From NCBI RefSeq assembly GCF_030013595.1, contig NZ_CP122769.1: DNA of 64,000 nucleotides. One strand, written 5' to 3'. How positions within the stretch are numbered: position 1 is the first letter of the stretch; each line of letters starts with the position of its first letter. Source of the DNA: Escherichia coli (GTDB lineage Bacteria; Pseudomonadota; Gammaproteobacteria; Enterobacterales; Enterobacteriaceae). The translations under genes were made by a program, and so were the position numbers. Below the pieces are notes generated by a model. That model was not told the origin of the DNA. It did no database searches and saw nothing but the letters and a program-made list of their open reading frames with translations. Below are positions 1 to 64,000 of the stretch, piece after piece.

Positions 1-1107
1 CAGGCCATCTACTCCTTCAGATCCTCAGGAGGAGTCAAAATATTTCAACAGTTTGAAAAACACTTCAGACCTAACATATTTTACTTAAACACATGCTTTA
101 GGTGTGAACCTGAAATTTTAGAGGTGGCCGGAGCACTGATAGGAAAGAATGTTTACCGTTATGCCAAAGAGTTACGCTCGGCAAAAAAGGGAGGAGGAAA
201 GGTCACTTTTCGTTCATATGTAGATATGGAGGAACAGATACAGGGTATTTTAAGCCTTATAAATCAGGATCCACATGGATGGGCAATTCTAAGCCGCAAT
301 AATGCTCACTTGGATGAGCTAGAAAGTTTGATCGAACAGCCAGTAATTCGTTACGGAGGTAAATCATTCTGGGATGAAAAAGAAACAAGCGATGTGTTAA
401 GCCTTATGGCCTTTTTCCGACAATCAAATGATCCTCGCTTAATGAAGAGAGTATTGGCATTGTTTGGAGAACAGGAATCAGTTTTGGATGATGTGGCATT
501 GAGTATGAGAGGAAGAAAAGTTACTTTTGGCGACCTTGCCATCCCGGAGGACAGTTCTCTCGAAACAAAAACATTACATTCAAACTTCGTGCGCTTTACC
601 CAGGAAAGTACTGATAAAGTTGAGATAGCAAAACGTTTCGCCAACCTTACGAAATGGATGGAATCGTCGTCAATCAAGATGAGGAGTAATAAAGGTACAG
701 CAACCTTAACAAAAATTGCTTTAGACACTTGTAAACAGTGGGCAGAAAAGACTGGTTGGATGAATATGATCAATCGTGCTGCTGCAATGTCATTAGGCCC
801 TAGGAAGAAGGACGAGGAATACAGCCCAGAGAAAGTAGTCCTATCAACCTTGCATGGTTCAAAGGGTCTTGAGTGGAATAAAGTAATAATAATGAGTTGT
901 AATGCGGATCAGATACCAAGTAAAAGATCAGTTGGGGAGGAGGCAATAGAAGAAGAAAGACGTTTGCTTTATGTTGGATTTACGCGTGCAGAAAAGCAAC
1001 TTTTTGTAATGTGGTATGGTGACCCTTCTTTCTTTTTAAGAGAATGCAGTGAAGAAAAGATAAAAGAAGCAGCTAATATTCGAATTTCTCCAGTTTATAC
1101 AGAATAA
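1..1107 (+). CDS. UvrD/Rep-family SF1 DNA helicase, C-terminal part (5' end lies outside the window)
   Basis: Reading frame is open from nt 1 with no stop. Helicase motifs in translation: IYSFR (motif III-like), LNTCFRCEPEIL (motif IV-like), VLSTLHGSKGLEW (motif V), LLYVGFTRAEKQL (motif VI). Confidence 0.8.
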   Translation, partial: QAIYSFRSSGGVKIFQQFEKHFRPNIFYLNTCFRCEPEILEVAGALIGKNVYRYAKELRSAKKGGGKVTFRSYVDMEEQIQGILSLINQDPHGWAILSRNNAHLDELESLIEQPVIRYGGKSFWDEKETSDVLSLMAFFRQSNDPRLMKRVLALFGEQESVLDDVALSMRGRKVTFGDLAIPEDSSLETKTLHSNFVRFTQESTDKVEIAKRFANLTKWMESSSIKMRSNKGTATLTKIALDTCKQWAEKTGWMNMINRAAAMSLGPRKKDEEYSPEKVVLSTLHGSKGLEWNKVIIMSCNADQIPSKRSVGEEAIEEERRLLYVGFTRAEKQLFVMWYGDPSFFLRECSEEKIKEAANIRISPVYTE

Positions 1108-1501
1108 TTCGATATGGGCATTTACTTATGCTTAAAGCTATAGTATAAAAACAATGAGCTTAAATATCAGCTCCCAAATTTGAGTAACTTTGCTTAAAGT
1201 TACTTTCGCGTTAAGCGTTGATTTAGCCGTGAAAAGCGGCCAGCTTAAACAAGCTGTAAGACACCACCGGCAAAATGTCACCTTTGTCGCTGGTGCACTT
1301 CCCATGCCTGAAAAAGGCAATCTGAATTTACCAAACCGTAACTAATTTAGCTCCTCCTGGAGCTATTTTTGTTGCGTACTTCTAATGCCAGATAGTATAA
1401 ATCAGGCGGTTCATAGCTTACGGGAGATGAATGACAGGCTTTGCCTTCGTGTTGAAACAAAAAATTGTTTCTTCCTTCTTACTATATATAGGTGACCCCA
1501 A

Positions 1502-2374
1502 ATGTCTAAAAATAAAGCTCGCAGTAAAGCCCTTCATCAAACCTTTAGTGAAATTATTCCAGAGATGGATAAGGCGCTAAACAAACAGCTCTTAGAAGTT
1601 CTGATGAAATATACAGAACGTGATAATGAACTGATTGTTATTTTGAATGAGGACGGCCCAAATATCATTGAACTTAAGTCTCTTAAGCCTGTGTCTTTGT
1701 TGGCCGAAAAGCTTTCTGCTTATTCAAGCTATTATCATGTGGATGTTGTGGAGCTCGTGGTCAAGAAAATTGATTTCGAAGGAGCTTATAAGCTTCTTAA
1801 AGCTTCCCCAGATGTACCACTTTTTAAAAGCTTAACTGAACTGGATAAATATCTTGTTGAGGAGTTTGAAAAATACGGATTAAATTCATTTCTTGACGTG
1901 GATAATCTGGATTACTCACTTGAAAAAGCCAGTGAACTCAAAAATGAGCAGTTAATAAATTGGGTTTCGGACATCATTTGCAAACGTGAAAAATTAACTT
2001 TACGTAAGCGTTTTGATGTCGCAGTAAAGGCCCACTACGAAAATGTAGAAAAAATGTATGATACCATTCGTCCGTTAATGAAAAAACTGGGTTTCCCAGA
2101 AGATCTCATGACGCACACCTTTAGTGAGTTAAGCGTTTTTGAAACTAAAGGATGGGACCATGCAATAAAATCGAAAATTGAGACTCTCGCTAAGCGTGAA
2201 ACTCAATATTTAGATGATGCGGCTAAAGCAGAGAATCGACGTCTTGTAACAGAGAAGTTGGAGAACTCTTTAGCGATTGCACCAACTAAACCAACAAGAA
2301 ATTGGTTACATATTGCCGGAATTGCCTGTTTGGTAGTCTGCACGTTCATGTATGTAACTAATAAATTTATTTAA
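1502..2374 (+). CDS. hypothetical protein with C-terminal transmembrane anchor
   Basis: 290-aa ORF, ATG preceded by purine-rich stretch; hydrophobic C-terminus (WLHIAGIACLVVCTFMYV). No recognisable family. Confidence 0.5.
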   Translation: MSKNKARSKALHQTFSEIIPEMDKALNKQLLEVLMKYTERDNELIVILNEDGPNIIELKSLKPVSLLAEKLSAYSSYYHVDVVELVVKKIDFEGAYKLLKASPDVPLFKSLTELDKYLVEEFEKYGLNSFLDVDNLDYSLEKASELKNEQLINWVSDIICKREKLTLRKRFDVAVKAHYENVEKMYDTIRPLMKKLGFPEDLMTHTFSELSVFETKGWDHAIKSKIETLAKRETQYLDDAAKAENRRLVTEKLENSLAIAPTKPTRNWLHIAGIACLVVCTFMYVTNKFI

Positions 2375-2431
2375 TCCTGTTAAGGGGGAACCCTAACGGG
2401 GCTTCTCTTTGAACAAATCGAGGAGCGGAAA

Positions 2432-2809
2432 ATGTCATATCTTGAATATATCAATGAAGTAAAAGTGTCCGGGATAGTTATCAGTGCTGTGGAGAAAAAA
2501 ATGACTGACCAGAGTATAGGTTTGTTAATAAAGCTCAAAAATAGGATGAAGACAGAAGTTGATGGTGAAATCACTGAGAGAGAATTTTCAGTTCAAATCA
2601 AGGTGTCGCCTGAAATGTATTCAACCTGTTTCACTGGTATAAATCAGGGTGATGAGTTGATGGTCTCCGGTTATATTGTTGTCGATACTATTATGATTGA
2701 AGGGAGAGAACATCCTCTTGACTACATGAGAGTGGTAGCAACAAGTAAGTTGGCTCACATACCTAAACCTCTAAAAGGTTTTGGACAAAGTAGCTTTAAT
2801 CAGATCTGA
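2432..2809 (+). CDS. hypothetical protein, possible OB-fold ssDNA-binding-like
   Basis: 125-aa ORF with RBS GAGGAGCGG upstream. Alternating beta-strand pattern (NEVKVSGIVIS ... EFSVQIKV ... ELMVSGYIVV) loosely resembles SSB OB-fold; assignment is weak. Confidence 0.4.
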   Translation: MSYLEYINEVKVSGIVISAVEKKMTDQSIGLLIKLKNRMKTEVDGEITEREFSVQIKVSPEMYSTCFTGINQGDELMVSGYIVVDTIMIEGREHPLDYMRVVATSKLAHIPKPLKGFGQSSFNQI

Positions 2810-2829
2810 CATTAAACCCACCCTAAAGG

Positions 2830-2860
2830 GGAGAAATCCCTTCATGGGATTTCTCCTTTT
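2830..2860 (+). terminator. intergenic stem-loop (11-bp perfect stem GGAGAAATCCC/GGGATTTCTCC, loop TTCAT) followed by TTTT
   Basis: Perfect inverted repeat read directly from sequence, T-run downstream, sits between stop of upstream ORF and RBS of next ORF. Confidence 0.5.
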
Positions 2861-2869
2861 GGAGTCCCC

Positions 2870-3847
2870 ATGAAACAAAAATTTAGGGCTACTGCAATAA
2901 GTAGTAATCAACTTAGTTTTTTTTCTATACTCGATATAGATGAAGATGAAATAACGCAAATAGTTGATTCACCCAAAGAGCATTTAAATGATGCTTACAC
3001 GTCCGGATTAAACTTTAAATCAGAAGAAAGTAACATTTCTGAGATAAATTATGATTCTGAAAGGCGTGAAAATCACCTTTATGAAAAATCCAAATTACTT
3101 AAAAATCAGATTTTGCATACAATTAATTTTGCAGCAGAAACAGATTATCTATATACGGTTGAAGAATATAACCCAGATTTGGGTGGTCTGGTAATAGAAT
3201 GGACCCCTGAGGATGTGTATGTTGTTTTTCTATCCGCTATGGAAGAGTCTTTGGAAATCATTAAAGAACTAGTGTTGAGGAGAAAGTTATTCTTCAAAGA
3301 TGACAATGGTAATATCACAGTGAATCCACTTTTAGAAGCTGAAACACGGTGGTATATGTCAAAATCATTTGAATACACTTGTTTATCTCATGGACTTGAT
3401 GCATGTGAATTTAGAGCGGAATTAAAATCATGGCTCTATTATCATTCGCATCGTTCGATTAGTGAAAACACGAAATTAGCTGAATGCAGGAATGATGATG
3501 AAATCATTTTGCATGATTGCAATGACGATATGGGCTGGGACATCTTCTTTGATCAGGATTATTTAATGTCAGAAAAAAAACTGGCTGTTAAATGGACTGA
3601 CAGGGAAATTATGGATGTTTACATAAAAGCTTTTAAATCCACATTAGAGTTGTTTGACGAGCTTGTTTCATGTGATCTGTTAACTAAACGAAACGCTTTT
3701 GGCAAGTTAGAAATCAATCCAATATTCGAAAATCATTTTGAATGGATCATGTCTGAAGCTTTTGAAATAGTGGGAAATCATCTTGGTTATAATGTGCCTC
3801 AAATCAGGAAACTGATGGCAACTATTTGCCAAATGAATCTCAAATAA
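2870..3847 (+). CDS. hypothetical protein
   Basis: 325-aa ORF, co-directional with neighbours, preceded by stem-loop and GGAG-like RBS. No recognisable motifs. Confidence 0.5.
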   Translation: MKQKFRATAISSNQLSFFSILDIDEDEITQIVDSPKEHLNDAYTSGLNFKSEESNISEINYDSERRENHLYEKSKLLKNQILHTINFAAETDYLYTVEEYNPDLGGLVIEWTPEDVYVVFLSAMEESLEIIKELVLRRKLFFKDDNGNITVNPLLEAETRWYMSKSFEYTCLSHGLDACEFRAELKSWLYYHSHRSISENTKLAECRNDDEIILHDCNDDMGWDIFFDQDYLMSEKKLAVKWTDREIMDVYIKAFKSTLELFDELVSCDLLTKRNAFGKLEINPIFENHFEWIMSEAFEIVGNHLGYNVPQIRKLMATICQMNLK

Positions 3848-3904
3848 AATGCCACTGGCAAACATCTGCCAGAGGGCGGTGTTTGCATTTTACCGGAGTT
3901 AAAA

Positions 3905-4963
3905 ATGTCTAATGCCGCTATGAAGTTAAATGAAACATCTTCTGATGCTTATGAAAAATTAGAAGCTCTTCTTTCCCCGGATGTTATAAAGTTAAAACAT
4001 TATGTGGATAAAGGTGAGTATCTTTTAGTTCTAGCAAAGGACCTTTTTGGTATTCCAGAAATGGATCCAAAGATGGCTGTGCCTGTTTTCAAAACTAAAA
4101 CCTCGTATCGAGCTCCGCTGAACAAAGACTACATACCAAATCCCCGAATACTTGAACAAGTGGTTAAACTGCTTATCAGTCCGGATATAGATTTAAGTGT
4201 GTGTCTTAAAGGTGAGTCCGGTTCTGGCAAGACTGAAATGGTAATGTACATTAGCCACATGATGAATTGGCCGCTGACAATTAAGCAGATCAACAGCAAT
4301 ATTCGAGTTGATGAGCTTGAAGGTGAGCGCAGTCTTAATGGTGGTAATACAGGTTTTGTACACAGCGATTTGGTAACGGGATTTCGTAATGGTCACCTCA
4401 TTCTTCTGGATGAAGTGGACAAAATCGATCCTGATACGGCAGCAAAACTTCACATGCCCATTGAACGTAAGCCCTGGTCACTCAGTGCTAATGGTGGTGA
4501 GGTTATAACTGCTAATGGCTACACGCGATTTATTGGTACTGCAAACACAAACATGAGTGGAGGCGCTCGCCGGTTCGTTTCTTCTCAACGTCAAGATGCA
4601 GCTTTTATAAAGCGGTTCTTGATAGTTGAAATGGAGAAGCCCGACAAAGTTGCTTTAACCAATGTGCTTACTAAACGATATAGCTCTTTGCCTTTTCAGG
4701 TCATTGAGAAGTTCGTAAGAGTAGCGATTGCAGTAAATGACTCTGGTACAGAAGACAGTGTGATGGATATTCGTCAATTAGTAGCTTGGGTTGGCACGTC
4801 GATGACGTTAAAAACCTTTAGTCTTCTTGACACTTTCAAAATAGCTTTTGCTTCTGCTTTACCTTTACATGTGGTCGATCTTGTTCTTCAAGCTATAGAT
4901 CTTTCTCTTGGCGAAGACAAGGATAAATCGCTGGAGTATTTCACAGCAAAAAAGTCGAGTTAG
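3905..4963 (+). CDS. AAA+ ATPase, MoxR/CobS-like
   Basis: Walker A GESGSGKT, Walker B HLILLDEVDK, downstream sensor-like FIGTANT; size and motif spacing typical of MoxR/CbbQ/CobS-type AAA+ proteins. Confidence 0.8.
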   Translation: MSNAAMKLNETSSDAYEKLEALLSPDVIKLKHYVDKGEYLLVLAKDLFGIPEMDPKMAVPVFKTKTSYRAPLNKDYIPNPRILEQVVKLLISPDIDLSVCLKGESGSGKTEMVMYISHMMNWPLTIKQINSNIRVDELEGERSLNGGNTGFVHSDLVTGFRNGHLILLDEVDKIDPDTAAKLHMPIERKPWSLSANGGEVITANGYTRFIGTANTNMSGGARRFVSSQRQDAAFIKRFLIVEMEKPDKVALTNVLTKRYSSLPFQVIEKFVRVAIAVNDSGTEDSVMDIRQLVAWVGTSMTLKTFSLLDTFKIAFASALPLHVVDLVLQAIDLSLGEDKDKSLEYFTAKKSS

Positions 4964-5094
4964 ATGGGATTTGTTATGAAACCTCTGATATTTGTATCTC
5001 AGAGTTATCCCATCTTGAATTTAGTGCGTTTTTAAGTACGGATGGTGCTGCTACCATTGCTATAGCAAAAAACGGAACTAATTTTACTGGACTT

Positions 5095-5268
5095 ATGCAA
5101 CTGAATAACGACTATTCTTTATTGTTTTATCATGATGGTAAAATAAATATGGAAGGTCTGATTAAACAAATGGAATTAAAAGGTTATATGTATCAGGGAG
5201 CAATGGGCAATGATGATGTTGTTGCTGAGTTTCCCGGTATTCTTTTAATTTCACCAGAGAAGCTTTAA
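5095..5268 (+). CDS. possible small ORF (57 aa) in otherwise unexplained 355-bp gap
   Basis: ATG..TAA ORF (MQLNNDYSLLFYHDGKIN...) ending immediately before a stem-loop cassette like those that follow other genes in the array. No RBS checked; speculative. Confidence 0.2.
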   Translation: MQLNNDYSLLFYHDGKINMEGLIKQMELKGYMYQGAMGNDDVVAEFPGILLISPEKL

Positions 5269-5280
5269 TATCAACCCTAT

Positions 5281-5320
5281 CGGGAAATCTTTCCCGTTGG
5301 GGAGGGTTTCCCCTTTTTTT
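5281..5320 (+). terminator. double stem-loop cassette (CGGGAAA-TCT-TTCCCG and GGGGAGGGTTTCCCC) followed by T7
   Basis: Two adjacent palindromes and a T-run read from sequence, immediately upstream of RBS GGAGAAACCC and ATG at 5319. Confidence 0.5.
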
Positions 5321-6458
5321 GGAGAAACCCATGACTTTAAATACTTCAATGCTTAACAAAGTATCTGCAAAACAAATCTCTGAGAATTTTGCAAAATCAT
5401 ATCCAGATTTACTGGAAGGTGCAGTTATAACAAAAATTGAAATAAGTGGCTGTCAAGGATCGCGTCGAACCGATAAAATCGATTTGTCTTATGATGGAGA
5501 TGATATTACGGATCAAAAAAGCGTATCTAAAAGCGAAGTACGCTGGATTGACATAAAAGCCCTTAGCTTCAAAAGTACGATTACCAGCAGAATATCAACT
5601 CTTTGCTCACGCTTGTGCATCCGCTATAGCAATATGTGGATTTTACCAGTATCCAGTATGGAAGAGTTTCTGGAAGGGGCCCAAGAGATTGAACGAGAGT
5701 TTCAGGCAGGTATTCAAAACGTTGTAGACAATTATGAGATGCATATTGAGGCTGAAAAAAATAGAAGCCCAAGAATGTCTTCTTTGATTGATCAGTTGAA
5801 ATTAACTAAAGATGATTTCATAAAATCCTTTAGATTTAATATTGCTCACTTTATTCCTTTTACGCCTATTAGCGTTGAAGGTGATGAAACCCAGGACTAC
5901 TATCAGGAACAATTGATAACAGATCTGGCAGAAGAAGCAATGAAGGTTTATGAAAAAATTAGCAAAAATAACAATTTGCGCTCAAGTACTATTGACCGAC
6001 TGAAGCAAATGCAAAATAAGATCATTAGCTTCATGTTTATACATAAAGAGGCGGCAGTACTTGCAGAAGCTATAAAACACATAATGAATAATTTACCTAA
6101 AGGTGCCATTTCTGAACCTCGCGACGTTGCGGTGTTACAGCAGTGGTTTTATTTCATGAGTGATGCTTCAATGTTAAAGCGTATTATTTCAGGAGAGCAA
6201 AAGGTTACTGACTGGTTGGAATCTATTACCAGATCATTTAATCAAAGCTCACAAACAGAACCGAACGCGCTACAGAACACAGGTATTGAAGCTATTTTAG
6301 ATTCAACAAATGTGTTCCAGGTTGAACCTGTCGTAGAGAACGATATAAATAACAGCACGTTTTCAAACACTGATCCTGTAGCTGAACCTGAGAAATCAGT
6401 TTCGCAACAGGAAGACAATGTTGAAAATTGTTTTGATATCGAGCTCAAAGGCTGGTAA
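5319..6458 (+). CDS. hypothetical protein
   Basis: 379-aa ORF between the AAA+ ATPase and vWA genes; no recognisable motifs. Position suggests it belongs to the same module. Confidence 0.5.
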   Translation: MEKPMTLNTSMLNKVSAKQISENFAKSYPDLLEGAVITKIEISGCQGSRRTDKIDLSYDGDDITDQKSVSKSEVRWIDIKALSFKSTITSRISTLCSRLCIRYSNMWILPVSSMEEFLEGAQEIEREFQAGIQNVVDNYEMHIEAEKNRSPRMSSLIDQLKLTKDDFIKSFRFNIAHFIPFTPISVEGDETQDYYQEQLITDLAEEAMKVYEKISKNNNLRSSTIDRLKQMQNKIISFMFIHKEAAVLAEAIKHIMNNLPKGAISEPRDVAVLQQWFYFMSDASMLKRIISGEQKVTDWLESITRSFNQSSQTEPNALQNTGIEAILDSTNVFQVEPVVENDINNSTFSNTDPVAEPEKSVSQQEDNVENCFDIELKGW

Positions 6459-6477
6459 CTGTTTGCTTTATTAAAAA

Positions 6478-6520
6478 CCCCAGATGGGTACTTCACCATC
6501 TGGGTGAGTACCCCTTTTTT
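6478..6520 (+). terminator. intergenic stem-loop with two mutually exclusive pairings followed by T6
   Basis: CCAGATGG/CCATCTGG and GGGTACTTCACC/GGTGAGTACCC alternative stems, then CTTTTTT; lies between stop at 6458 and ATG at 6536. Confidence 0.5.
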
Positions 6521-6535
6521 ATAAAGAGGTATTCT

Positions 6536-8554
6536 ATGAAATTAGATCTTAAATCATCACCGCGCCATATTAAGCGTTTACAGAATATAGCAAAAGTCAT
6601 TAGCGGCTTAGGCGATGTAAGAGTTGTAATAGACGACAATACCAAAGGACCGTATTTTGATCCTGTAAATAAAGTTTGTGTTTTACCAAACGGCGATTAT
6701 AGCGATGATGACTTTGTCAGTCTGATTGAAGGTTTTACCTGTCATGAAGCTGGTCATGGTCGCTATACCGACAGCGAGGTTTACAGTGACGCCTTTAATA
6801 GTGTTCTCAAGTCATCTGAAGGGTTTACACGCTTCGATGACGGAATGAATGCAGAGTTTGAGAGCCTCGCTGAGAAACGTAAAGCTTATAGCAGGGCAAA
6901 ACGTCTTACCGGGCTTATAAATCTGTTCGATGATGTACAGATGGAAGAGAAGGTTGGTAACGATTATCCGGATGCAAAGCGGCGGCTTGCAGCCACTTAC
7001 GCACTGATGGTTAAAGCCGGAAGGATGACTCCTGATATATCTTCTCGTCCGGAAAATCCTGTCCTATTTATTGAGTGGTATCTGCTTAACTCATTGCGAG
7101 TAAAAGTCCTTCAGCAGGCAGGTCACAAAGAAACACTCGATCCGTTTTTTGACTATGCCCAAAAGATACTTTCTCCAGTAATTTCTGATGTTGAGGAAAT
7201 TTTTCATGATGCTCTTGGTTGTGAAAATACTCAGGGCTGTGAATCCCTTGCTCGTAAGACCCTGGCTCTTTTAGAGAGACTGCGGGATGAGGCAAGGGAA
7301 CAACAGCAGCAGACAGAGCAGGAGGAGCAGGAGGCATATGATGAATCCGAGACCGAGACCGATACCGATACCGATACCGAATCAGAAGATAAATCGCTTG
7401 AGTCGACTGATAGTCGTGAGGATGATTCTGAGGACGATAGTGAAGGTCAGGCAGATACTTCCGATAACTCTGATCTTGCTCAAGAGGGATGTTCTGAGCC
7501 TTCAGAACTTGCTGAAGATAACGAGGGAAATAATGAACCCACCGGTGGCAATCCCACAGGTGATAACATTATTGAAGACGATACTGATGCGATTAACCCT
7601 TCCGAGAGTGAATCAGATGAAGCCAGTTCGACTAACGTTGAAGATGAAAGTAACTTTTCATCGGCTCAATGGGAGATACTGGCAGATTTGTTGGATGCCT
7701 TTCTTGGCAGTGATGAGGATAGCGAAGATTATCACGATGCTTTGGCTAAAGAGATTGAAGGTATTGCATCAAAAGTATCCGATGACGTGAAAGCCGAATT
7801 CGGTGCTTCTGAATGGGATATCCCTGATCTCCTTATCGATTTGAATGTTTACAATGAGGCTTTGTCTCTGAGTCATTCAATCGGTAGCGACTTGTCTGTT
7901 TTACAGCAGGTTAAAATGCGTGGCCGAAACAAAACTCATGAGCGTGGAATTACCTTCGATGGAAATCGATTAATTCTGTCACCAATGGGAGTTCGTGATG
8001 TCTTCAGAGCTCAAAGCGAATCTAAAAATAGAGGGCATGTTGGCCTCGTATTAGTTCGTGATATTTCAGCGTCAATGGCTAATGATGAAAGATATATTCA
8101 TGCCATTAAGTCAGATCTTGCTTTATCGATGGCCGCTGAAAGTTTGTCAAAAATGCATGTCTCCAATATAGTCTTTCCCTTCAAGGAAAGTGAATTTGAG
8201 ATTATCAAAACGTTTGATCAAAGCGTTGAGGAATCTCTATCGAAATTCACTCTTGGATGTAAGGGTTATTATACCCCTACGGGATCGGCTTTAATGGCAG
8301 CTGTTGATCTGTTACTTGACAGCCAATTCGATAGGAAAATAATTTTTCTTATAACTGATGGTTATCCGAATAAATCGGAATTTACTATCGGCGAAGTTAT
8401 GGAAAAGGCTAAATGTAATGGAATAGAAATCGTTGGTGTTGGTATTAAGACTGATGAAATAATTGGTTTTGAAACGGACACTTTCGTAACAGTTGATGAT
8501 ACTTCTTTATTGTCTATTGAAGTCAGTAAGCTAGTTCATCAAATACTTTCTTAA
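6536..8554 (+). CDS. von Willebrand factor A (vWA) domain protein, CobT-like, with N-terminal HExxH motif and central acidic low-complexity region
   Basis: C-terminal MIDAS-like motifs LVLVRDISASM and FLITDGYPN; N-terminal CHEAGHGRY (HExxH); central D/E/S/T-rich stretch including ETETDTDTDTESED encoded by hexanucleotide repeats. Confidence 0.75.
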   Translation: MKLDLKSSPRHIKRLQNIAKVISGLGDVRVVIDDNTKGPYFDPVNKVCVLPNGDYSDDDFVSLIEGFTCHEAGHGRYTDSEVYSDAFNSVLKSSEGFTRFDDGMNAEFESLAEKRKAYSRAKRLTGLINLFDDVQMEEKVGNDYPDAKRRLAATYALMVKAGRMTPDISSRPENPVLFIEWYLLNSLRVKVLQQAGHKETLDPFFDYAQKILSPVISDVEEIFHDALGCENTQGCESLARKTLALLERLRDEAREQQQQTEQEEQEAYDESETETDTDTDTESEDKSLESTDSREDDSEDDSEGQADTSDNSDLAQEGCSEPSELAEDNEGNNEPTGGNPTGDNIIEDDTDAINPSESESDEASSTNVEDESNFSSAQWEILADLLDAFLGSDEDSEDYHDALAKEIEGIASKVSDDVKAEFGASEWDIPDLLIDLNVYNEALSLSHSIGSDLSVLQQVKMRGRNKTHERGITFDGNRLILSPMGVRDVFRAQSESKNRGHVGLVLVRDISASMANDERYIHAIKSDLALSMAAESLSKMHVSNIVFPFKESEFEIIKTFDQSVEESLSKFTLGCKGYYTPTGSALMAAVDLLLDSQFDRKIIFLITDGYPNKSEFTIGEVMEKAKCNGIEIVGVGIKTDEIIGFETDTFVTVDDTSLLSIEVSKLVHQILS

Positions 8555-8625
8555 TAAACTCTACCCAATCGGGGCAAAAGGCCCCGGTGGGTCTTTTTGC
8601 TCCATGAAGGAATAAGGAGCAAAAT

Positions 8626-8847
8626 ATGACTCAGATAAAAACTTACCGTGTAGAACATGAAAAAGTCGGTGCGATGCATAAAGTCCGTATTTTCGGACGT
8701 GTTGGTGAAGTTATAAGCAATGATAGCCCTCAGGAAAGAATCTTCCGCGAAGTCACTATAGCGGAGGGTAATAGCCAGCAGGCTGCGTTACTTGTAGATA
8801 ACTACATACAGCGTCTTGAGAATAATGGCTTCACGACTGAAGCATAA
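8626..8847 (+). CDS. hypothetical small protein (73 aa)
   Basis: ORF with strong RBS AAGGAG upstream; no recognisable motifs. Confidence 0.4.
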   Translation: MTQIKTYRVEHEKVGAMHKVRIFGRVGEVISNDSPQERIFREVTIAEGNSQQAALLVDNYIQRLENNGFTTEA

Positions 8848-8852
8848 ATGTT

Positions 8853-8876
8853 GAGGGCCCCCGGGCCCTCTTTCTT
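8853..8876 (+). terminator. palindrome GAGGGCCCCCGGGCCCTC followed by TTTCTT
   Basis: Perfect GC-rich palindrome directly after the stop at 8847, followed by a T-rich run. Confidence 0.45.
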
Positions 8877-8960
8877 AAATTCTGCGTTGTGGGTTTCTCC
8901 CTGTCTTCTGCACCGCAGAAGGCATTGAGAAACTCACAATGCCAGATAAGAGAGATCATC

Positions 8961-10193
8961 ATGACTTATGCATCCCCGGCTCTTCGTCGTAATCCACAGG
9001 AAGTATCTGAACACTTTATTAAACTCGTTCATGCTCGAATTGCTGAAGTGTCTGGCTGGAAGTATATATTCGAAAGAATACCTGCTTTCAAAGACGCTTG
9101 TGCAAAAGCCCCGAGCCAGGTTCCTTGCCCGTTTACTGGCGCAGGGAAATCGAAGTTTCGTTTCCGACAAAAAGACCTTTATACCGGATGTGCGATCCAT
9201 AATGACTTTCCGGTAAATGAGTTTTGCGACGGAATTGATGTTCTGGCGAAATATTATGAATTAAGTAAAACGCAGACTTGCAAAAAGATTCTCTCAGATT
9301 TTTTCGGGATGGATCTGCATGCTCCGTTAACTGACGCCGACATTGAAAATGAACGACGCTATAAATCAGCAGTTCGTGCCACAGAAACTCTTGACCGAGA
9401 GGAAGTGGCAAAGCGAATGCGAAAACTTGATGTGATGTATCACTATACCGGTGAAATCAAGCCTAATACTCCTGTTGCTTTGTACCTCCGTAATCGTGGG
9501 ATCTCCCGCTTACTGAGTCACTTACCAAAGGATTTAGGCTTTAATAACCGGATCTACTATTGGGATAAAGATAAGCAGAAATCGATTATCTATCCGGGAA
9601 TGATTGCGATCTATCGTGACACCCGAGGTCGGCCTCTGACTATTCATAGAACATACGTAGACAAAAATGGTGATAAGGCACCTGTAGAAAATCCAAAGCT
9701 GATGATGAAGCCTCCTGCCGATATGACAGGTGGCTCAATTCAGTTGTTTGACCCTCACTATGATTCAGGTAGTTCGACCTGGACACTGGGAGTGGCTGAA
9801 GGGATCGAGAACGCGCTTTCTGTTGTAGAAGCGACTTCAACACCATGCTGGGCAGCCAGCTCCGCATGGTGCCTTGAAAACGTTACTGTTCCTGATTTTT
9901 TACTGCCTCCGCCGGATGTAAAATCTATAAACTTTTATATCTGGGCGGATAAGGATATTGCTAACTCACAAGGCACTCGTGCCGGTATTGAAGCTGCTCA
10001 GCGACTTCAAAGCCGCATGGTTGAGTTTTTGGCTAAACGATATCCCGCATCAAAGCTGACAATTGAAGTCTTCGAACCAGCACAAGATATTCCTGATGGG
10101 AAAAAGGGTATCGACTGGAACGATGTTCTCCAGTTAACAGGGCAGGATGGATTCCCGATTCACTGGGCTCCTGAATGTCTTAATCAGCTGTAA
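8961..10193 (+). CDS. Toprim-domain protein, putative primase-like
   Basis: Toprim-like motifs LGVAEGIENALSV (acidic E) and IWADKDIANSQG (DxD), Cys/His-rich N-terminus. Start chosen at ATG 8961 (MTYASP...); ORF extends to 8889 upstream. Confidence 0.55.
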   Translation: MTYASPALRRNPQEVSEHFIKLVHARIAEVSGWKYIFERIPAFKDACAKAPSQVPCPFTGAGKSKFRFRQKDLYTGCAIHNDFPVNEFCDGIDVLAKYYELSKTQTCKKILSDFFGMDLHAPLTDADIENERRYKSAVRATETLDREEVAKRMRKLDVMYHYTGEIKPNTPVALYLRNRGISRLLSHLPKDLGFNNRIYYWDKDKQKSIIYPGMIAIYRDTRGRPLTIHRTYVDKNGDKAPVENPKLMMKPPADMTGGSIQLFDPHYDSGSSTWTLGVAEGIENALSVVEATSTPCWAASSAWCLENVTVPDFLLPPPDVKSINFYIWADKDIANSQGTRAGIEAAQRLQSRMVEFLAKRYPASKLTIEVFEPAQDIPDGKKGIDWNDVLQLTGQDGFPIHWAPECLNQL

Positions 10194-10226
10194 CAACGAT
10201 AACTCCCCCGCTTTTTGCGGGGGGGG

Positions 10227-10270
10227 TTATCTTATCAATATTATATTTTAAAATTGTATTGATAAGATAA
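10227..10270 (+). promoter_or_regulatory. 14-bp perfect inverted repeat TTATCTTATCAATA / TATTGATAAGATAA separated by 16-bp AT-rich spacer; candidate operator
   Basis: Read directly from sequence; follows the hairpin CCCCCGCTTTTTGCGGGGG (10205-10227) inside a 270-bp ORF-free gap. Confidence 0.4.
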
Positions 10271-10463
10271 CCGCTTTCCTTCGTGATAATTACCTGCCTT
10301 TAAGGTCTTTTCACGGCTGAGATGCTTGCTCAGTTAAATAAATGTGCGGTACTACTGGCTATGGTCGGTTGTATGACATGGTTATTCCATAAACTATTAA
10401 AACCCATAACGGGAGTATTACCGTTATGGTGATGCTCGTCGTTTTACATCGGAGAGCATTTTA

Positions 10464-10985
10464 ATGAATTTTCAAATTAACGAAGTTTTTAATAAATTTG
10501 CTGCTGTTATAAAATCGCGCATCGTCAATGAACCATCGTCATGCTATTTGCTGCATGATAATGAGATAGATATAACGATTTTGAAACATAGCATATTAGA
10601 AAATGACAGAAACCTGTTGTACGTAGTTCGTCCTTCAGGAACGTGTTTGTTGCGTTGTGACAAATATTTCTATCCGAAATATTATCTTCGTTGCCGTGGA
10701 GATTATAAGTCATTCATATATGTCCATCTTGATCTACATAGTGGTGAAGCTAAAGAAATCACATGGGAGCAAGCAGACGATATGCTGTCTAGTCCAGGAA
10801 AACCCCCATTAAAAGGGAATCTTGGACGATTTGAGTATATAAAAGTTGTGGTTGAGGACCTTCGTATTCGAGGTTACGCTGATTATCTTCCTGCGTATAA
10901 TCTTGATGACCTTCGCCGTTTTGCCTTACAGGACGACCGCCCATCCCTTGTCAGATACATTGACAATGTCATGGCAACGGTCTGA
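10464..10985 (+). CDS. hypothetical protein
   Basis: 173-aa ORF with RBS GGAGAG upstream; no recognisable motifs. Confidence 0.45.
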   Translation: MNFQINEVFNKFAAVIKSRIVNEPSSCYLLHDNEIDITILKHSILENDRNLLYVVRPSGTCLLRCDKYFYPKYYLRCRGDYKSFIYVHLDLHSGEAKEITWEQADDMLSSPGKPPLKGNLGRFEYIKVVVEDLRIRGYADYLPAYNLDDLRRFALQDDRPSLVRYIDNVMATV

Positions 10986-11063
10986 TTGATTGCTAATTGA
11001 TTTACATATTTTCCCTGATGGCCAACCTGCATCAGGGAGGCCTCAATAACGAATGGAGGCTGT

Positions 11064-11942
11064 ATGAAGTTAGCTACGGACCTGGTAAAAGCTATTTTGA
11101 TTAGAAATGGCGTTGAACCAGTAAATATAAGCGAATCATCTAAGTTATCTTTGAAACAACCACTGACAGAACTTAAATTCAGTTTATATTTGCGAACTGA
11201 GCATTTATCTCACTTCCTACCCGGTTATGTTTATTCTATAAAAGAATGTCCACTGTCATATGACATCGGGATCGAAATTCAGAAAATCTTCGAAAGTTTA
11301 CATTTGTTAAACGAAGAATTTGAATCCCTCGGTTTTGTTTCTGTATGGATAGAAATGCATCAAAGCATTTTTGAACAAAGTCGGTTTAAGAAAAGTAACT
11401 TTACTTTTCGGGAGGAAGAGGTCGAGCTTGCTAAAGGGCTTGTTTGTTCTCACAATTCACAAATAAGTAATGCGGCTTATTTCTGGCTTCAGCACTTTGA
11501 GGAGTTTATGATTTATGTTCGTAATAAGCTTATCGACCTCTTTCGAGAGGCCTATGACCTGATCCTTGGAATGCAGCAAGTATTTTTCATTCGGGAAAAG
11601 GAAGAGCTGTTGAAAACTATAAGTTATGGCGATGAGCTGTATGAGGTGAAATTCATGGCGGCTGAGCTTTACTCTATCGAACAGAACTTAAAGTGTTCTG
11701 AATCGATAAGTACAAAATCTCAAGCTTCGGCATATATTAACCGCATCCGTGAGTTTGTGCGTTCGGGGTGGAGGCAGGGCTATATAGTCTGCCATCATAA
11801 GCGAAGTAATCAAATTTCATCATTGTCATTACCGATGTACTTGAAAGATACGTCAGGCCGAAGTGCTCGAAAGCGAGTAAAACGTCTTATATCTTCTACA
11901 GTTTGTGGTAGAAATAAAGATTTAGGTCTTACAGATTTTTAA
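11064..11942 (+). CDS. hypothetical protein
   Basis: 292-aa ORF with RBS GGAGG upstream, preceded by stem-loop CCCTGATG...CATCAGGG; no recognisable motifs. Confidence 0.45.
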   Translation: MKLATDLVKAILIRNGVEPVNISESSKLSLKQPLTELKFSLYLRTEHLSHFLPGYVYSIKECPLSYDIGIEIQKIFESLHLLNEEFESLGFVSVWIEMHQSIFEQSRFKKSNFTFREEEVELAKGLVCSHNSQISNAAYFWLQHFEEFMIYVRNKLIDLFREAYDLILGMQQVFFIREKEELLKTISYGDELYEVKFMAAELYSIEQNLKCSESISTKSQASAYINRIREFVRSGWRQGYIVCHHKRSNQISSLSLPMYLKDTSGRSARKRVKRLISSTVCGRNKDLGLTDF

Positions 11943-11960
11943 TTAAATTATACCCATGTG

Positions 11961-11996
11961 GGGATCACACCCCATATGGGAGTGATCCCTTTTTTT
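11961..11996 (+). terminator. stem-loop GGGATCAC...GTGATCCC with nested palindrome CCCATATGGG, followed by T7
   Basis: Inverted repeats and T-run read from sequence, between stop at 11942 and ATG at 12013. Confidence 0.5.
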
Positions 11997-12012
11997 ATTG
12001 AGAGAGGATCAC

Positions 12013-12948
12013 ATGAAAATTATCGAAAAAATCATTAATGCCTTTTTGGTTGTTCAACATAAAAAAATACAGGTTAAAAACATTACATTTTTAGACAATG
12101 GGCAGGGCATGTTCTCTGGTATGTCTTTTGATGCTGATGTTTCACTGGAGTTTATGTATGAATCAGCAAAAGCATATAGTTCTTGTTTCTTTGATATTCC
12201 CTTTCCAGGTTTTGAAGATGCAAATCTGGAGGAAATTACGAAATTTCAATTAGATGCTTTGAAGCAAAGAAAGAATCATTCTTTCTTTGTTAACCATTTG
12301 AGGTTTCCTATAGTTTTAAGGGAAGGGTGCAAAATCGAAAGAGGAGAAGTCTATTCAATTTCGAATTGCACTTATAATAAAGAAAGATTGCAGTATCTTT
12401 TTTCTCAGGATATTTACGGTAAGTTGTATAATTCCTTAGAGAAAGAATTAAGCTCGTTTTTCTCATTTATCAATGTTGAGGTGCACGAGTTGTTAAAAGA
12501 TGCTGTATGCTTTGCATTAAAAATCCTGAATAAGATATCTTTGGATACACCTGAAAGACTTATTAAAGCTTTTAATTATCGTGACTGGTATTGTAGTTAC
12601 GATGTTGAGCTTTTTAGGAAAGGCTTACCTGGTCATATTCTGGAAGAGCTCATTGCTCCAGATATCTTACTTTCAGACCTTAACGGTTGTAGAAAAATAC
12701 TTAGAAATGCAAAACGATTTCTAAATGGACATACACAAACCAATTGTGTTTATATTAAATATGAATGGTGGTTGGGGCCTGTTGATACCTCACACTCAGC
12801 TAAGTTGATGTCTGACAAAGAAATTAATAACCGAAGTGACTTGAAGAATTTTTCAAAGGTCTTTTTCAAAGAGTGTTTAAGTTCTGGTAAGTCGGAATAT
12901 GAAAACCATCTTAGTGAAAAAGAACATGCGCTTCGCTATAATTATTAA
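12013..12948 (+). CDS. hypothetical protein (~312 aa), first of a tandem array of similarly sized genes
   Basis: ATG at 12013 preceded by RBS GAGAGAGGA (the listed ORF starts at an upstream TTG). No recognisable motifs. Confidence 0.45.
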   Translation: MKIIEKIINAFLVVQHKKIQVKNITFLDNGQGMFSGMSFDADVSLEFMYESAKAYSSCFFDIPFPGFEDANLEEITKFQLDALKQRKNHSFFVNHLRFPIVLREGCKIERGEVYSISNCTYNKERLQYLFSQDIYGKLYNSLEKELSSFFSFINVEVHELLKDAVCFALKILNKISLDTPERLIKAFNYRDWYCSYDVELFRKGLPGHILEELIAPDILLSDLNGCRKILRNAKRFLNGHTQTNCVYIKYEWWLGPVDTSHSAKLMSDKEINNRSDLKNFSKVFFKECLSSGKSEYENHLSEKEHALRYNY

Positions 12949-13016
12949 TTAAAATTATTTTCTCCCATAGGGATTTCTCCCTATGGGAGAAATCCCTCTA
13001 TTAAGAGGGTATTGAA

Positions 13017-13688
13017 ATGAATGCTATACAAAAGTTAGTTGAATCTATTCTTGTTAAAATGGGTTTTGTTGGCGCTGTAGTGGAAAATATATATTTGGAT
13101 TCAAAACCATTTCGGCATATTCGATTTGTGGCTGATATTCCAGTAATATCTTTTCTACCTCATTTGGTGAAATATCTTAAGGGTGCAGACCATCTTTACA
13201 GTGGTAACGATGATTTGCATCCTCTTTTCATTTATTTTTCCGAAGCGGCTACATTAAAAGCAGGTCCTGTAAATCTCGCGAACTTTCGTTTTGAAGTTTC
13301 TATAGCTTCAACTCATTTACGACTGGTCTCAGAGCAGCCTGATTTGCTTTTCAAAGGATTTAACCGGGATAATCTAGAATACGTTTATTACCGCTCAGAT
13401 TTGGCCTCTAGGGATCTTATACTAGGCCTTGTTGAACACGGTTCTCCTTTCATAAAACATCTACATGGACTTATACAAAAGCGAATTTTAAACGAGTTCT
13501 CTCTGATTTTTTCTGTTCTTGAAAAGATTTTAGAAAGCGCGAAGCCACAAATTCTTGCTTGCTTCCATAGTGTTGATTATGAAATGAACGTAAAAATAAT
13601 AGCCGAAGCTATACCTGAAACTGTATCTAATCAGATAGTCACATCTGATTATATAGTTAATGTTAGCGCCAATGATATAAGACTGTAA
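13017..13688 (+). pseudogene. 5' part of a gene interrupted by the IS21-family element
   Basis: Stop codon TAA (13686-13688) lies inside the first bases of the IS end TGTAATTCGCC; the reading frame resumes in the same frame after the element (15787 onward). Confidence 0.5.
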
Positions 13689-13761
13689 TTCGCCATTTGG
13701 GTTGTCCGCTCCACCCAACATGTTGTTTCCTTGAGGTTCTCACACCAGAAAGGACATCGAC

Positions 13762-15731
<1,970 letters not shown>

Positions 15732-15786
15732 TCAAATAGCGGACATTAAAAATGGCGAAAACCGGCCATAAATCTTGGCGTTGACA

Positions 15787-16067
15787 TTAATTCTATATCA
15801 GATGCGGACAAGTTTATAAATCATGTTCGTCGCTATTTAGCAGGCAGGGTAATGAAGAGGCGGATATACGCTGAATTAGATGTTTGTGAAGAAACATCAA
15901 GTATTTCACTAGTGAACTTAGGATGCTTTACGTCTCCTCTGCTCGTTACGGAATATCAAATGTTTAAGCCACACTCTTCAGGGTTATATCGAAAAGCTAT
16001 AAACAACTCCTTAAAACAGTTCAAACCAGAAATGCATGTACCTTCTGAAGAACTCTTTTATAATTAA
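15787..16067 (+). pseudogene. 3' part of the gene interrupted by the IS21-family element
   Basis: Frame is open from the IS end to stop at 16067 and is the same frame (mod 3) as the 5' part; combined length about 316 aa, matching neighbouring genes. Confidence 0.45.
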
Positions 16068-16078
16068 TCTAACCCATC

Positions 16079-16115
16079 CGGGAACCTGCTTCCCGGTGGG
16101 AAGCACTTCCTTTTT
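16079..16115 (+). terminator. stem-loop cassette CCGGGAACCTGCTTCCCGG / GGGAAGCACTTCC followed by T5
   Basis: Inverted repeats and T-run between stop at 16067 and RBS/ATG at 16134. Confidence 0.5.
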
Positions 16116-16133
16116 AGTCATGAGGTAGTGTAA

Positions 16134-17072
16134 ATGTTTAAAGAATCTGACCACGTGGAATTTGTTAGTGCCTTTCTTTATCAAAATTTAGGCCTTAATG
16201 TTTCCGCTGACGATATAACCGTTCAATTATCTGATACTTCGTTCGACAAAGTAACCTTTGATTACGATGTAGATATCGATAATTTAAATTGTATGTTGGA
16301 TCTCTACATATCTGAGCTAATAAAGCACAACGCATCTTACTCCGATTCTATTCTTTTGAAACAAAAAATAATTTATTTTCTTGGAGTATTTAAGAATTTC
16401 GGATTTTTTACGTTTGATATTCGCGGATATAGTAATACTTTAAGCCCAGTTAAAGTTATTGATATTGTTTCAATGATTATTAATGACTGTGAAGAGTTAT
16501 CTAAAGCTAATTCTTCTACTGATGCTATAAGAAATCTTTATCTCGATAAAATGAAGGTGGATGGGAAAGTGTTAGTTGCGAAATTTGCACTTAAACAGTT
16601 TTTTCATTCCGACTTTGGTGACTTTATCTCATTTGTCGAGAAAAGAATTACAGATTGTCTTAATGAAACTTTAAGGATTATCAAAGCTGTTGAACATGGC
16701 TTTGTACGTGTAGGGCAGCATAAGATTAATCGCCGTATTAATGATGACTTAAAGTTATGCATTGATTTCAATACTGATGATTATCCGGCAAATATGCCAG
16801 ATATATATATTAAGTTTAACGATACATTTGATGGGAACGGGGCGTTATATTGTGACAATGATGCCCTCATATCCCTCTATACCGATGTTGCTTCAATTAT
16901 CAATGTGCCGGTGATGATGGAAGTAAGATTGATCAATAAAAGAGGGCGTGTTGTCTGTGATTCTTCGCATTCAACTTACGTATCTCTCGAAAGTAATGAC
17001 CGATACAGAGTAACTGATCGCACATTACTAATAACTGAAGCTTTTGACGATTTTCGTAACGCGTCTCAATGA
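16134..17072 (+). CDS. hypothetical protein, paralogue A of tandem pair
   Basis: 312-aa ORF with RBS GAGGTAGTG. Shares colinear blocks with next gene (KVLVAKFALKQFFHSDFGDFISFVEKRIT vs QVMIARFALQQFWDTHFIGLITFVSESIT; EAFDDFRN vs EVFDNLRN). Confidence 0.5.
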   Translation: MFKESDHVEFVSAFLYQNLGLNVSADDITVQLSDTSFDKVTFDYDVDIDNLNCMLDLYISELIKHNASYSDSILLKQKIIYFLGVFKNFGFFTFDIRGYSNTLSPVKVIDIVSMIINDCEELSKANSSTDAIRNLYLDKMKVDGKVLVAKFALKQFFHSDFGDFISFVEKRITDCLNETLRIIKAVEHGFVRVGQHKINRRINDDLKLCIDFNTDDYPANMPDIYIKFNDTFDGNGALYCDNDALISLYTDVASIINVPVMMEVRLINKRGRVVCDSSHSTYVSLESNDRYRVTDRTLLITEAFDDFRNASQ

Positions 17073-17237
17073 TCCTTTTGCTTCAGTCCAAAAAAGTAAC
17101 TTTGGTTGGCTGAAGACACTTGTCTATGACAATGTAAAATCTGTCGCTGGCATCTTCTTTTAGCTTAACCAAATTTTTATCTAACCCAGTGGGGAAGTCG
17201 CTTCCCTTCTGGGGCACTTCCTCTCAAATTCGAGGTA

Positions 17238-18200
17238 GTGTATATGACACATTCATCTGATGATAAAAACTATGTCCGAGCAGTTCTGAGTTATCTTGGC
17301 ATAGATTTTGATGAGGCGGATATAGTATTAAGTGTTTGCCATTGTCAAAGTGACGAGCTTTCTTTTACCTGTAATATCAAAGCTATTGAACTCAAGAATG
17401 CTGTTGATTTATATGTCGATAGTATCTCTGAGAATGAAATAGAAGCTTTAAACAGAGAATCTTTAAAATCGCGACTCTGTTACTTTCTTGAGGTGTTTGA
17501 CGCAGTCTCTGGTCAGTACCTTGAAATTTCAGGAAAACACTTTGCAACTAGTCGTTTTGAATATGATGATGTTTGTAGTGAAGTTCTTAGCATGTCTAAT
17601 GATGTTTCTCAGTCGAAAGGTTATGACCGGGATGAATATAACAGACTGATGCAGGTTGATGGTCAGGTTATGATTGCCCGTTTTGCTTTGCAACAGTTCT
17701 GGGATACTCATTTTATTGGACTAATAACATTTGTATCTGAGTCTATAACATCGAGCCTCTATAAAGCTTATGAAACTTTTAGTGATATTAGTTTGGCTTG
17801 CTATAAACTGAGTGAATATTCTTATTCACGCTCTATCAACAGTGAATTGACCCTTAATATTTCACTTAAAGAAAATGACTTCTGTGAGGACCTATCTGAT
17901 TGCTATATGGAAGATGAGGCTTTACCTTCTGGTAGGGTAATTTCTCGACGCAACAATGACTCCATAATAAGTATTTATGAGAGCTATGCTGCGGCTTCTT
18001 ATATTCCGATGATTGCATCTTTGGAAGTCGTTGATGAATACGGCGAAGTGGTTACTGACCTCTGCCATACCGTTTATGTTTCAGAGTTAACCGGTGGGCG
18101 GATTAAAATCCACGACCGTAATGACTTAGTATCTGAAGTTTTCGATAACCTAAGAAATTTAAATCTTGCAGTTGGAGATTCAGTTTCACAAGCTGCTTGA
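17238..18200 (+). CDS. hypothetical protein, paralogue B of tandem pair
   Basis: 320-aa ORF with identical RBS context (GAGGTAGTGTATATG); colinear similarity to 16134-17072 product. Confidence 0.5.
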   Translation: MYMTHSSDDKNYVRAVLSYLGIDFDEADIVLSVCHCQSDELSFTCNIKAIELKNAVDLYVDSISENEIEALNRESLKSRLCYFLEVFDAVSGQYLEISGKHFATSRFEYDDVCSEVLSMSNDVSQSKGYDRDEYNRLMQVDGQVMIARFALQQFWDTHFIGLITFVSESITSSLYKAYETFSDISLACYKLSEYSYSRSINSELTLNISLKENDFCEDLSDCYMEDEALPSGRVISRRNNDSIISIYESYAAASYIPMIASLEVVDEYGEVVTDLCHTVYVSELTGGRIKIHDRNDLVSEVFDNLRNLNLAVGDSVSQAA

Positions 18201-18239
18201 TTCTTTCCCTGATTTTGATTTTTTCTCACATACTCTTAT

Positions 18240-18263
18240 GGCACGGTTTCCGTGCCTTTTTTT
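18240..18263 (+). terminator. Rho-independent terminator GGCACGGTTTCCGTGCC + T7
   Basis: Perfect 7-bp stem with 3-nt loop followed by TTTTTTT, 40 bp after stop at 18200. Confidence 0.6.
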
Positions 18264-18462
18264 GCCTCGCTTACAAGCGTCTACTCCTCTTCTACCTATC
18301 CCACCTTACATCACCACTTAAAATCTATCTTTCTAATTCCATTATCCTTTTCGTAGCCTCTAATGCTCTGGTATGAACATACTCTTTAAACTCAAAAAAG
18401 TGCTATTAACGAAAAAAAATCCCTAAAGAGATTTGTATACTGTTCTCAACCAAGGAGAGCTC

Positions 18463-18738
18463 ATGAATGAACTAAAATCCAAAAACGAGAACAGTACCAA
18501 AAGCAACTTTCCCCCGGTTGATAATCAGTTTTGCTTTTACCATGTTGATTTCAGCATAGAACGACTACTTTCTACGGCCGAGGATCTCCAGCTTGAGTAC
18601 ATCTTCCAGAAACCTGGAAGTGAAGTAAGAAAGGATTTGGTTGAGCGATTTGAACGTGGAGAGCGCTTTGTTACAGCTTCACACTGTGACAATTTCTGTG
18701 AAATCCTTGGTTGTCAAGGCCATCAGGAAAATGCATAA
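18463..18738 (+). CDS. hypothetical small protein
   Basis: ATG at 18463 preceded by RBS AAGGAG (listed ORF starts at upstream TTG). No recognisable motifs. Confidence 0.35.
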   Translation: MNELKSKNENSTKSNFPPVDNQFCFYHVDFSIERLLSTAEDLQLEYIFQKPGSEVRKDLVERFERGERFVTASHCDNFCEILGCQGHQENA

Positions 18739-18782
18739 ACCCATAAACCTACATTTCCACTTTTAAGGATGTTCACTAAAGA

Positions 18783-19373
18783 ATGATTGGAGAAAGTATT
18801 TTTGACTGGGTAATTTACGGAATATCCATTTTGATATTTGCCTCAGCACTAATTGAAGGAAAGACAACTCGCTACCCAGCACTTTTTTTCTATGGGAGTT
18901 TAATTTTAATGTTAATCCTGATAGTTGCTGGAGGCCTTAACTGGTGGTTCTACAGGTCAAAATATGGCGCAGTAATCGTTATCTTCACAGTGGTTTCTTT
19001 ACTGATGACTCGATTCCGCCTGGTCATATATAAATTAAGATTAAGAAAGTTAGTTTCAGAGATCAGATTTCGTATAAAAACGGGTTTTCGTATAATTCTT
19101 GTTTTGTCGGATAATGAGGATGAGCGTAATGTTCTGCTGTCTATGCTTAGCAACGTATTGCCAGAGCAAACGCTTATTCACACGCGTGATGCTCTCGGAC
19201 CTCATTCAGGGCCTATCCTAAAAGCTCTTGAGCTACATCATCAACAGGGAACAGGTTACATACTCGTCTGTGAACAACAAATCTCAGCGCGTACGTGGTT
19301 GAGTATCGTAGAAAATGGGAAACCTGATACATCTATAGCTGTTAATTTTCATTCGATCCCAGAAATGGAGTGA
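18783..19373 (+). CDS. hypothetical membrane protein
   Basis: 196-aa ORF with three predicted hydrophobic segments in the N-terminal 75 aa. Confidence 0.45.
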   Translation: MIGESIFDWVIYGISILIFASALIEGKTTRYPALFFYGSLILMLILIVAGGLNWWFYRSKYGAVIVIFTVVSLLMTRFRLVIYKLRLRKLVSEIRFRIKTGFRIILVLSDNEDERNVLLSMLSNVLPEQTLIHTRDALGPHSGPILKALELHHQQGTGYILVCEQQISARTWLSIVENGKPDTSIAVNFHSIPEME

Positions 19374-19380
19374 TTTTTCA

Positions 19381-19638
19381 ATGAGTAGAACCGTTTCACA
19401 AAGTGTCACAGAAGATTGTCTTTTTGATACCCGCACACAAGTCAGATTACAACTAAGTCGAAGCGTTCATAAAACGCTGGCATCTGCTAAAGAAATTTTA
19501 CAGGGAAGGGGGGTTGATTCGGTCTCTATTGAAGATCTTGTGCGAGCCTGTCTTGAAGAGAACCAGCCAATTGATCTCGCCTCACTTTACCTTGAAAATC
19601 TCTTAAAACAGAAAGGTACCAGCATTTGCGATTTTTAG
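19381..19638 (+). CDS. hypothetical small protein
   Basis: 85-aa ORF starting 8 bp after previous stop; no recognisable motifs. Confidence 0.35.
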   Translation: MSRTVSQSVTEDCLFDTRTQVRLQLSRSVHKTLASAKEILQGRGVDSVSIEDLVRACLEENQPIDLASLYLENLLKQKGTSICDF

Positions 19639-19711
19639 TGTTTTCAAACCTATTAGATAAAATGCCGGTTGTGTTTATATAACATCAATAATTTCATGCA
19701 ACAGGTAAAAC

Positions 19712-20248
19712 ATGAGTACTCAAAAGCAACTTTCCAGAACAACCGGCACTGAACGTATGTTTAAGGAAGAGCTGGCGTTATCCTTAATTTGTTGGGTTTT
19801 CACCAGTCCATTTACCAACTGGACCGATAAAGTCTTCAGTGGTATTGAAGTTCCGTCTGAAGGACCGTCAACATTACTGGGTGAGGCTGAAAAATTCTTT
19901 CGTTTTGTCGTTAATGAAGAAGGCTACGACGCAGGAAGGGCTGCTCTTGGTCTTGACCTATGTTGTTTTTCACTTCCGTCGTGTTTGTTCCCGGACGCTG
20001 CCCTGTCTGAGGAAGAGGTTATGAGTAAGTTAACCGGAGAAGTTATCCATGGGATTCTTCTTTCCTTACCTGAATTTATTGATATGCCAGAAGTGCTCGC
20101 TTACCAGGTCAGGGATGAAATTCTTGCTTTTAACACTCGCTGTGGAGACGGGATCTTTCATGGTTGGAACACGGCTTCAGAATTGTGGAAGTTTGAAATC
20201 TTTCCCCGCACCACCATCATGATGCAGCATACTTCGGCAATACATTAA
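19712..20248 (+). CDS. hypothetical protein
   Basis: 178-aa ORF; no recognisable motifs. Confidence 0.4.
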   Translation: MSTQKQLSRTTGTERMFKEELALSLICWVFTSPFTNWTDKVFSGIEVPSEGPSTLLGEAEKFFRFVVNEEGYDAGRAALGLDLCCFSLPSCLFPDAALSEEEVMSKLTGEVIHGILLSLPEFIDMPEVLAYQVRDEILAFNTRCGDGIFHGWNTASELWKFEIFPRTTIMMQHTSAIH

Positions 20249-20264
20249 AATTAGGCGGGGCAGA

Positions 20265-20711
20265 ATGCATAAAAAACTTTTTCTTCTCGAATGGAAACCC
20301 TGTCAGAGCCGCGTATGGGCCGGTTGGATGGCCCTGTGGTTGACTATCAGTTTTCTGATGTTATCTGCCTTGCTTATGACAGATCATCTCCTGAACAAAG
20401 TCATCCTGCCGCCAACATGGTTGTTGATCTGGTTTTCGCCAATGCTGGGGTTTTTGATAAAAGTTCGCGTCGTCGAAACTCAACATTTCCTGGAGCATGA
20501 CCTCTGTGTTGCAGGTTTCTCTTTTTACCGCTGGAAGAGGTTAGTTTCTCCCGGGCTTTGGTCAGTTGACTGTATAAATGGTCGTTTTCGCCTCAATCGG
20601 ATCACCCAGGTGGGTAAGACTATCCACTATCCATGGCGTCTCCATTATCATCCTTTGTTCATGAGCCCTATCGAACATAAATCGCATGCTGTGAAAGCTG
20701 TTTCAAAATGA
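20265..20711 (+). CDS. hypothetical membrane protein
   Basis: 148-aa ORF with hydrophobic N-terminal segments (WMALWLTISFLMLSALLM). Confidence 0.4.
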   Translation: MHKKLFLLEWKPCQSRVWAGWMALWLTISFLMLSALLMTDHLLNKVILPPTWLLIWFSPMLGFLIKVRVVETQHFLEHDLCVAGFSFYRWKRLVSPGLWSVDCINGRFRLNRITQVGKTIHYPWRLHYHPLFMSPIEHKSHAVKAVSK

Positions 20712-20783
20712 CTTCTTTAGAGGTTTACATGACATTTATGTTCTGCAAGGTCAGCCAGGGCAGCAAAATTGATTTGAAATAAC

Positions 20784-21764
20784 ATGAGCCTGGAGAAACG
20801 TATGAGTTATGACGATTTGCCCTATTTTCGTGACCAGATTCTGGAACGTATCGACTCGCTTAAGTGTTTTCTTTCGAACACCCCCCCGCTGATGGCAAAC
20901 CTGATGACTGTCTCCACCGTATCTCGAACAGAAGAGCGACTGAAGCAGGTTAAACCCATCAGGGTTAGTGTTAAAGACGATGCTTCGGTTGAGGAAATTA
21001 TTCAGGCACTTACTGACATCTGTGTGGATGACATAGAGTCATTAAGTCATGATTCCACCAAAGTGACCACTAAATACCCGGGTCTTATCATTGTCCCAGA
21101 AAGAGCAGATCTTCTCGAAAGCTTGATCACATCTATAAATGAAGCAAAAAATGATTTTGCTGCGGCAATGAGGCGTATCGATAATAAAAAGAATGTCCGT
21201 TTTGATAAAGTGCACAAGAAGCTCCCGGGCCTTGTCGCTATGCACTCAACAAGAAATGTCCTTTTCATCAAGTCCCAGCTTAAAAAAGTTACTTTTTCAT
21301 GGCGGCTAAACCGAAACCAGGAAGTTAAAACAGCAGAGCAACTTGTGAGTTTGTTGGAGCGCAGGAGAGCCTCAGAAGTAAAAAATGTAGCAACTACCAA
21401 TTTGAATGTCGTGTCTAATATCGATAAGGCTTTACACCGTCTTGAATTTCACCCACTGAAGCAGGGCGAATCTTATCGCCTTTGTCGAACTAACTCTTTC
21501 CCTGTTCCGATTGCTCACATTTTTGCATTTAGGCCTGAAGGGCAGGAACGAAACGGGAATAAATATGCTGAGACTGATTATTCAGTAGTAAAAGCATCCT
21601 TGCCCATTTTCGCAGCAGGCAACATACCTCAATTAAAAACGCTCTCTGACTGGGCTCCTGAAAACAGCCAGGGCCCGTCCAACCAACGGAAGCTGAGCCT
21701 GAAATATACAGAACTCGTGCCGGGGGCTGAGCTGGGCATTTTCATTGTCAGCCCCGAAAATTAA
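20784..21764 (+). CDS. hypothetical protein
   Basis: 326-aa ORF; alternative start at ATG 20823 has a better RBS (GGAGAAACG). No recognisable motifs. Confidence 0.45.
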   Translation: MSLEKRMSYDDLPYFRDQILERIDSLKCFLSNTPPLMANLMTVSTVSRTEERLKQVKPIRVSVKDDASVEEIIQALTDICVDDIESLSHDSTKVTTKYPGLIIVPERADLLESLITSINEAKNDFAAAMRRIDNKKNVRFDKVHKKLPGLVAMHSTRNVLFIKSQLKKVTFSWRLNRNQEVKTAEQLVSLLERRRASEVKNVATTNLNVVSNIDKALHRLEFHPLKQGESYRLCRTNSFPVPIAHIFAFRPEGQERNGNKYAETDYSVVKASLPIFAAGNIPQLKTLSDWAPENSQGPSNQRKLSLKYTELVPGAELGIFIVSPEN

Positions 21765-21773
21765 GGAACAACA

Positions 21774-22679
21774 ATGCAATGGATTTCCACAGCCAGCCAG
21801 AAAATCGATGAGCGTCTCTATCGTGTCTGCGTCTGGGTAAAAAAATATCACGCTGATGCGATTAACCGCGTTGTGCTTACCGTTGATCTAAGTAAAGCCC
21901 GACATGACCCTGACGAGGACCAGGTAAGAGCAGAGCTGCTGTGCGGCCATTATTTTTTGCTTCGTAAGGAAAACGCTTCGAACTCTGCGCCTGACGATCA
22001 AAAGTTTGCTTTCCTGCCTGACGGGCGCAATCTGTGTTGGCAGACCGCAACCCCGGTGCTTCAGCATCTCCTGCTCAATAAAAACGTTCCTGAGTCGCTG
22101 AGGTTGCTTACGGACTACATACATATGCGTCTGGCCAGGCTGACAATGGTACCAATGTCCGGAACCATCATGAACGAGGCTCTGCTGGACAGCATCAGCT
22201 GGGTTAAGGTGGATTTGACCTACTTCTGGCAGTATGAACAGCTCAGCTCTCATCTGGGACCCATCCAGATAACCCACAAGGCACTAGTACGCTTCGGGCA
22301 TCTGGCAAAGAATGATGAAAACTCCAGTGCCATAAGAATCCTGCGTCAGCGTCTGTCTTCAGAATTCTTACAAGAATTTCAGATGGCTGAGGATGAGCTA
22401 AAGCGCAAACAGTCGTTGATGGGCACCATGGACGTGAAAATGCTGTTTCATGCTCATTACCCCAGCCAGAAGATGCTGGTGGCTCGATATAAAAATGGTT
22501 GGGTAATGGTGGATTGTTTTCTGTTTCATCATACCAAACCTAAGAAAAAAGCAAAAAACAAAACTACTGTGGCTAAGCCTCAACTTAAAGAGACTAAAAG
22601 AGAAGGGAGTGAAAATGGAACTGGGCATTATGGTGTGCATCGTGTTGTTACTCTCCGTGGCGGCGGCGTGGATCAGTAA
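21774..22679 (+). CDS. hypothetical protein
   Basis: 301-aa ORF with RBS AAGGAA upstream; basic C-terminal tail. Confidence 0.45.
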   Translation: MQWISTASQKIDERLYRVCVWVKKYHADAINRVVLTVDLSKARHDPDEDQVRAELLCGHYFLLRKENASNSAPDDQKFAFLPDGRNLCWQTATPVLQHLLLNKNVPESLRLLTDYIHMRLARLTMVPMSGTIMNEALLDSISWVKVDLTYFWQYEQLSSHLGPIQITHKALVRFGHLAKNDENSSAIRILRQRLSSEFLQEFQMAEDELKRKQSLMGTMDVKMLFHAHYPSQKMLVARYKNGWVMVDCFLFHHTKPKKKAKNKTTVAKPQLKETKREGSENGTGHYGVHRVVTLRGGGVDQ

Positions 22680-22959
22680 TAAGACAGTTGATTTGCTCGA
22701 AAGATTCTATTTCAAGCGTCCGCTGAGCATGGAGTACGCGGCATGGCTACGTGTAATGTGTGCAGGCTTGTTATTGGTTTTTATTCAGGTTGCTCCACAA
22801 TTTACACTTCTGTATACCCTTAAACTTGTCACGCTTATTAATCTTGGAATCCAGACAATGAAATTAAATGGCGTGTACAAATATAAAAGAACGGGAATTT
22901 TGCCTCCGGGAGGGGCACTCTCTAATCTCACCAGACTTAACCCGTTCAAGAAAAAATAA
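22615..22959 (+). CDS. hypothetical small membrane protein
   Basis: ATG at 22615 with RBS GGGAGTG; two hydrophobic segments; overlaps 3' end of previous ORF in another frame. Confidence 0.35.
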   Translation: MELGIMVCIVLLLSVAAAWISNKTVDLLERFYFKRPLSMEYAAWLRVMCAGLLLVFIQVAPQFTLLYTLKLVTLINLGIQTMKLNGVYKYKRTGILPPGGALSNLTRLNPFKKK

Positions 22960-22965
22960 AGTTAT

Positions 22966-22981
22966 GCGCCCGTGAGGGCGC
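22966..22981. terminator. palindrome GCGCCCGTGAGGGCGC between convergent genes
   Basis: Perfect 6-bp stem with GTGA loop flanked by A-run upstream and T-rich sequence downstream; positioned between plus-strand stop (22959) and minus-strand stop (22981). Confidence 0.4.
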
Positions 22982-24171
22982 TATTCATCAAAGGCATTTC
23001 GCATAAGCTTGATCATTGCTTTTTTACCAGCTTCAATATTACGAATGTAGCGCATAACCATTTCTTCATTCGACCAGTTCCCCATTTCCATAATCTGTGG
23101 TAGCGAGTAACCTTCAATATTTAGCTGTATCGCTCCGCCTACACGAACGCTGTGCCCTGTCCAGTAACGAGTTTTAGTCTCATTTGGATAAAGCTCATTC
23201 CACATCTCTTTAAATGCTCGTAAAAGGGAATTTTTGCTGAGCATACCGGCATCGTCCACAGTGTCTTCTTCATCTTCATCTTCATCGTTCAGAAGACTTT
23301 GCTTAGCACGATAGGGTAGGTTATGCCTTTTAAGAAGTTCAGATAGCTCATTCCCCTTACTCCGAAGCTTCCAGCCGGGTGGCATATAGCCTGTATCATG
23401 GAAATTTACGGCCTGGAAAAGGAATTCATCCGGATGACTGTGCTGATCCATTTTCACGAGGTTCATCAATCTCAAGAGGCAGTTAGTTAACTGACGTGTC
23501 AGCCGGTAGGTAAGAAGTGTACTAATGTTCGTTTTTGTACGGTATACCGTCAGGTTAAATTCACCGGTCATACTATCCAGAGACAGATCTTTCAGACGTA
23601 TACGTCGAATTTCGGATGAACGGAGCAGTGTTTCAAAGCCTGTCCAGATCAGGCACAGGTCACGAAGTTTACGAACTGAGTTTGTAGTACTGCGTAACTT
23701 TATCAGAGCCTTGAGATCGCCAATAAGAAAGGGAGTTGCCTGTTTAGTCGTCTTTCGCTTCCGGGCTTCCGATTGTTTTAAGGCTTCCAGCATGTACCAT
23801 GCTTCAGACGTAATAATCCCGGGCAGGTTAAGCCCTTTTTTATGGATACTATTTAAGGCCTGAAGACAGCTGTTTATGCTGCTTCGTGACAATTTGCCTT
23901 CAAGATGCCCCATAAACGCAAGCAGAGCGTCCTCAGACACGGGGAGCGAACTTACTGGCCAGTCTGTATGCAACCGGGCATTCGCCAGATACCATTCGTT
24001 CCATACTCGTAGCCAGTGCAGATAGGTTTTAGCAGTGTTGTATCTCAGATGGGAAAAGTAACGGATCAAGCGTGAAAGCTGTTTATCATGGTTGCCGAAC
24101 GTTTCCAGCTGCTGATGCAATTCGCTTTCCGAAAACTGTCTGATCACTGATTGATTCTTCATCCTGCTCAC
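22981..24171 (-). CDS. tyrosine site-specific recombinase (phage-integrase family)
   Basis: C-terminal catalytic signature: LRSSEIRRIRLKDL (Arg), WTGHSVRVGGA (HxxR), MVMRYIRN (Tyr). Confidence 0.75.
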   Translation of the reverse strand: MSRMKNQSVIRQFSESELHQQLETFGNHDKQLSRLIRYFSHLRYNTAKTYLHWLRVWNEWYLANARLHTDWPVSSLPVSEDALLAFMGHLEGKLSRSSINSCLQALNSIHKKGLNLPGIITSEAWYMLEALKQSEARKRKTTKQATPFLIGDLKALIKLRSTTNSVRKLRDLCLIWTGFETLLRSSEIRRIRLKDLSLDSMTGEFNLTVYRTKTNISTLLTYRLTRQLTNCLLRLMNLVKMDQHSHPDEFLFQAVNFHDTGYMPPGWKLRSKGNELSELLKRHNLPYRAKQSLLNDEDEDEEDTVDDAGMLSKNSLLRAFKEMWNELYPNETKTRYWTGHSVRVGGAIQLNIEGYSLPQIMEMGNWSNEEMVMRYIRNIEAGKKAMIKLMRNAFDE

Positions 24172-24326
24172 CGGGATACACTGGTTTTAATTACAGGTCA
24201 TTTTAGCACTCATGTACCTGGTTATGAACAGGGTGGAAACAACGAAAAAGGTTGTGAAATCGTTAGGCTTAAGTGAAAAATGATATTAAGATTATCCTTG
24301 GCCAGTTGAGGCCTGTCTAAAGAAGG

Positions 24327-24545
24327 TTGATTATGTCTGACACAAAGCAGTCTTATTTAATGAAATTCCGTAAGTGTAGTTCGTTCGAAACGCTCGAAAA
24401 AGTATTTGAAAGGTTATGTGAAAAAAACTCGGGTGTCGCCTCTCTTGAAATTTCTGGTGCTTATGATCATCGTAAAGCCGAACTGACAATGAAAAAGTTA
24501 TATGACAAAGTTCCTGCGAGTGTGTGGACCTTTGTTCGCGAGTAA
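24327..24545 (+). CDS. hypothetical small protein
   Basis: 72-aa ORF followed by hairpin GCCCCTTTCGGGGC; no recognisable motifs. Confidence 0.3.
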   Translation: MIMSDTKQSYLMKFRKCSSFETLEKVFERLCEKNSGVASLEISGAYDHRKAELTMKKLYDKVPASVWTFVRE

Positions 24546-24875
24546 TTATTAATATTGGCACAACAAAAAGACTGTGCCTGGATTTGAAAATAGTTTATGC
24601 CCCTTTCGGGGCTAAAGGCATTGTAATAGCCTGTCTTTTAAAGTTGTTTATTAAGTTCGGAGAAAAACTTTAATCATAAGCCAAGCCCACTGCTAAATAC
24701 ATCCGATATTCTCCTTCATTTTATTAGAAGTGATAAAAGTTACTTTACCTAAACTTCTCTCTCAATATTTGTAAGGCTCTCATTTGATTTTTGTCAAACA
24801 TTAATCTGGAAGACGGAAAAATCATTTCTTTTAATACGTTTTACAGAAATCCTCCTCCGTTATTTCGGATATAGT

Positions 24876-25988
24876 TTGAATCATTATCAAAAACGGGGTG
24901 CAGCCATGCGTAAGAGTTATACATTTGGTATTCCATTTGGACTCCAGCGTGAATCAGGACTCTTTTTAGATATTACAGAGGTCAGCCGGGGTATTGACTG
25001 TAACTGCATCTGCCCCGCTTGCAAAACTGATCTGTTAGCAAAGCAGGGGGAGGTCAAGCTTTGGCATTTCTCACACAGTACAGCTGTAGCCGGTGACTGT
25101 GATGGTCTGATGGAAGCCATCCGGGGAAAGATTATTGAAGTCATCAACGAGCACCAGGTTCTTGGTTTCCCAAATCTTCTCGCTGGCGACGATGGTGGGC
25201 CGGTTTCACTGAATGAGGTTAGTGGAAGCGGCAGTATGTTCGGAGGCACAGCTGATCTGTTCGTAAAGGTTAATGATTTATGTGTGGCCGTCTTTCTGGA
25301 CAGGGATCGCAGCATTTCAGAGAAGTTAACCTTTGACCATCTTCATCCTTCCGAAAGAGTTGCCGCATTGCGTATCGATCTTCCTGATATTGAATATGAA
25401 ATCAGTCAGGTGCAGCTCGGGCGACGTAAAACAACATACAGTGAGTGCATTGAAAGCCTGATCATTGATGAGACCAGTTCCCGGGAATGGCTATATCATC
25501 CATTAATGCATGAACTTGAATCTGAACCTCTTCAGGAGTATCGGGGACGGGAGCCTTCAGAGGAAGGGCCTCTTCTTCAGCGCCTTGCTGACTGTAAGAT
25601 GAAATTGCCTGATATCCTTCCGGGCAGTCATAACGCGCTAGTCAGGTTACAGCAGGATACGATTGTATGTCTGTGTCGGTTAACGGTTCGGGCTTATGAC
25701 ATCGCTCAGACCGATGAATTTCCTTTGTTCCTTCGCTATTTCAGGTTGCACTGCCTGGAAAACAGCGAACATGTCAGTTACGAAAGACTGATCTGCTGGC
25801 AGGAAATGATTTCAAAAACCCAGGAAGGCCAGTCCTTGACACAAAACGAACTTGAATATCTTCATGAGATTGTCCGCATCGCCTTTTACAATCACCGGCT
25901 TAACAATGTCAGTATTTCAGATGTTAAAAACCATGACACTGGAAAGAAGAGCGGCAGGGTAGAGTCACAAAACTATTCACTTTTATAA
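24876..25988 (+). CDS. hypothetical protein with N-terminal Cys/His motif, possibly CoiA-like
   Basis: Motif CNCICPACKTDLLAKQGEVKLWHFSH resembles the zinc-finger/HFxH signature recalled for CoiA-family proteins; remainder unassigned. Start may be the internal ATG (MRKSYTFG). Confidence 0.35.
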   Translation: MNHYQKRGAAMRKSYTFGIPFGLQRESGLFLDITEVSRGIDCNCICPACKTDLLAKQGEVKLWHFSHSTAVAGDCDGLMEAIRGKIIEVINEHQVLGFPNLLAGDDGGPVSLNEVSGSGSMFGGTADLFVKVNDLCVAVFLDRDRSISEKLTFDHLHPSERVAALRIDLPDIEYEISQVQLGRRKTTYSECIESLIIDETSSREWLYHPLMHELESEPLQEYRGREPSEEGPLLQRLADCKMKLPDILPGSHNALVRLQQDTIVCLCRLTVRAYDIAQTDEFPLFLRYFRLHCLENSEHVSYERLICWQEMISKTQEGQSLTQNELEYLHEIVRIAFYNHRLNNVSISDVKNHDTGKKSGRVESQNYSLL

Positions 25989-26154
25989 ATAACTTGGGCT
26001 TTGCGCATTAAACCCTTGCCGCAGGCGGTGTACCGCATATCCGGCACAGACAGTCAGTTTTTTCTGGCAGCTTAAATTTGACACTGCTTAATATAGTGAT
26101 TCATTAAACAGGTTCAGTATGCTGCCAGAACGTTTTAGTCGTAATGGGCGTCCG

Positions 26155-27708
26155 TTAGTTTTCAACTAACTGAACGACGACCAGCCTGCCGCCTTCCTCC
26201 TTTGACAGAACAAACTGAGCGTTATTCGTCAGTTCAATTTTTTCCCCAATGGCAATCTGTCGTTTATCCGGTAATGACATAAGCCCATTTATGCCTTCAT
26301 TTACTAACCACCACTGATCGTTATGGAAAACAAAATACCCAACTCGTTTCCTTTGTGCATCGGTTGTGCGCTCATTTGGCGCAATGAGGCGATTCACATG
26401 CCACGCATAGATTGACTGCCCGCTCCACACCATCAACCGGTGGTCGTCAGGACGATAACTGCCTTCCTTTCGGGATGAATATAAATTTAGAACCGGTAAT
26501 TTACCCTTGTATGGCGTACCGCAGTAGGGACAAACCGGCTTTGTCTTACCTGAGAAAACGTACCATTTCTGTTCACACGCCTTGTTCTGGCAGGGCTGTA
26601 TCAGATCGACTGTTTTAACCAGGGCACTTTCCCACTCATCGGCGGTCGGGCGTTTATTGGCATCGTGTAAGCCATCAATAAAGGCGCGTTCAAACAAAGG
26701 CGTCAAATAAGGGCCCATGATGGTGTAAGGAATTTTCTCCGGGTCAGCCCAGGGCAGTGAAAAGGAGGATATCTGACTGACTTTGACTGCATTGCTTTTG
26801 TCTGTCGGATGTTCAATGAAGAGTGCCTTCTCACCCATAGATAAGGTCTCATCACGTACTTCATCCGACATGTCATGTATTTTTCCGCCACGTAGCGGAT
26901 GACGGAAGAACAGATACATGTAGATAAGCACCGACAGCGCATGACGGTCAGTAGAAATGCTTGGCAATACGCGGTTCGGATCCTCTTTGGAAAGATGGCT
27001 GGTTTTCACCACTTCCGGAGCGATAAAATCCGGGGTGCCCACGACGTCGGGAGGATACTTTCCAGGGACAACCAGGCCGTCTACGTCAATGATGCAGGCA
27101 TGTCCCATTTCTGGATCGATAAGCACGTTTTTATAGCTTAGATCGCTGTGACAGAGACCTGCCGCATGCATCCTTCTGACGGCTCTTGTTAGCAGCAGAC
27201 AGACCTTGAGATAGGTAAGCGTATTGCCTCGTTCACGTGGGTCGAGAAATTTATTCTGGTTGCTGGCGCTGGCAAACCATTTGCCTTCCTTTTCACGGCC
27301 TTTTATGCCAAGAAAATCATCGTTTTTAGAGCCGTATTTAAAGAAAAAGTAGCTTTTGTAGGTTGGAACCACGATGCCGATTTTATCCCCATGCTCAACA
27401 ACGTGGGTCGGCCAGCAAAACAGGTCCTTCCAGTATTCACCTCCGGACTGGCCAAAAATGTTTTGCCTGTAGCGTCCGGTGATCATATCAATCCGATCCC
27501 GGGCCTGCTCGTTCTGCGGTTTATGATAAAAAGCGACGACGTATGATTTATCAGGCGAGAAGTAAACATCCTTCATCGAGCCCGAACCAATTACCTCGTC
27601 AACATACTGGACTGTTTCGCCGTCCTTTGTTTTGCACGTAACAATATTTGCCATATTGATCACCGAAGAAGCGTATCCCTTACCACAACACCGCAATAGT
27701 GCGGTCAT
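26155..27708 (-). CDS. Hanks-type serine/threonine protein kinase with C-terminal zinc-ribbon
   Basis: Gly-rich loop VIGSGSMKDVYF, catalytic loop HSDLSYKNVLI, IDVDG (DFG-equivalent), GTPDFIAPEV (APE motif); CQNKACEQ...CPYCG zinc ribbon. Alternative start at 27654 (MANIVTCK). Confidence 0.8.
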   Translation of the reverse strand: MTALLRCCGKGYASSVINMANIVTCKTKDGETVQYVDEVIGSGSMKDVYFSPDKSYVVAFYHKPQNEQARDRIDMITGRYRQNIFGQSGGEYWKDLFCWPTHVVEHGDKIGIVVPTYKSYFFFKYGSKNDDFLGIKGREKEGKWFASASNQNKFLDPRERGNTLTYLKVCLLLTRAVRRMHAAGLCHSDLSYKNVLIDPEMGHACIIDVDGLVVPGKYPPDVVGTPDFIAPEVVKTSHLSKEDPNRVLPSISTDRHALSVLIYMYLFFRHPLRGGKIHDMSDEVRDETLSMGEKALFIEHPTDKSNAVKVSQISSFSLPWADPEKIPYTIMGPYLTPLFERAFIDGLHDANKRPTADEWESALVKTVDLIQPCQNKACEQKWYVFSGKTKPVCPYCGTPYKGKLPVLNLYSSRKEGSYRPDDHRLMVWSGQSIYAWHVNRLIAPNERTTDAQRKRVGYFVFHNDQWWLVNEGINGLMSLPDKRQIAIGEKIELTNNAQFVLSKEEGGRLVVVQLVEN

Positions 27709-29320
27709 CGTGGTTCCCTGTGGAGAAAAAGTTAAGCCAGTCGCCTAACCTCTCAGGCGCAATACTGGCGTCTGTAAGGACAGGGATGAGCTCATCAAGG
27801 AGACGGGTCCATTTTTCGTCACTGCGAAGCCCGTTATCTGTCTCAAACAGAGGGTCTGATACGCCATCTGTCATGAGGATCAAGTGAGATACATCATTCC
27901 ATTTACCCACGCTGATGCGGCCGCTAAACGAGGGGTCTGCGATAATGCTCTGGTCAAGAAAGCGGGTTTGTCCTGCGTATTCTCCGCTATCGGGATTTCC
28001 CAGTATCCTGACTTTACCGGAAGGGCTGTATGCACCTATCGCACCATCACCAAGCCAGAATGCAGCCGCAAACAGCTCGTTATCAGTTCGTAGCGCTACA
28101 GTTGCCAGTAGGGTTGTTGAATAGGATTTCACAGGTTGTTCTGCACAAATGGCTTCGTTCTGGATACTGTTGACCGCGAGCGTAGCTGCCTGTTTAAAAT
28201 GATGAAGCATGGCGTTTATGGTTGCCTGCTGATCGCTCCCTTCCCACGCCGTGATGTGCTGCTTTAGATGGACGCCTTTCAAACCACTGAGCTGATTGAA
28301 AAGGTAATCGCCAGCCGTTTGGACTGCAATCCGGGAGCCTTCCCGGGAATTTACCGCACTACCGGCCCCGTCTGCGACCAGCATGACAGACCATCCTGTT
28401 TCCTGGCAGTGGTTGATATAGAAGTCGTCATCTCTGAAGCTCCCGGCATGCTCATGAGATCGTCCCCGGCGACTGGCGGCAGCAATACGTATGTCACCCC
28501 TGACCAGGCCAGCAGCGTCCAGATGGGACTTAGGGTAGGAAGCGTCTGCTGGTGGCTCTACCACCTTCCACAGGCTTCTCGGATCGGGATTGACTATAAA
28601 AAGCTGTTTTGTTTCGCATTCGTCGTGCGAAGCGCATGACCAGAGTACTGAAAGCTCTATATCGCCGCTTTCGGTGGGTGTACCTGTCAGCAACTTATGC
28701 TCTTTGTCAAAGGTCAGGCCAATGTTCCTGGGAAAGACAACGTCCCTGACAGTAGCCTGCTGGCCCTCATCCAGAACTATAGCAACCGGCGAAGAGAAAC
28801 GTTCGCCTGCGCGGGCGTTGGGAATAACTATTTTAGCTCTCGGGGGAACGGCAGGTGGCACAGCTAATCCGGCCCGCTGCTGGCCTGTCGGTATCTGCCC
28901 GGGTTTTAATACCAGGGAAGACAGGTTTTCGTCTTCCCTCTGTGCTGGTTTATCAAATTCGTAATAAGGCATCAGCTTCCAGAACGGAGGATGAGGTTCA
29001 TTTTCTGGCAGGGGTTGCAGTAATGGTGTATCGGTAGCGTCAATGCCCGGGTTATCAGCATCACTTACGACCGTTTGTTGCTGATCGGAAAGGCTGGATG
29101 CTGACGAGGGGGCGATCTCTGCGTCGTTATAACCTTCGCTAACCCGCGCAGATAAACCCTGTGCAAGGCTCTCAATCCGCTCTTTAAGCCGCATAATCTC
29201 TTCAGTAAGGGAAGGGTCGTGCGATAGAAGAAAAAGCCGCTCACCTTCTACAGGGTGGCCCAGCTCAGACAGCACTAAGCGGATAATCTTCTCTTCAAGT
29301 AAAACATTTTGCGACATCAA
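27680..29320 (-). CDS. PP2C-family serine/threonine phosphatase with N-terminal extension
   Basis: PP2C-like motifs MLVADGAGSAVNS and LILMTDGVSDPL; stop overlaps kinase start region and start overlaps upstream vWA gene stop. Confidence 0.75.
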   Translation of the reverse strand: MMSQNVLLEEKIIRLVLSELGHPVEGERLFLLSHDPSLTEEIMRLKERIESLAQGLSARVSEGYNDAEIAPSSASSLSDQQQTVVSDADNPGIDATDTPLLQPLPENEPHPPFWKLMPYYEFDKPAQREDENLSSLVLKPGQIPTGQQRAGLAVPPAVPPRAKIVIPNARAGERFSSPVAIVLDEGQQATVRDVVFPRNIGLTFDKEHKLLTGTPTESGDIELSVLWSCASHDECETKQLFIVNPDPRSLWKVVEPPADASYPKSHLDAAGLVRGDIRIAAASRRGRSHEHAGSFRDDDFYINHCQETGWSVMLVADGAGSAVNSREGSRIAVQTAGDYLFNQLSGLKGVHLKQHITAWEGSDQQATINAMLHHFKQAATLAVNSIQNEAICAEQPVKSYSTTLLATVALRTDNELFAAAFWLGDGAIGAYSPSGKVRILGNPDSGEYAGQTRFLDQSIIADPSFSGRISVGKWNDVSHLILMTDGVSDPLFETDNGLRSDEKWTRLLDELIPVLTDASIAPERLGDWLNFFSTGNHDDRTIAVLW

Positions 29321-30357
29321 CCTCTCCCTCTGTTTACGTCGAAGTTAGTGTTTCCGCCATCATTGCTGAATGACAGACCTGTTTCACACCACGGGCAGAT
29401 CACGTCATCCGGGCCGTCAATGCACAGCAATTTTCCGCATGAGCACAGGGCAAACGCACTGGCATTACCGCAGTGAGGGCAACCCGGTACGCCATGCAGT
29501 TCGCTGGTGTTTACCTGCAAACCGGTAGCGGTGGCATCTGACCATGCAAAATAGTCCTCATCGATGGGATAGCATCCGGCAATATTAAAGCTGTTCAGGT
29601 TCAGGCTGAAATCGAGCCCGGAAATCCTTGCTGGTGGCCGTTCATACTTCATCAGATACGGACGACGGGTCTTGCTGCAACGGCCGGTAAGCGTAACGCA
29701 GTTTTCGTCGTACGCTTTTACTGGCTCGTCCTTGGCCAGCCGGACTATGTATTCAGTCTGGCTGAGCTCAGGTTGTTTGTCGTCTCCGACGCTGCGGCTG
29801 TGCGCCGTAACCGAGGCTGTGATCCATTTGATGAAGCGGGTAAAGTCCCCTTCCTGAGACTCGGTGAACAGCATGACATTCTCTGTCAGTTGCCGCAGGG
29901 TATTCAGGTCCGCTGACGGCCCCAGGCCAACGGCAATGAGATTCACTTTACTCGCGTAGTGATCCTTCCAGCGCTTCACTTCTGCGGTTGTGTCGTCAGT
30001 CGGACGTCCGTCGGTAAGGAGATACACGACGGGTTTCCAGTCGCCTTTAGCCTCATGAGTGGTTTTTCTGACCTGGGTATCAATTTGTACGGTCAGCTCA
30101 CGCAATGCGGCCCCAAGGCTCGTACCGCCGCCAACGGGAAGGCGGGGAGGGTAGAACGAGGCAATTTCGTGAAGAGGTACAATCGTACGGGCTACACCGG
30201 CAAATGCGATTACCGAAACCCAGGCTGTTTCAAGTGCGTGTGGATCCTTTCTTAAATCTCCGATGATCATTTGCAGACCATCAGTCATTTTTTTCAGGTT
30301 TTCACCAATCATGGACTCTGAACAGTCCAGGACAAAAAACACGGGAAGGCGTCTCAT
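29317..30357 (-). CDS. TerY-like vWA protein with C-terminal zinc ribbon (third TerY paralogue)
   Basis: Start set at MRRLPVFFVLDCSESM (RBS GAGGAAA); MIDAS motifs DCSES and YLLTDGRPTDD; C-terminal CPHCG...CSCG...CPWC. Confidence 0.75.
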   Translation of the reverse strand: MRRLPVFFVLDCSESMIGENLKKMTDGLQMIIGDLRKDPHALETAWVSVIAFAGVARTIVPLHEIASFYPPRLPVGGGTSLGAALRELTVQIDTQVRKTTHEAKGDWKPVVYLLTDGRPTDDTTAEVKRWKDHYASKVNLIAVGLGPSADLNTLRQLTENVMLFTESQEGDFTRFIKWITASVTAHSRSVGDDKQPELSQTEYIVRLAKDEPVKAYDENCVTLTGRCSKTRRPYLMKYERPPARISGLDFSLNLNSFNIAGCYPIDEDYFAWSDATATGLQVNTSELHGVPGCPHCGNASAFALCSCGKLLCIDGPDDVICPWCETGLSFSNDGGNTNFDVNRGRG

Positions 30358-30442
30358 AATTTTCCTCGTACGGCTGGTACGGCCAGCAGAAAACGTTGCT
30401 GTACAGAAAGGTGCTGCCCGGAAAGCAGCACCTTTCTGTCTG

Positions 30443-31084
30443 TCAGAGCACCAGCTGGATTTCTGGTGGAGGAGGGGGAAGGGTATCAGTTCCGTTATTG
30501 ATCCCCGCGCTTGTGCTGCCGGAAGACACGCTGGCCGATACCCATTTAAAGAAACCTGCAAACGCGGTTGAATCTAGCGTCTCCAGAGACACAACCTTAT
30601 CGGTGAGCTGTTTTAAGTGCTCATGGCCTGCTTTAGGACCAACGGCGCAGGCAATGATGGATCCGAATCCCCGGCCGCGAATCGCTTTTACCGCTTCACC
30701 GTACGCCAGGGCATCAGAAGGGGTTCCATCAGTCATCAGGAATACCAGAGGACGCCAGTCTCCTTTTGTATCACCATCTGAGCGACGTACATCCCGTTCA
30801 ACACACTGCATCAGACATTCAAGGGCAGCACCGGTGAACGTCCCGCCTGCGCTTGGCACAACGATGTCAGAAAACTGGAAGTCTTCCAGCGGCGTGAGAG
30901 GAATGAACTCACGCGCCTCATTGTCATAGGTGATAATGGAGATATGAACGCTTTCGAGGGCGTAGGGATCCTGGCGAAGAGCGCTAAGCATCGCCTGAAT
31001 TCCAACGTTAACGGAATGGATGGACTCACCGCGCATCGAGCCGGATGTGTCGATAACAAGGTAAACAGGCAGGCGGCGCATCAC
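30443..31084 (-). CDS. TerY-like vWA protein (second TerY paralogue)
   Basis: MMRRLPVYLVIDTSGSM and FLMTDGTPSD MIDAS motifs; 213 aa; start overlaps terX stop. Confidence 0.8.
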   Translation of the reverse strand: MMRRLPVYLVIDTSGSMRGESIHSVNVGIQAMLSALRQDPYALESVHISIITYDNEAREFIPLTPLEDFQFSDIVVPSAGGTFTGAALECLMQCVERDVRRSDGDTKGDWRPLVFLMTDGTPSDALAYGEAVKAIRGRGFGSIIACAVGPKAGHEHLKQLTDKVVSLETLDSTAFAGFFKWVSASVSSGSTSAGINNGTDTLPPPPPEIQLVL

Positions 31085-31722
31085 ATGTAATTCCTCAGGT
31101 GCGAGACAAACGAATCTGATTCTGAAGGCTCACCAATTGCCCTGAGTTTCCAGCCTGTAGCCTCGCGTATCAGCTCGGCAAAAACCATGGAGCGCTGGCT
31201 GGCGAAGGCGGGTCCGCCAGAAAGATCGAATCGTGCCATTTCAATATTACGGGCATCTACTGCCCGGATGAAGGCATTCTGAACTTTACCAAAGTGCTGC
31301 TGGAGCTTTTCACCATTGTAGATCTGAACGATGAACACAATTTTCTCGTACTGAGCGTCAAGGGAATTCAGGCGCACAATAATTTGCTCATCGTCACCAT
31401 CACCGGCTCCGGTTCGGTTATCGCCCGTCAGCCAGATATTTCCTGACTTATGGCGAAGGCTGTTGAAAAAGATGATATCGCCATTCACAAGCGTTGGTTT
31501 ACCATTTTCCACATTGCCGAGATCGGTCACCTTTCCGGCTGAATTACACAGGAAAGCGATCACATCAAGGTCGTATTCTTCTTCTTTTTTACCAAAGATC
31601 CCGCCGAGGAAACCTTTCTTTTCCTCATTAATATCCCAACCCAGGCCGATAGTAACGGACGAGAGATCGTATTCATTTTTTTTCAGGCTTACGCCCTGGC
31701 CTTTGCTCAGACTGACAGACAT
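31081..31722 (-). CDS. terX: TerD-family protein TerX
   Basis: TerD-domain signature GDNRTGAGDGDDE and N-terminal [13 protein letters not shown] typical of TerD/TerX proteins. Confidence 0.85.
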   Translation of the reverse strand: MSVSLSKGQGVSLKKNEYDLSSVTIGLGWDINEEKKGFLGGIFGKKEEEYDLDVIAFLCNSAGKVTDLGNVENGKPTLVNGDIIFFNSLRHKSGNIWLTGDNRTGAGDGDDEQIIVRLNSLDAQYEKIVFIVQIYNGEKLQQHFGKVQNAFIRAVDARNIEMARFDLSGGPAFASQRSMVFAELIREATGWKLRAIGEPSESDSFVSHLRNYM

Positions 31723-31744
31723 GACATCCCCTTAATTAATAAAA

Positions 31745-32383
31745 TTATAAGACCACGTTTACTTCTGGCGGCGGCGGTGGCAGGTCTTCAAGACCGATCA
31801 CTTCTTTTTTGCTGGACTCCACTTTCTGACTGCCTACCGAAATGCTCGCACTGACCCATTTAAAGAAAGCTTTAATCGTCGAACTGTCAGCTGTATCGAG
31901 CTGAACCACGATTTCAGTGATTTCTTTGAGGACGCTGGTATCGGCATCATGCCCGGCTGCACATGCCACAACAACGCCGGTTCTGGCCGCTTTAAAGTCA
32001 TTCAGGCCTTTACGCCAGTCATCATTCGGACTTCCATCCGTCATCAGGAATACAAGGGGACGCCAGTCACCTTTAGTGTCAGCCGTCGTTTTCTGTACTT
32101 CTTTGGCAATGGAGCTGGCCGTCAGGGTAAGCGCTGCGCCAAGAGAGGTGGTGCCGCTGGCTGTTAGTGCTGGCATCTGGAAACTCAGGAGGTCTGTCAG
32201 GGGGACTGCCTGTCGGGCTGAAGAATCAAAGGTGATCACTGACACGTAAGCCGTTTCGAGTGCATACGGATCCTGTTTCAGCGTGGTAAGCAGCGTCTGA
32301 ACGCCATTCTTAACCGCTTCGATAGGCTCTCCGTGCATAGAGCCGGACGTGTCGAGTAGCAGATATACGGGTAAGCGTCTCAA
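31745..32383 (-). CDS. terY: TerY vWA protein (first TerY paralogue), TTG start
   Basis: LRRLPVYLLLDTSGSM and FLMTDGSPND; no in-frame ATG at the conserved N-terminus, but TTG at 32383 is preceded by AAGGA at proper spacing. Listed ORF extends to 32464. Confidence 0.7.
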   Translation of the reverse strand: MRRLPVYLLLDTSGSMHGEPIEAVKNGVQTLLTTLKQDPYALETAYVSVITFDSSARQAVPLTDLLSFQMPALTASGTTSLGAALTLTASSIAKEVQKTTADTKGDWRPLVFLMTDGSPNDDWRKGLNDFKAARTGVVVACAAGHDADTSVLKEITEIVVQLDTADSSTIKAFFKWVSASISVGSQKVESSKKEVIGLEDLPPPPPEVNVVL

Positions 32384-32846
32384 ATGTAATTCCTTCTTAA
32401 GAGATCGGAAGAGGAGAGTAGTTTCAGGAAGAGGCCAGAGTTTGTAGATTTGATAAAACGGCACGACATCTGTCGGGTGGAGATTAAATACTCAGAAGCG
32501 GCATTAAAGAAATAAGTTAACCACCATTGAATTACCGACATGTGAATGGCCTCTTATCAGAGAAAAAAATTCAGACCGTACTGGAATATAAAATTTCTGA
32601 AAAAAACTCCGGCAAAAATAAACTTTCTTATGTATGAAAATCATCATACATCACAGATCTGCATGAATGGAGTGTAAATCGCCCAAAGATTGATGTGTAG
32701 CACAAGAGGATGTCAAGACACCAGGTTTTGTAGGCAGAAAGGCGCTGCTGACATTGCGGGAGGAGAATAGATCAAAACTCCGTCACGCAGATACAGAGGT
32801 GAAATATGACAAAACCGGGGTTTTCACCCCGGTCTGAGATTTAGCG

Positions 32847-33314
32847 TCAGGACTTTTTAGCGCTGTATTCTTTTATCAGTTCATCAACGGAGTGCAGAGC
32901 CAGCTTCTCTACCGCTTCACTTCGGGTCGAGCCACTCAGCGCAGCCAGACGGTCAATTTTTCTTAAAATCCGCATGCGTAGCGATAATGACACGGCTGTT
33001 TTTTTATCCTTATCGAGTACGACCTTCCCTGTGGACTCACCGGTTTTCAGTTCAGCATTCTGTGCGAGCGCTTCATTCATCCGGCGAAGGGTCTTTTTAT
33101 CCAGCTGGCCCGGATTAACGAGATGGTAGGAATGACCTGCCTTGCTGTATTTGATCTCCGCAGAATATGACTCGCGTAGCTCTTTGAGTGCCCGGGTTAA
33201 TGTCGGCTCTGAGCATTCCAGACTGGTTATAATGTCGGCAGCGGAAACGGGCTTGCCGGTGCCCAGTAAGTTGGCAAGCTTAAAAATCCGGGCCTGTCTG
33301 GTATTTAATTGCAT
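32847..33314 (-). CDS. terW: winged-helix regulator, TerW-like
   Basis: 155-aa product with HTH-like segment ADIITSLECSEPTLTRALKEL; position immediately upstream of terY/terX as in described ter loci; followed by hairpin CCGGGGTTTTCACCCCGG. Confidence 0.55.
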   Translation of the reverse strand: MQLNTRQARIFKLANLLGTGKPVSAADIITSLECSEPTLTRALKELRESYSAEIKYSKAGHSYHLVNPGQLDKKTLRRMNEALAQNAELKTGESTGKVVLDKDKKTAVSLSLRMRILRKIDRLAALSGSTRSEAVEKLALHSVDELIKEYSAKKS

Positions 33315-33331
33315 CGTAAGATTTAGCCTGC

Positions 33332-34540
33332 TTAAAGGGTTAGTGGTTCAATAGGCTGAAAAATGAAGGTACTGCTCATCTTTCGAATAACCGGGTGATC
33401 GCCTAACGCTTCAACCGGATCAATGTGTTCTAAGCCTGCAAAATTTACTGACGACATCTGGCTGCGACTGCATTTGCAGGACAGGATATACTCATCCTCC
33501 AGATAGCCGGTCCGCTTACTGACCCGTTGCGTAAAGCCTGACACAATCACGTTGTCGAACGGTAGCGTATGTAAAACGATACCGACCAGGCGGAACAAGC
33601 AGCCATGGACGTGGCGGGCATAGTTTTCGCGTACGGCTTTTTGCGTCATGGCTTTTTCCGTCAGCTCCGTGCCCCGGGCATTAACGCCGTAAATCTTATC
33701 AGGGAAATCTTCAATCTCAGCTAAATCAACATCCAGCAGGACTGCTGATAGCTCCGGCTTTACTTCAAATGCAACAAGCGTTTCACGCGGCCATTCAGTT
33801 TCTGCCAGCACACCCGCCAGGTATGATTCGAAAAACGCGGCGTCTGTCCGGAACTGCTGCCGGGCATCTGCCTGAGCCGTGGCGAGCCGTTTTTCATGTT
33901 CTTCAGCCTCAAACTTCCAGTTTGCATACTGTTCGGCCCAGGCCGTCCGTTGTTGCTGGTACCGGTGCTGTCGAAGGGTATTCTCACGCTCCACATCAAT
34001 CAGCTCCTGCTGCCACCGGCGAAGATTTTCGGCGTGGCGCTCAGCTTTAGCTGATTCCGATTCAAACCATTTACCCAGAAAACTAATGCCTTCGCTCTCG
34101 GCAGGCTTTTCCGGCAATGCAAGATAGTCTGGCTTTTCTGGACGCACCGGTGCCGGAACCTGAAAAGGCGACGTTCTGTTATGCAGGTATACTGCTTCCA
34201 GCTCTGCCCAGCTGATGCCTGTTTTAGGATCCGGCGTCAGCTCGTGAATATTACGGATTGCGGTCACCGCTGACATGAGATCAGCGGCTTCCTCCTCAAG
34301 CGCCTGTCTGAGCCCCGGGTCGGTAGCCGTCCGGTTCCCACCTCCGGAACGCGCGGCCCGATCAAGCCGGGTACGGTAACTCAGCCCGGTACCGGGCAAG
34401 CCCAGATTGGCATAGGTCCCCCGGCTTCCAAAAGAAACGGAAGCACCTCTCGGCCCGACACTCAGGCTCGGTGCACCGTTACTCAGGTTGAGGCGAACAC
34501 CAGGAATAATGTTGATCGACTTTCTGAATCTGAACCCCAT
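33332..34540 (-). CDS. DUF4236-like N-terminal domain protein, function unknown
   Basis: N-terminal Gly-rich motif MGFRFRKSINIIPGVRLNLSNGAPSLSVGPRGASVSFG; charged helical middle region. Confidence 0.5.
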   Translation of the reverse strand: MGFRFRKSINIIPGVRLNLSNGAPSLSVGPRGASVSFGSRGTYANLGLPGTGLSYRTRLDRAARSGGGNRTATDPGLRQALEEEAADLMSAVTAIRNIHELTPDPKTGISWAELEAVYLHNRTSPFQVPAPVRPEKPDYLALPEKPAESEGISFLGKWFESESAKAERHAENLRRWQQELIDVERENTLRQHRYQQQRTAWAEQYANWKFEAEEHEKRLATAQADARQQFRTDAAFFESYLAGVLAETEWPRETLVAFEVKPELSAVLLDVDLAEIEDFPDKIYGVNARGTELTEKAMTQKAVRENYARHVHGCLFRLVGIVLHTLPFDNVIVSGFTQRVSKRTGYLEDEYILSCKCSRSQMSSVNFAGLEHIDPVEALGDHPVIRKMSSTFIFQPIEPLTL

Positions 34541-34550
34541 TATGATTTCC

Positions 34551-35510
34551 TTAATGATGCTGGGTCACGGTAAGTAATCTGATTCCATCAGCGCTTTGCT
34601 CGTTCTGTAACCCATAAAAACGAGCTCTGTCCAGAATGCCAGCCGCCCAGCGGCGATGTGTGGCGGGTTCACACATTGCTCCCTGCGACTTAAACACGGC
34701 CTGGGTAGAGTTCAGGATCCGCAGAGCGTCAGAATGCTCACCCTGAGTGACCATCAGCGCGTTTTGAATGACCTCTATCTGACCCGGGTGAATGGCCGTT
34801 TTCCCAACAAGCCCATGTGCCATATCAAGAGCCAGCTCTCTGGCCATTACGGCATGATCGTCAATATGCTCACATACGGGCGCGGTCAGGGCAAAATCAC
34901 GCGGGCCGAAGACCGAAACGAGCATTTTGATGACGTAGCCCATCGGGCTGTCATACAGCGTCAGGTCCCGGGGACGGCGAAGCGACACAACGTTCATAAG
35001 ATCGTTGCCGCCGATTCGAAGCGCAATAATGCGGTCGTGGCAGGGATGTTCCACCAGACGGGTGGCCAGCTCCCGCATCTGAACCACGTCAAAGACGTCT
35101 TCTGTTTCCAGCGTTGGCATCATGCACAGGTGAGTCCCGCCCATGATATCCCACCATTCAGCTAACGAACTGAGGGTAAATTTCGGCAACACAAACCCGT
35201 CGACAGCGGAAAGATCATAATGCGCTTTTAACCATCTGCCCATTTCGGCATGCCGGGGGCGAATGAACACCAGAGGCCAGTCATTTTTACCCAGGCTATG
35301 CATGCTGTTACTGAGCTCGTGCAGCAGGTGCTCCAGATTTTTGAGGGCGACGGGGATGTCTGCTTCACTGACAGCATCCTCCAGGCAAATCACCAGAGAG
35401 CGCAAACCCGGGATTTTCCCGTGCAGGACGGCATCAGCAATATCTTCCCGTGTTGCAGGCATGTATAGCGTGGCTCCCAGATTCCAGGGAGAAAGACGAT
35501 TTTTCATCAA
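34551..35510 (-). CDS. HpcH/HpaI aldolase / citrate-lyase beta-subunit-like TIM-barrel enzyme
   Basis: 319-aa product with CitE/HpcH-like features (LVICLEDA, ...RIGGNDL...); start overlaps upstream stop. Family assignment by recollection, not search. Confidence 0.6.
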   Translation of the reverse strand: MMKNRLSPWNLGATLYMPATREDIADAVLHGKIPGLRSLVICLEDAVSEADIPVALKNLEHLLHELSNSMHSLGKNDWPLVFIRPRHAEMGRWLKAHYDLSAVDGFVLPKFTLSSLAEWWDIMGGTHLCMMPTLETEDVFDVVQMRELATRLVEHPCHDRIIALRIGGNDLMNVVSLRRPRDLTLYDSPMGYVIKMLVSVFGPRDFALTAPVCEHIDDHAVMARELALDMAHGLVGKTAIHPGQIEVIQNALMVTQGEHSDALRILNSTQAVFKSQGAMCEPATHRRWAAGILDRARFYGLQNEQSADGIRLLTVTQHH

Positions 35511-36586
35511 AGTACCTTCTTGATAATGGTTACAGCCCGATACTGGCCGAGGGTTCCCCCCATTTCTGTAACAACTATTCCCTTTTCACGAGCAAGCCCT
35601 ACAAGCAAGGCAACGTCCGGGTCGTCAATAGAACGCACAAATACATGGTCCGGTACCCGACGTAATACAGCCCGGGTTGCTTCAGCAATACCGGGTTTTA
35701 TACGATTGACGCTGTCCACTTTAAATTCATCGGCCAGGAACGCGATAACGTCGCGACTTGTCTGCCATAAGATCCGGGCTGACTCCGTATTCCAGCTCAG
35801 GGGAGCGAGGGATGACGGGGTTAACTTCTTACGGAAATGAGCGACGGTATCGACAAGCATCCGGCTGCATTCGAATTCACTGAGATGCTCGCAAACCATG
35901 CACCCGTGTAATCCTTCAGAGGACCACACTGACCGGGAGATCAGGCCTGACACCGGCGCACCCATGATGCCAAAAGGAATGAGCCAGTCATCATCACTGG
36001 CTGCAAGCCAGGAGCAGCCACAGGGATCGGCCAGGACAACCAGTCGCGGCTGCTCAGGATAGCCCGGGCGATCTTTCAGTGCGCGTACAAGCTCTCCGGT
36101 AATTGCGCCTTTACCTGTCCATCCGTCAACAAAGACAATACCGCTGGTACCATGCCGCTCTTCAATGACGTCGAGGGCTGCACCGTCAATTCCACGATCC
36201 CGGATAATGCTGATACCGTAATGCCATGAGGTTTTCCCCATGTCACGCAGGGCCTGGTGCAGCATAACGCCGAGCGGCACGCCAGCCCTGACAAGACTGG
36301 CCAGTACAATGGGCTCATCACCAAAGCGTTTGGCCAGAGCAATAGCGAGCTGTGTGACTTCTTTTGCAAGTCTCTCTGCGCCCCGATCCAGCGCCCGGTG
36401 AAACAAATCAAGATGCCATTGTGTTGGCGCTGGCTCCTGACTGAGCATGTCCGAATAATGTTTCTTCCCTGACTGAATCAGCTCTTCTTTTTGCTCAACC
36501 GGCGTCATCTCAATGACAACCGGCTTTAGCAGAAATTCCACGTCACCGGGCTGGTATGAGCCGGTAAATGTGTCATGTGGCTGCAT
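35507..36586 (-). CDS. conserved ter-associated protein with degenerate phosphoribosyltransferase-like motif
   Basis: Start set at ATG 36586 (MQPHDTFTG), one nt after the HAD gene stop; motif GIVFVDGWTGKGAITGEL resembles a PRTase PRPP loop. Listed ORF extends to 36652. Confidence 0.5.
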   Translation of the reverse strand: MQPHDTFTGSYQPGDVEFLLKPVVIEMTPVEQKEELIQSGKKHYSDMLSQEPAPTQWHLDLFHRALDRGAERLAKEVTQLAIALAKRFGDEPIVLASLVRAGVPLGVMLHQALRDMGKTSWHYGISIIRDRGIDGAALDVIEERHGTSGIVFVDGWTGKGAITGELVRALKDRPGYPEQPRLVVLADPCGCSWLAASDDDWLIPFGIMGAPVSGLISRSVWSSEGLHGCMVCEHLSEFECSRMLVDTVAHFRKKLTPSSLAPLSWNTESARILWQTSRDVIAFLADEFKVDSVNRIKPGIAEATRAVLRRVPDHVFVRSIDDPDVALLVGLAREKGIVVTEMGGTLGQYRAVTIIKKVL

Positions 36587-36587
36587 T

Positions 36588-37361
36588 TTAATTTTCTCCA
36601 AAAATTCGCTGTGAAATGGCATCTGCAAACTGACTCTGACGCGGGATGCCAAACCAGCTGCACAGTTTCATAAAACGATGATCGCTCAGGCTGTCGCCCA
36701 GGCCAATTACGGGGAAGACTCCGCGTTCAGCCCGAAGTTTTTCAAGCAGCCATCTGACTGCCAGCCCTTTCTCAACCGGGGTGGGAAGCCAGGCCACGTT
36801 ATTACTGTTGCGGTGGATGTAGAAGCCCTCGGTCGGAAACACCGTTTCTATCTCATCTGCAATGGCATTGAGCTCGTCAAGGCGGGTGCTGTCGCGGTGC
36901 TTCATCACCATATAAACCGCCGTTTCACAGTATTCGAAGTTCAGCCTTGCCCAGGCATTGATCCCTTTTGCGTCCATCATTTCAGTGATCAGACGCTGCA
37001 TCGATGTCAGCTTTTCCTGGTAGGGAGCCAGCTGGCCAAGCATATGGGCCTTCCACTCCTCGTCGGGTTTGCCTTCAGGCGTGAGAATGACGGCCCCGTG
37101 CGTGGTGATTGCCCAGGAGTGGAAAGGGATCCGGACGCGGCTGATTTCTTCAGTTCCCCGGGCGGTAACAGGTATGAGTTCAGCCTGCTCCAGGAGCCAG
37201 TCCACCAACATGGACTGTTCTTCCGTCATAAAGCTTCGTGGATTCAGGGTGCGATCAACGGCACCGGTACGGAATGGCTCCAGGGCCAGCTCGTCCACCA
37301 TTTTACGACGGGTCTGAAAGAGCGTGTCGTCAAGGTCGCTCAGAACAACGGGTTTATTCAT
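36588..37361 (-). CDS. HAD-superfamily hydrolase
   Basis: Start set at MNKPVVLSDLDDTLFQ (HAD motif I DxDxT) with RBS GGAGA; listed ORF has a 112-codon upstream extension overlapping the PRTase gene. Confidence 0.65.
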   Translation of the reverse strand: MNKPVVLSDLDDTLFQTRRKMVDELALEPFRTGAVDRTLNPRSFMTEEQSMLVDWLLEQAELIPVTARGTEEISRVRIPFHSWAITTHGAVILTPEGKPDEEWKAHMLGQLAPYQEKLTSMQRLITEMMDAKGINAWARLNFEYCETAVYMVMKHRDSTRLDELNAIADEIETVFPTEGFYIHRNSNNVAWLPTPVEKGLAVRWLLEKLRAERGVFPVIGLGDSLSDHRFMKLCSWFGIPRQSQFADAISQRIFGEN

Positions 37362-38502
37362 AGGTAACAATCTCCACGACGGGCGCAACCTCAGCCAGGG
37401 CTTTAAGAAGCTGCGTGTCAATACTTTCTGCGGGTGTCTCAGTACACACAAGAATACGGTCAAACTGCTGGTGGGCGACGTTATAGACAAAATTGGGGAT
37501 GCCCAGCCCGTAGTTATCCGTAAAGGAAATGGCGGACTCAATGGCATAACCAACGGCGATAGGGGAGCGGGTGGTCGAACCATAAAGTGCCTGTGCTCCG
37601 GCAGCTTCGAGCCGTTCAGCAAGCAGGAACGGCTCCCAGACGAATTCCCCGGTCCCGAGAACCAGAATACGTTCCCCCTTGCGGACGGAGACCTCATGGC
37701 CGAGATCGGCCGCAGGTGCGAGCATCCCCAGTCGACCCCAGGACTGTTTTCCCAGGATGTCCCATTCTCCGCGTGAAGTTACGTTGACTTTCGGCATGTC
37801 CGGGACAGGTGCATCAGGTAATGGGGTCCATCCCCACTGACCGCTTACAAGCGAAACCGAAGTGACGGGCAAGGATGTGCGCTCCGACAGGGCGTTGCTA
37901 CTCCAGTCGGTAAGCGTAACGGCGATAACCTGTTCAATATGTTGAAGCTTGCCGGTATTACGCAGGGCAGAAAGCAGGTTAATAAAGGTATTACCGGTGG
38001 TTGCCTCGTCATCAATCAAAACCAGCGTTCGTGCGTTGGTAACACGACGTCTTTTCTCTTCATCATCTGGCAGATAGATCAGATGATCGGTGGCGTGGCT
38101 GTGTTCTTCCTTGAACTCGCAAAGTAACGTGCCATCAACCGGGTGACGGGTAGAGGTCAGATAGACAGATTCACGATGCTGGTGGCGCACTTCATCAAAC
38201 ACACCGGCCCCTAGCCCAACGGCGGTTTCAGCCATACCGATAAAAAGTACGGGCCCTGTCAGCGTTGCGGGGAACTGGCTGGCAAGCTGTCTGTAGGCCT
38301 GCCGCATGACTGAGGGTGGCACGGGAATGTGCCTGCCGAGTACTTTGCTGACAAACAGAAAGGCGCGTTTCGGGTTACGTCTTTCAGCGATATCAAACAG
38401 GTCATCGAGCGAAACATCACCCTGGTCGCGGGTTACCTGTATCGTACCGCATGAGAGGGTACGGCGATAAATCATATCTTCGAGGGTATCAGACATAAAC
38501 AC
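37354..38502 (-). CDS. phosphoribosyltransferase (PRTase) family protein
   Basis: PRPP-binding motif RTLVLIDDEATTGNTF. Confidence 0.7.
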   Translation of the reverse strand: MFMSDTLEDMIYRRTLSCGTIQVTRDQGDVSLDDLFDIAERRNPKRAFLFVSKVLGRHIPVPPSVMRQAYRQLASQFPATLTGPVLFIGMAETAVGLGAGVFDEVRHQHRESVYLTSTRHPVDGTLLCEFKEEHSHATDHLIYLPDDEEKRRRVTNARTLVLIDDEATTGNTFINLLSALRNTGKLQHIEQVIAVTLTDWSSNALSERTSLPVTSVSLVSGQWGWTPLPDAPVPDMPKVNVTSRGEWDILGKQSWGRLGMLAPAADLGHEVSVRKGERILVLGTGEFVWEPFLLAERLEAAGAQALYGSTTRSPIAVGYAIESAISFTDNYGLGIPNFVYNVAHQQFDRILVCTETPAESIDTQLLKALAEVAPVVEIVTYE

Positions 38503-38505
38503 GCC

Positions 38506-39564
38506 TTAATTCAGATGGTTAGAGAGTGATTCCGGGTAAACGATGACATCTGTGATGGATCTCACTGCAACCGGAGAAAAGGTATTTCTGGCGCTCTGGA
38601 TCACCGCATCTTCAGACATCAGACCGAGCTTAAAGGCAGCAAACAACCCGGGAAGGTTCACCCCGCTGTGAAGGGTATAACCCACCCCGCCTGACGGACG
38701 CATGTTGGTTTCAAGCAGCACCGGGTTGCCATTCACATCGTTTCGCGTCTGAACATTCACCAGCCCGTCGGCCTTCATAACCCGGGCGCAGTCACAAGCC
38801 AGTTCCCAGGCGCTTCCTTCGTTTACCAGATACTGGATAGCCCCTTCCTTACGGCGTCCCACGGCTGCGAGTATTTCGCCCTTATCCGCGAGGATATCGA
38901 CGGAAAATTCCGGGCCTGGCAGGTACGGCATCAAAACAAGGGGTTTAAACGACTCAGAAGCCGATGCTGCTGCAATATACTGTTGCGGACTGACCAGACG
39001 ATGTTCGGGATGATTAAAGACGGCCATGGGCGAAGCACTGTCATCAAAGCGCCAGAATCCCATGCCATAGATACCCGTCACCGGCTTCACGCATACCGGG
39101 CTGTCCGAGAACGGCGGGGCCGCGAGGTGCGTCTTTAATTCTGCCAGCGTATTCACCCGCCAGGACGGTACGACCGGGAGCCCGTTTTGCTCCATAAACT
39201 GAGCAAAAGTAACTTTTTCGTCAGCCAGAGTTAACCAGTCGACGCCTGTTGCACCGGTAGTAAGGGTGGCTCCGGTCGATTCAATGGCTGAACGGTGTTC
39301 TTCAAACCACTGGCTGTTACGGCCAGTATGAATATGGTGGATGCCGTAGGTCTGAATGGTTTCCTGAATAAACTGAAGACGTTTTTGAGGATCTTCAGGT
39401 TCAGTCAAAGAATAATCGGCAACGGAAAGAATTTCATGTCTTTCGTTACGGTGGGAGGCAAATACGGTAATAGCAAAATTATTTTTTTGTGCAAATGATT
39501 TTACCCCCTGAATAATATCTCGCTGGGAGGACAAACCTTCCATAAACCAAATTTTCTTGTTCAT
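38506..39564 (-). CDS. ATP-grasp family enzyme
   Basis: 352-aa product with ATP-grasp-like organisation; first gene of the minus-strand operon, divergent from terZ. Family assignment by recollection of ter-linked clusters. Confidence 0.6.
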   Translation of the reverse strand: MNKKIWFMEGLSSQRDIIQGVKSFAQKNNFAITVFASHRNERHEILSVADYSLTEPEDPQKRLQFIQETIQTYGIHHIHTGRNSQWFEEHRSAIESTGATLTTGATGVDWLTLADEKVTFAQFMEQNGLPVVPSWRVNTLAELKTHLAAPPFSDSPVCVKPVTGIYGMGFWRFDDSASPMAVFNHPEHRLVSPQQYIAAASASESFKPLVLMPYLPGPEFSVDILADKGEILAAVGRRKEGAIQYLVNEGSAWELACDCARVMKADGLVNVQTRNDVNGNPVLLETNMRPSGGVGYTLHSGVNLPGLFAAFKLGLMSEDAVIQSARNTFSPVAVRSITDVIVYPESLSNHLN

Positions 39565-39793
39565 TTTTTTTAATTATCCGGAACGCCATGCAAATTTATG
39601 ATTGAGAAGTGAGTCTATGAGTGTCTACGCTACATGTCAATCATAATATGATTAATAACTTCAGTGGTTATGGAGTGCGTCAGTGTTTTTTTAGTACCTT
39701 ATAACGTATTGATATTTAAATTAAAAATAGAAAAATGAACACCATGAAAAGGATTTATTTTTGTGTTTTTGAAGAAAACTACCAAAATTTCCC

Positions 39794-39821
39794 TTGTCAG
39801 AGAACTTCATCATGATATGAT
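39794..39821 (+). promoter_or_regulatory. candidate sigma70 promoter for terZABCDE (TTGTCA - 16 bp - TATGAT)
   Basis: -35 TTGTCA (39794-39799) and -10 TATGAT (39816-39821) in the AT-rich 320-bp divergent intergenic region upstream of terZ. Confidence 0.35.
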
Positions 39822-39886
39822 TTTCTTCGTCAGTTACTAAATATACCTTTGATTGTCTCGGTCATTACCATTTTAAGGAATAAAAC

Positions 39887-40468
39887 ATGGTTTCATTAGT
39901 TAAGAACCAGACGGTATCACTCAGCAAAGAATCAGCTGCATTAAGCCAGCTTCATTTCGGTCTCGGTTGGGATCCGGTTAAGAAAAAAGGTCTTCTTGGA
40001 GGATTGTTTGGAGGCAACGACTCAATCGATCTCGATGCTGGCTGCGTATTAATGGACAGCACCGGTAAAACAATTGACACCATCTGGTTCCGCAAACTGG
40101 AATCCACCTGCGGCGCTGTTGTGCACAGTGGCGATAACCTGACCGGTGAGGGTGACGGTGACGATGAGGTGATTAAGGTCAACCTCTCCCGACTGCCTGC
40201 AAACGTTGAATACCTGGCGTTTACGGTAAACAGCTTCCGTGGTCAGTCGTTCAATGACGTCGAAAACGCGTTCTGCCGCGTTGTCGATCAAACCGGCAAA
40301 GAGCTGGCTCGCTACAAGCTGACTGAGCAGGGCTCACATACCGGGATCGTTATTTCTTCGCTGCGCCGTAATAACGGCAACTGGGACTTTACCGCCCTTG
40401 GCCATGCCTGTCGCGGCCGCACAATTGACGATATGCACTCCGATATCGTTTCAGCGGTTATTCGCTAA
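39887..40468 (+). CDS. terZ: TerD-family protein TerZ
   Basis: TerD signature [13 protein letters not shown]; first gene of terZABCDE. Confidence 0.9.
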   Translation: MVSLVKNQTVSLSKESAALSQLHFGLGWDPVKKKGLLGGLFGGNDSIDLDAGCVLMDSTGKTIDTIWFRKLESTCGAVVHSGDNLTGEGDGDDEVIKVNLSRLPANVEYLAFTVNSFRGQSFNDVENAFCRVVDQTGKELARYKLTEQGSHTGIVISSLRRNNGNWDFTALGHACRGRTIDDMHSDIVSAVIR

Positions 40469-41625
40469 TGAACCTGACGCCGGGGGGCAATGCCCCCGTT
40501 CCAGCCCAGGAGTTGCGGGTCCGGATCACCTCGGGCGGCCAGGTGGATGCTTCGGCGTTTCGCCTGTATGCCGACGGGAAGGTGCAGGGTGATGCGGACA
40601 TGGTGTTTTATGGTCAGCCACGTAACGATGATGGTACCGTCAGCCTGGTCAGTGAAGGCCAGTACTCAACCTTTACTGTCGCGCTCAACCGGCTGAAACC
40701 TGATGTCCAGAAAATTGCGTTCACCGTGACCTGTGACGGTGGGCAGACGGTGTCCGGTCTTCGTAATCTTTCCATCGACGTGGAGCAAGGGGCTACCGGC
40801 CTGGTTAGCGGCAGTGTCGAACTGAGCGGCCGTCAGGAAGCAGCCTTAATTCTGGGTGAATTTTACCGTCGTAATAATGACTGGAAATTCCGCTTCGTTG
40901 CGCAGGGGTTCAACGGTGGACTTAAACCGCTGGCAGAGCATTTCGGCGTAAATATTGCCGACGAACCGGCTCCCGCAGCCCCGACTCCTCCGGTTGTAAC
41001 CCCTCCGCCAGTTGAGACAAAAATCAGCCTGAGCAAGGTATCGCTGACAAAAGAGAAGCCTGCAATCAGCCTGACCAAACGGGATAACTTCGGTGAAATC
41101 CGGATCAACCTGAACTGGCACCGGGGCAGCGGCAAATCAGGCTTTGCAGGCATGTTCGGCTCCAAAGGAATCGACCTGGATCTGGGGGCCTTTGTTGAGC
41201 TTCAGGACGGGTATAAATCGGTCATTCAGGCGCTCGGTAATGCATTCGGTAATTATCGCGATGAACCGTATGTTCAGCTCAAGGGCGATGACCGGACGGG
41301 TGATGTATCAGACGGCGAGTGGCTGCATATCAATGGACGTGAATGGAAGCATATCCGCGAAGTGCTGATTTACGCCTTTATTTATGAAGGTGTTCCCAGC
41401 TGGGACAAGACTGATGGTGTGGTCACCATTCATGTGCCGGATCAACCGCCCATTGAGACCCGCCTGACCGAAGGTGAAAACCGTCGCACATTGTGCGCCA
41501 TTGCCAGACTCGTAAACGAAAACGGCGCAATTAAAGTCGAGCGAATTAACCAGTACTTCAAAGGCCAGGACGAAATGGACCGGGCATTTGGCTGGGGATT
41601 TCGCTGGAGCGCCGGTTCTAAATAA
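40468..41625 (+). CDS. terA: tellurite resistance protein TerA
   Basis: 385-aa TerD-like protein at the TerA position; start overlaps terZ stop (TAATG). Confidence 0.85.
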   Translation: MNLTPGGNAPVPAQELRVRITSGGQVDASAFRLYADGKVQGDADMVFYGQPRNDDGTVSLVSEGQYSTFTVALNRLKPDVQKIAFTVTCDGGQTVSGLRNLSIDVEQGATGLVSGSVELSGRQEAALILGEFYRRNNDWKFRFVAQGFNGGLKPLAEHFGVNIADEPAPAAPTPPVVTPPPVETKISLSKVSLTKEKPAISLTKRDNFGEIRINLNWHRGSGKSGFAGMFGSKGIDLDLGAFVELQDGYKSVIQALGNAFGNYRDEPYVQLKGDDRTGDVSDGEWLHINGREWKHIREVLIYAFIYEGVPSWDKTDGVVTIHVPDQPPIETRLTEGENRRTLCAIARLVNENGAIKVERINQYFKGQDEMDRAFGWGFRWSAGSK

Positions 41626-41647
41626 CACAGCAACAAAGGAAACAGGT

Positions 41648-42103
41648 ATGAGCTTTTTCGACAAGGTAAAAGGTGCCATTAACTCTGGCCGGGACGAACT
41701 GACCCGCCAGGTTGGTCGTTTCAAAAACAAAAAATTTATGCACGGCACCGTTGCTGTATGTGCCCGTATTGCCGTATCGAGTGACGGCGTGAGTTCGGAA
41801 GAAAAGCAGAAAATGATGGGCTTTCTTCGCTCTTCAGAAGAGCTGAAGGTCTTCGATACCAATGAGGTGATCGAGTTCTTCAATAAACTGGTTTCAAGCT
41901 TCGATTTCGATGTTGAAATCGGCAAGGGCGAAACCATGAAATACATCCTGGCGCTGAAAGATCAGCCTGAGGCCGCTCAGCTGGCCTTACGTGTTGGTAT
42001 TGCCGTTGCGAAAAGTGACGGTAACTTCGATCAGGACGAGAAACTGGCCTCCCGCGAGATCGCTATCGCGTTGGGCTTCGACCCGGCTGAATTTGGCCTC
42101 TGA
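41648..42103 (+). CDS. terB: tellurite resistance protein TerB
   Basis: Start set at MSFFDKVKGA with RBS AGGAAACAGG; TerB-like sequence; listed ORF has a 20-codon upstream extension. Confidence 0.85.
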   Translation: MSFFDKVKGAINSGRDELTRQVGRFKNKKFMHGTVAVCARIAVSSDGVSSEEKQKMMGFLRSSEELKVFDTNEVIEFFNKLVSSFDFDVEIGKGETMKYILALKDQPEAAQLALRVGIAVAKSDGNFDQDEKLASREIAIALGFDPAEFGL

Positions 42104-42125
42104 TCCACATCCCTAAGGGTAAAAT

Positions 42126-43166
42126 ATGGTTTCCACACACATCGGCTTCCCGACTGAAACGGTCATTGTTTTCATTGCGCTTTCAGTCGGTGCCATCTTT
42201 ATTGACCTGTTTATGCACCGTGATGACAAGCCCATTTCCCTGAAGAGTGCGGCGCTCTGGTCCGTATTCTGGGTTGTGGTTGCGATGGCATTTGCCGGTT
42301 TCCTCTACATCCACCACGGTGCTGAGGTTGCCAGCCTGTTTGTAACGGGTTATGCGCTGGAGAAAGTGCTGTCGGTCGACAACCTGTTTGTCATGATGGC
42401 CATCTTCTCCTGGTTCGCCGTTCCTGATCGTTACCGCCACCGTGTTCTCTACTGGGGGATCATTGGTGCCATCGTCTTCAGGGGCATCTTTGTCGCCATC
42501 GGTACGAGCCTGCTGAGTCTGGGGCCGTATGTTGAAGTTGTCTTCGCTATCATCGTCGCCTGGACGGCGGTCATGATGCTTAAAAGCGGTGATGACGATG
42601 ATGAAATTGAGGATTATTCCCAGCATCTGGCTTACCGCATGGTTAAACGCTTCTTCCCTATCTGGCCGAAGCTCAGAGGTCATGCTTTCCTGCTTAACCA
42701 GAAGGAAGTGGATGCCGAACTGGCGAAACCAGAAAACAGCGATGTCACCATTGGCCGTGGTAAAAAGGCGGCGCTGTATGCGACCCCTCTGTTCCTGTGT
42801 GTGGCCGTGGTTGAACTCTCGGATGTTATGTTTGCGTTTGACTCGGTACCGGCAATCATTGCCGTCAGTCGTGAACCGCTTATCGTCTATAGTGCCATGA
42901 TGTTTGCTATCCTGGGCCTGCGTACTCTGTACTTTGTCCTTGAAGCACTGAAACAGTACCTGGTTCATCTGGAGAAGGCCGTTATCGTGCTGCTGTTCTT
43001 CATCGCGGCAAAACTGGGCCTGAATGCGACCGATCACATTTGGCATCATGGTTACAGCATCGCGGCGACAACCAGCCTGTATGTTGTACTGGGTGTTTTG
43101 GCGCTGGGCATTCTCGCAAGCGTCATGTTCCCGGGCAAACCTGAATCTGAGGAAAAGGGGAGCTGA
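42126..43166 (+). CDS. terC: integral membrane protein TerC
   Basis: 346 aa, multiple hydrophobic helices, conserved TerC-family sequence. Confidence 0.9.
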   Translation: MVSTHIGFPTETVIVFIALSVGAIFIDLFMHRDDKPISLKSAALWSVFWVVVAMAFAGFLYIHHGAEVASLFVTGYALEKVLSVDNLFVMMAIFSWFAVPDRYRHRVLYWGIIGAIVFRGIFVAIGTSLLSLGPYVEVVFAIIVAWTAVMMLKSGDDDDEIEDYSQHLAYRMVKRFFPIWPKLRGHAFLLNQKEVDAELAKPENSDVTIGRGKKAALYATPLFLCVAVVELSDVMFAFDSVPAIIAVSREPLIVYSAMMFAILGLRTLYFVLEALKQYLVHLEKAVIVLLFFIAAKLGLNATDHIWHHGYSIAATTSLYVVLGVLALGILASVMFPGKPESEEKGS

Positions 43167-43214
43167 TCCCCTGAAGTGTTAACCTGAACAATTACTAATC
43201 GAAGAGGTTATTTT

Positions 43215-43793
43215 ATGAGTGTTTCTCTTTCCAAAGGCGGGAACGTCTCCCTGAGTAAAGCAGCTCCGTCAATGAAAAACGTCCTGGTGGGCCTTGGCTG
43301 GGATGCGCGTTCAACAGACGGTCAGGACTTTGACCTGGATGCTTCAGCATTCCTGCTGGCCGCAAATGGCAAAGTGCGCGGCGATTCAGATTTCATCTTC
43401 TATAACAACCTGACGTCATCTGACGGTTCCGTAACCCATACCGGTGATAACCGTACCGGTGAAGGTGATGGTGATGATGAATCGCTGAAAATTAAACTGG
43501 ACGCCGTCCCGTCTGATGTTGACAAGATCATCTTCGTTGTCACTATCCATGATGCTCAGGCTCGTCGCCAGAGCTTTGGTCAGGTATCCGGTGCGTTTAT
43601 TCGCCTGGTCAATGACGATAACCAGACTGAAGTCGCTCGCTACGATCTGACCGAAGATGCGTCCACTGAGACTGCCATGCTGTTCGGCGAGCTGTATCGC
43701 CACAATGGTGAGTGGAAATTCCGCGCAGTGGGCCAGGGTTATGCTGGTGGTCTGGCATCTGTATGTGCTCAGTACGGCATTAACGCGTCCTGA
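43215..43793 (+). CDS. terD: tellurite resistance protein TerD
   Basis: [14 protein letters not shown]-terminus and [13 protein letters not shown] signature. Confidence 0.9.
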
Positions 43794-43860
43794 TCGAAAA
43801 GTAACTTTTCACCCGGGGCTGTTAATGCAGCCCTCATTCAACTGTTTGCAGGAGCTAAAA

Positions 43861-44436
43861 ATGGCAGTTTCTCTCGTAAAAGGCGGCAACGTATCTCTGA
43901 CCAAAGAAGCACCAACCATGAATATCGCTATGGTTGGCCTCGGCTGGGATGCCCGTGTAACTGACGGTCAGGCTTTTGACCTGGACGCTTCCGTGTTCGC
44001 AGTAGGCGAAGACGGTAAAGTGCTGTCAGATGCGCATTTCATTTTCTTCAATAACAAAACCAGCCCTGATGGCGCGGTAGAGCACCAGGGCGACAACCGT
44101 ACCGGTGAAGGCGACGGTGACGATGAGCAGGTCAAAATCGATCTGACCAAAGTCTCAGCAGATATCAAAAAACTGGTGTTTGCCGTTACCATCTATGATG
44201 CAGAAGCGCGTAAACAAAACTTCGGCATGGTGAGCAACAGCTTCATGCGCGTTTACAACAACGACAACGGCACGGAAATTGCCCGTTTCGATCTGTCTGA
44301 AGATGCCTCAACCGAAACCGCTATGGTCTTCGGTGAACTGTATCGTCATGGCGCTGAGTGGAAGTTTAAAGCTGTCGGTCAGGGCTTTGCCGGTGGCCTG
44401 GCGGCTCTTGCCTCCCAGCACGGCGTTAACATCTAA
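43861..44436 (+). CDS. terE: tellurite resistance protein TerE
   Basis: Start set at [13 protein letters not shown] with RBS CAGGAG; [13 protein letters not shown] signature; listed ORF has a 68-codon upstream extension overlapping terD. Confidence 0.9.
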
Positions 44437-44453
44437 AACAACGCTGAATCATA

Positions 44454-44478
44454 CCCCGGCAATGCCGGGGTTTTTTTT
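44454..44478 (+). terminator. Rho-independent terminator CCCCGGCAATGCCGGGG + T8
   Basis: Perfect 7-bp GC stem, 3-nt loop and TTTTTTTT, 18 bp after terE stop. Confidence 0.65.
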
Positions 44479-44864
44479 GGTTGCGATCCGCTTTCAGGAG
44501 GGAGTAGTAGAAAGGGGACTGGAAATTTCAGAAAGCAGGTCATGTTAATTCAGACCTGAGCCTTTTAAAGGCAGGAAACGGATTTATCTCTGGTTGCTGG
44601 TTAAAGCCGGTATTCCGTGCCTTTTATCAACAGAATGCCCCTCTGATATATGTTACTTTTGCGGTTTATGAAGGAACGGGATCTGGAACATAAGATACCC
44701 GGTCAATCAAAATTCCAGTTCAACAGGTATAGAAACTTCAGCGTGATGAAATATGGTGTCACACCATATATACGCCTCACCAGAAATCCAGCGTCCTGAA
44801 CTAAGCCTGGGGAACATATATAAGCGCTGCGCTTTAAAAATAATCAAAAATCAGGAGAGTTAAT

Positions 44865-46106
44865 GTGAATCTACAATCCGGACAAAACATACCGCTTCAG
44901 CAATCTGCGATCAGGCTGAATCTTCAGTACCCTGCCAAATCCGGCTTTAAAGGCGAACCCGATACCTGCCTCTTCCTGCTTAATGCTCAGGGAAAGGTAA
45001 CCGGCGATTCTGACTTTATCTTTTATAATAATCTGTCTTCTCCTGAAGGGGCAGTAAAGCTCGTTACCGGTTCTCAGCAGTCCAGCATTGAGATAGCACT
45101 GGATCGTGTTCCGGCGAACGTCAGTAAGATTGCGATCACCGTTGTCATTGATGGTGAAGATACTATCAGTGGGCTCAGTTTATTGAGCATTCAGGCTCCT
45201 GGTATCGCTGATTTTCAGGCTGAGACTCAGGGCCGCAGTGAGAAAGCAATCATCCTGGGTGAAGTATATCGGCACAATGGCGCCTGGAAGCTTCGTGCGC
45301 TCGGGCAGGGTTTCAACGGTGGTCTTGAGCCTCTGGCCATTAGCTTTGGCGTTGATGTCGCACAGCCAGCTCCGCAGCCAGCAAAGCCCGCTCGTATCAG
45401 TCTGGAAAAGAAACTTGAAACCAGATCTCCGCGCCTCGTAAGCCTCGCTAAAAAAGCCTCGGTCAGTCTCACTAAAAATAAACTGGACACCCTTGAGGCA
45501 GCGGTTGCATTTGTACTTGACGCATCCGGCTCAATGAGTGGCCAGTTCAGTAAGGGCAACGTTCAGTCTGTGCTGGACCGCATCGCCGTTCTTGCCGCCC
45601 AGTTCGACGACGACGGTGAAATGGATGTCTGGGGATTTGGAGAGAAGCACAAGAAGTATCCAAACGTCACACTGGACAACCTGGACACATATATTCAGTC
45701 CATTCGCGGGTCTGGAAAGCGTTCAGCCTGGGAGAACCTGCCGGGACTTGGTGGGACAAACAATGAGCCCCCTGTGATGGAAGAAATTGTCGACTACTTT
45801 AAGGACTCGAAAATCCCGGTATATGTTGTATTTATTACCGATGGCGGGATCAGCAAGACCCGGGCGATTAAAGATGCAATCCGGCGTTCTGCCAACTACC
45901 CCATCTTCTGGAAGTTTGTCGGCCTGGGTGGTTCAAGCTACGGTATCCTCAAAAATCTGGATGACTTTACTGACCGCCGGGTTGATAACACCCACTTCTT
46001 TGCCATGGATGATTTCGGTTCGATCAGCGATGAAAAGTTATATGATAATTTACTGGAAGAATTCAGACCGTGGATCGATGAAACAAAAAGGTTAGGCATC
46101 CTGTAA
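44865..46106 (+). CDS. terF: TerF: TerD-like N-terminal domain fused to vWA-like C-terminal domain, GTG start
   Basis: GTG start with RBS CAGGAGAG; N-terminal TerD-like region ([14 protein letters not shown]); C-terminal MIDAS-like LDASGSM and FITDGGIS. Confidence 0.8.
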
Positions 46107-46668
46107 TACGCACAGTTTTCGCATGGTTAAAGGAGCTCTACAGCAGCTTAATACTGTAGAGCCTTTGTTCACTGGAAATCGTACAGGGAGGAGCATATGG
46201 ACCGCATCAAGTACCTGAAATGGATAGCTGAAGAATCACCAACTGATGATGAAATCGACAACTACGATAGTATCATTAGTCGGGGCGCAGAAAGGGCCGA
46301 GAAGGTTCAGTTGTCTTTAAGACGTTAATATACGGGAGTTTAAATGTTCGCAGAAATCAAAGATAATTATTCGTTAGGTGGATAAAGAAAGGTTGCCATT
46401 ACCAGCTTTCGACGAGTCGAAAATAAAAACCTTATTTATAGTGACAGGGAGTATGAGCTGACGCTTGCCAATGGAACAATAATTAAAAATGTACTTAGAA
46501 AAGAAGAGTGGGAACTGTTAGAAAGCAATTCAATTAAGGTTATATTATAACGAAAATATATTTACAGTTTTGGATAGGTTTCAAACGAGTCCGGACATTT
46601 GTACCTGAAGTATCTGACATTACAGTTAAGTGACGATTATGTCAGCACGTCTGTTGCTGGCAGCTTAG

Positions 46669-46950
46669 CTATCGGTCTAAAAGCTGATCCATTAATAATT
46701 CTTCGTAAAGCCCAGAGGTATCGGGCTTTATTACAATATCCGTTATTTCGAAGCGTTCAAGTACAAATTGCAGATATTCCGGAGTAACGTAGTAGGGATC
46801 AGGTTCAGCCAGATTAGTATAGAGTGGGTCTTCTGCTGCATTAATGTCATAATCAATGCACATATGAAACCACTGCAAAGGTGGATCCCAGCCTAACATC
46901 ACCTGAACAATTCCCTGATTGCTTTTCACCTCATACCAGTGCTGGCTCAT
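46669..46950 (-). CDS. hypothetical small protein
   Basis: 93-aa ORF; no recognisable motifs. Confidence 0.3.
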   Translation of the reverse strand: MSQHWYEVKSNQGIVQVMLGWDPPLQWFHMCIDYDINAAEDPLYTNLAEPDPYYVTPEYLQFVLERFEITDIVIKPDTSGLYEELLMDQLLDR

Positions 46951-46999
46951 ACTTAGTCCTTAAGAAAATTTGTCATCGGAAAATAACACGAAGCCTGCA

Positions 47000-47191
47000 T
47001 CATCGAGGCGCATAACCTTCTTCCCTTAACGCCTGTTGTAATTTATCAACTGCGCTTTTCATTACCCAGGCTTCTTCGTCACTCACAGCACAACCACGTA
47101 GATCGCTCCAGCTCAGACGTTTAACAAATTGAGCAAGGGCCATAGTTTCGTTCTCATCAAGCCGCAAACTCAGTGTCTCAATACCTTCCAC
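47000..47191 (-). CDS. hypothetical small protein
   Basis: 63-aa ORF upstream of and co-directional with 46669-46950; no recognisable motifs. Confidence 0.3.
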   Translation of the reverse strand: MEGIETLSLRLDENETMALAQFVKRLSWSDLRGCAVSDEEAWVMKSAVDKLQQALREEGYAPR

Positions 47192-47282
47192 TATCTAACC
47201 TCCCTTATAATGAAAAATGGCGCTTTACTTCTGACCAGATGCCGAAGCCTTGAATGCAGCCGGAACTGTCGTTGTTTCTACT

Positions 47283-47654
47283 TTACAGAAATGGAATTAA
47301 AAAGTGGTGATGCTGGGCACGTTTCTTTTCCAGCCGGGGTTTAAGCCAGAGCTGAAACTCATTCAACTTCTCAGCAGCCAAAACCGCTTCAACGGGGAAA
47401 ACTTTATATTTACCCTGTTGCTGAGGTTCACCCAGCCATCGCCTGATGGCTCCGTCAGTCCATAAACGAGTCTCTTTTAGCCTAGTTACAGTGACCCATT
47501 TTCTGGACCATTCATCAAATTGTCGCTGGCGATCCCGATAACGTTGTTCTTCCTGCTGCCGAAGCCACTCGCGATCAACAGCAAATTTTCGGTATCCAAC
47601 AAAGAGCCCTTGTACTTTGGCCATGTCATATTCCGGTTGCTTAGAGTTACTCAT
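47283..47654 (-). CDS. hypothetical protein
   Basis: 123-aa ORF, basic and Arg/Gln-rich; no recognisable motifs. Confidence 0.35.
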   Translation of the reverse strand: MSNSKQPEYDMAKVQGLFVGYRKFAVDREWLRQQEEQRYRDRQRQFDEWSRKWVTVTRLKETRLWTDGAIRRWLGEPQQQGKYKVFPVEAVLAAEKLNEFQLWLKPRLEKKRAQHHHFLIPFL

Positions 47655-47957
47655 TCAACCAAAACCTAAACGTCGATACAAACTCTGTTTCATAACCAGG
47701 GTTTTATCCTTACCGCGACAGTAAGTAACAGGGGCTGCATAAACCGGTCATTTAGTCCGTTATGCAAAAATTATTGAGGATCCGGGCTGTTAAACTGTTC
47801 TTCCTCTTTCGCTTCCGGTGAAAAGGGGAGGTGTCACCCTGCGAGCCCGTGTAGTGAAAGGGATTCGTCGTAATACAGGCCAAAGGCTAACATGACCGCA
47901 AAGGACGCCCGGGCGACCGGATACCTGCCGGGTTGTGCGATGTAAAATCCGGAAGCA

Positions 47958-48389
47958 GTGATAACACAAACAGGCCCCTACAGCGTAAGGATTGTGATGG
48001 ACGATAAAGAGCAGTTTACGAATCTTGTGGCAAAGCATGCCTCCGGACTCACCGAAGAGCAGCTGGCCGGGTACGATGCCTGTTCCCTGGATGGTGAATG
48101 CGTCACGCCTTCATACGAGGTTTTCCGGGGGTATCGTACCCGCCACACACTGGATGAATTTCTGGAGATGGCCATATCGCTGAATGCCATCCACCCGGAT
48201 GAATATTTAACGGATATGCTGCTGAAGCCTCATGAGGTGATCGGCGCTCTGGCCGATGAAGGCGACCAGCTGAACAACGCCACCCCGGTTTATTTCTTTC
48301 CGGATACCGGCGTCTATGCAGCGGCCGTTAGTGAAACCCGGGTGCTCGATGCCTGGCTTTGCTGGCCATGCTACCCGGCGAACTGGTAA
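47958..48389 (+). CDS. hypothetical protein
   Basis: 143-aa ORF; the internal ATG (MDDKEQF) may be the true start. No recognisable motifs. Confidence 0.3.
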   Translation: MITQTGPYSVRIVMDDKEQFTNLVAKHASGLTEEQLAGYDACSLDGECVTPSYEVFRGYRTRHTLDEFLEMAISLNAIHPDEYLTDMLLKPHEVIGALADEGDQLNNATPVYFFPDTGVYAAAVSETRVLDAWLCWPCYPANW

Positions 48390-48457
48390 CGCGGCCGTTG
48401 GAATTGCACCGGCCGGATACGAATTTAACCGACCCCGTGGCGGGAAGGCTATCAGAG

Positions 48458-48710
48458 TTGCATGTCCTCATCCCTCAAGCCCCCTGCCAGGCCCCAACGT
48501 GCTGTCAGGCTTCGCCTGATTCCCGATCTGCGCCGATACTTCAGCCGATAACTTTTTGTTTTCTTTTTATTTTCTTCCCATCTCCTCAAAAATCGCGGGC
48601 GGCGTGGACAGGGCACCATTGCCGCATGTGGGGTCTTAATAAGGGCAGGGTGGTCAGTTTTGCTCGATGCCAGGGGTAGGCCCTCCCCTTCATGGGATGA
48701 GGACATGCAA
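48458..48710. repeat. 253-bp segment bounded by a perfect 17-bp inverted repeat (TTGCATGTCCTCATCCC / GGGATGAGGACATGCAA)
   Basis: Inverted repeat read directly from sequence at 48458-48474 and 48694-48710; interior is non-coding. Confidence 0.35.
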
Positions 48711-48862
48711 GTAAGCTAACTATCTGAAATGACGAAGGTTCATTTGGTGAATGTCGCTTCATATTAATGTTGTGTCACTTATGATCGTATGTAGCTGGTT
48801 GCAAAGAGGAGCGATGAGACAATAAAGTTGTATCGCTAACAAGATTTATGCTGCCACATAGT

Positions 48863-48960
48863 AACAGCCTAAAAGTTGTACGCCCTATTTAACAGCTTTT
48901 AGGCTGTTAATTTGATATTACAGCTTTTAGGGTGTATGTTTAGGAAACAGCCTGCAAGGT
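48863..48960 (+). promoter_or_regulatory. hipBA promoter/operator region with repeated ACAGCYTW-type palindromes
   Basis: Palindromes AACAGCCTAAAAG..., AACAGCTTTTAGGCTGTT, ACAGCTTTTAGGGTGT, AACAGCCTGCAAGGTGT; embedded TTGATA - 17 bp - TATGTT (48912-48940) promoter-like hexamers. Confidence 0.45.
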
Positions 48961-48989
48961 GTATCAGAGGAAACTACTGAGGCCAGCTT

Positions 48990-49286
48990 ATGATCAATAA
49001 TGATTACCCGTTAAACACGCTCAACCAGCTGCGTCCCTTGCTCATTGGTTTTCGCAAGGCGAATGGCCTGACGCAAAAAGACCTGTCCGAAAGGTTAGGC
49101 GTCACTCAACAGACATACTCACGTCTGGAAGCCAACCCTGCCAGTGCGAGCATTGAACGGCTATTCAAGGTGTTTTCCATCCTGGGCGTAAAAATCAGCT
49201 TCTCCTCGGCAACCACCTCTTCAGAGAGGAAGCAGACGGAAGAAATGCTTAAATCAAACTCACCTGCACGACAGGAGGATTGGTAA
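48990..49286 (+). CDS. hipB: HipB antitoxin (Cro/C1-type HTH)
   Basis: HTH segment GLTQKDLSERLGVTQQTYSRLE; immediately upstream of hipA with 4-bp gap. Confidence 0.85.
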   Translation: MINNDYPLNTLNQLRPLLIGFRKANGLTQKDLSERLGVTQQTYSRLEANPASASIERLFKVFSILGVKISFSSATTSSERKQTEEMLKSNSPARQEDW

Positions 49287-49290
49287 CGAT

Positions 49291-50616
49291 ATGAGCCGGA
49301 AACAGCAACGTCTGGTAATTTGGATGAACGGCATCAAAGTCGGGTACTGGGAAAAAAGCAAAGGGGTAGACAGCTTAGAATACCTTCCTGAATGGGTTGC
49401 TGACGAACAGGGAAGGCCGCTGTCATTGTCCCTTCCTTTTACTCCCGGGAACCAGGTCTGGCGTGGAAATGTGGTACGTGACTATTTTGATAATTTACTG
49501 CCGGACAGCGAAGGCATACGCAGACGTCTGGCAATGCGTTACAAGGCCGATAGCCTGGAGCCTTTTGATCTGCTGACGGAGCTGGGAAAAGACTGCGTGG
49601 GCGCGATACAGCTGCTTCATGACGGAGATGAACCCACTGATTTATATTCCGTGAAGTATCACCCGCTTACTGAATCAGAAATTGCGGCAACTTTGCGTAA
49701 TACCACGGAGACATTGCTACCGGGCAGGCCAGAAGATAACGACGACTTACGTTTATCTATTGCCGGTGCTCAGGAGAAAACAGCCCTACTGTGGCATGAA
49801 GATCGGTGGTGTATGCCGGAGGGTAATACACCAACGACGCATATATTCAAGCTACCGCTCGGACTTGTGGGGAACATGAAAGCCGACATGAGCTCGTCGG
49901 TTGAAAATGAATGGCTCTGCTCGGTACTTCTCGGCCAGTACGGGCTCCCCGTGGCAAGAACGCAGATTGCTCACTTTGAAGATCAGAAAGCGCTGGTGGT
50001 AGAACGTTTTGACCGAAAATGGTCAGGAGACGGACAATGGATCATTCGTTTACCCCAGGAGGATATGTGTCAGGCCCTGGGCGTTTCGCCATTACGAAAA
50101 TATCAGGCGGACGGCGGGCCAGGTATATCGGAAATTATGGAGGTTCTGAGTAATTCAGACCGTGCTGAGCGTGACAAAGCGCAGTTTTTTATGACGCAGA
50201 TAATTTTCTGGATGATGGCCGCAACAGATGGCCACGCTAAAAATTTCAGTATTTCTATTGGGCCACAGGGACGTTATCACCTTACACCAAACTATGATGT
50301 GTTGTCGGCATGGCCGGTGATCGGTCATGGGAACAATCAGATATCCTGGCAGAAGTGCAAACTGGCGATGGCCGTACGTGGCAGTAGCAACTATTACCAG
50401 ATATATCGAATACAACGACGCCACTGGATCAGGCATGGTGAGATAACCGGCCTGAGTAAACAGCAGACAGAGGCGATGATAGAGGAAATCATCGCCAGAA
50501 CCCCGGGTGTCATTGAACGTGTTAGCGGGCTTCTTCCGGACCAGTTCCCCCAGCAGCTTGCGGAAAGTATTTTTGATGGAATGAGGCAGCAATGCAGGCG
50601 CCTGGCTGAGAAATGA
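49291..50616 (+). CDS. hipA: HipA serine/threonine kinase toxin
   Basis: Colinear with E. coli HipA including SIAGAQEKTALL, VERFDR, RLPQEDMCQ and ATDGHAKNFS motifs. Confidence 0.9.
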   Translation: MSRKQQRLVIWMNGIKVGYWEKSKGVDSLEYLPEWVADEQGRPLSLSLPFTPGNQVWRGNVVRDYFDNLLPDSEGIRRRLAMRYKADSLEPFDLLTELGKDCVGAIQLLHDGDEPTDLYSVKYHPLTESEIAATLRNTTETLLPGRPEDNDDLRLSIAGAQEKTALLWHEDRWCMPEGNTPTTHIFKLPLGLVGNMKADMSSSVENEWLCSVLLGQYGLPVARTQIAHFEDQKALVVERFDRKWSGDGQWIIRLPQEDMCQALGVSPLRKYQADGGPGISEIMEVLSNSDRAERDKAQFFMTQIIFWMMAATDGHAKNFSISIGPQGRYHLTPNYDVLSAWPVIGHGNNQISWQKCKLAMAVRGSSNYYQIYRIQRRHWIRHGEITGLSKQQTEAMIEEIIARTPGVIERVSGLLPDQFPQQLAESIFDGMRQQCRRLAEK

Positions 50617-50676
50617 CAGCCGCAATTTATAGTGTGCATGTTTTCAGAATAGCTGATGTAAGCGTGAGGATTCAGT

Positions 50677-50883
50677 ATGACTGAAGAACAAAAAAGAATA
50701 GAGCGGGCTATTGAGTTGGCTTGTCGTTACGGCGGAACCGATGAAATGCATCATCTGCAATGGGTCGTGGATCAGATGGTAAGAGAACTTGCTGGAGAAC
50801 GTTATGCACAGATTGTAGCTGATGCCACCAGCGGAGAAGATGGGCCTGATACTTACAAATGGAGTGTTGGGATCGCGCCTTAA
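50677..50883 (+). CDS. hypothetical small protein
   Basis: 68-aa ORF with RBS GAGGA upstream; no recognisable motifs. Confidence 0.35.
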   Translation: MTEEQKRIERAIELACRYGGTDEMHHLQWVVDQMVRELAGERYAQIVADATSGEDGPDTYKWSVGIAP

Positions 50884-50984
50884 CAGCTGTCGGTCTGGGG
50901 GTGAAAACGTATTCTTCATTCAGCGAATTCCCAGGCTTCACATTAAGACTAAAGCGGCGGCCGCAGTAACGTAAGAGAAAATAA

Positions 50985-51395
50985 ATGGCTATTTTAGCAA
51001 TCATTGCAGTTATCGCCCTGGGTGGGTACGCCTACGGATTTATTAAAACCCGTGAGCTGAGCGCTTTGCGTAAAGAAATGAAACTATACGTGGATCGCAT
51101 GGAAGCGGCGGAGCTGGACTTACACGCAATCAGAAGTGTAGCGGAGCACCGGTTGCACGGTGCAGGTAAACAGTTTGCCGACCTTTACAGCCGTATCGAC
51201 GGTGCAACTGTGACGCTGACACCCGAAGATCAGCTGTTACTGGCAACGATGCCATTTAATATTCAGGATGTAGAAGACATCGTAAACGAGCGCGGTCCAA
51301 AGACAATTAGCGGCCGTCCATTCTGGGAAGTTGAGCCAGGCCTGCATGATTATGAATATGGCCCGCAATATCCGTATTTCCCAGACCAGCGCTAG
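50985..51395 (+). CDS. hypothetical protein with N-terminal transmembrane helix
   Basis: 136-aa ORF; N-terminus MAILAIIAVIALGGYAYGFI; 12 bp upstream of HNH gene. Confidence 0.4.
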   Translation: MAILAIIAVIALGGYAYGFIKTRELSALRKEMKLYVDRMEAAELDLHAIRSVAEHRLHGAGKQFADLYSRIDGATVTLTPEDQLLLATMPFNIQDVEDIVNERGPKTISGRPFWEVEPGLHDYEYGPQYPYFPDQR

Positions 51396-51407
51396 GAAGA
51401 GATCAAG

Positions 51408-52223
51408 ATGAGAGAGCCAAGACCACGCCATACCTTGCAGGTCATTCGTGTACCTTCTCTGGAGGTTCAGGACCTGGGGCTGACCAGCTTTGATAGCTGG
51501 CTTGACGAGCACGGGTATGACAAAACGAATGCCAGAAATAACCGTACCATCTGGGCGAGAGAAGGCGGATGGCATCTGAAACGTTGCAGAAATCTTGAAA
51601 CTGGCACGGACGATTTCTGGTTTATCGCTTTCGATGGTAAAGGCGGGAAGATTTACCCGCTGAAAACCCAAAGAGACTACCGGGCTGCATATCGTAAGCT
51701 GGAAGCAGAAGGTTATGCGCCTGCGGTCATCGAGCAAATGACCACAGGCGCAGCATATAACCTGGCCTATCCACGTTCCACCCTAAAACAAGCTGAGACG
51801 GCCACCAGCGAGCCAATTCGGAAACCTGACGTAGATATCCAGGGTGAGCACTGCGAGCGCGTAGTGACGCAACGTAGTGGCGTGGCACAGGGTAAATTCA
51901 AAGCTCTGCTCATCGAGAATTTCGCAGGCCGTTGTGCGGTAACCGGTTGGGTTAATGGAGGTGTCCTGGATGCGGCACACATTGAACATGGAACCCGGTA
52001 CAATCCGTCTAATGGCATCCTGATGACTCCAACAATGCATGCGCTGTTTGATGCCGATCTTATGGGCATAGATCCGGCCACCCTGACCGTTCATTTTAAG
52101 CCAGGCATTGAGGTGGGCGAGCTGTTTGAAGGCCGTAAAATCACACCGCTGGTGTACGATCTGGACTTAGAGCGGCTGGCCGTACGCTGGGCAGAATACC
52201 AGGGCCTTGCTCAGGACCAATGA
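51408..52223 (+). CDS. HNH-family endonuclease
   Basis: C-terminal HNH signature CAVTGW...DAAHIEHGTRYNPSNGILMTPTMHALFD. Confidence 0.65.
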   Translation: MREPRPRHTLQVIRVPSLEVQDLGLTSFDSWLDEHGYDKTNARNNRTIWAREGGWHLKRCRNLETGTDDFWFIAFDGKGGKIYPLKTQRDYRAAYRKLEAEGYAPAVIEQMTTGAAYNLAYPRSTLKQAETATSEPIRKPDVDIQGEHCERVVTQRSGVAQGKFKALLIENFAGRCAVTGWVNGGVLDAAHIEHGTRYNPSNGILMTPTMHALFDADLMGIDPATLTVHFKPGIEVGELFEGRKITPLVYDLDLERLAVRWAEYQGLAQDQ

Positions 52224-52476
52224 AGGGTGACAGCCAGGTTGTGCCTAAACCTGGCAGTAAAACCTGCATGCCACAAACCTTTAAATTCTGACTCAAGAGC
52301 CTGGCACAAGATAAAAGCGAAATGAAAAGGTTAAAACCGGTGCACCAGACCTCTTAGGTTTAATACCTGAGCCAGTATACTGGCAGTCTCAGGTAAGTGG
52401 GTATCATACACTTCAGAAATATCCACACCGAGATAACCGCAACAGTTAAAGAGCTAAAAAGGACGGTTTTAATTTT

Positions 52477-52598
52477 ATGAATAAAACAGCTTTAATTATG
52501 ATTCTGGGAATCCTCGGATGTGGTAAAGCATTTGCAGCCACTGAATTACAGCTCCAGCAAAAACGCGTTATGCATTTCTGTGCCAATGCCAGCCTTCC
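52477..52598 (+). pseudogene. 5' end of a small lipoprotein gene truncated by IS1
   Basis: ATG with RBS AAAAAGGA; signal peptide with lipobox ILGC; coding frame runs into the IS1 left end. Confidence 0.3.
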
Positions 52599-52654
52599 GG
52601 GTGATGATGCCAACTTACTGATTTAGTGTATGATGGTGTTTTTGAGGTGCTCCA

Positions 52655-52930
52655 GTGGCTTCTGTTTCTATCAGCTGTCCCTCCTGTTCAGCTACTGACG
52701 GGGTGGTGCGTAACGGCAAAAGCACCGCCGGACATCAGCGCTATCTCTGCTCTCACTGCCGTAAAACATGGCAACTGCAGTTCACTTACACCGCTTCTCA
52801 ACCCGGTACGCACCAGAAAATCATTGATATGGCCATGAATGGCGTTGGATGCCGGGCAACCGCCCGCATTATGGGCGTTGGCCTCAACACGATTTTCCGC
52901 CATTTAAAAAACTCAGGCCGCAGTCGGTAA
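52655..52930 (+). CDS. insA: IS1 InsA
   Basis: 91-aa product with zinc-finger [10 protein letters not shown]...CSHCRK and HTH, matching IS1 InsA. Confidence 0.9.
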
Positions 52931-53352
52931 CCTCGCGCATACAGCCGGGCAGTGACGTCATCGTCTGCGCGGAAATGGACGAACAGTGGGGATACGTCGG
53001 GGCTAAATCGCGCCAGCGCTGGCTGTTTTACGCGTATGACAGGCTCCGGAAGACGGTTGTTGCGCACGTATTCGGTGAACGCACTATGGCGACGCTGGGG
53101 CGTCTTATGAGCCTGCTGTCACCCTTTGACGTGGTGATATGGATGACGGATGGCTGGCCGCTGTATGAATCCCGCCTGAAGGGAAAGCTGCACGTAATCA
53201 GCAAGCGATATACGCAGCGAATTGAGCGGCATAACCTGAATCTGAGGCAGCACCTGGCACGGCTGGGACGGAAGTCGCTGTCGTTCTCAAAATCGGTGGA
53301 GCTGCATGACAAAGTCATCGGGCATTATCTGAACATAAAACACTATCAATAA
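52849..53352 (+). CDS. insB: IS1 InsB (expressed as InsAB' by -1 frameshift)
   Basis: 167-aa frame overlapping insA 3' end; sequence matches IS1 InsB. Confidence 0.85.
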
Positions 53353-53510
53353 GTTGGAGTCATTACCGGCAGCATCAACTACATCGCAAGCAGTAAGAGT
53401 AAGTGACGATGCCACAGCAAGACACAATAAAGAAAATCTGTTTTTGAACATATTTGAGACCTTTTATAAAAATAAAATAACAGGAGAATTGTATCATTAA
53501 CAGTCTAGTT

Positions 53511-54176
53511 CTAACGACTACCACTTTTAAGTATGTATTGAGCCAGTTTTATATTCAGGCACACCATATTGCACTCTAGCTCTTTCATCATTCTTGAAGA
53601 ACTCTTAATTAAGTATTCTTCAAGTGGGCCAGCATATGCCCCTGATGTCACGATCGTTAGTTGCGTAAGAGGATGAGTCAAACTCTCAATGCCCTTCAGG
53701 ATGTCATTCTGGACAGCAGCAATATAAACAGGCGAAGCCGCAATCAAATATTCATCATTCGGGCTGGACTGCATTAACTGGCTTATAGTTGCGCAACGGT
53801 TATGCTTACCTAGTGATTTTGTGATGGCTTTCCACCAGAGATCATGCCTGAATGGTACTTGATGAAATGTCGCCTCGTAAGAGGGCACCCGATCTCGACT
53901 ATTTAAAAACCCCATCCCGGCAGAGATTATCCACAACTCCAGATTTCTGGTTGAGTTTAAAATTTCCTTTGCCGTAGACCAGTGATTACCTGAATACAAG
54001 GACAATGCCGGTACCGCCTGATTACTTCTGGCGTCGTCTACAATGTTACTCCAGGCATATGCTGCGTCGTCCGGGGTTTGTTTTGGATCTATGTCCAATG
54101 TCGGCCAGACGTGGCCCTGATGATTCTTGCCCTTTGTACAGGAAGTGATTAAGTGTACTGAGCGTTCAGAGAACAT
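53511..54176 (-). CDS. hypothetical protein
   Basis: 221-aa ORF downstream of and co-directional with 54234-54614; no recognisable motifs. Confidence 0.45.
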   Translation of the reverse strand: MFSERSVHLITSCTKGKNHQGHVWPTLDIDPKQTPDDAAYAWSNIVDDARSNQAVPALSLYSGNHWSTAKEILNSTRNLELWIISAGMGFLNSRDRVPSYEATFHQVPFRHDLWWKAITKSLGKHNRCATISQLMQSSPNDEYLIAASPVYIAAVQNDILKGIESLTHPLTQLTIVTSGAYAGPLEEYLIKSSSRMMKELECNMVCLNIKLAQYILKSGSR

Positions 54177-54233
54177 TATCTTCCTTACATACCCATAGAA
54201 CAGCTTTCTAAGAACGGTGGGCTCGCCTGAAAA

Positions 54234-54614
54234 TTACAAATCAGCCCCTTTCACGGCATCATTTTGATTCTTCGCGTCTGCCCCCAGTAAGATGACCGGT
54301 TTTCTGCATGACAGTGTTATTCCTAACAAACGCAACACAAAACCACGCCAGCCAGAGCAAATTTTTTCATTTGCTGCGTAAAGCCTATTGTTTTCTCTTT
54401 TAAGCTTCGCCCACTCGTTACAGAGGGTAACATCATCAAGCGCTGTTATATGCTTCGCCTCACCTTCGACGATAACGGTATGGATACCGTATGCTGTAAA
54501 TCTCATACTATTTTCCAGAACCCAGTTGCGGTATTCGTCGAGTCCACCTTCGGAACCGGTAGCTCTGCGCCACATTTCAATTTGCTTGTGTGATGGGTCA
54601 AGTGTACTTGTCAT
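54234..54614 (-). CDS. hypothetical protein
   Basis: 126-aa ORF; no recognisable motifs. Confidence 0.45.
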   Translation of the reverse strand: MTSTLDPSHKQIEMWRRATGSEGGLDEYRNWVLENSMRFTAYGIHTVIVEGEAKHITALDDVTLCNEWAKLKRENNRLYAANEKICSGWRGFVLRLLGITLSCRKPVILLGADAKNQNDAVKGADL

Positions 54615-55207
54615 TGAAGCCTCGTCTCAGCGATAACGCTTGAAATAGCCCGCTTTGGTCATCATGAAATTAGCCATCTGACTGGCGATTTGATTGTATC
54701 TTACTCATAGTGCCCTACCTATAGGTTAAAAAGGGGCATTTTCGCTTTATAGCGTGTTCAGCAGCATCAATCCTCCCAAGAAAGGCTGGCTTATTAAGCC
54801 GGTCCATCATTTTCTGTATATCTCTCATCAATTTTTATATCCGCCCTGGAGTGCACCGTTCAAGCACACCGATTAGGCAGATAGTCACTAGTTAACTCTT
54901 TACTAGTGACTAAATTCCATTGATATACGTGACAACGTCACGTCATGAAAGCTTTTAAATGCCTATTTTTCATACAATGGGATTTAATTAGGAGTAAATC
55001 CCATAGGCTTACATAAGGATGACAATTAAAAGCGTTAAATATCAACCAGATAGAATGATTACCCCCAATTAATGGGCTCATCACATTATTTCACTGGCTG
55101 GGGTTATTGCTGGCATATCTGAAAGTGCTAATATGTTAGTCATTAGTAATTAGTAAAGCCTTTACTAAACGCGTTTCTACGTAAATTCTATAGGTTTTAT
55201 AGGGTCC

Positions 55208-55290
55208 TGTCCGAGGACAATAAAGTTGTACACAAAGCACTAAAGTTGTAACCATTCTCAAAAAACGACGCTAATGTTGTATACTTACTG
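55208..55290 (+). repeat. Tn7-like end with three TnsB-binding-type repeats (AAAGTTGTA core)
   Basis: GACAATAAAGTTGTACAC, CACTAAAGTTGTAACC, CGCTAATGTTGTATAC in direct orientation within 80 bp of the TGT terminus. Confidence 0.6.
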
Positions 55291-55365
55291 AATGTGTGGT
55301 TATAGGGTTGGAGACTATAAAATGCACATATAGGTACGTATCAATGTCGTTTTTAGGGTACGATC

Positions 55366-56208
55366 ATGGCTAGGGGTAGGCGTCTCAAATCCTATTTGGA
55401 TTATGAAAATGCGCTAGGTGACGGCATAGGAGTGGGCTATGGCCAAAGTTATCAGCCCTGGCTTAGAGCTCAGGACGTTAAATCCCGTGGAAACCGTTCG
55501 ATAGTCTTTGGCCTTAAGACGTTTCGAAACCATCATCTCCTTTCTTCTGTCGAAAGTAACTTTTTCTATCTGGCTGAGTTTAATGACTCGGTGATTGATA
55601 TCCGGGAACAATTCCCACTCTTTCCTCTCCGGCTTACCCAACAAATAGCAAATCATCTACATTTTCAACATCCTATGGTGAGGGGAGTAAGAGGAGTACC
55701 TGTCGAAGTTCTGAATGTTATGACAACCGATTTTTTACTGACCTTGAGAACTCCTGAAGGCGGACTTCGATACAAAGCTATAGCAGTAAAACATAACGAG
55801 AGCATACCTGAACGCGAAGCCCAAAAACTTGAAATAGAGAGGATGTTTTGGCAGTTGATTGATGTTGAGTTTCAAATTTATGTTGGCTCGGAACTCAATA
55901 ACGTCGTCGGTAAAAACATTTGCTGGGCTACTTCTGTATTAAGAGATGGTTCTGAATTTTATGATAAATATCCTCTTGATAAAATCCTATGGAAGCTTAA
56001 ACCAGATGTTTATCCCATAGTAGGACTACGTGCAATGATTTCATCAATCTTTGGGGTAGATGCACAAGAAGCGATGATGTTATTGCAGGCAATGATTGGA
56101 TTAAAAATGATAAATGTTGATTTATCATATCCAATACTCGAAACCGGTCTGATAAAGATAATTTCCAATGACCACTATATAGGACTGAACGCAAATGGAT
56201 ATTATTAG
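55366..56208 (+). CDS. tnsA: TnsA-like endonuclease
   Basis: Colinear with Tn7 TnsA (YQPWLRAQDV..., HLLSS, IDIREQFPLFPL, LEIERMFWQ). Confidence 0.85.
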   Translation: MARGRRLKSYLDYENALGDGIGVGYGQSYQPWLRAQDVKSRGNRSIVFGLKTFRNHHLLSSVESNFFYLAEFNDSVIDIREQFPLFPLRLTQQIANHLHFQHPMVRGVRGVPVEVLNVMTTDFLLTLRTPEGGLRYKAIAVKHNESIPEREAQKLEIERMFWQLIDVEFQIYVGSELNNVVGKNICWATSVLRDGSEFYDKYPLDKILWKLKPDVYPIVGLRAMISSIFGVDAQEAMMLLQAMIGLKMINVDLSYPILETGLIKIISNDHYIGLNANGYY

Positions 56209-58318
56209 GAATTCAGTCTGGCTCTCTCAAGGCACTGATTTGCTTGCAGAGGGACTTTACCGTGTTTTGGATTTTGACAGAAAGGTCGATTTGTTAATTT
56301 TGTTTAAAATAAAATCAGAAAGAACGGGTAAGCCAATCCCTTTCTCATTTTCAATGTTTAAATATTATATTGAATCAAATAGCATAACTTGTAAAGATTA
56401 TATATATCCTTCATATATGTTAGTAGATGAGAAAGAATTAACAGATAAAGACAGAGGAAGGCGAGATGAAAATTACAATATCATTAAAGATCTTGTAGAT
56501 GACAGAATGTTTCTGTTCGACTATGCATTACATAAAAAGTCGCACCTTTTAATGGATTACTCAAGAAATAAAAAAATATCACAATATACTATCAGAACGC
56601 TTCTGGCGTTGTATTGGCGACATGGGCAGGATATTTATGCATTGCTACCCGCATTCTCGAACTGTGGCGCCGCTGGGAAAAGTAGAATCAAACATGAAAT
56701 TAAACTTGGGAATTCCAAAAAAAACAGAGCATTACCTAATGAACGATCACGTGTTTTCATTCTTAATGAAAGAGATATAAATAATATTAGAAAATCTCTC
56801 ATTACGTATCATTATAAAGTTAACGGAGATACGATAAAGAAAACATTAGAGAGACATATTGATTTGTATTTTAGGGATGAAATTAAAACAGCAAACCTAG
56901 AAAATAGAGCTCCATATGTTCCTTCTTTAAAACAATTTTCATACTGGAATAAAAAACTCTTCACTAAAGATTTCTCGATAAATAAGAAGAACACGAAAAA
57001 AGAAATAGACCTCAAAATGCGGGCGCTTTTAGGTAGTGTGGCTAATACAACTGTTTTGCCGGGTGATGTTTTCGAAATAGACTCAACTGTCGCTGATGTA
57101 CATCTTATTTCGAGTTTAAACAGACGAAAAGTCATTGGGCGTCCTACTATTTATACAGTGGTGGATCGTGCAACAAGAATGATTGTTGGCCTTCATGTTT
57201 CTTTATACCATGCTTCATGGCGAGCCGCCCGACAAGCGTTAGCAAATTGCTTTATGCCAAAAAAAGAATATTGTAGATTATTTGGAATCTCTATTACTGA
57301 TGATGATTGGCCTTGTTCTCACATTCCATTAACATTGATGTGTGACAACGGGGAGATGATTGGTCTTAAACCTCAGGAAGAGATGACCCCCCTGACAAAA
57401 CTTGAGTTTGCGCCAGTCGGTAGAGGCGACAGAAAAAGCATTGTTGAACGCTGTTTCGGCATTCTGAATGATGAGGTTATTCATAGGCTTATTGGAACAA
57501 CACGAAGGGGAAAGATTGTTAAAGGAGAGCCAACACCGCAATCCAGGGCTTGTTTAACGATTCAGGAGGTCACGTCTTTACTGATTCGGGAGATACTTGC
57601 ACATAATCAGAGAACGTATGAGGAACTGGCTTATATCAATCCCTTACTGATTGAAAATGATCTCGTAATATCACCAAAAAATAGTTGGATGATAAGCTTA
57701 AAGCACGGGAGATTCAGCGCAAGAGCCGTTGGGGCCGACGAAGTGATCGCACGATTGTTAATCCCTGTGAACGCTAACATTACCGCCGGTGGGATTCAGT
57801 ACAATAATCTTTTTTATGAATGTGATCCTGAAATTGCATCAGGTGTCAGAGTATTTGGAAGAACCACTTGTGAAGCAAGAATAGATGACAATTGCGTAGA
57901 TTATATATATGTAAGATTTGACAAAAATAGCATTTTCAAAAAACATTACCTACTTAAGAAAAGAGATGTATTTAAAGGGAAAGCTCATCTTGATACAGAT
58001 GTAATGGCTGATTGGGTAGATACTCAAAAAGAAATTAATTTATTTACTCTGGATTCGCTCAGCAATATCAATAATAAAGATGAATTTAACAGGAAAGGTA
58101 ACGAAAGATTAAATGAAATATACGAATCTCGCCGGGTACATGGTAAAGATATTAAAAAGAACAGAAAAAATGAACTTGATTCATTAGGGCGAACTCATGT
58201 TGCTAATGGAAGATCTGAACCCCTACTTCCTTCATCCAGTAATGTTCTGCTTTTGCCTGGCCGGGAGGAGAAACAAAGATGGTTAAAAGGTAAGAAGAAG
58301 ACTGAGGACGCAGAATAA
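56195..58318 (+). CDS. tnsB: TnsB-like DDE transposase
   Basis: 707-aa product in TnsB position, overlapping tnsA stop; Mu/Tn7-type transposase organisation. Confidence 0.8.
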   Translation: MDIIRNSVWLSQGTDLLAEGLYRVLDFDRKVDLLILFKIKSERTGKPIPFSFSMFKYYIESNSITCKDYIYPSYMLVDEKELTDKDRGRRDENYNIIKDLVDDRMFLFDYALHKKSHLLMDYSRNKKISQYTIRTLLALYWRHGQDIYALLPAFSNCGAAGKSRIKHEIKLGNSKKNRALPNERSRVFILNERDINNIRKSLITYHYKVNGDTIKKTLERHIDLYFRDEIKTANLENRAPYVPSLKQFSYWNKKLFTKDFSINKKNTKKEIDLKMRALLGSVANTTVLPGDVFEIDSTVADVHLISSLNRRKVIGRPTIYTVVDRATRMIVGLHVSLYHASWRAARQALANCFMPKKEYCRLFGISITDDDWPCSHIPLTLMCDNGEMIGLKPQEEMTPLTKLEFAPVGRGDRKSIVERCFGILNDEVIHRLIGTTRRGKIVKGEPTPQSRACLTIQEVTSLLIREILAHNQRTYEELAYINPLLIENDLVISPKNSWMISLKHGRFSARAVGADEVIARLLIPVNANITAGGIQYNNLFYECDPEIASGVRVFGRTTCEARIDDNCVDYIYVRFDKNSIFKKHYLLKKRDVFKGKAHLDTDVMADWVDTQKEINLFTLDSLSNINNKDEFNRKGNERLNEIYESRRVHGKDIKKNRKNELDSLGRTHVANGRSEPLLPSSSNVLLLPGREEKQRWLKGKKKTEDAE

Positions 58319-59766
58319 TGAATCTTATACGGCGCGTTTCAGCGATATATAAAGAACAGGAGTTACCTGAGTATCGTGGCAATCCCTTAATTGAAGCACT
58401 TCCTGAAGCGCTTACGGAAGATGAAGTACTTCTGGAAATGAGTTATTTCCCCGAAATTGACGAAAAAATCCGCTGGACTGCCCCGGCGAATGTTAGAGAG
58501 CAGTATGTCGAACGTATAAAGAAATTCCGTTGCCCTCAAACCAATCTTATCCAGGCTTATAAGATGATCTTACGGGCACTTAGGGAAAGCTATGCAGCTC
58601 GTAATCCTTTAAAAAGCGGAACAATTCAATATCTTCATTACTATGGAAATGAGCGTCCTGATATTGAGCCAGAAAGTGGATATTTTAAATCCCAGGCTGA
58701 AACTATTACGATAGTTGGAATGAGTGGTTCTGGAAAAACTACCATGATTGAGCAAGTCATGGAACATTTCCCTCAGATTATAGAACACAGCAGCTATAAA
58801 GGAGTTTTTCCCGGCTTCAGTAAGCAAATTGTATGGGTAAAGATTAATTGTCCATACAATTCAAGTGTGAGAGACCTTTGTGAAGAGATTTTACAAAAAT
58901 TAGATGATGCAATTGGTATTGAACGAACTACACCTGAGATTAGAAATGGTGCTCTGGCTCGCCAGATTGCACAAAGAATTAAATCATCATTTTTGGGTAT
59001 CCTTGTTATTGATGAAATGCAGAGGCTTAAATTTTCAAGAACCGGGGGTGAGAGTAAGTTGATTGATTTTTTACATGAAATTGTAGATTCCATGGGGGTA
59101 TCTATGGTTTTTTGTGGAAATCATCCTTTTGACGAGACGCTGACAAAGAAAATGAGAATTGCCAGGCGGGCAGAGTCTGGTGGTTACATGAAAATTAAGA
59201 ATGTTAGATACGATTCACAAGACTGGCAATCGTTTATTCATTATTTATGGCCATTACAATGGACAAATGTTGAAACTCCATTAAATGATGAGTTAAACGA
59301 AAAATTATTCATTTTATCTAAAGGCAATATTGGATTGGCTCAGATGATTTATCGGGGGGCACAATTAAAGGTTATCGGTAGCGGCAATGAAATCATCACT
59401 GGCGCAGTCTTGTCGGCCTCTGTACCGGTACTCGTGAGTCATACGGAGGAATATAAGGATACTCCACTCCCGGGGGCCGCGACTGAAGATGAGGAAGCTA
59501 AATGGCTCTCTGCATCTAATGAGGGTGATGCTTCGGCTAAAATCATGGCAGAGAAGTCCCTAAAGTCTTTGATCCCTGGGGATATAGACAGGCCACAGCA
59601 CAAGGAATTCGTAGGAAAAATAGACGAGGTTTTGCGCAATTTCGACGAGAAAATACTGTCTCTTGACCACGATCTTGTTATCAACAGAACAGCTGAAAAG
59701 AAAAATACCTACGATGCTCTTCAGCGTTGCGGGCTTATAAATATAGATCCACTTAATAAATTGTAA
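58318..59766 (+). CDS. tnsC: TnsC-like AAA+ ATPase
   Basis: Walker A GMSGSGKTT, Walker B LVIDEMQRL; start overlaps tnsB stop. Confidence 0.85.
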   Translation: MNLIRRVSAIYKEQELPEYRGNPLIEALPEALTEDEVLLEMSYFPEIDEKIRWTAPANVREQYVERIKKFRCPQTNLIQAYKMILRALRESYAARNPLKSGTIQYLHYYGNERPDIEPESGYFKSQAETITIVGMSGSGKTTMIEQVMEHFPQIIEHSSYKGVFPGFSKQIVWVKINCPYNSSVRDLCEEILQKLDDAIGIERTTPEIRNGALARQIAQRIKSSFLGILVIDEMQRLKFSRTGGESKLIDFLHEIVDSMGVSMVFCGNHPFDETLTKKMRIARRAESGGYMKIKNVRYDSQDWQSFIHYLWPLQWTNVETPLNDELNEKLFILSKGNIGLAQMIYRGAQLKVIGSGNEIITGAVLSASVPVLVSHTEEYKDTPLPGAATEDEEAKWLSASNEGDASAKIMAEKSLKSLIPGDIDRPQHKEFVGKIDEVLRNFDEKILSLDHDLVINRTAEKKNTYDALQRCGLINIDPLNKL

Positions 59767-59797
59767 TGAGGTAACAGTTCGTAACGGTCAAAGAGAG

Positions 59798-61363
59798 GTG
59801 TGGGAAATGAGAATGTTGCCTGTTTTGCCTGATGAATCCTTGTTCAGCCGGTTTTGTCGGACAACTACCGTGTACGGTATGTCCCCATCTTCTCTGTTAA
59901 CGATCATTTTCAACAAACCTGATATGAACGTCCATCCAATTCTCAATTCAGGATTAAAGGCTATTTCTCTTCATACATCCGAAAGTGCAGATCAGCTCTG
60001 GCATGAACAGACTTTACTCCCTCTTTTTGCCTGGGCACTACCAATCAGTCGTAATGAAATTATGGATTTCAACACGACCCCTGCCAGGCTTAATCGATTG
60101 TGCCGCCTTAGTAATTTTTCACTAGGGCAGCGCACACTATTGAAGTTTTGCCCGGTTTGCGCTCGTGAAGATACTTTTCATTATGGTGTTACTTATTGGC
60201 ATCTGGCGCATCAGCTTCATGGGGTTACAACCTGCCATCGGCATCCGGTAGCGCTTGAAAGCATCCATGTCCCTTCTTCACCGCACATACGTATTGGACT
60301 GATGCCTCCTGTTTCGTATACAGAACAACTTAGCAATGAGATAGACTTCGATTTTGCTAAGTTTTGTTATGAGTCCCTAAATATAATCAGAAGAAAAGAT
60401 ATTACACACCCCAATTACATGGATGTACTTAAAAAGTTGAATTTATTATCATTGGATGGAAATTTAAAGAAAAATGTATTCTACGCACATGTTTATGCTA
60501 AGTGCCAGTTATTTGGGGAGGGTTCATCGGGACTTATACCAACATCCCTAACTGATTATCATTACTGGGAGCCTATACTCAAAGACAAATGTTGTCAGCA
60601 TCCCACAAAGCATCTTTTGCTTTGTTATTGTTTGTTAAATACTTGCTGGCCAACGTATGCAGGAAGTCGTACTAATAAAAAGAAAGAAATCTTTAAAAGT
60701 CATAAGAAATACAGTTTTCATATAGTTGAAAATAATACTAGTGTTAGCAACCTTGGGAAGGAATTTAGTCGCAGCAGATGTTACATTAAAACACTTATTT
60801 ATAAAAAATACCTGAGGGCGTTTAAGCGAAACACAAAAATTAATATATTCACTGAATTGCTTATCAAGTCTATGGCTGTAAGGGGGTTTAGTCTGGCATC
60901 CATAGCTGAGAAAAACTCATTATCGGAAGGAGCTGTATCCTCTGTAATTTCATCTTGTTACGGTTTATGCTCATGGCGTAAAAAATGTAAAAAAGATTCT
61001 TTAAGACGGCGTCATAAGCAGAAAATATTAAGATTTATACATAATCAATCCGTTTCTATAACACGAAAGTTAGTCAAAGAAAGTTGTTATGCAAGTTTCT
61101 ATTGGCTAAATAAACATGAATGTGACTGGCTTAATTCCTGTCTTCCTAAAACAATACGATGCTATAAAAATAAAAGAGTAGACTGGAGCGAGAGAGATAT
61201 TATCTCATCATCATTAATAAATGATGTTTTATCTCAGGGGCAGTACTCGATGTCACTTACAAGTCTAGATGCTTTACTGGGAGGGCATGGCTGGCTTTTG
61301 AAATACAGAGATAAACTACCAATGACAATGATACTTCTCAGAAAAATGGAACTAATTAAATAA
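59798..61363 (+). CDS. tnsD: TnsD/TniQ-family target-selection protein
   Basis: N-terminal zinc-finger pattern CPVCAREDTFHYGVTYWHLAHQLHGVTTCHRHP characteristic of TniQ/TnsD. Confidence 0.7.
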   Translation: MWEMRMLPVLPDESLFSRFCRTTTVYGMSPSSLLTIIFNKPDMNVHPILNSGLKAISLHTSESADQLWHEQTLLPLFAWALPISRNEIMDFNTTPARLNRLCRLSNFSLGQRTLLKFCPVCAREDTFHYGVTYWHLAHQLHGVTTCHRHPVALESIHVPSSPHIRIGLMPPVSYTEQLSNEIDFDFAKFCYESLNIIRRKDITHPNYMDVLKKLNLLSLDGNLKKNVFYAHVYAKCQLFGEGSSGLIPTSLTDYHYWEPILKDKCCQHPTKHLLLCYCLLNTCWPTYAGSRTNKKKEIFKSHKKYSFHIVENNTSVSNLGKEFSRSRCYIKTLIYKKYLRAFKRNTKINIFTELLIKSMAVRGFSLASIAEKNSLSEGAVSSVISSCYGLCSWRKKCKKDSLRRRHKQKILRFIHNQSVSITRKLVKESCYASFYWLNKHECDWLNSCLPKTIRCYKNKRVDWSERDIISSSLINDVLSQGQYSMSLTSLDALLGGHGWLLKYRDKLPMTMILLRKMELIK

Positions 61364-61374
61364 GAGGGAGTTAT

Positions 61375-62301
61375 ATGGTTTACGAAAATGAATTGTGGCA
61401 CAGTTTTCTTCTGCGTTCACAGATAATGTATAACTTATCCAATTGCAGGAACATAATATCAAAGCATGGCGCACTAAGGTACGATGCCTTTCCTCGTTTC
61501 GAACTGATTGATATGTACAAATTGCATAGCTTGCAGGATATATATGACATTCTTGCCACTAGAAATGGTTATATACTAACTTCCAATATAGTGTCGTTAT
61601 CTTCTGGTGTTTACGGGTATTTTAACGCTGTTGAAGATGCCTGTCGGAAAAATTTTCACATAACTAATTCATATCCATTGGTAAACATCTCAAACATTCG
61701 TTACTGTCACAAATGTATTGTTGAAGATATACACTCTAAAGGCATTGGTTATCTGCGTCATAGATGGTTGTTTGAATCTAAATGTGCAGTTCATAGTACC
61801 AGTTTATATGAGGTTTGTTTTGATAACTATTTGAATGCAGTGAAAGGACTTAGTGACTTAATTATAAGTGGAATAAATCCTCATGGTTATTGTTCCCTTG
61901 TGGTTGACGTTTCAAACCCTTTCAAAAATCCAGTGTATATATTACCATGTGCACGTAATAAAATTTTAAAATGGATTTCGGACAATAAAAATATGCTGAT
62001 TTACTTTCTCTTTGATCTCTTCAAATGTAAGTCGCATTCAAGTTTATCTAAGGTTATCGAAGTCAAGATAATGCATGATAGATATATTTCTGCGGTGTTC
62101 AAGATGTTAAGTGAAGTTAATTTTTGTAATTTCAACTCATTTATTTCTGATATTTTTGAGGACGTAAGTTATGCCTCTATCGGACTTGATGATTATTCTG
62201 TTAATGTGCATTTTCTCAGGCTAAGGGCTGCAGATTGTAAATTTTGCCAGTTGAATGGTAAATATTTTTGCTCACTTTACAATGTAAAATTTCTTCGCTA
62301 A
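61375..62301 (+). CDS. second TniQ-like protein (308 aa) in the position normally held by TnsE
   Basis: Repeats the TniQ-type pattern CHKCIVEDIHSKGIGYLRHRWLFESKCAVHS; too short and dissimilar to be Tn7 TnsE. Confidence 0.45.
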   Translation: MVYENELWHSFLLRSQIMYNLSNCRNIISKHGALRYDAFPRFELIDMYKLHSLQDIYDILATRNGYILTSNIVSLSSGVYGYFNAVEDACRKNFHITNSYPLVNISNIRYCHKCIVEDIHSKGIGYLRHRWLFESKCAVHSTSLYEVCFDNYLNAVKGLSDLIISGINPHGYCSLVVDVSNPFKNPVYILPCARNKILKWISDNKNMLIYFLFDLFKCKSHSSLSKVIEVKIMHDRYISAVFKMLSEVNFCNFNSFISDIFEDVSYASIGLDDYSVNVHFLRLRAADCKFCQLNGKYFCSLYNVKFLR

Positions 62302-62653
62302 TTTCACTTCATTTATAAAATACTAAGAAAGCTAGTTAGATAAGGTTTTATATTTTGACTGGGGCAGGAATAAATTATCACTCATAGAGTTTCCCTGGGG
62401 GTTACCACCTGTGTATGATGCCGGTTAGCAACAACGTCTAAAAGACCTGCGATCACGTGGGTCCCTCTCCAGCAAAGGGGCAAGGGGTGCTATATAACGG
62501 TGTACTGCTTACCCAATACGGCCTTGTATTTGAAAGATGCCGCATCTTGGCAGGATTCGTATTACAGCCTATAGTCTGTTAATGAGCATTACAGCCTATA
62601 TGCTGTAAATCCCTGCGTTATGCTTGTTAACTCGTCGATACGGAAGGTCACTT

Positions 62654-62953
62654 ATGAACACTCAATACGCTTTGAAGACTTTGAATCAGTTACGTCCTGT
62701 TTTAATCGGCTTTCGCAAAGCCAATGGACTGACGCAAAAAGATGTTTCTGAACGTTTGGGTATAACACAGCAAACTTATGCCCGACTAGAGGCCAACCCT
62801 GCAAGTGCGGGTTTTGAGCGTTTGTTTAGGGTGTTCAGCGTCCTTGGAGTGGAGATCGTACTTTCATCCAGGGAACCATTGTCAGATGCAAAGCCCGAAT
62901 ACGGAGCTATGCACAATTATTCTTCACTTCCAGCCAGGCGGGAGAAATGGTGA
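62654..62953 (+). CDS. hipB: orphan HipB-like HTH protein inside the Tn7-like element
   Basis: About 80-85% identical by eye to the HipB at 48990-49286 (LNQLRPVLIGFRKANGLTQKDVSERLGITQQTYARLEANPAS); upstream palindromes ACAGCCTATAGTCTGT / ACAGCCTATATGCTGT; no hipA follows. Confidence 0.7.
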   Translation: MNTQYALKTLNQLRPVLIGFRKANGLTQKDVSERLGITQQTYARLEANPASAGFERLFRVFSVLGVEIVLSSREPLSDAKPEYGAMHNYSSLPARREKW

Positions 62954-63516
62954 CGCCTGGCGCTTCCCGGTCTAATTTTTCTTCAACAAGATTAACCCCT
63001 TAGCGGCCTGAAGTATCAGGTTGCGATAGAGCCTTTCATTTCTTCTGTTATGTTAAATACACCATTTTGAGCTATTTCGCTCGGCCTTAAATTATCTCTT
63101 CATTCTTCAGTGAAAATTTTATGTCGATCACATTATCGATGAATTTAGGAAATAATCCGTAAATGAAAATCTATCTTCTTTTAAATTCATCAGTGTCAGT
63201 AGCAAATATTACGCATAAAAGAATGGTTATTATTATCATTTAAATTATAAAGCTCATGAGTCAATTCCAAAAAATATAATAAGCATTGAAATCATTACCC
63301 GTGATTCTGGAGTTTTAACTTTGCCATGTAACCAACCACAAGTTAGTTTCCGGTGTTTTGAGGGGCAGTAAAGTTCTGAAAGCGCGACCAGATCATAATC
63401 CCGAAATGTCGTTAAGATATTCTGAATAACGGTTATCCCTGCTTGTTGGCAGGCATTTGAAAATATATTTTGTATTCAGGTTGCAGCAAAACGCTTTCTT
63501 ACACACAGGACTTCAT

Positions 63517-64000
63517 ATGCGGCTCAGAAAATTAAAACTGAAAAACTTCAGAGGCTACAGAAACTCTACTGAAATCATTATTGATGAAAGCATGACGGGT
63601 ATTGTCGGTCGTAATGACTTTGGGAAATCAACGCTTCTGGAAGCGCTGGCTATTTTTTTTGAAACAGAAGGAATGAAGGCTGACAAGAATGACATGAACT
63701 GTTTCAGCCTAAGAGAAGGGGACGGCCGTTTTGAAATAGCCTGTGAATTTGATGACCTGCCCGATTTTATCATGATCGACGACAGGGTGCAGACCACGCT
63801 CGCCTCAGAACATCTGCTGAATGAGGACGGCAATTTTGAAATCGTCAAAACGTTTAAAGCAACGACCTCAGGAAAACCGGAGCAGACCTGCATCCGCTGC
63901 ATCCACCCGGATGAGGAGCCCCTGAGAAATTTACTGGGCATGAAAATTTCTGAGCTCAAGGCGGTGGGAAAAGAAGTTGAAAAAAATGTGGCGGATAAAC
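63517..64000 (+). CDS. OLD/ABC-type (AAA_15/21-like) ATPase, N-terminal 161 codons; 3' end outside window
   Basis: ATG with RBS CAGGA; N-terminus MRLRKLKLKNFRGYRN...GIVGRNDFGKSTLLEAL (Walker A) typical of OLD-family/defence-associated ATPases; no stop before window end. Confidence 0.65.
   Translation, partial: MRLRKLKLKNFRGYRNSTEIIIDESMTGIVGRNDFGKSTLLEALAIFFETEGMKADKNDMNCFSLREGDGRFEIACEFDDLPDFIMIDDRVQTTLASEHLLNEDGNFEIVKTFKATTSGKPEQTCIRCIHPDEEPLRNLLGMKISELKAVGKEVEKNVADK

Follow-up and report, generated by a model that had tools for sequence, protein, structure and literature searches.

The first 10,193 bases of the window (the whole 64,000-nucleotide stretch of DNA that was analyzed) come from a conjugative IncHI2 plasmid, in which they are well-conserved core backbone, and the gene block they carry is, on sequence comparison, a relative of the IncC/SXT cluster that contains the hde host-defence-evasion genes. 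An anti-defence role for part of this block is plausible by analogy, because its AAA+ ATPase is homologous to Vcrx089 of an anti-restriction pair. The window matches IncHI2 (mcr-1-type) plasmids and their gene maps at 100%, and the block is 99-100% identical in more than 1,100 sequenced plasmids, so its genes are real and conserved and chance ORFs are excluded. The sequence is already known; it is the function that we infer here.

Gene content and conservation of the cluster

The 3′ end of trhI occupies bases 1-1107, and nine same-strand genes follow it in 1502-10193 (Table 1), in the order 290-aa orphan, OB-fold protein, 325-aa orphan, AAA+ ATPase, small ORF, DUF3150 protein, vWA protein, 73-aa ORF and DUF7146-Toprim protein. 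The five gene types named in the first-pass annotation (UvrD-like helicase, OB-fold, MoxR/CobS-like AAA+, vWA and Toprim) were all confirmed by profile matches or fold, on the plus strand and where it had placed them.

Table 1. Features of the trhI-proximal gene cluster and its intergenic regions.
Feature	Coordinates	Strand	R27 orthologue	Remarks
trhI 3′ part, UvrD/Rep-like SF1 helicase	1..1107	+	R0003	annotated "IncHI-type conjugal transfer helicase TrhI", 594 aa
Terminator-like hairpin	1348..1365	+		in 394-base gap 3′ of trhI
290-aa orphan, predicted membrane-anchored	1502..2374	+	R0002	hydrophobic C-terminal anchor (...HIAGIACLVVCTFMYV...)
125-aa SSB/PriB-like OB-fold protein	2432..2809	+	R0001	
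325-aa orphan	2870..3847	+	R0210	
MoxR/CobS-class AAA+ ATPase	3905..4963	+	R0209	Pfam AAA_5; Walker A GESGSGKT
Small gene	4996..5268	+	R0208 (aligned)	annotated 57 aa from 5095
Terminator-like hairpin	5282..5312	+		
DUF3150 protein	5331..6458	+	R0207	PF11348 sole match
672-aa HExxH-acidic-vWA protein	6536..8554	+	R0206	homologue of IncC vWA protein
Terminator-like hairpin	8568..8588	+		
73-aa orphan	8626..8847	+	R0205	66% identity to R27, 30% to IncHI1B
Terminator-like hairpin	8853..8870	+		
410-aa DUF7146-Toprim_3 primase-like protein	8961..10193	+	R0204	
GC-rich terminator hairpin and AT-rich palindrome	10203..10272	.		hairpin 10203-10225, then directly palindrome with 23-nt arms, 10225-10272

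The IncHI1 plasmid R27 has gene-for-gene orthologues of the block (R0204-R0002) and of trhI in identical order, with 47-87% protein identity. The two clusters differ by sequence divergence only, one instance being the small gene, where the GTG start of R0208 corresponds to an ATC codon here; its frame is open from 4966 and aligns over all 89 aa of R0208. The content of the cluster is fixed in all IncHI subgroups, making it backbone and not a variable island. It adjoins the Tra2 transfer region, of which trhI is the final gene, and in IncHI1, IncHI2, IncHI1B, Aeromonas and IncC plasmids alike the block comes after trhN/traN, a mating-pair gene. In R27, IncHI1B and an Aeromonas MOBH plasmid the order kept is trhN/traN, a reverse-strand gene, helicase, three genes, AAA+, DUF3150, vWA, a small gene and Toprim. 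The block also shares its strand with the MobH relaxase gene, both being on the plus strand in IncHI2 and both on the minus strand in R27.

Helicase, OB-fold and Toprim proteins

Of the 594 aa of TrhI, the window encodes just the last 327; the gene starts approximately 677 bases to the left of the window. This part matches Rep, UvrD and PcrA models (E-value 1e-21 to 1e-26) as well as phrog_1967, and the full-length protein possesses the Pfam UvrD-helicase and UvrD_C domains.

The AlphaFold2 model of the 125-aa protein (pLDDT 84) has five strands and one helix, and its top Foldseek matches in the PDB are all SSB or PriB (E-value approximately 1e-5, probability 1.0). Canonical bacterial SSB was rejected for this protein, as the Pfam SSB family (PF00436) gave no match and the acidic C-terminal tip is absent. 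Its C-terminus (...PKPLKGFGQSSFNQI) is not acidic and carries a conserved PKPxKGFGxSSF motif. By its modelled fold, the protein resembles SSB and PriB. In distant relatives and in IncC, this position is occupied by a true Pfam SSB gene.

The Toprim protein has the DUF7146 and Toprim_3 domains and matches phrog_510 "DNA primase" (E-value 1e-27). Its EGIE, DxD and GxDWxD motifs are invariant, and it has a zinc-ribbon-like segment (CPFTG...FRF...C..H...CDGIDVL) in which the cysteines are partly lost, the CxxC being degenerate. It appears primase-like from its sequence, with a putative priming activity. The primases Sog (ColIb-P9) and TraC (RP4) and the primase domain of P4 alpha are built similarly, a zinc-ribbon-like segment being followed by a Toprim domain that has DxD and a glutamate motif of the EGxxxA type; compared to these, however, the IncHI protein is small, stand-alone and without a helicase domain. 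A sequence search for a solved relative found none. The gene start is annotated at 8961, the GTG start given for it earlier being at 8889.

AAA+ ATPase, DUF3150 and vWA proteins

The AAA+ ATPase gives weak matches to CobS, NorQ, CbbQ and midasin, which are also its nearest solved AAA_5 relatives. These MoxR-class proteins (CobS-CobT, NorQ-NorD, CbbQ-CbbO, midasin) all work with vWA partners, and the partner of the IncHI ATPase similarly has an acidic linker and, C-terminal to it, a vWA domain. Unlike those pairs, the IncHI block encodes no metabolic client and lies in a mobile element, its vWA partner has an N-terminal HExxH domain, and a DUF3150 gene always sits between the two.

In the vWA protein, the HExxH...D...E residues of the N-terminal domain are invariant, the linker has 37% Asp/Glu over the 150 residues 251-400, and the C-terminal vWA part shows weak VWA and CobT-type matches. 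The DUF3150 protein begins with a part of mixed alpha/beta structure, followed by helical bundles and an acidic, disordered tail.

Orphan genes

Four genes (1502-2374, 2870-3847, 5095-5268 and 8626-8847) had no family match in profile searches of Pfam, NCBIfam, PHROG and PADLOC. The 290-aa orphan has orthologues at the equivalent position in R27 (60% identity) and IncHI1B (25%), and one distant relative encodes a weak homologue of the 325-aa orphan (L017, E-value 6e-5) immediately before its AAA+ gene. The latter orphan also has an apparent internal duplication, as judged by eye from its translation.

The first-pass annotation had proposed that the orphans could be anti-restriction or anti-CRISPR genes. 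This finds no backing in their content, as they belong to a fixed backbone and matched no known anti-restriction, anti-CRISPR or SOS-inhibitor family; ArdA, KlcA, PsiB and Acr families were absent among all ten products in the same four collections.

Relationship to the IncC/SXT hde operon

The hde operon of IncC plasmid pVCR94, with its counterpart in SXT/R391 (Roy et al. 2020, PMC7498323), similarly lies just after traN in a MOBH/MPF-F element, and the IncC locus reads traN, AAA+, vcrx090, ssb, bet, exo, DUF3150, vWA. Common to it and the IncHI block are an AAA_5 ATPase, an SSB-type protein and then DUF3150 and vWA, on the strand of the relaxase gene. The IncHI ATPase is 27% identical to Vcrx089 over 275 aa (E-value 1e-27) with a shared neighbourhood, the vWA proteins match over their full length (E-value 3e-23) and the DUF3150 proteins at an E-value of 3e-5. 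Identity between IncHI proteins and their IncC counterparts is nevertheless low (19-27%), and phage CobS-like families (phrog_249, E-value 2.5e-30) match the ATPase about as closely as the IncC protein does, so that orthology rests mainly on gene neighbourhood.

There are also differences in content. The ssb of the hde operon is matched in IncHI at fold level only, by a short divergent OB fold that lacks the acidic tail, and the IncHI block is without Vcrx090, Bet and Exo, having instead a UvrD-like helicase, the Toprim primase-like protein and four further orphans. Searches with Pfam, NCBIfam and PHROG, covering the genes between trhN and a point 10 kb beyond the Toprim gene, gave no RecT or YqaJ domain (Bet, Exo). 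A Vcrx090 counterpart was not detected either: BLASTP of Vcrx090 against the 325-aa orphan gave nothing, and profile comparisons of Vcrx090 with the family of this orphan and with DUF3150 gave probabilities below 1%, although a very divergent analogue is conceivable.

In IncC, vcrx089-090 counter type I restriction of entering plasmid DNA and ssb-bet-exo repair Cas3 breaks; both sets work through expression in the recipient and not in the donor, and Vcrx090, Bet and Exo are needed for these phenotypes (PMC7498323). Only vcrx089-093 were reported as depleted in IncC Tn-seq (PMC7498323), and the DUF3150 and vWA genes after exo were thus not flagged.

Expression in R27 and proposed function

In R27, R0204-R0002 form a nine-gene cluster of unknown function that is induced at 25°C, its genes being 5.3- to 22.9-fold up relative to 37°C in plasmid-carrying cells at steady state and co-expressed with the tra genes at this conjugation-permissive temperature (PMC7366339). 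At 37°C, a temperature that still allows plasmid replication, there is almost no expression of the cluster, and trhI itself is absent from the list of induced genes (PMC7366339). Deletion of R0206-R0210 left plasmid stability normal (PMC4853401), so these genes are dispensable for vegetative maintenance; a deletion covering the Toprim gene (Del18) was not obtainable (PMC4853401).

The cluster may serve as a kit, coupled to conjugation, for processing and protecting plasmid DNA, a proposal to which we assign about an even chance. Its proteins would be made when the plasmid is transfer-competent, and their targets would be the transferred strand and the plasmid once newly established. The OB-fold protein would coat single-stranded DNA and the Toprim protein would prime the complementary strand as do the plasmid primases Sog and TraC, while the MoxR-type ATPase, its vWA partner and the DUF3150 protein may remodel or remove host proteins, for example type I restriction complexes, from entering DNA, by analogy with Vcrx089-090. 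The evidence for such a kit comprises the match to IncHI2 plasmids, conserved gene order, IncC homology and the function of the IncC genes, induction at 25°C, the R27 deletion, the OB fold, the Toprim motifs and the vWA partners of the MoxR-class relatives. Against it stand the low identity to the IncC proteins, the missing counterparts of Vcrx090, Bet and Exo, and the IncC Tn-seq, in which the two shared genes after exo were not flagged. Expression in the donor state fits a purely donor-side role equally well.

Alternative functions and position relative to oriT

The cluster could instead act in the donor alone, as an accessory to transfer that does nothing against the defences of the recipient: TrhI would unwind the plasmid, and the OB-fold, primase-like and AAA+/vWA proteins would support T-strand production and replacement-strand synthesis. 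Consistent with this are the position beside Tra2, the induction of the cluster together with the tra genes in cells that carry the plasmid and the annotation of trhI as a transfer helicase; however, the IncC homologues worked in the recipient, and trhI is missing from the induced genes. On balance, this explanation is unlikely.

A plasmid primosome or replication-fork accessory, with helicase, PriB-like protein and primase serving vegetative replication of a very large plasmid, is rather improbable. The PriB-like fold, the primase-like Toprim protein and the failure to obtain Del18 speak for it, as does a Tus homologue 10 kb downstream of the cluster (20784-21764). Against these stand the stability of R27 without R0206-R0210, the near silence of the cluster at 37°C and the AAA+/DUF3150/vWA trio of IncC, which adjoins recombination genes and not replication genes.

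MoxR-vWA pairs are also known in NTP-dependent conflict systems, and it is conceivable, if very improbable, that the pair protects its host or plasmid from phages or from rival plasmids. Apart from this pairing, the ATPase gave very weak PADLOC matches (E-value 2e-4 to 7e-3). Beyond generic UvrD-helicase similarity, however, no gene had a significant PADLOC match, no effector (nuclease, pore or TIR domain) is present, and the block is fixed beside transfer genes and co-regulated with them.

The first-pass annotation had likened the region to a leading region, which would be first into the recipient and could have early-expressed anti-restriction or anti-CRISPR genes among its orphans. The conjugative plasmid and the DNA-handling genes stand, as does a plausible anti-defence part through the Vcrx089 homology, but the leading region is contradicted by position and has very little probability left. 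In the complete matching plasmid NZ_CP117034.1 (a 232-kb circle), an oriT-mobI-MobH relaxase-TraD region lies at 157.7-164.9 kb (oriT, mobI and relaxase at 157.7-162.8 kb) and the block at 38.4-49.3 kb, which places the block 108 kb from oriT one way and 112 kb the other, or approximately 100 genes away. In R27 the distances to oriT/relaxase are 65 kb and 104 kb, and the window itself contains no oriT or relaxase, a search for oriT homologues being negative. Leading-region enrichment (Samuel et al. 2024, PMC11541004) concerns approximately the first 30 ORFs to enter, on the oriT flank that faces away from the relaxase; at about 110 kb, the block is therefore no leading region.

The leading regions of F, IncI and their kin (ssb, psiB, ardA; PMC11541004) are likewise co-directional on the strand of the relaxase gene with an SSB-type gene, and the primase-like gene of the IncHI block and its ATPase, whose IncC homologue has an anti-restriction phenotype, also speak for a leading region. 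Unlike them, it is at least 65-108 kb from oriT, beside the Tra2 mating-pair genes, is constant across IncHI subgroups, lacks matches to known anti-defence families and is expressed alongside the tra genes in cells that carry the plasmid. If the relaxase gene enters last, the transferred strand is the template of the block genes; this orientation discriminates little because most backbone genes share it. For the conjugation-coupled kit, the distance from oriT means that the cluster cannot act by entering first, and any recipient role needs later expression or proteins carried over from the donor.

That the block encodes the metabolic cobaltochelatase CobNST is already contradicted and has next to no probability: the weak CobS and CobT-type matches, the origin of some database names, fall far under curated cut-offs (CobS 34 bits against 558, a putative chelatase model 34 against 779), the window has no CobN or cobalamin context, and the scans showed no resemblance to CobT in the N-terminal domain of the vWA protein.

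Intergenic regions

No Rfam match and no long Frpo-type hairpin, a further apparent difference from the F/IncI leading regions, were found in the intergenic DNA of the cluster. Folding of its two long intergenic regions is strong (z -4.2 and -7.0) but yields several short hairpins of terminator type, and folding of the gap 3′ of trhI gives several small hairpins with no single long one. The hairpin and palindrome at 10203..10272 mark the end of the nine-gene cluster, and the intergenic region that holds them is 81% identical to that of R27.

Genetic Context

The first 10,500 nucleotides of the window contain the block, comprising the 3′ end of trhI and a cluster of nine plus-strand genes (1502-10193). 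This region shares 99-100% identity with over 1,100 plasmid records, most of them from Escherichia, Salmonella and Enterobacter and most classed as conjugative, and the DNA itself has long been known. The plasmid records examined, including one matching the full window, type as IncHI2A, MOBH and MPF_F. This full match is to NZ_CP117034.1 (39067-103067), a 232,119-bp Salmonella mcr-1 IncHI2 plasmid, which differs in length from the window by a single base in the intergenic region 5268-5331. The annotated map proceeds through trhU, trhN, a reverse-strand gene and trhI to the nine-gene cluster, which is followed by approximately 12 kb more of hypothetical genes on the same strand, broken by an IS21 element, and further on by a Tus homolog, a tyrosine recombinase, hha, tellurite resistance (ter) operons, hipA and a Tn7-like transposon. 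A tRNA scan of the window identified no tRNA genes and hence gave no sign of an integration site, and no Rfam families were detected across the whole window. Plasmids of the IncHI1 and IncHI2 groups are carriers of mcr-1, mcr-9, multidrug resistance in typhoid and resistance to heavy metals, and the majority of the genes in their backbone are without an assigned function.

Features of the window and of the related IncHI plasmids NZ_CP117034.1 and R27
Feature	Coordinates	Description
Window
Helicase (trhI)	1-1107	C-terminal 327 residues of the 594-aa TrhI, gene start left of window; UvrD/Rep/PcrA-type SF1
OB-fold protein	2432-2809	SSB/PriB-like by predicted structure
ATPase	3905-4963	AAA_5; nearest solved relatives midasin, NorQ, CobS and CbbQ
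Small gene	4966-5268	Annotated as 57 aa; open frame from 4966
DUF3150 protein	5331-6458
vWA protein	6536-8554	vWA domain at C-terminus
Toprim protein	8961-10193	DUF7146 and Toprim_3; phage "DNA primase" family match, E-value 1e-27
Palindrome	10225-10272	AT-rich, 23-nt arms
Five ~300-aa genes	11064-18200	Consecutive
Gene stump	13017-13688	223 aa
IS21 (istA/istB)	13762-15731	GC 0.53
Tus homolog	20784-21764	Divergent
Tyrosine recombinase	22981-24171	Reverse strand
Tellurite resistance region	26155-46106
hipBA-type toxin-antitoxin pair	48.9-50.6 kb
Tn7-like transposon	55.4-62.3 kb	tnsABCD
NZ_CP117034.1 (IncHI2, 232 kb)
Block	38,389-49,260	108 kb and 112 kb from oriT
oriT-bearing gap	157,662-158,421
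MobH relaxase	159,644-162,796
Small-gene region	168.8-208 kb	Outside the window
R27 (IncHI1, 180 kb)
Block	173,473-3,900	Toprim gene through record origin to trhI; 65 kb (side away from relaxase) and 104 kb (other side) from oriT
oriT-bearing gap	108,149-108,907
Del18	168,601-175,050	Approximately window 8600-18200

Proteins Encoded by the Block

The gene types named in the first-pass annotation, namely a UvrD-like helicase, an OB-fold protein, a MoxR/CobS-like AAA+ ATPase, a vWA protein and a Toprim protein, are all present on the basis of domain and family matches or predicted fold. When all ten products were compared with PADLOC, NCBIfam and PHROG, the orphans had no match, and the 290-, 325-, 57- and 73-aa products also had no family match in Pfam. 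The small gene between those for the ATPase and DUF3150 has an open frame which aligns with all 89 aa of R27 R0208 (47% identity). The GTG start codon of R0208 is ATC in the window, suggesting either a non-standard start or a shortened small protein.

The OB-fold family has no match in Pfam, and by profile search it weakly matches a Deinococcus SSB across the whole domain (E-value 0.075). Its AlphaFold2 model, based on nine homologs (pLDDT 84), consists of five strands, the third and fourth being separated by a helix, and its top-ranked Foldseek matches from the PDB are all bacterial or mitochondrial SSBs and PriB (E-value ~1e-5, probability 1.0). The protein is without the acidic SSB tail and has a conserved C-terminal PKPxKGFGxSSF motif. 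In the Toprim protein, the motifs EGIE, DxD and GxDWxD are invariant in four homologs.

The vWA protein has an N-terminal domain with an invariant HExxH and a downstream D...E (residues 70-74 and 133-137) in eight homologs sharing 18-69% identity, these being from IncHI1, IncHI2, IncHI1B, Aeromonas and IncC together with three others. At the motif level this looks like the site pattern of a zinc metallopeptidase. The domain is followed by an acidic linker (37% Asp/Glu, residues 251-400). The N-terminal 265 aa of the vWA protein have no Pfam match and no PDB relative, and sequence searches of the PDB were uninformative for the N-domain profile, for the whole vWA protein and for the Toprim protein. 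The sole match of the vWA protein among phages is to the vWA domain of the Vibrio phage ICP2 'CobT'. The DUF3150 protein is assigned to its namesake Pfam family, which is of unknown function, and to no other family, and a literature search on DUF3150 gave nothing useful. Its model (pLDDT 80) matches only generic helical bundles in the PDB; in BFVD it has clear structural relatives in uncultured tailed phages and Mycobacterium phage Dylan (E-values 4e-11 to 8e-4), and tblastn against deposited phage genomes found no match. Given these modelled relatives, the trio of ATPase, DUF3150 and vWA proteins may not be limited to plasmids.

Position of the Block Relative to oriT

The block had initially been read as a plasmid leading region with possible anti-defence orphans; as a leading region it is refuted by its position, linkage and expression. 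No relaxase gene and nothing resembling the IncHI Tra1/oriT segment was found in the window. In NZ_CP117034.1, the oriT-bearing gap sits between trhR-side genes and mobI, followed by the MobH relaxase and traD, and shares 74-79% identity with the corresponding gap of R27, where oriT is reported to have been mapped by Lawley et al. (2002). The block is nearly opposite oriT, with approximately 100 annotated genes intervening along the shorter arc. According to Samuel et al. (2024, PMC11541004), the relaxase gene belongs to the lagging region, and anti-defence genes are enriched in approximately the first 30 ORFs to enter. The block and the relaxase gene share a strand in IncHI2, R27 and IncC, and the transferred strand would be the template of the block, provided that the relaxase gene enters last; this strand sense is, however, shared by most backbone genes and a leading region is defined by position. 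Folding of the two long intergenic regions gives several short hairpins of terminator type and one palindrome, and no single long Frpo-like hairpin was seen. This palindrome directly follows the terminator of the Toprim gene and may serve as an operator or as a bidirectional terminator; the intergenic region that holds it is 81% identical to that of R27.

Beside the relaxase operon of NZ_CP117034.1 there are about 40 small same-strand genes, including those for two methyltransferases, a PAPS-reductase-like protein, Hok, RelE and an HNH nuclease. This region resembles an anti-defence or establishment island more closely than the block does, with its order of entry depending on the direction of transfer.

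Conservation Among MOBH Elements and Similarity to the IncC hde Operon

R27 and Klebsiella IncHI1B plasmids share the order trhN/traN, reverse-strand gene, helicase, three genes, AAA+, DUF3150, vWA, small gene and Toprim, continuing beyond Toprim with further genes down to Tus, recombinase and hha. Each orphan has a positional ortholog, with 47-87% identity in R27 and 22-32% in IncHI1B. The helicase, Toprim, AAA+, DUF3150 and vWA genes are also present in an Aeromonas MOBH plasmid. The contigs of two distant DUF3150 homologs (25-28% identity) have the order TraN, reverse-strand gene, UvrD helicase, small gene, SSB, AAA_5, small gene and DUF3150; as the SSB is Pfam-positive in both, the OB-fold gene occupies the place of a true ssb.

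In an IncC plasmid, traN is followed by genes for AAA+, a 302-aa protein, ssb, bet, exo, DUF3150 and vWA, which lie ~31 kb downstream of the relaxase gene and have its orientation. Proteins of IncHI2 and IncC are homologous, sharing 27% identity for AAA+ (E-value 1e-27), 22% over the full length for vWA (E-value 3e-23) and 19% for DUF3150 (E-value 3e-5). The first five IncC genes form the hde (host defence evasion) operon, consisting of vcrx089 (AAA_5/CbbQ_C ATPase), vcrx090, ssb, bet and exo, with a transcript extending at least into vcrx094 (Roy et al., 2020, PMC7498323). Deletion of vcrx089-090 caused a 25-fold drop in transfer into V. cholerae, confined to recipients that possessed their type I restriction enzyme, and this loss was rescued by expression in the recipient and not in the donor, while Cas3 breaks were repaired by ssb-bet-exo (PMC7498323).

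In common with this IncC locus, the IncHI block encodes the ATPase and an SSB-type protein, followed by DUF3150 and vWA. It lacks Vcrx090, Bet and Exo and has a helicase and a primase-like protein instead. No similarity was found between the Vcrx090 family and the 325-aa orphan or DUF3150 by BLASTP and profile comparison, nor were Bet or Exo detected in the block with Pfam, NCBIfam or PHROG. The anti-defence claim is supported only indirectly, for the ATPase by way of its IncC homolog and not for the orphans. IncHI is not mentioned by Roy et al. (PMC7498323), and a literature search for SXT cobS-ssb-bet-exo found no paper; what is new here is the reading of the block as a helicase/primase variant of an hde-type module, together with the HExxH motif.

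Proposed Function

The plasmid primases Sog and TraC prime the complementary strand. The most likely reading is that the cluster is a conjugation-coupled kit for plasmid DNA processing and protection, in which the OB-fold protein would bind single-stranded DNA and the Toprim protein would prime the complementary strand in a Sog/TraC-like manner. The MoxR-type ATPase would work with its vWA partner, as all solved relatives of the ATPase do with theirs, to remodel or remove a protein target, and by analogy with Vcrx089-090 this target would be a host restriction complex. On a more far-reaching reading, the invariant trio would be an unrecognised protein-remodelling or -degrading machine of MOBH elements (IncHI, IncC, SXT-like and Aeromonas plasmids) and some phages, which strips or destroys host restriction complexes or other defence complexes bound to incoming DNA and in IncHI is partnered by helicase, SSB-like protein and primase rather than by Bet/Exo recombination; this we consider rather unlikely. 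The HExxH of the vWA partner suggests a handle on the anti-restriction action of the AAA+ pair, which was left unexplained by the IncC study.

A published nine-gene cluster of R27 is induced 5.3- to 22.9-fold at 25°C relative to 37°C (PMC7366339). By coordinates and the deletion table of a second paper, the R27 cluster genes in the published data are exactly those from the Toprim gene (R0204) to the 290-aa gene (R0002); trhI (R0003) is absent from the induced list (PMC7366339). In the deletion table R0209 is NirQ-like, and the boundary of Del18 and Del19 is at 175,050, between R0205 and R0206 (PMC4853401). R27 lost no stability when R0206-R0210 were deleted, corresponding to the vWA, DUF3150, small and AAA+ genes with part of the 325-aa gene. 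A deletion of R0199-R0205, a segment that contains the Toprim gene, was not obtainable (PMC4853401). Together, the R27 expression and deletion data indicate a transfer-co-regulated unit, made in plasmid-carrying cells and at least partly dispensable for maintenance. A role in the donor only is consistent with this expression, and is rather unlikely. A role in vegetative replication appears quite improbable: it would suit the PriB-like fold, the primase-like protein, the nearby Tus homolog and the failed Del18, but stability was normal in Del19 and the cluster is near-silent at 37°C. A defence system or cobaltochelatase is unsupported by PADLOC and NCBIfam scans.

A role in defence evasion, as in hde, would give a concrete and testable reason for the conservation of this nine-gene transfer-co-regulated cluster. 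Such functions in MOBH elements would then be encoded next to the mating-pair genes, at a distance from oriT, and would therefore be missed by surveys confined to leading regions.

Neighboring Features

Del18 is the only deletion of its series that was not obtained (PMC4853401). It spans the Toprim gene, the 73-aa gene, the ortholog of a 173-aa gene and four ~300-aa genes, and some gene there may be essential or toxin-linked. The five ~300-aa genes of the window have alike N-termini, the last two being paralogs (27% identity), and the third is cut by the IS21 element, leaving a stump. The Tus (replication-terminus-binding) homolog belongs to the plasmid backbone, is conserved in R27 and IncHI1B, and is followed by the tyrosine recombinase and hha. 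The tellurite resistance region possesses a kinase/PP2C phosphatase/TerY-vWA/TerD set and an ATP-grasp/phosphoribosyltransferase set. GC content climbs from ~0.38 to 0.50-0.55 across the accessory parts (ter, hipBA and the Tn7-like transposon).

Follow-up and report, generated by a model that had tools for sequence, protein, structure and literature searches.

Probable origin of a GC mosaic in the modular build of an Escherichia coli IncHI2 plasmid

The stretch of 64,000 nucleotides examined in this paper (the window) is very probably, at roughly 90%, part of an IncHI2 conjugative multiresistance plasmid, and its GC mosaic is a consequence of the modular build of that plasmid. The window matches the Salmonella plasmid NZ_CP117034.1 (IncHI2, mcr-1) at about 100% identity, with only 1 indel and 3 mismatches, and a record typed in PLSDB as IncHI2A, MOBH and MPF_F is 100% identical to the window over 24 kb. 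At least 80% of 1-24 kb is covered in 1072 plasmid records. Near-identity to typed IncHI2 plasmids, together with the IncHI transfer gene trhI adjoining the conserved block, places the stretch in the IncHI2 backbone. The near-identical IncHI2 plasmids of the R478/mcr-1 type, NZ_CP117034.1, pSA186_MCR1 and pTJWQ005, have the same backbone from trhI to hha, the same ter locus and the same hipBA region. The alternation of AT-rich and GC-richer parts is the well-known layout of such a resistance plasmid, ordinary and already known, and as a discovery the mosaic matters little.

GC layout and codon statistics of the window

The features of the window are as follows.

1-13660, plus strand: IncHI backbone part 1, GC 0.39; the 3' end of trhI (1-1107), then hypothetical, AAA ATPase, DUF3150, VWA and toprim genes, all on the plus strand
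13661-15786, plus strand: IS21-family insertion sequence, GC 0.536, GC3 0.62-0.66; target duplication TTAA with left copy at 13657-13660 and right copy at 15787-15790
13762-14934, plus strand: istA (NF033546 match, 281.9 bits, cutoff 160)
14934-15731, plus strand: istB (PF01695 match, 297 bits, cutoff 24.1)
15787-24545, plus strand: IncHI backbone part 2, collinear with pHCM1 through hha
20802-21764: Tus-like gene in backbone part 2
22981-24162, minus strand: tyrosine recombinase in backbone part 2
24333-24545: hha (PF05321 match, 68 bits)
24546-26153, plus strand: IncHI2-specific transition zone, GC about 0.45
24906-25988: gene for 360 aa in the transition zone, with a CoiA_N-like motif (Pfam)
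26154-46171, both strands: ter module, GC 0.512, GC3 0.56 (record annotation); kinase, PP2C phosphatase, TerY/VWA, terW and biosynthesis-like genes on the minus strand
39351-39900: intergenic AT-rich stretch between the two divergent ter gene sets, GC 0.325
from 39887, plus strand: terZABCDE(F) and a VWA gene
46172-52599: variable IncHI2 region, GC 0.48, with an HNH endonuclease gene and small ORFs (annotation)
48993-50616: hipB/hipA in the variable region
52600-53367, plus strand: IS1, 768 bp, GC 0.535
53368-55207, minus strand: backbone remnant, GC 0.42, two hypothetical genes, contiguous with the backbone in pTJWQ005
55208-64000, plus strand: tnsA-proximal end with the transposition module of a Tn7-like element, GC 0.384, with terminal TGTCCGAGG... 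and TAAAGTTGTA repeats
55366-56208: tnsA (PF08722 match, 58 bits)
56195-58318: tnsB (full-length alignment to Tn7 TnsB, 7pik, E=1.5e-49)
58318-59766: tnsC (AAA_22 and TniB matches)
59807-61363: tnsD, 518 aa (TniQ at 71 bits, TnsD at 57 bits)
61375-62301: TniQ-like ORF, 308 aa (sub-threshold TniQ match, E=6e-4, 20.9 bits, cutoff 27)
62654-62953: HTH gene, followed by the start of an AAA ATPase gene to the window end

The overall GC of the window is 0.449, distributed over 1-13.7 kb (0.39), 13.7-15.8 kb (0.54), 15.8-25 kb (0.41), about 25-53.3 kb (0.50-0.52) and 53.3-64 kb (0.39). Interval segmentation on 50-bp bins, with 20 bin permutations as control, returned 7 segments.

1-13800: GC 0.390
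13801-15600: GC 0.553
15601-25000: GC 0.412
25001-39350: GC 0.516
39351-39900: GC 0.325
39901-53300: GC 0.500
53301-64000: GC 0.390

Log-likelihood gains were 37-323, compared to a maximum of 16.8 in the permutations. Length-weighted GC3 was 0.37 in the backbone, 0.65 in the IS21-family element, 0.56 in ter, 0.51 at 46-52 kb and 0.33 in the tns genes, with significant differences between backbone and ter (Mann-Whitney, p=3e-8) and between ter and tns (p=3e-4). The lag-1 autocorrelation of GC3 in gene order was 0.66, a value reached by 0 of 2000 gene-order permutations. The compositional mosaic proposed in the initial annotation is therefore real: the segmentation, the codon statistics and the permutation of gene order point the same way, and the GC and codon-usage check named there gave segments and GC3 classes beyond all permutations. 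It can also be seen that the IS21-family element and ter are GC-richer than 1-24 kb, as had been claimed (0.536 and 0.512 compared to about 0.37-0.44). Since these values lie near the GC level of enterobacterial chromosomes, both are GC-rich only in a relative sense.

An explanation of such differences by protein composition, gene function or random local fluctuation alone, devoid of historical meaning, is highly improbable. GC1 and GC2 do differ among the blocks, and intergenic AT-rich spikes exist inside the GC-richer block, such as 39351-39900, which holds one of the most AT-rich 200-bp intervals (at 39686, GC 0.26). However, GC3 shows the largest difference (0.33-0.37 versus 0.56-0.65), the observed clustering was reached by no permutation of bins or gene order, and the GC step of the IS21-family element is found close to its ends, where the segmentation edges fall within 140-190 bp.

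Discrete units and their limits

Comparison with sister plasmids shows which units were inserted, where they begin and end, and in what order the recent events took place. The IS21-family element splits a backbone gene of 306 aa, which is intact in pSA186_MCR1 together with the empty site. At 13657 the 5-bp reading TTAAT of the duplication is equally possible, as the blastn alignments to pSA186_MCR1 overlap by 5 bp. A second identical copy lies at record positions 181063-183188 with its own duplication, CCTGG, and fixes the ends as TGT...ACA, with 11 of the first 14 positions matching between the termini. The tandem of an IstA DDE transposase and an IstB helper ATPase, the inverted repeats, the target duplication and the empty site assign the element to the IS21 family. 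It shares with the archetype istA and istB, a size of about 2.1 kb, the TGT...ACA ends and target duplications of 4-5 bp; its nucleotide identity to sequences carrying the IS21 label is only about 88%. Among 5,426 E. coli genomes the best match reached 91.6%, and an element at least 99% identical was found in only 2 of 72,556 plasmid records. Unlike other IncHI2 plasmids, the window plasmid and one sibling record have two copies of this rare element. This insertion sequence of host-like GC (0.54) transposed into the backbone gene very recently. Of all the blocks, it alone is bounded by sharp GC steps (+0.19 and -0.18, at about the 99th percentile among all positions).

The ter module presents the R478-type gene set by annotation: terZABCDE(F) with the divergent set of terW, terY-VWA and kinase-phosphatase genes. 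AMRFinder calls in the record give terW, terZ and terD at 96-100% identity. In the chromosome of E. coli O104:H4, a single HSP of 20,018 bp with 97.9% identity matches all of 26154-46171, and the island there, which corresponds gene for gene, is bracketed by IS21 and IS66 remnants. O157 chromosomes have only 32783-45170 (about 12.4 kb) in common, at 97% identity, and ter matches were found at 707 places on E. coli chromosomes. The islands of O104:H4 and O157:H7 thus hold the same gene set at 97-98% nucleotide identity, over the same 20-kb extent in O104:H4; the chromosomal copies are flanked by IS remnants, whereas the copy described here lies in plasmid backbone. A preprint counts ter as IncHI core in all clades but the R27-like one (10.1101/334409), in which case its acquisition may be very ancient; transfer may have run from plasmid to chromosome or the other way. 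The ter module is a discrete unit that is old in IncHI plasmids. It is a 20-kb tellurite-resistance module (0.51) placed just beyond the end of IncHI1/IncHI2 synteny, and chromosomal islands of E. coli contain it with little change. At its edges GC changes gradually (29th-92nd percentile of step sizes). The adjoining region 46172-52599 is only 87% aligned to the R478-like pCFSAN096147, at 95.9% identity, and is rearranged.

The Tn7-like element is a sil/pco transposon of 33,186 bp that extends past the window, with its other end at record position 127460. TnsA, TnsB, TnsC and TnsD/TniQ, a target duplication, defined termini and repeats resembling TnsB sites in both ends support this assignment. 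The 5-bp duplication GGTCC is found at 55203-55207, with a single target copy (the empty site) in pTJWQ005; the two ends (TGT...ACA) agree with each other at 17 of 23 positions, and TAAAGTTGTA occurs 4 times over both ends. TnsB gave no Pfam or NCBIfam match. No TnsE was found in the element, the 308-aa ORF after tnsD being only weakly TniQ-like, and the element is therefore named Tn7-like and not Tn7. The junction is at least 80% covered in one place in 425 of the 1183 matching records. Tn7-like sil/pco elements in IncHI2 and their transposition into the chromosome have already been described (PMC8417528, PMC7355605, PMC4855149), with an island of roughly 33.7 kb after transposition into the E. 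coli chromosome (PMC8417528). The known copper homeostasis and silver resistance islands of pMG101, R478 and pig E. coli share tnsABCD followed by sil and pco, the size of about 33 kb and the 5-bp duplication, but the copy of the window plasmid has an internal IS1. The element had been described as AT-rich, which is correct for the tns module (about 0.38-0.39) and not for the sil/pco cargo (0.50), so that it is itself a mosaic. The element inserted beside the backbone remnant by Tn7-type cut-and-paste. At its end, 55207|55208, no significant GC step is seen (16th-83rd percentile); the actual GC drop nearby is the right end of IS1 at 53367.

This IS1 has no target duplication, and its flanks differ (AGCCTTCCG versus GGCAGCATC). 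Compared to pTJWQ005 by blastn and to the annotation of that plasmid, it replaces 7,808 bp of backbone including helicase and H-NS-family genes, a difference from other IncHI2 plasmids. An IS1-linked deletion took out this 7.8 kb, plasmid hns included; tblastn found no hns match anywhere in the whole plasmid.

Recipient backbone and persistence of composition classes

The initial annotation regarded the window as four separately acquired blocks, with GC steps at their boundaries. Three of these, the IS21-family element, the Tn7-like element and ter, are discrete units with separate histories, as indicated by target duplications and empty sites for the first two and chromosomal islands for the third. 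The remaining block, 1-24 kb, is conserved IncHI backbone and the recipient of the others. All 25 genes that follow trhI, up to and including hha, keep the order of their orthologs in IncHI1 pHCM1, with amino acid identities of 48-90% (48-87% in part 1). These genes are AT-rich in both plasmids, and per-gene GC3 is correlated between the orthologs (r=0.83). Even the sub-step within part 2 near 19.7 kb, with GC of about 0.37-0.38 before and about 0.44 after, is present in the GC3 of pHCM1. Synteny stops right after hha: the corresponding segment of pHCM1 has no homolog of the transition zone, continues after hha with IS1 and a mer region, and lacks ter at the equivalent position. The ancient AT-rich backbone (GC about 0.37-0.44) comprises 1-24.5 kb and 53.4-55.2 kb, is inherited vertically within the plasmid family and received the other blocks. 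As for boundary steps, the expectation held for the IS21-family element, only loosely for ter and not for the Tn7-like end. Composition alone does not reveal the separate histories of the units.

A serial arrival of four blocks from donors of differing GC, with GC as the un-ameliorated donor signature, is quite unlikely. Separability as units is demonstrated for three of the four blocks, GC3 differences are strong, and divergence from another IncHI2 lineage, that of pCFSAN096147, differs by block: 99.3-99.5% identity for backbone (99.3% for part 1), 97.3-97.9% for ter and 95.5% for the tns module. Against this, 1-24.5 kb is vertically inherited backbone, and the two AT-rich blocks, backbone and tns, are indistinguishable by GC3 (p=0.57) or by dinucleotide signature, which failed to separate blocks because within-block noise (27-66) was as large as between-block distance. 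Moreover, at conserved residues distant relatives agree in only 0.45-0.50 of third codon positions, and the GC3 class is still kept (backbone 0.37 versus 0.42, ter 0.56 versus 0.50), which points to a long-lived signal and not a transient donor trace. The composition classes outlast near-saturation of synonymous sites; they are therefore no simple signature of recent, un-ameliorated import. The modular build of the plasmid remains the preferred reading, with a general pattern of AT-rich "selfish" machinery in the elements and adaptive cargo near chromosomal GC. The check also serves as a caution: GC steps flagged real modules, misplaced their limits and took recipient backbone for import, and the true boundaries came from presence/absence comparison with sister plasmids.

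H-NS, Hha and the possible maintenance of compartments

The control of IncHI1 R27 by H-NS and Hha is documented (PMC7366339, PMC7074111, PMC7544231), and its transfer at 37 C is repressed by both (PMC7366339). By analogy with this literature, H-NS silencing of the AT-rich parts of the window, as the initial annotation had suggested, is plausible, and these parts may be occupied jointly by the H-NS of the host and the Hha of the plasmid. It is tentatively possible that the compartments are stable under selection, with AT-rich backbone and tns genes kept under H-NS/Hha silencing and cargo held near host GC. Such silencing might give thermoregulated transfer and low cost, while the cargo escapes and answers to its own regulators. 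The persistence of GC3 classes past near-saturated synonymous divergence and the gene-by-gene GC3 correlation of IncHI1 and IncHI2 are consistent with this, as are the R27 repression, the position of hha at the border of backbone and ter, and the same split of AT-rich machinery and host-like cargo inside the Tn7-like element. As a proxy only, 100-bp windows of at least 65% AT account for 28-37% of the AT-rich blocks and 0-2% of the IS21-family element and ter, and H-NS-motif-like sites are likewise enriched in the AT-rich blocks. On the other side, no IncHI2 H-NS ChIP-seq was found in the literature, mutation bias or nucleotide cost can also yield AT bias in mobile elements, and the plasmid H-NS homolog is dispensable in the lineages that lack it, among them the window plasmid and about one quarter of the records of IncHI2 type. 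The loss of plasmid hns is compatible with silencing by host H-NS; hha was kept.

That the GC compartments of IncHI plasmids are actively maintained regulatory domains, with machinery silenced and cargo free, and not donor traces, looks doubtful at present. If true, lineages such as that of the window plasmid, which lost its "stealth" H-NS homolog through the IS1 deletion and kept Hha and tens of kilobases at 38-40% GC, would be a natural experiment, and they should show altered titration of host H-NS, fitness cost or temperature control of transfer. For studies of plasmid cost and of temperature-dependent transfer, the loss of plasmid hns in this mcr-1 IncHI2 lineage offers a modest lead.

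Compositional segments of the window

The window is almost identical to NZ_CP117034.1, a Salmonella IncHI2 plasmid carrying mcr-1 (232,119 bp; GC 0.454; typed IncHI2A, MOBH, MPF_F; from pig faeces), from which it differs over the full 64 kb by one T7/T8 homopolymer indel and three mismatches. Record positions and annotation below refer to this plasmid. Two Salmonella IncHI2 plasmids have 100% identity over the first 24 kb, and at least 80% of this part is covered by about 1,070 further plasmid records. The indel lies at window 5321 (T8 in NZ_CP117034.1), some 10 bp ahead of the start codon of the DUF3150 gene; it may reflect either a sequencing difference or true variation in a translation-initiation region.

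Gene order in the window (record annotation)
1. 3' end of trhI
2. + strand gene run, hypothetical or domain-only: AAA ATPase, DUF3150, VWA, toprim
3. istAB pair of the IS21 family
4. further backbone, including a Tus-like gene, a tyrosine recombinase gene and hha
5. ter genes
6. hipBA and an HNH gene
7. IS1, then two hypothetical genes
8. tnsA, tnsB, tnsC and tnsD; sil and pco of the same element lie past the window end

GC content was divided by interval (circular binary) segmentation, as greedy binary segmentation had missed the IS21 island.

GC segments (interval segmentation)
1-13800: 0.390
13801-15600: 0.553
15601-25000: 0.412
25001-39350: 0.516
39351-39900: 0.325
39901-53300: 0.500
53301-64000: 0.390

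Likelihood gains of the segmentation ranged from 37 to 323; permutations reached 16.8 at most. Length-weighted GC3 was 0.37 in the backbone, 0.65 in IS21, 0.56 in ter, 0.51 at 46-52 kb and 0.33 in the tns part. The difference between backbone and ter is significant (p=3e-8), and the observed clustering of GC3 along genes was reached in 0 of 2000 gene-order shuffles. Segmentation, GC3 and gene-order shuffling all bear out the compositional mosaic described in the initial annotation. The blocks termed GC-rich have a GC content of 0.51-0.54, about the level of enterobacterial chromosomes, and the GC mosaic of the IncHI2 plasmid is already known. The Karlin dinucleotide signature showed half-versus-half noise within blocks (27-66) equal to the distances between blocks; it therefore has no power for separate origins at these lengths.

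Inside the GC-richer ter module, the 550-bp segment of GC 0.325 (39351-39900) lies between divergent ter gene sets and is also kept in the chromosomal copy of the module. It may act as a regulatory region or as a site of nucleation for nucleoid proteins.

Boundaries of the inserted elements

Composition and structure coincide best at the IS21-family element (13661-15786), which has TGT...ACA ends and a TTAA duplication, the junction being located by blastn. The GC steps at its ends (+0.19 and -0.18) rank near the 99th percentile among all positions in the window. In the sister plasmid pSA186_MCR1, which lacks the element, the 306-aa gene at this site is intact. A second copy, identical and inverted, lies at record 181063-183188 with its own CCTGG duplication. 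Copies of at least 99% identity were found in only two plasmid records and in none of 5,426 E. coli genomes; elements annotated as IS21 reach only about 88% identity to this rare variant. The sister plasmid without the element and the near-absence of such copies elsewhere indicate that this insertion was the most recent event.

The limits of the ter module are given by a single 20,018-bp match of 97.9% identity (26154-46171) to the chromosome of E. coli O104:H4, in which the module lies between IS21 and IS66 remnants. The Tn7-like transposon extends from 55208 to record position 127460 (33,186 bp), with a GGTCC duplication, termini matching at 17/23 positions and four TAAAGTTGTA repeats. Both this transposon and IS1 are absent from the sister plasmid pTJWQ005. 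TnsA, TnsC and TnsD domains were found; the protein at the TnsB position (56195-58318) had no Pfam or NCBIfam match even at E<=10, and a PDB sequence search gave a full-length alignment to Tn7 TnsB (7pik, E=1.5e-49). Immediately after tnsD, a 308-aa ORF (61375-62301) matches TniQ weakly and below threshold (E=6e-4); it may stand in for TnsE as a second target selector.

Of these boundaries, only those of IS21 are marked by GC steps. The GC edges of ter are gradual, and there is no significant step at the Tn7-like end, as the 1.8 kb of backbone adjoining it on the left is AT-rich too; GC in fact drops at the right end of IS1. The AT-rich stretch at 53.4-55.2 kb was considered as part of the Tn7-like element and rejected, since in pTJWQ005, which is without the transposon, this stretch is an unbroken part of the backbone. 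The element itself is two-toned, with GC 0.39 in the tns part but 0.50 in the cargo.

Ancestry and divergence of the blocks

In the IncHI1 plasmid pHCM1, 25 genes, from downstream of trhI through hha, have the same order as in the window, with 48-90% amino-acid identity. Per-gene GC3 is correlated between the two (r=0.83), and a rise after about the 18th gene is common to both. The 1-24 kb array was not acquired; this block is the ancestral backbone and the recipient of the other elements. Of the four separate origins proposed, three therefore stand as real insertions or modules (IS21, ter and Tn7-like), but the fourth was misread backbone. Two neighbouring backbone genes (16134-17072 and 17244-18200) are paralogs (27% identity over 309 aa, E=1e-36), the only clear pair among the block's hypothetical genes of about 300 aa.

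Synteny with pHCM1 stops directly after hha, where IS1 and mer follow in pHCM1 and a CoiA_N-like gene and then ter in IncHI2. Accessory DNA after hha (window 24546) thus differs between the IncHI1 and IncHI2 groups, which suggests a recurrent insertion site.

At conserved residues, only 0.50 of third codon positions are identical between the backbones of window and pHCM1, and 0.45 between the window's ter and the diverged ter of another IncHI-type plasmid. Even so, the GC3 classes persist: backbone is low (0.37 vs 0.42 in pHCM1) and ter higher (0.56 vs 0.50 in the diverged module). In addition, a preprint assigns ter to the core of every IncHI clade other than the R27-like one (10.1101/334409). 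The difference in composition has therefore persisted for a long time and gives no evidence of recent import. Identity to an R478-like plasmid is 99.3-99.5% in the backbone, 97.3-97.9% in ter, 95.9% at 46-52 kb and 95.5% in tns, and this block-specific divergence indicates partly separate block histories. Along the window, identity to the R478-like NZ_CP044256.1 drops stepwise (99.4% to 97.6% to 95.5%), a possible sign of recombination among IncHI2 lineages or of unequal rates.

Loss of hns and possible silencing of AT-rich DNA

IS1 (52600-53367) lacks a target duplication and takes the place of 7,808 bp of IncHI2 backbone present in pTJWQ005 (14601-22408 in the compared stretch), in which a helicase gene and the plasmid's H-NS-family gene lie. 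No hns or other H-NS homolog was found by tblastn in the whole 232-kb plasmid; hha is kept (24333-24545). Among plasmid records, 860 contain the hns region, compared with roughly 1,150-1,180 of IncHI2 type; about a quarter of the IncHI2-type records are without it.

Putative H-NS silencing of the AT-rich parts, proposed in the initial annotation, is plausible from established knowledge. AT-rich DNA is preferred by xenogeneic silencers (PMC7074111), transfer of the IncHI1 plasmid R27 is repressed at 37 C by H-NS and Hha (PMC7366339), and the IncH plasmids' own H-NS homolog, Sfh/HppH, is a 'stealth' factor (PMC7544231). H-NS proxies (AT-rich windows and motif-like sites) track AT content, as expected; a literature search for IncHI2 H-NS ChIP-seq found no paper. 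That selection for differential silencing maintains the GC compartments seems rather unlikely. The hns-deleted lineage would be a test case for such selection-maintained compartments.

Follow-up and report, generated by a model that had tools for sequence, protein, structure and literature searches.

The gene junctions of a backbone array in an IncHI2 resistance plasmid carry RNA elements with three mutually exclusive helices, which are specific to the gene that follows, conserved in related plasmids and restricted to the array. The default fold predicted for these elements hides the ribosome-binding site (RBS) of the next gene at almost every junction, so that they probably gate translation as switches and are not plain terminators. 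In the reading that we favour, with a probability of roughly 0.55, the junctions would act as serial, cis-acting two-state mRNA switches that gate or couple the translation of each gene, a subset perhaps also serving as conditional terminators. The window, the 64-kb stretch of DNA that was analysed, is part of a 232-kb plasmid; its 16-kb array has 14 junctions (J1–J14) between 2.4 and 17.2 kb, lies at 40.5–57.3 kb in plasmid coordinates and adjoins the Tra2 gene trhI. A first-pass annotation had called this an orphan gene array, which is accurate only in part, as genes for a CobS-like AAA ATPase, a DUF3150 protein, a CobT-like VWA protein and a primase-like toprim protein are recognisable. An IS21 copy (about 13689–15800) interrupts one array gene.

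Each cassette follows the order a-b-a'-b'-c, in which c is the Shine-Dalgarno (SD)/start region of the downstream gene. Hairpins A (a:a') and C (b':c) together make up the predicted ground state, with the RBS masked; neither can coexist with hairpin B (b:b'), which often has a T-run behind it. Overlooked earlier was the specific complementarity of the terminator-like hairpin's 3' arm to the SD/start of the next gene, a region that the 5' arm mimics. No other property of the cassettes is as conserved or as array-specific as this pairing, which also takes in the SD–AUG spacer and covaries. The cassettes are placed at a constant distance from the downstream AUG, not from the upstream stop codon. 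The 3' arm of B and the 5' arm of C typically overlap by 7–9 nt (4–9 in this plasmid), and the 5' arm of B is built from bases that A pairs. All structures are thermodynamic predictions, state B being reached only with constraints imposed on folding. The energies of A and B are often almost equal (−19.9 and −19.7 at J11, −20.9 and −20.7 at J7), and the estimated barriers are 18–32 kcal/mol from A + C to B and 5–20 kcal/mol for the reverse. J3, J4 and J10 fit this scheme poorly.

Thirteen of the 14 junctions are more stable than dinucleotide shuffles (z from −1.8 to −9.3), with at most one of 200 shuffles equally stable in 11 of the 13, and a second, separately made folding run agrees with these z-scores. 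The + strand folds better than the − strand by a mean of 2.2 kcal/mol. The first-pass annotation had proposed both comparisons and had suggested a role at the RNA level, and the elements are indeed best seen as sense-strand RNA. Their sequences differ from junction to junction, with no loop sequence conserved across cassettes and no match for them in Rfam. The pattern CCC-N3-6-GGG-N4-12-CCC-N3-6-GGG has seven matches in the window, every one at an array junction, and no further intergenic site anywhere in the 232-kb plasmid, where the sole extra match lies inside the GC-rich silP coding sequence.

These observations bear on the idea that the elements act as DNA, be it as hairpins of a single-stranded leading region (ssi sites or single-strand promoters), as REP or MITE sequences, or as integron attC sites. 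With one structured element for each of its co-directional, mostly uncharacterised genes, the array does recall integron cassettes; it includes a primase-like gene, and a tyrosine recombinase gene is found about 5 kb downstream of it. The recombinase has a weak XerC-like match and is not IntI, however, and attC core sites occur at none of the 14 junctions. The differing sequences, the missing pattern elsewhere in the plasmid, the lack of an Rfam match, the better folding of the sense strand and the anchoring to SD and AUG also speak against a DNA element. A role in early conjugative transfer, as suggested in the first-pass annotation, is unlikely because mobI and the MobH relaxase gene (158–163 kb of the plasmid) are separated from the array by more than 100 kb. 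We regard action as DNA as extremely improbable.

The clearest switch cassette is J11 (11943–12012, start codon 12013, z −6.9; all cassettes are on the + strand), with A at 11953–11980, B at 11960–11990 followed by T7, and C at 11982–12012. Its segments are b GGGATCAC, b' GTGATCC and c GGATCAC, and its palindrome, GGGATCAC/GTGATCCC, spans 11961–11989. J5 (5269–5330, start codon 5331, z −3.7) has A at 5275–5302, B at 5282–5312 followed by T7, and C at 5304–5330, in which GGGTTTCCCC pairs with GGAGAAACCC; the palindrome CGGGAAATCTTTCCCG lies at 5281–5296. At J6 (6459–6535, start codon 6536, z −5.1), A spans 6479–6504, B 6486–6513, followed by T6, and C 6506–6534, where GAGTACC..TTT pairs with AAAGAGGTATTC; B is more stable than with a shuffled b' region at p = 0.003. 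J7 (8555–8625, start codon 8626, z −5.4) differs in that A (8563–8592) is followed by CTTTTTG; B (8571–8603) pairs GGGGCAAAAG with CTTTTTGCTCC, and C (8595–8624) pairs TTTTTGCTCC with GGAGCAAAA. The RNAalifold consensus A + C of J7 is kept in six lineages, with a G-C to A-T compensation of C in L010. J13 (16068–16133, start codon 16134, z −4.1) has A at 16073–16100, B at 16080–16111 followed by a T-run, and C at 16103–16131, pairing GCACTTCC with GAGGTAGTGT. Its paralogue J14 (17175–17243, start codon 17244, z −5.9; A 17185–17213, B 17192–17222, C 17214–17241) begins 112 nt past the upstream stop codon and is flanked by paralogous genes of 28% identity.

J1 (2375–2431, start codon 2432, z −3.6) comprises A at 2376–2400, B at 2383–2410 and C at 2401–2426; in C, GCTTCTC pairs with GAGGAGC and masks the RBS, a pairing present in IncHI1 in a shifted register. 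The 11-bp hairpin of J2 (2810–2869, start codon 2870, z −3.0) lies at 2830–2856 (GGAGAAATCCC/GGGATTTCTCC) and is followed by TTTT; its outer pairs reach 2820–2865, and CTCC therefore pairs with the GGAG SD. The orthologue in IncHI1B-replicon ("HI3-like") plasmids has the triple b GGGAGAAA, b' GGGTTTCTCC and c GGAGAAACC. J9 (10395–10463, start codon 10464, z −6.2), 210 nt past the upstream stop codon, has A at 10404–10429, B at 10413–10437 and C at 10431–10460, in which GATGCTC pairs with GAGAGCAT. In J12 (12949–13016, start codon 13017, z −5.9), A spans 12959–12992, B 12969–12997 and C 12994–13009, where CCCTCT pairs with AGAGGG. J3 (3848–3904) is the weakest (z −1.8), its exclusive hairpins A (3851–3877) and B (3858–3886, followed by ATTTT) being iso-energetic (−17.8 versus −17.4) and its RBS masking weak. 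At J10 (10986–11063, z −2.1), A (11012–11038) and C (11039–11061, GGCCTC with GAGGCT) are accompanied by an alternative B that is weak or not distinct, and J4 (4964–5094) is not a typical cassette. The palindromes of the first-pass annotation are correctly placed to within 1 nt (TCTCCCATAGGGA lies at 12961; CCGGGAACC begins at 16078, not 16079), and the mutually exclusive pairings that it noted at three sites are real and general across the junctions.

J8 (8848–8960, z −9.3) precedes the toprim start codon at 8961 and opens with a terminator-like hairpin (8853–8870) that is compensated across lineages. Its U-tract (about 8869–8877) pairs with the AAGAGAG RBS region of toprim (about 8946–8956), enclosing a long, highly conserved hairpin (about 8881–8945), and distant Klebsiella plasmids match the junction at 83% nucleotide identity. 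Just 3' of the toprim gene lies a strong terminator-like GC-rich hairpin (10203–10225, no strand assigned, z −6.5). It is shared with IncHI1, is not a switch cassette and probably closes the first transcription unit. The array ends in a canonical intrinsic terminator (18240–18263, + strand, z −3.8) that is conserved in IncHI1, with GGCACGG and CCGTGCC around TTT (18240–18256) and then T7.

The masking of the RBS is specific to the cognate gene. We calculated duplex energies between the last 19 nt (SD to AUG) of each gene's translation initiation region and its own upstream 60 nt, and obtained −12.4 kcal/mol, compared with −9.3 kcal/mol for non-cognate pairs in this array. Across five lineages, cognate values range from −12.3 to −14.4 kcal/mol and those with the upstream regions of other junctions from −7.9 to −9.4 kcal/mol (permutation p ≤ 5e-5 in each). 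No such advantage (+0.2 to +0.4 kcal/mol) is seen for 116 genes of the same plasmid outside the array (array versus controls, Mann–Whitney p = 2.4e-5); the SD window is moderately less likely to be unpaired in the array, with a probability of 0.33 against 0.45 in the controls (p = 0.016). Hairpin B is more stable than with a shuffled b' region (p < 0.05) at 10 of 11 junctions in this plasmid and at 8/11, 8/10, 5/6, 6/6 and 4/4 junctions in other lineages.

Two further explanations were weighed. The cassettes might be mRNA processing or stability modules, with an RNase E site in an AU-rich, single-stranded spacer behind the stop codon and GC-clamped hairpins that protect the 3' and 5' ends so produced, giving each cistron its own half-life. 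An AU-rich spacer does precede each cassette, which then opens with a stable CCC/GGG-clamped hairpin, and other operons have well-established stabiliser hairpins between cistrons, examples being malEFG REP and the puf operon; such a role is compatible with a switch and could coexist with it. It leaves unexplained the complementarity of b' to the cognate SD/start, the mimicry of c by b and the anchoring to the downstream AUG rather than the stop codon, and as the main function we hold it to be improbable. Very doubtful, in our view, is repression by a trans-acting RNA-binding regulator, CsrA or plasmid-encoded, that takes GGA in b and GGA in the SD as a site pair. GGGA or GGGGA occurs in b at the boundary of the A stem-loop in eight of nine core cassettes, c contains the SD, and the two GGA sites are about 35–40 nt apart, within the span bridged by CsrA dimers. 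Yet the similarity of b and c, which runs well past GGA, is explained in full by complementarity to b', a conserved loop sequence is absent, and none of the array genes encodes a recognisable RNA-binding protein.

The array elements belong to the plasmid backbone, in which they are syntenic and conserved by vertical descent. As conservation in homologous loci goes, all three helices are kept with compensatory changes in IncHI1 and also in HI3-like plasmids with proteins of about 40% identity. The triple of J11 covaries, reading b GGGATTAC, b' GTAATCC and c GGATTAC in IncHI1. Over six lineages, hairpin C of J5 has five compensated pairs by RNAalifold and pair counts (covariation score 0.291 versus 0.206 shuffled; 0 of 500 shuffles as high) and hairpin B of J9 has four (0.477 versus 0.294; 1 of 500), statistics that are modest because the six sequences per junction effectively represent two deep clades with sub-lineages. 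When arms were swapped between the IncHI1/2 and HI3-like groups, native C was more stable than chimeric C in 51 of 51 cases (−15.5 versus −10.9 kcal/mol), with the same outcome for A and B. Variation inside IncHI2 falls mainly in loops and spacers.

The conservation data also address the view that each gene has one Rho-independent terminator or leaky attenuator, yielding a transcriptional gradient, with the RBS pairing as a by-product of U/C-rich arms and a purine-rich SD. A consensus scan found 29 terminator-like sites in 1–20 kb, J5, J7, J8 and J13 included, where 15.4 ± 3.6 were expected, and at least five T within 8 nt follow B (A in J7) at 6 of 11 junctions, with at least six at J5, J6 and J11. 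The T-runs, which the first-pass annotation had described as frequent, are thus limited to about half of the junctions here and are found at only 2 of 11 in IncHI1, where hairpin C nevertheless reaches −8 kcal/mol or lower at 9 of 11. Moreover, the RBS complementarity is cognate-specific, covaries and extends past the SD; the predicted ground state lacks the terminator-like hairpin B because A outcompetes B co-transcriptionally; and the true terminators of the array (10203–10225 and 18240–18256) consist of a single hairpin with a long T-run and no RBS pairing. We consider per-gene termination unlikely, and as a conserved function it is not supported, since orthologous IncHI1 junctions lose the T-runs and keep the RBS pairing. 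The attenuation idea of the first-pass annotation fares better: attenuator-type alternative pairings are present, and about half of them carry a hairpin and T-run that could terminate.

For the favoured two-state switch, we envisage the following mechanism. In the OFF state, the CCC/GGG-clamped A would form first in transcription and lock b inside, leaving the pyrimidine-/U-rich b' free to pair with c, from SD to AUG, as hairpin C, which would mask the RBS. In the ON state, with A prevented or opened, b would pair with b'; being a near copy of c, b would act as an anti-anti-SD, and B, about as stable as A, would keep the RBS free as long as it holds b'. We infer that such switching occurs in vivo and is triggered by upstream translation: the most likely opener of A would be the ribosome completing gene n, so that translation of gene n would license gene n+1. 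Coupling would then rely on RNA unfolding, with refolding blocked by B as a latch, and a U-tract after B (or after A in J7), where present, could make the same choice one of conditional intrinsic termination. Counted from the upstream stop codon, A begins within 12 nt at 7 of 11 junctions here (after 20 nt at J6) and at only 2 of 6 in an HI3-like plasmid; with J9 and J14 at 210 and 112 nt, the trigger is not consistently within ribosome reach.

Among known systems, integron attC sites likewise place one imperfect palindrome after each gene of a co-directional, mostly uncharacterised array; the present elements lack R''/R' core sites (0/14) and an integron integrase, and are shorter, tied to the next RBS, syntenic and vertically inherited. 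In long transcripts of the phage T4 genes e, soc and I-TevI, a hairpin with upstream RNA occludes the RBS, and translatability is set by the RNA species or conformation. This occlusion is common to the array, and the likeness may be relevant to J9 and J14, with long spacers that might hold promoters. Relief in T4 comes from a promoter inside the hairpin; a sequence scan detected none inside the cassettes. As in trp/pyrBI-type attenuators, an antiterminator (A) and a U-tract terminator-like hairpin (B) are exclusive, and the position of an upstream ribosome could choose between them, but in the array only about half of the junctions have a U-tract, which is poorly conserved, a leader peptide is lacking and the 3' arm also masks the RBS. 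The ermC, cat and cmlA leaders form a chain of mutually exclusive helices, with a ground state that sequesters the SD and start until the first helix is disrupted, an effect that passes along the chain and releases both. The logic of A, B and C is the same, although these leaders use a dedicated peptide and drug-dependent stalling, where the sensor in the array would be the full-length upstream gene; ATG-initiated mini-ORFs exist in the cassettes but vary between lineages, and none is conserved. Translational coupling by RNA unfolding is established, for example for E. coli rpmI-rplT at +52 nt, comparable to the spacing of 57–78 nt in the array (PMC12548453). In rpmI-rplT, in the atpH-atpA 'conformational switch' and in phage MS2 coat-lysis/replicase, as in the array, the RBS is buried with upstream sequence and upstream translation is the proposed opener. 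The array differs in its modular design, repeated at at least 10 consecutive junctions, in a masking strand that lies in the intergenic spacer rather than the upstream ORF, in first hairpins that at several junctions begin beyond the reach of the terminating ribosome, and in a third helix, B, that pairs an SD mimic with the anti-SD as an explicit alternative state. Because the kinetic weakness of the RNA-unfolding model is refolding once the ribosome leaves (PMC12548453), the latch provided by hairpin B would address it.

The elements at these gene junctions lie in a co-directional array that begins just 3' of the Tra2 gene trhI and forms a conserved part of the plasmid backbone, syntenic in IncHI1, IncHI2 and IncHI1B-replicon (HI3-like) plasmids. 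Three hypothetical genes come first, followed by those for a CobS-like AAA ATPase (3905-4963) and a DUF3150 protein (5331-6458), with a small ORF between them, and by those for a CobT-like VWA protein (6536-8554) and a primase-like toprim protein (8961-10193), separated by a 73-aa ORF. After the toprim gene comes a 173-aa ORF, and five genes of about 300 aa, at least some of them old tandem paralogues, span 11064-18200. PADLOC assigned none of the array proteins to a defence system. The remainder of the window contains a tus-like gene, a tyrosine recombinase, hha, ter operons and a Tn7-like element. The IncHI2 plasmid NZ_CP117034.1 from Salmonella enterica is 100% identical to the window, most of which is present in more than 1,000 plasmid records. 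An IS21-family element at approximately 13689-15800 (istA, 13762-14934; istB, 14934-15731) interrupts one of the ~300-aa paralogues, leaving fragments at 13017-13688 and 15852-16067; this insertion is absent from most related plasmids (query coverage 87%), and a second, identical istAB pair is present in the same plasmid (record positions 181118-183087).

The palindromes with CCC...GGG cores reported by the first-pass annotation are indeed present in the sequence where it had placed them. We numbered the array junctions J1-J14, with J4 being atypical. Compared with dinucleotide shuffles, 13 junctions fold with z-scores of -1.8 to -9.3, in agreement with a second run, and at 11 of the 13 no more than one of 200 shuffles was as stable. 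The pattern CCC-N3-6-GGG-N4-12-CCC-N3-6-GGG matches seven times in the 64-kb window, every time at an array junction. When the complete 232-kb plasmid, pieced together from six fetched segments, was scanned, only one additional match was found, within the GC-rich coding sequence of silP. Since the pattern occurs almost solely at array junctions and the folds outperform their shuffles, the elements are non-random and limited to this array. A search of the 64-kb window with Rfam 15 at gathering score returned no matches.

Comparison of the junctions with their IncHI1 orthologues (about 73% nucleotide identity) revealed a common plan of five segments, a-b-a'-b'-c. Segments a and a' form hairpin A, whose arms read CCC-x-GGG and thus account for the palindromic cores. 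Segment b is situated at the 3' end of a and within the loop of hairpin A; b', located 3' of a', is pyrimidine- and U-rich and takes in the T-run where one is present; and c consists of the Shine-Dalgarno (SD) sequence and the spacer that leads up to the next gene's AUG. Because b' is complementary both to b, forming the terminator-like hairpin B, and to c, forming hairpin C, segments b and c closely resemble each other, as in GGGATCAC/GGATCAC at J11, GGGGCAAAAG/GGAGCAAAAT at J7 and GGAGAAA/GGAGAAAC at J2/J5. In the unconstrained minimum-free-energy fold, J5, J6, J7, J9, J10, J11, J12, J13 and J14 all adopt A together with C, the state in which the ribosome-binding site (RBS) is masked. At J8, the U-tract 3' of the first hairpin is predicted to pair with the AAGAGAG RBS region, spanning a long inner hairpin. 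Hairpin B emerges once the RBS and the 5' portion of a are barred from pairing in the calculation. It shares no pair with A, although its 5' arm is made of bases that are paired in A, and its 3' arm overlaps the 5' arm of C, typically by 7-9 nt (range 4-9 in this plasmid). These constrained folds bear out the proposal that the cassettes contain mutually exclusive pairings, with B and C competing for b'. In many cassettes, hairpins A and B differ little or not at all in energy (-19.9/-19.7 kcal/mol at J11, -20.9/-20.7 at J7 and -17.2/-17.2 at J13). Direct-path estimates of the barrier amount to 18-32 kcal/mol from A+C to B and to 5-20 kcal/mol in the opposite direction, so the masked state should not open spontaneously, and B, once formed, should persist for a while. 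The predicted folds have the layout of a translational attenuator or of a coupling switch.

Two further structures were observed in this part of the array. The inner hairpin of J8 (8881-8945, CTGCGTTGTGGGTTTCTC...GAGAAACTCACAATGCCAG), upstream of the toprim gene in a junction with an overall z-score of -9.3, is retained at about 83% nucleotide identity in many Klebsiella/Raoultella plasmids, in which the flanking proteins share only about 40% identity and no feature is annotated at this position. This suggests an independent function, for instance as a small RNA, a primase-related element or a leader. In addition, a perfect AT-rich inverted repeat, TTATCTTATCAATA...TATTGATAAGATAA (10227-10274), directly follows the terminator behind the toprim gene and heads a 270-nt spacer that is the probable promoter site of a second transcription unit; the repeat could be an operator or a protein-binding site.

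Three tests assessed whether the masking goes beyond chance pairing of pyrimidine-rich tracts with purine-rich SD sequences. When the last 19 nt through the AUG were paired with their own upstream 60 nt, energies of -12.3 to -14.4 kcal/mol were obtained; pairing with sequences upstream of the other junctions gave -7.9 to -9.4 kcal/mol, and the permutation p was <= 5e-5 in every one of five lineages. This cognate advantage was absent (+0.2 to +0.4 kcal/mol) from 116 genes outside the array on the same plasmid, taken from the ter region, Tra2/par and a 40-kb stretch of small genes (array versus controls, p = 2.4e-5). The SD window has an unpaired probability of 0.33 in the array and 0.45 in the controls (p = 0.016). 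Shuffling either the upstream part alone or the b' region alone abolishes the C and B pairings. Fisher-combined p values run from 1e-3 to 1e-6 when only b':c is considered, from 1e-6 to 1e-9 when the b/b'/c triple is taken as a whole, and from 1e-6 to 1e-11 in the case of hairpin B. Given the cognate specificity, the same-plasmid controls and the shuffling, RBS masking exceeds a mere purine-pyrimidine coincidence.

Several lines of evidence bear on whether the elements act as RNA or as DNA. The sense strand is more stable than the antisense strand by a mean of 2.2 kcal/mol (34 of 53 cases, Wilcoxon p = 2e-4; p = 0.005 for IncHI2 alone), and the position of the cassette is fixed relative to the downstream AUG, including at J9 and J14, where it lies 210 and 112 nt, respectively, 3' of the previous stop codon. 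Both features argue for elements that act as mRNA. The suggestion that the structures work on single-stranded DNA during early conjugative transfer does not fit the map of the plasmid: mobI and the MobH relaxase gene, with which oriT is placed, are at 158-163 kb of the 232-kb circle, and the array, at 40.5-57.3 kb, is not beside oriT on the side transferred first and is thus outside the leading region. Leading-region elements of the ssi/Frpo type were rejected on the same ground, as they would be expected next to oriT. Integron attC sites were likewise rejected: inverted core sites R'' (RYYYAAC) and R' (GTTRRRY) were found at none of the 14 junctions, IntI is lacking, and the nearby tyrosine recombinase is only weakly XerC-like (17 bits against a cut-off of 335). 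Dispersed repeats of the REP, BIME or MITE kind were dismissed because the stem sequences vary from junction to junction and the pattern is confined to the array, bar the one chance match in a coding sequence.

The idea that each gene has its own terminator or attenuator stands in part. The junctions do carry GC-rich stem-loops as intrinsic terminators do, and at least five T residues within the 8 nt after A or B are found at 6 of 11 junctions in IncHI2, but at only 2 of 11 in IncHI1 (6 of 10 in L005, a locus of the Citrobacter/Klebsiella grimontii/Pseudocitrobacter lineage, and 3 of 6 in the HI3-like L004). The pairing to the RBS, on the other hand, is kept: hairpin C reaches -8 kcal/mol or lower at 8/11, 9/11, 8/10, 6/6, 6/6 and 4/4 junctions in six lineages. 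With T-runs poorly retained and hairpin C preserved, RBS masking is the conserved function, and termination appears to be no more than a subsidiary one that varies between lineages. Canonical terminators without switch features are present at 10203-10225 and at 18240-18256, the latter followed by seven T residues, and likely mark the ends of transcription units. The T-run of J5 (5313-5319) has seven T here and eight in NZ_CP117034.1, and that of J11 (11990-11996) has seven here and six in an Enterobacter IncHI2 plasmid; such variation is homopolymer slippage, and the tract concerned lies in the loop of hairpin C while serving at the same time as the U-tract of hairpin B.

Five further lineages share the synteny of the array: IncHI1 (L002), the Citrobacter/K. 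grimontii/Pseudocitrobacter lineage (L003, L005 and L009), the IncHI1B/IncFIB plasmid pPMK1-NDM (L004, HI3-like), pHN-10 (L007) and a K. grimontii contig (L010). In L004, L007 and L010, the proteins share only about 35-45% identity with their counterparts in the window. The expectation that the cassettes would be conserved in related plasmids is borne out at the level of architecture, as A, B and C recur at orthologous junctions with different sequences. At J11, all three segments change together between the window and IncHI1 (b, GGGATCAC to GGGATTAC; b', GTGATCC to GTAATCC; c, GGATCAC to GGATTAC). At J5, an extra T in b' is matched by an extra A in c, and five pairs of helix C are altered on both sides, giving a covariation score of 0.291; shuffles score 0.206, with none of 500 equalling the native value, and slid controls 0.03-0.15. 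J7 shows a G-C to A-T change within C in L010, and its RNAalifold consensus is A+C, which holds in all six sequences; the consensus at J9 is hairpin B, with four compensated pairs (score 0.477 versus 0.294; 1 of 500). Column-wise analysis of MAFFT alignments yielded 29 compensated cells, yet also many apparent breaks. Because indels shift the register of segment c, we preferred alignment-free tests, in which arms were swapped between the IncHI1/2 group and the HI3-like group. With segments set by position only, and hence free of selection bias, native C was more stable than chimeric C in 51 of 51 cases (-15.5 versus -10.9 kcal/mol). Native A and B were superior in 38 of 38, a comparison in which the arms came from each sequence's own fold and native pairs are thus favoured. 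A structure-fitted, N-padded alignment of all 46 cassettes was set aside, since its pairs come from each sequence's own fold and covariation at the family level would be circular. As the sequences effectively represent two deep clades, the covariation statistics are supportive rather than overwhelming. In the 99%-identical Enterobacter IncHI2 plasmid, differences at the junctions mostly concern loops, spacers and T-run length.

A scan of a genome collection for distant arrays returned only two loci, one with junctions identical to those of L005 and the other a further HI3-like variant. A distant homologue of the array (AAA-DUF3150-VWA-toprim) on Aeromonas media pAeme5 has a different, sequence-conserved repeated element at its junctions and displays no cognate RBS masking (p = 0.87), which ties the switch to IncHI-type arrays and not to the gene family. 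The Aeromonas element, AATCCTTCGGGATATGACGCCTTCGGGCA, occurs in seven + strand copies (7626, 9987, 15163, 15807, 17411, 17911 and 18480) upstream of genes, with small UUCG-type tetraloop hairpins that leave the RBS unpaired. Within our array, the tandem paralogues at 16134-17072 and 17244-18200 are 28% identical over their full length and are preceded by visibly homologous cassettes, J13 and J14, which indicates that some of the cassettes came about when a gene was duplicated along with the cassette in front of it.

How might such a switch be operated? During transcription, hairpin A would fold first and trap b, leaving b' free to pair with c and close the RBS. If A were blocked or opened, b would capture b', and the RBS would remain open. 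The most likely opener is a ribosome terminating on the upstream gene; hairpin B would then act as a latch that holds the RBS open once that ribosome has gone. Translational coupling by RNA unfolding has been documented at similar spacing, for example in rpmI-rplT, and a weakness of that model is the rapid refolding of the RNA after the ribosome departs (PMC12548453), which a latch of this kind would address. Hairpin A begins no more than about 12 nt after the stop codon at 7 of 11 junctions in IncHI2 and at 2 of 6 in the HI3-like plasmid. Because A is often beyond this range, and J9 and J14 lie more than 100 nt from the stop codon, the ribosome is no more than the most likely trigger. A trans-acting RNA-binding factor may act at the cassettes instead, RNase processing may take place there, and promoter choice may operate within the long spacers. 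The most far-reaching form of the ribosome-triggered switch is a self-propagating translational relay, in which each junction is a bistable RNA latch flipped only by the ribosome that completes the previous gene; we consider this possible but doubtful, with a probability of roughly 0.3.

IncHI plasmids play a major part in carrying resistance genes, mcr-1 and NDM among them. If the relay operates, a backbone array of 15 genes would be translated in order and all-or-none, and transcripts from spurious internal promoters in AT-rich DNA would remain untranslatable. Should this reading of the cassettes be correct, they would constitute a natural, much-repeated and explicit three-helix switch for translational coupling, and their approximately 50 natural variants would be good test material for the disputed RNA-unfolding model and could reveal how an opened RBS stays open once the upstream ribosome leaves. 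They would also offer a possible account of how a large, AT-rich, H-NS-prone and horizontally acquired operon escapes spurious expression, and, for synthetic operons in which cistrons must be strictly coupled, a compact building block of about 65 nt.

Among known systems, the cassettes resemble translational coupling by RNA unfolding in that the downstream SD and start are sequestered by upstream RNA, as judged from duplex energies, controls and covariation. With translational attenuation of the erm/cat type they share mutually exclusive helices and an SD that is masked in the predicted ground state, but they lack a conserved stalling leader-peptide ORF. The 35 ATG mini-ORFs found across the lineages are unconserved in presence, frame and stop position, and a' often reads NTG-GGN simply because of the CCCA/TGGG clamp. 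Ten of the 35 do stop within -3 to +1 nt of the main ATG, eight of them as ATGA overlaps, through which termination-reinitiation may occur; given the inconsistency between lineages, we rejected a leader peptide or mini-ORF as the conserved mechanism, and the mini-ORFs may be incidental. Examples are MGFLLLESP at J2 (2844-2873), whose TGA overlaps the main start as ATGA, and those at J2, J7 and J11 of L005, J9 of IncHI1 and J6 of L004 and L007. RNA thermometers of the fourU/ROSE type have an SD paired with a U-rich strand in a marginally stable helix that melts at 30-42 C; in the cassettes the U-rich b' is predicted to pair with the SD, but the C hairpins, at -8 to -16 kcal/mol, are more stable than typical thermometers. 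No relevant account of junction hairpins or operon structure in IncHI plasmids or R27 was found in the literature searched, nor any match to an SD mimic/anti-SD/SD module in Rfam or that literature. RBS sequestration, coupling by unfolding, and attenuation of the erm/cat and trp types are already known; what appears to be new, in that we did not find it described, is a module of about 65 nt that combines SD mimic, anti-SD and SD, operates without a leader peptide and is repeated at no fewer than ten consecutive junctions of a single conserved plasmid-backbone array.

Follow-up and report, generated by a model that had tools for sequence, protein, structure and literature searches.

Genes and features of the locus

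The region at nt 3905-8554 of the window (the whole 64,000-nt stretch of DNA that was analysed) is part of the IncHI2 backbone, directly past the Tra2 genes, and codes for an ATPase of the AAA_5 class, a protein with a DUF3150 domain and a VWA protein of 672 aa. The setting is an IncHI2 resistance plasmid. All three ORFs lie on the + strand (3905-4963, 352 aa; 5319/5331-6458, 379/375 aa; 6536-8554, 672 aa), and in IncHI2 plasmids of 100% identity RefSeq labels them 'AAA family ATPase', 'DUF3150 domain-containing protein' and 'VWA domain-containing protein'. The features of the locus and its neighbours, with the evidence used for each, are given below.

124-1107, + strand: 3' part of trhI, UvrD-type conjugal-transfer helicase (annotation); conserved upstream neighbour of the module
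2432-2809, + strand: 125-aa protein, possibly an SSB-like OB-fold; tentative, from its site at the SSB position of related elements
2870-3847, + strand: gene X, 325 aa, no known domain; directly 5' of the ATPase gene, BLASTP to equivalents in related loci
3905-4963, + strand: CobS-like AAA+ ATPase (AAA_5), motor; AAA_5, phrog_249 and PDB matches
4211-4234, + strand: Walker A of the ATPase (G103-T110), sequence motif
5095-5268, + strand: annotated hypothetical ORF of 57 aa between the ATPase and DUF3150 genes
5282-5312, + strand: strong hairpin of terminator type (14-bp stem, then a run of T) immediately 5' of the DUF3150 gene
5319-6458, + strand: DUF3150 protein gene, RefSeq start 5331; PF11348, 3.8e-23
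6536-7291, + strand: M48-like zincin N-domain of the CobT-like protein, aa 1-252; HExxH at nt 6743-6757 (H70, E71, H74)
6944-6946, + strand: candidate third zinc ligand E137, a conserved downstream Glu
7298-7765, + strand: acidic, disordered linker of the CobT-like protein, aa ~255-410; composition and profile alignment with CobT
7766-8554, + strand: 'shaft' and VWA domain with intact MIDAS; D509, S511 and S513 at nt 8060-8074, T580, D608
8568-8588, + strand: terminator-like hairpin directly 3' of the VWA gene
8889-10193, + strand: Toprim-domain primase-like protein, RefSeq start 8961; phrog_510 DNA primase, 1.7e-27; conserved downstream neighbour

An earlier note on this DNA had described an ATPase/vWA pair separated by a single orphan gene. 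The pair stands, but the middle gene is no orphan, as it encodes the conserved DUF3150 partner, and the annotated 57-aa ORF is also present between the pair. This small ORF has no family matches and lacks conservation in remote loci, where a gene of ~190 aa sometimes takes its place. The hairpin at 5282-5312 is possibly an attenuator or partial terminator and, given this hairpin and the one at 8568-8588, the three genes may not form a single simple operon.

The ATPase and the CobT-like VWA protein

The ATPase matches Pfam AAA_5 (9e-28) and phrog_249 (2.5e-30). Walker A (GESGSGKT) occupies residues 103-110 and Walker B residues D169-E170; both sensors (1 and 2) and the Arg finger align with CobS, and the catalytic motifs are intact. 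Its AAA_5 domain, in which Walker A/B, sensor-1 and the Arg finger are all preserved, marks the protein as a motor of the MoxR-class motor-adaptor type, in agreement with the first assignment of this gene. The PDB matches were to Midasin (7e-21), NorQ (2e-9) and CobS 9ujv_A (2e-8, residues 43-300 against 17-281). The neighbouring VWA protein matches Pfam VWA (8e-7) and completes a MoxR/VWA pair by its full MIDAS, D509-x-S511-x-S513...T580...D608, in which D509, S511 and D608 are invariant in the family and conservation reaches at least 90% at S513 and T580.

The motif CHEAGHGRY, at residues 69-77 of the VWA protein, had been proposed as a candidate zincin site, and fold and conservation support the proposal. 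The N-domain has a zincin fold, matching the M48/M56 peptidases, and the HExxH lies within it; of 56 full-length homologues (18-63% identity), 54 have the motif in the identical alignment column. The probability of a chance HExxH in a protein of 672 aa, estimated from amino-acid frequencies, is ~2%; since the motif recurs in the same column in nearly all homologues, it is not there by chance. H70, E71, H74, D133 and E137 are invariant in a 39-sequence alignment of the family, which therefore combines HExxH with a downstream Glu ligand as gluzincins do. The spacing from H74 to E137 is 63 residues, which we take to be comparable to that in BepA. Judged by this conservation, the N-domain has an intact predicted zinc-protease site under strong constraint. 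The CobT of phage ICP2 (gp41) also keeps the motif, as HECYH, together with the downstream Glu. In contrast, five cellular CobTs whose genes adjoin cobS have A/S, F/M and R at the HExxH columns, and this difference suggests that HExxH is kept here for a reason outside chelatase function.

The tract at aa ~255-410 consists of 37% D+E, 21% S+T and 2% K+R, and an acidic window is found at the matching position in almost all homologues. It had been described as an acidic repeat of ~150 D/E/S/T-rich residues; it is indeed of low complexity but is not a true repeat array, and the DNA under it has short repeats only (a 6-nt unit x5.7 and a 9-nt unit x2.1). In profile comparison the tract aligns with the disordered linker of CobT, which is ~90 aa long (bioRxiv 10.64898/2026.07.21.739949), and on this alignment the acidic linker is a trait inherited from CobT.

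Comparison to cobaltochelatase

A profile of the VWA-protein family matches CobT 9uka_G from end to end (E 1.6e-38, 8-608 against 25-617) and also matches NorD and Midasin. By this measure the 672-aa protein is a CobT homologue throughout, with an M48-like N-domain, an acidic disordered linker, a shaft and a MIDAS-VWA domain. The names CobS and CobT are therefore justified by homology, as had been supposed, and the pair has both the full-length homology and the domain order of the solved CobT/CobS.

Real homology to both subunits, together with PHROG labels of 'porphyrin biosynthesis' and 'CobT', could mean that the genes encode genuine cobaltochelatase subunits that use the host CobN in order to raise cobalamin synthesis, a hypothesis stated for phage cobST (PMC8651126). 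However, the NCBIfam equivalogs are missed by more than 500 bits (34.4 against a cut-off of 558.55 for TIGR01650, CobS, and 33.8 against 779.45 for TIGR02442), and neither cobN nor any other cob gene is found among the 57 annotated features over the first 50 kb of the window. These scores and the lack of nearby cob genes lead us to conclude that the pair is not a cobalt chelatase. The usual hosts (E. coli, Salmonella, Klebsiella and Enterobacter) do not have the aerobic CobN pathway; Salmonella uses CbiK, and corrin synthesis is lacking in E. coli. The N-domain retains HEAGH…E137 and is not the dead M48 domain of the five cellular CobTs compared, the pair has DUF3150 as a partner, and in the nine related loci the homologues are surrounded by DNA-processing or transfer genes and not by cobalamin operons. 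We regard a chelatase function as extremely improbable.

What the IncHI2 proteins share with CobSTN (PDB 9uka etc.; bioRxiv 10.64898/2026.07.21.739949) is the AAA_5 motor with a C-terminal lid, the layout of the adaptor and probably the mechanics, with the shaft in the ring pore and the client on the VWA/N-domain face. They differ in that the zincin catalytic residues lost in cellular CobT are kept, in having no CobN, in the addition of DUF3150 and gene X and in the DNA-processing setting of a mobile element.

DUF3150 and gene X

The DUF3150 protein has an alpha/beta and helical core (residues ~30-305) followed by a disordered tail, with AF2 pLDDT of 80-95 for most of the core and below 50 beyond residue 309. 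The C-terminal tip (…ELKGW) is aromatic in all 26 of 26 homologues. Its gene adjoins the AAA_5 and VWA genes in nine independent loci, none of them a cobalamin operon, and co-occurs with the pair in all well-sampled relatives; judged by this co-occurrence, it is an obligate third partner, and a candidate effector, substrate or scaffold. DUF3150 is absent from phages (0 tblastn hits).

Gene X has no match in Pfam, NCBIfam, PHROG or PADLOC. BLASTP relates it to the gene directly 5' of AAA_5 in L002, L005, L007 and L010 and, through those, in L017, and to a gene a few genes upstream in L011 (E 1e-14 to 7e-3 over the loci). Homology and position make it a fourth conserved component of the module, and it is probably ORF100 of pCAR1, from the cluster ORF100-103 (PMC2642839).

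Relation to the IncC anti-restriction genes

The ATPase of the window is 27% identical over 275 aa to Vcrx089 of IncC plasmids (E 1.5e-27). Vcrx089 itself scores 118-125 bits against cellular CobS, on par with most plasmid ATPases, so that orthology of the two ATPases would follow mainly from gene context. The VWA protein matches the IncC VWA protein, which carries HEAAH, with E 3e-23. The IncC/SXT 'hde' pair Vcrx089-Vcrx090 (vcrx089_090 in AntiDefenseFinder) thus includes a homologous AAA_5/CbbQ-type ATPase, in the same element super-family (MOBH relaxase, MPF_F) and with DUF3150, zincin-VWA and toprim neighbours. The genes follow one another directly in IncHI2, whereas in IncC they are interrupted by ssb-bet-exo: AAA (Vcrx089), Vcrx090, ssb, bet, exo, DUF3150, VWA. 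IncHI2 also differs in its lack of Vcrx090 and bet/exo: phmmer gave no Vcrx090 homologue among all ORFs of window 1-14000 and seven related loci, and within the window's first 50 kb no bet or exo is annotated, the tentative SSB-like gene at 2432-2809 being the only counterpart. The HMM of gene X had no match in the IncC locus.

When vcrx089-090 was deleted, transfer to an R-M+ (type I) recipient fell 25-fold; the defect was rescued by expression of the genes in the recipient, not in the donor, and was absent with a ΔhsdR recipient (PMC7498323). In pKAZ3 the same deletion increased restriction by EcoBI 424-fold and by EcoKI 906-fold (PMC11602122). The transcript of vcrx089-090 includes vcrx094 (PMC7498323), most likely the IncC DUF3150 gene by gene order. 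Genes past exo were not flagged by IncC TnSeq, a comparison of Cas+ and Cas- that could not reveal R-M-specific genes (PMC7498323). A plasmid zincin protease that defeats type I R-M in recipients has a precedent in ArdC of R388 (PMC7213743). ArdC (IncW) is, as predicted for the VWA protein, a zincin metalloprotease of a plasmid, and it acts in the recipient to overcome type I hsdRMS; it works as one protein that has an ssDNA-binding domain but neither AAA+ motor nor VWA, and there was no sequence relationship to the VWA family, with one weak MPTase-PolyVal match among 39 members. The genes deleted in the equivalent region of SXT are presumably counterparts of the trio. Deletion of several such core genes altered transfer by at most 10-fold between isogenic strains (PMC2791158). 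This result, the lack of Vcrx090 and bet/exo in IncHI2 and the low identity of the two ATPases speak against a shared anti-restriction role.

By analogy, an anti-restriction role is most likely, since a homologous ATPase, Vcrx089, was shown genetically to have it and has the same neighbourhood with DUF3150 and zincin-VWA. The target, left unknown in the earlier note, would then belong to a class to which the IncC genetics point, that of host restriction systems. In pCAR1 the homologous operon ORF100-109 is among the strongest-transcribed units of the plasmid, more so in a transconjugant host (PMC2642839), which also favours this view. Our main reading, to which we give about even chances, is that the locus encodes the IncHI2 version of a motor-adaptor machine of CobS/CobT type, combining ATP-driven remodelling and proteolysis for evasion of host defence.

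Gene neighbourhood and other possible roles

MOBH elements (IncHI1/2, IncC, Vibrio and Aeromonas plasmids) repeatedly show the genes arranged as X–AAA_5–DUF3150–VWA–Toprim primase, in most cases accompanied by a UvrD helicase and SSB. The set of AAA_5, DUF3150, VWA and Toprim_3 is also found in IncHI1B/FIB, Aeromonas, Vibrio and metagenomic plasmids, with proteins 16-40% identical. The UvrD-helicase gene is 5' of the module in L004, L010, L011, L017, L002 and L003 and 3' in L007; DUF7146 and Toprim_3 genes adjoin it in L004, L005, L007, L010, L011, L017, L002, L003 and L020. The 125-aa protein has no family match of its own but shares 32% identity with L002_6534, itself a weak match to the SSB of L010 (E 0.001), and an SSB (PF00436) is at the equivalent site in L010 and L011. 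Architecture, homology, motif conservation and synteny are direct observations. The best explanation of the neighbourhood, held with the same balanced confidence as the rest of the main reading, would be that the trio belongs to a backbone that conjugative elements of the MOBH family have from their ancestor.

The position between UvrD helicase/SSB and Toprim primase in nearly all loci also fits a remodeller for replication or establishment, acting on the TrhI helicase, the SSB-like protein, the Toprim primase or parts of the host replisome during complementary-strand synthesis and the first replication rounds, with an indirect anti-restriction effect. The CobT/CobS pair of phage ICP2 similarly lies beside primase, helicase and DNA polymerase, a Tus-like Ter protein is encoded downstream of the module in IncHI plasmids, and the disordered tail and aromatic tip of DUF3150 resemble, by analogy only, partner-recruiting SSB tails. 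However, the disappearance of the IncC phenotype in ΔhsdR recipients argues for a specific defence-related role over general replication, and we consider this alternative rather unlikely.

The Tra2 mating-pair genes trhF/W/U/N immediately precede the module, and TraN adjoins it in L004 and L017. A chaperone-protease that helps to assemble the pilus or T4SS of the conjugative apparatus was considered as well. MoxR and metallopeptidase-vWA pairs of jumbo phages have been given a proposed role in virion assembly on the basis of their domain architecture (PMC7824862), analogous to the MoxR-vWA role proposed for the ATV archaeal virus tail. For the pCAR1 genes, too, a role in transfer was suspected by the authors of that study (PMC2642839). 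In opposition to this, the IncC ATPase works in the recipient and not in the donor, the IncC genes sit with ssb-bet-exo and not with tra genes, and no obvious signal peptide or membrane segment was seen on reading the three sequences; such a function seems unlikely. Both the jumbo-phage pairs (group 2.2, alike by description; PMC7824862) and phage cobST (PMC8651126) consist of two genes, an ATPase and a vWA protein with N-terminal metallopeptidase, but have no DUF3150, and the roles proposed for them are virion assembly and B12.

MoxR-vWA cores occur in conflict systems (PMC7159879), and weak PADLOC matches of the ATPase to DolB and IetA (E ~2e-4) would be compatible with a plasmid defence or exclusion system against phages or competing plasmids, with such a core as in NTP-dependent conflict systems. 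This we find very unlikely: the ATPase matches are at P-loop level only, the VWA and DUF3150 proteins have no PADLOC match, so that the components do not make up a known defence system by profile, the zincin is the sole effector domain, and the IncC genetics point to counter-defence.

Proposed mechanism and implications

By analogy with the CobSTN and NorQD complexes, the ATPase would form a hexameric ring, with the shaft of the VWA protein in the ring pore and its N-domain docked on the ATPase lid. The MIDAS site would grip an acidic residue of the client protein, and ATP hydrolysis would twist or pull the client. An AAA_5 motor with a MIDAS-VWA adaptor is likewise found in NorQ/NorD, CbbQ/CbbO, RavA/ViaA and Rea1 (Midasin), the last also with an acidic linker ahead of the MIDAS domain; those adaptors have no active zincin domain, and their clients are metalloenzymes, Rubisco or pre-ribosomes. 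Because the M48-like domain here keeps HExxH…E, the machine can probably cut its client besides remodelling it, a reading drawn from conservation. DUF3150 may be a scaffold that recruits the client, or a processed effector.

The architecture and the cluster have already been described. What is new is what we infer from them, namely the link to Vcrx089 and the contrast between a live peptidase here and a dead one in cellular CobT. On this basis the IncHI2 genes would share the anti-restriction role of IncC, with the three proteins acting jointly and with proteolysis involved, and the machine would most likely serve to shield a newly arrived plasmid against restriction by the recipient, above all by type I R-M.

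Gene content of the locus

The three open reading frames that the earlier note described between 3905 and 8554 are present as it had them. The first encodes a 352-aa AAA_5 ATPase (9e-28), whose sensor-1, Arg finger and sensor-2 can be aligned with those of cellular CobS. The second had been called an orphan gene; it actually encodes a DUF3150 protein (3.8e-23). The third encodes a 672-aa protein with a VWA domain at its C-terminal end, so the proposed pairing of an ATPase with a vWA protein stands. The MIDAS site of this domain is complete: D509, S511 and D608 do not vary across the family, and conservation at S513 and T580 is 90% or higher. The following features belong to this part of the window.

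Features of the locus and its intergenic gaps
1348-1365, plus strand: terminator-like GC hairpin with T run
2870-3847: gene X, 325 aa, immediately upstream of the ATPase
3905-4963, plus strand: ATPase; Walker A GESGSGKT at residues 103-110, Walker B at D169-E170
5095-5268: extra ORF, 57 aa
5282-5312, plus strand: terminator-like GC hairpin with T run
5319-6458, plus strand: DUF3150 gene; longest ORF from TTG at 5319, RefSeq start at 5331
6380-6458, plus strand: aromatic tail at the DUF3150 C-terminus
6536-8554, plus strand: VWA protein; HEAGH at residues 70-74
8568-8588, plus strand: terminator-like GC hairpin with T run
8853-8870, plus strand: terminator-like GC hairpin with T run
8889: GTG start of the longest toprim ORF; RefSeq start at 8961
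10203-10225, plus strand: terminator-like GC hairpin with T run

Terminator-like sites number 20 in 9.6 kb, compared to 6.7 ± 3.1 in shuffled sequence, and such hairpins occupy most intergenic gaps of the same-strand gene block. Transcription may be split at the hairpins of 5282-5312 and 8568-8588, and instead of forming one simple operon the block may be expressed through attenuation or read-through.

Relationship to cobaltochelatase

A word-indexed search with the N-domain of the VWA protein returned fragments and close relatives only; an exhaustive search with its N-terminal 256 residues brought the set to 79 cluster representatives, with about 56 full-length proteins among them. The profile built from 57 full-length members matched the solved CobT chain 9uka_G from end to end (E 1.6e-38), far above every other VWA protein, and Pfam CobT was matched by 21 of 39 N-domains. 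According to a structural preprint on CobSTN of July 2026, CobT consists of an N-domain with an M48C-peptidase-like fold, a disordered linker of about 90 residues, and a VWA domain, in front of which a 'shaft' reaches into the ring of CobS (bioRxiv 10.64898/2026.07.21.739949). All of them, N-domain, linker, shaft and VWA, are recognisable in the plasmid protein, and its acidic linker is therefore inherited and not special. This linker (residues ~255-410; 37% D+E, 21% S+T, 2% K+R) keeps the same position in nearly all homologues. It is indeed the D/E/S/T-rich low complexity tract that had been noted, but not an acidic repeat: since just two short DNA repeats lie beneath it, we rejected a true repeat array.

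Homology to CobT raises the possibility of a cobalt chelatase, which we rejected on four grounds. NCBIfam equivalog scores were 34 bits, where the cut-offs are 558 (CobS) and 779. No cob gene is annotated in the first 50 kb of the window, in agreement with the absence of cobalamin genes that the earlier note had remarked on. The usual hosts are not known to have the aerobic CobN route. Finally, every related locus lies in a DNA-processing block of a conjugative element, not in a cobalamin operon. The interpretation of a chaperone-like or remodelling pair outside any cobalamin context is thus supported.

A similar question arises in the Vibrio phage ICP2, where 'CobT' and 'CobS' (gp41-gp42, L012:4969-7842) directly adjoin primase, helicase and DNA polymerase genes. 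Since V. cholerae is not known to have the aerobic CobN pathway, the B12 reading of cobST in this phage looks doubtful.

The predicted zinc site

The CHEAGHGRY segment had been put forward as a candidate zincin site, and HExxH falls in one alignment column in 54 of the 56 full-length homologues. In an alignment of 39 N-domains (32% mean column identity), H70, E71, H74, D133 and E137 are invariant, with conservation of 90% or more at N129 and R188. The AlphaFold model of the N-domain is very confident (pLDDT 96.2). Taken with homology to the CobT N-domain, which is M48-like crystallographically, it places HExxH within a predicted peptidase fold and makes the zincin assignment sound at the level of a model.

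We then compared five cellular CobTs, each adjoining cobS. The columns of H70, E71 and H74 hold Ala/Ser, Phe/Met and Arg in these proteins, and D133 and N129 are also lost. The ICP2 'CobT' retains HECYH and the downstream Glu, and such retention accounts for the frequent annotation of phage cobT as a peptidase (PMC8651126). Kept in plasmid and phage proteins and lost from the five cellular CobTs, the site is presumably not needed by the chelatase subunit; CobT-like proteins of mobile elements so appear, judging from sequence, to keep a catalytic-looking zinc site with which a chelatase can dispense. A literature search returned nothing on HExxH in CobT-like proteins, and the proposal that mobile elements have a live peptidase site and true CobT a dead one would appear to be new. 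The architecture itself, in which MoxR accompanies a vWA protein carrying a fused metallopeptidase at its N-terminal end, has been known from jumbo phages since 2021 (PMC7824862).

The DUF3150 protein

The AlphaFold model of the DUF3150 protein is fair over residues ~30-305, a small sheet with long helices (pLDDT mostly 80-95 over residues 30-180), and the final ~70 residues are disordered. The extreme C-terminus is aromatic in all 26 of 26 homologues (…GW, …FGF, …GFFF, …YFF) and follows a disordered, often acidic stretch. By analogy with SSB tails and HbYX motifs it resembles a docking tip. The IncC anti-restriction protein Vcrx090, which is unrelated, likewise ends in …EQEDHFF, and the two endings may be a shared docking motif; the aromatic-tail sites in the IncC locus (L020) are L020:8854-8928 and L020:4680-4703. 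A literature search on DUF3150 function found nothing.

Distribution and plasmid setting

DUF3150 was found in 1,993 plasmid records, and tblastn against 50,697 phage records gave no match. Based on nine loci inspected by hand together with tblastn counts, the order AAA_5, DUF3150, VWA is shared by the nine, with proteins 16-40% identical to those of the window.

Loci sharing the gene order
L002, L004: Klebsiella IncFIB/HI1B plasmids
L003: Aeromonas pAeme5
L005, L007: two metagenomic plasmids
L010: genome-assembly contig, 318 kb
L011: one further metagenomic plasmid contig
L017: V. cholerae plasmid
L020: IncC

Zero or one small gene separates AAA_5 from DUF3150. In IncC the order is ATPase, hypothetical, ssb, bet, exo, DUF3150, VWA. 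A DUF7146/Toprim_3 gene adjoins the trio in nine loci, usually with a UvrD helicase and SSB as well. Gene X is conserved in its position upstream of the ATPase, and family searches gave it no recognisable domain. Partner genes are absent from the contig in two of eight remote VWA homologues; one of these contigs is 4.9 kb and the other ends just downstream of VWA.

Many IncHI2 plasmids from E. coli, Salmonella and related bacteria are 100% identical to the window over 3905-8554; 1,402 PLSDB records match, and NZ_CP117034.1 is the best full-length match. The locus sits in the plasmid backbone, directly 3' of the Tra2 mating-pair genes trhF/W/U/N and the UvrD-type helicase gene trhI, with a toprim (primase-like) gene downstream. 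Related copies occur on IncC, IncHI1, Klebsiella IncFIB/HI1B and Vibrio plasmids.

Part of this conservation is known already. A 2009 transcriptome study of pCAR1 reported conservation of ORF100-103, with a MoxR-like ATPase and a VWA protein among the products, in the IncHI2 prototype R478 and in Rts1, SXT and R391; it also reported that the ORF100-109 operon is highly transcribed, higher still in a transconjugant host (PMC2642839). As both cluster and architecture (PMC7824862) had been noticed and partly characterised, the locus is a member of an existing family and its novelty is modest.

Other features were observed on the same plasmid. One at 20802-21764 also occurs in the IncFIB/HI1B plasmids L002 and L004, which suggests an ancestral origin for the whole trhI-to-ter block as a DNA-processing segment. 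Past the primase-like gene, 10464-13688 and 16134-18200 contain successive hypothetical genes of ~290-320 aa, all on the same strand, which may be a paralogous family. An IS21-family element (GC 0.53, ~0.38 in the flanks) appears to truncate a backbone gene, since pSE08-00436-1, without the insertion, has a 921-nt gene where the window has a 672-nt ORF only. The tellurite-resistance (ter) region encodes further VWA proteins, unrelated to that of the trio, beside a PP2C phosphatase, an InaA-family kinase and a TerY-C metal-binding protein; they are a separate VWA-based system.

Other features of the window
11064-11942, 11998-12948, 13017-13688, 16134-17072, 17244-18200: hypothetical genes with similar-looking N-termini; 13017-13688 is the 672-nt ORF
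13762-15731: IS21-family istA/istB
26155-46106: ter region
30443-31081, 31745-32383, 44865-46106: TerY-like VWA proteins

A proposed link to IncC anti-restriction

The first five IncC genes are the 'hde' (host defence evasion) operon vcrx089-093, whose transcript vcrx094 shares (PMC7498323). Deletion of vcrx089-090 lowers transfer 25-fold into a V. cholerae recipient with type I R-M; expression in the recipient, not the donor, makes up for the loss, and no defect is seen with a ΔhsdR recipient. The authors describe an anti-restriction mechanism that is novel and under study (PMC7498323). Loss of the same two genes from pKAZ3 raises restriction 424-fold by EcoBI and 906-fold by EcoKI, and some type II restriction ~10-fold (PMC11602122). 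The pair is a model in AntiDefenseFinder (PMC11724313), and in phages of Pseudomonas matches to it show a correlation with wider infectivity (bioRxiv 10.64898/2026.02.22.706922).

Vcrx089 is an AAA_5/CbbQ_C ATPase to which the window ATPase is 27% identical (E 1.5e-27), and the window VWA protein matches that of IncC (E 3e-23), which has HExxH too. Vcrx089 resembles cellular CobS, however, about as closely as it does most plasmid ATPases, and the link between IncHI2 and IncC therefore rests on gene context. No Vcrx090 homologue was detected in the IncHI2 block and no gene X homologue in IncC; bet and exo are not in the annotation of the window's first 50 kb, and PADLOC gave no defence-system assignment. 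The papers on IncC hde, pKAZ3, AntiDefenseFinder and the Pseudomonas phages do not name the DUF3150 and VWA genes as partners, and a literature search returned no IncHI-specific functional study of the trio genes. That zincin-VWA and DUF3150 are likely partners of the Vcrx089-type anti-restriction ATPase is apparently a new proposal.

Proposed mechanism and significance

The locus very probably encodes a CobST-like motor-adaptor with a functional zincin site and not a chelatase, and its three proteins probably act together. By analogy with CobSTN and NorQD, the ATPase would assemble as a hexamer, the adaptor shaft (the segment before VWA alignable to the CobT shaft) would insert in its pore, and the MIDAS site would bind an acidic residue of a client, which would be remodelled through ATP-driven twisting. 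The retained zincin site would contribute cleavage, and DUF3150 may be a client-recruiting scaffold or a processed effector. We give nearly even chances to a role in anti-restriction or host-defence evasion, which would consist of evading restriction, chiefly type I, upon entry into the recipient. A plasmid zincin protease able to evade recipient restriction is already known in ArdC of R388 (PMC7213743).

A more specific and rather unlikely version is that zincin-VWA and DUF3150 are unrecognised partners of Vcrx089-type ATPases in a multi-subunit counter-defence machine of a new kind, a metalloprotease powered by ATP and targeted through MIDAS. It would act on type I restriction enzymes (e.g. 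HsdR), stripping them from incoming plasmid or phage DNA or degrading them. If true, versions of this counter-defence would be found in IncHI, IncC, IncT and IncP-7 plasmids, SXT/R391 elements and many phages (annotated 'cobST'), and cellular CobST would be a derived relative in which the fold persists and the active site is gone.

The analysis gives the published "novel anti-restriction mechanism" of Vcrx089 a concrete model, namely a CobST-like motor-adaptor that has a third partner and whose zinc-protease site is putatively live. It also suggests a fresh look at the widespread phage "cobS/cobT" as counter-defence or remodelling machines; these genes are usually assigned to auxiliary metabolism for vitamin B12. 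IncHI2 plasmids are carriers of mcr-1 and many further resistance genes. If the module is the host-defence-evasion engine that IncC genetics suggest, it would help to account for the broad host range of these plasmids and may be a target against their spread.
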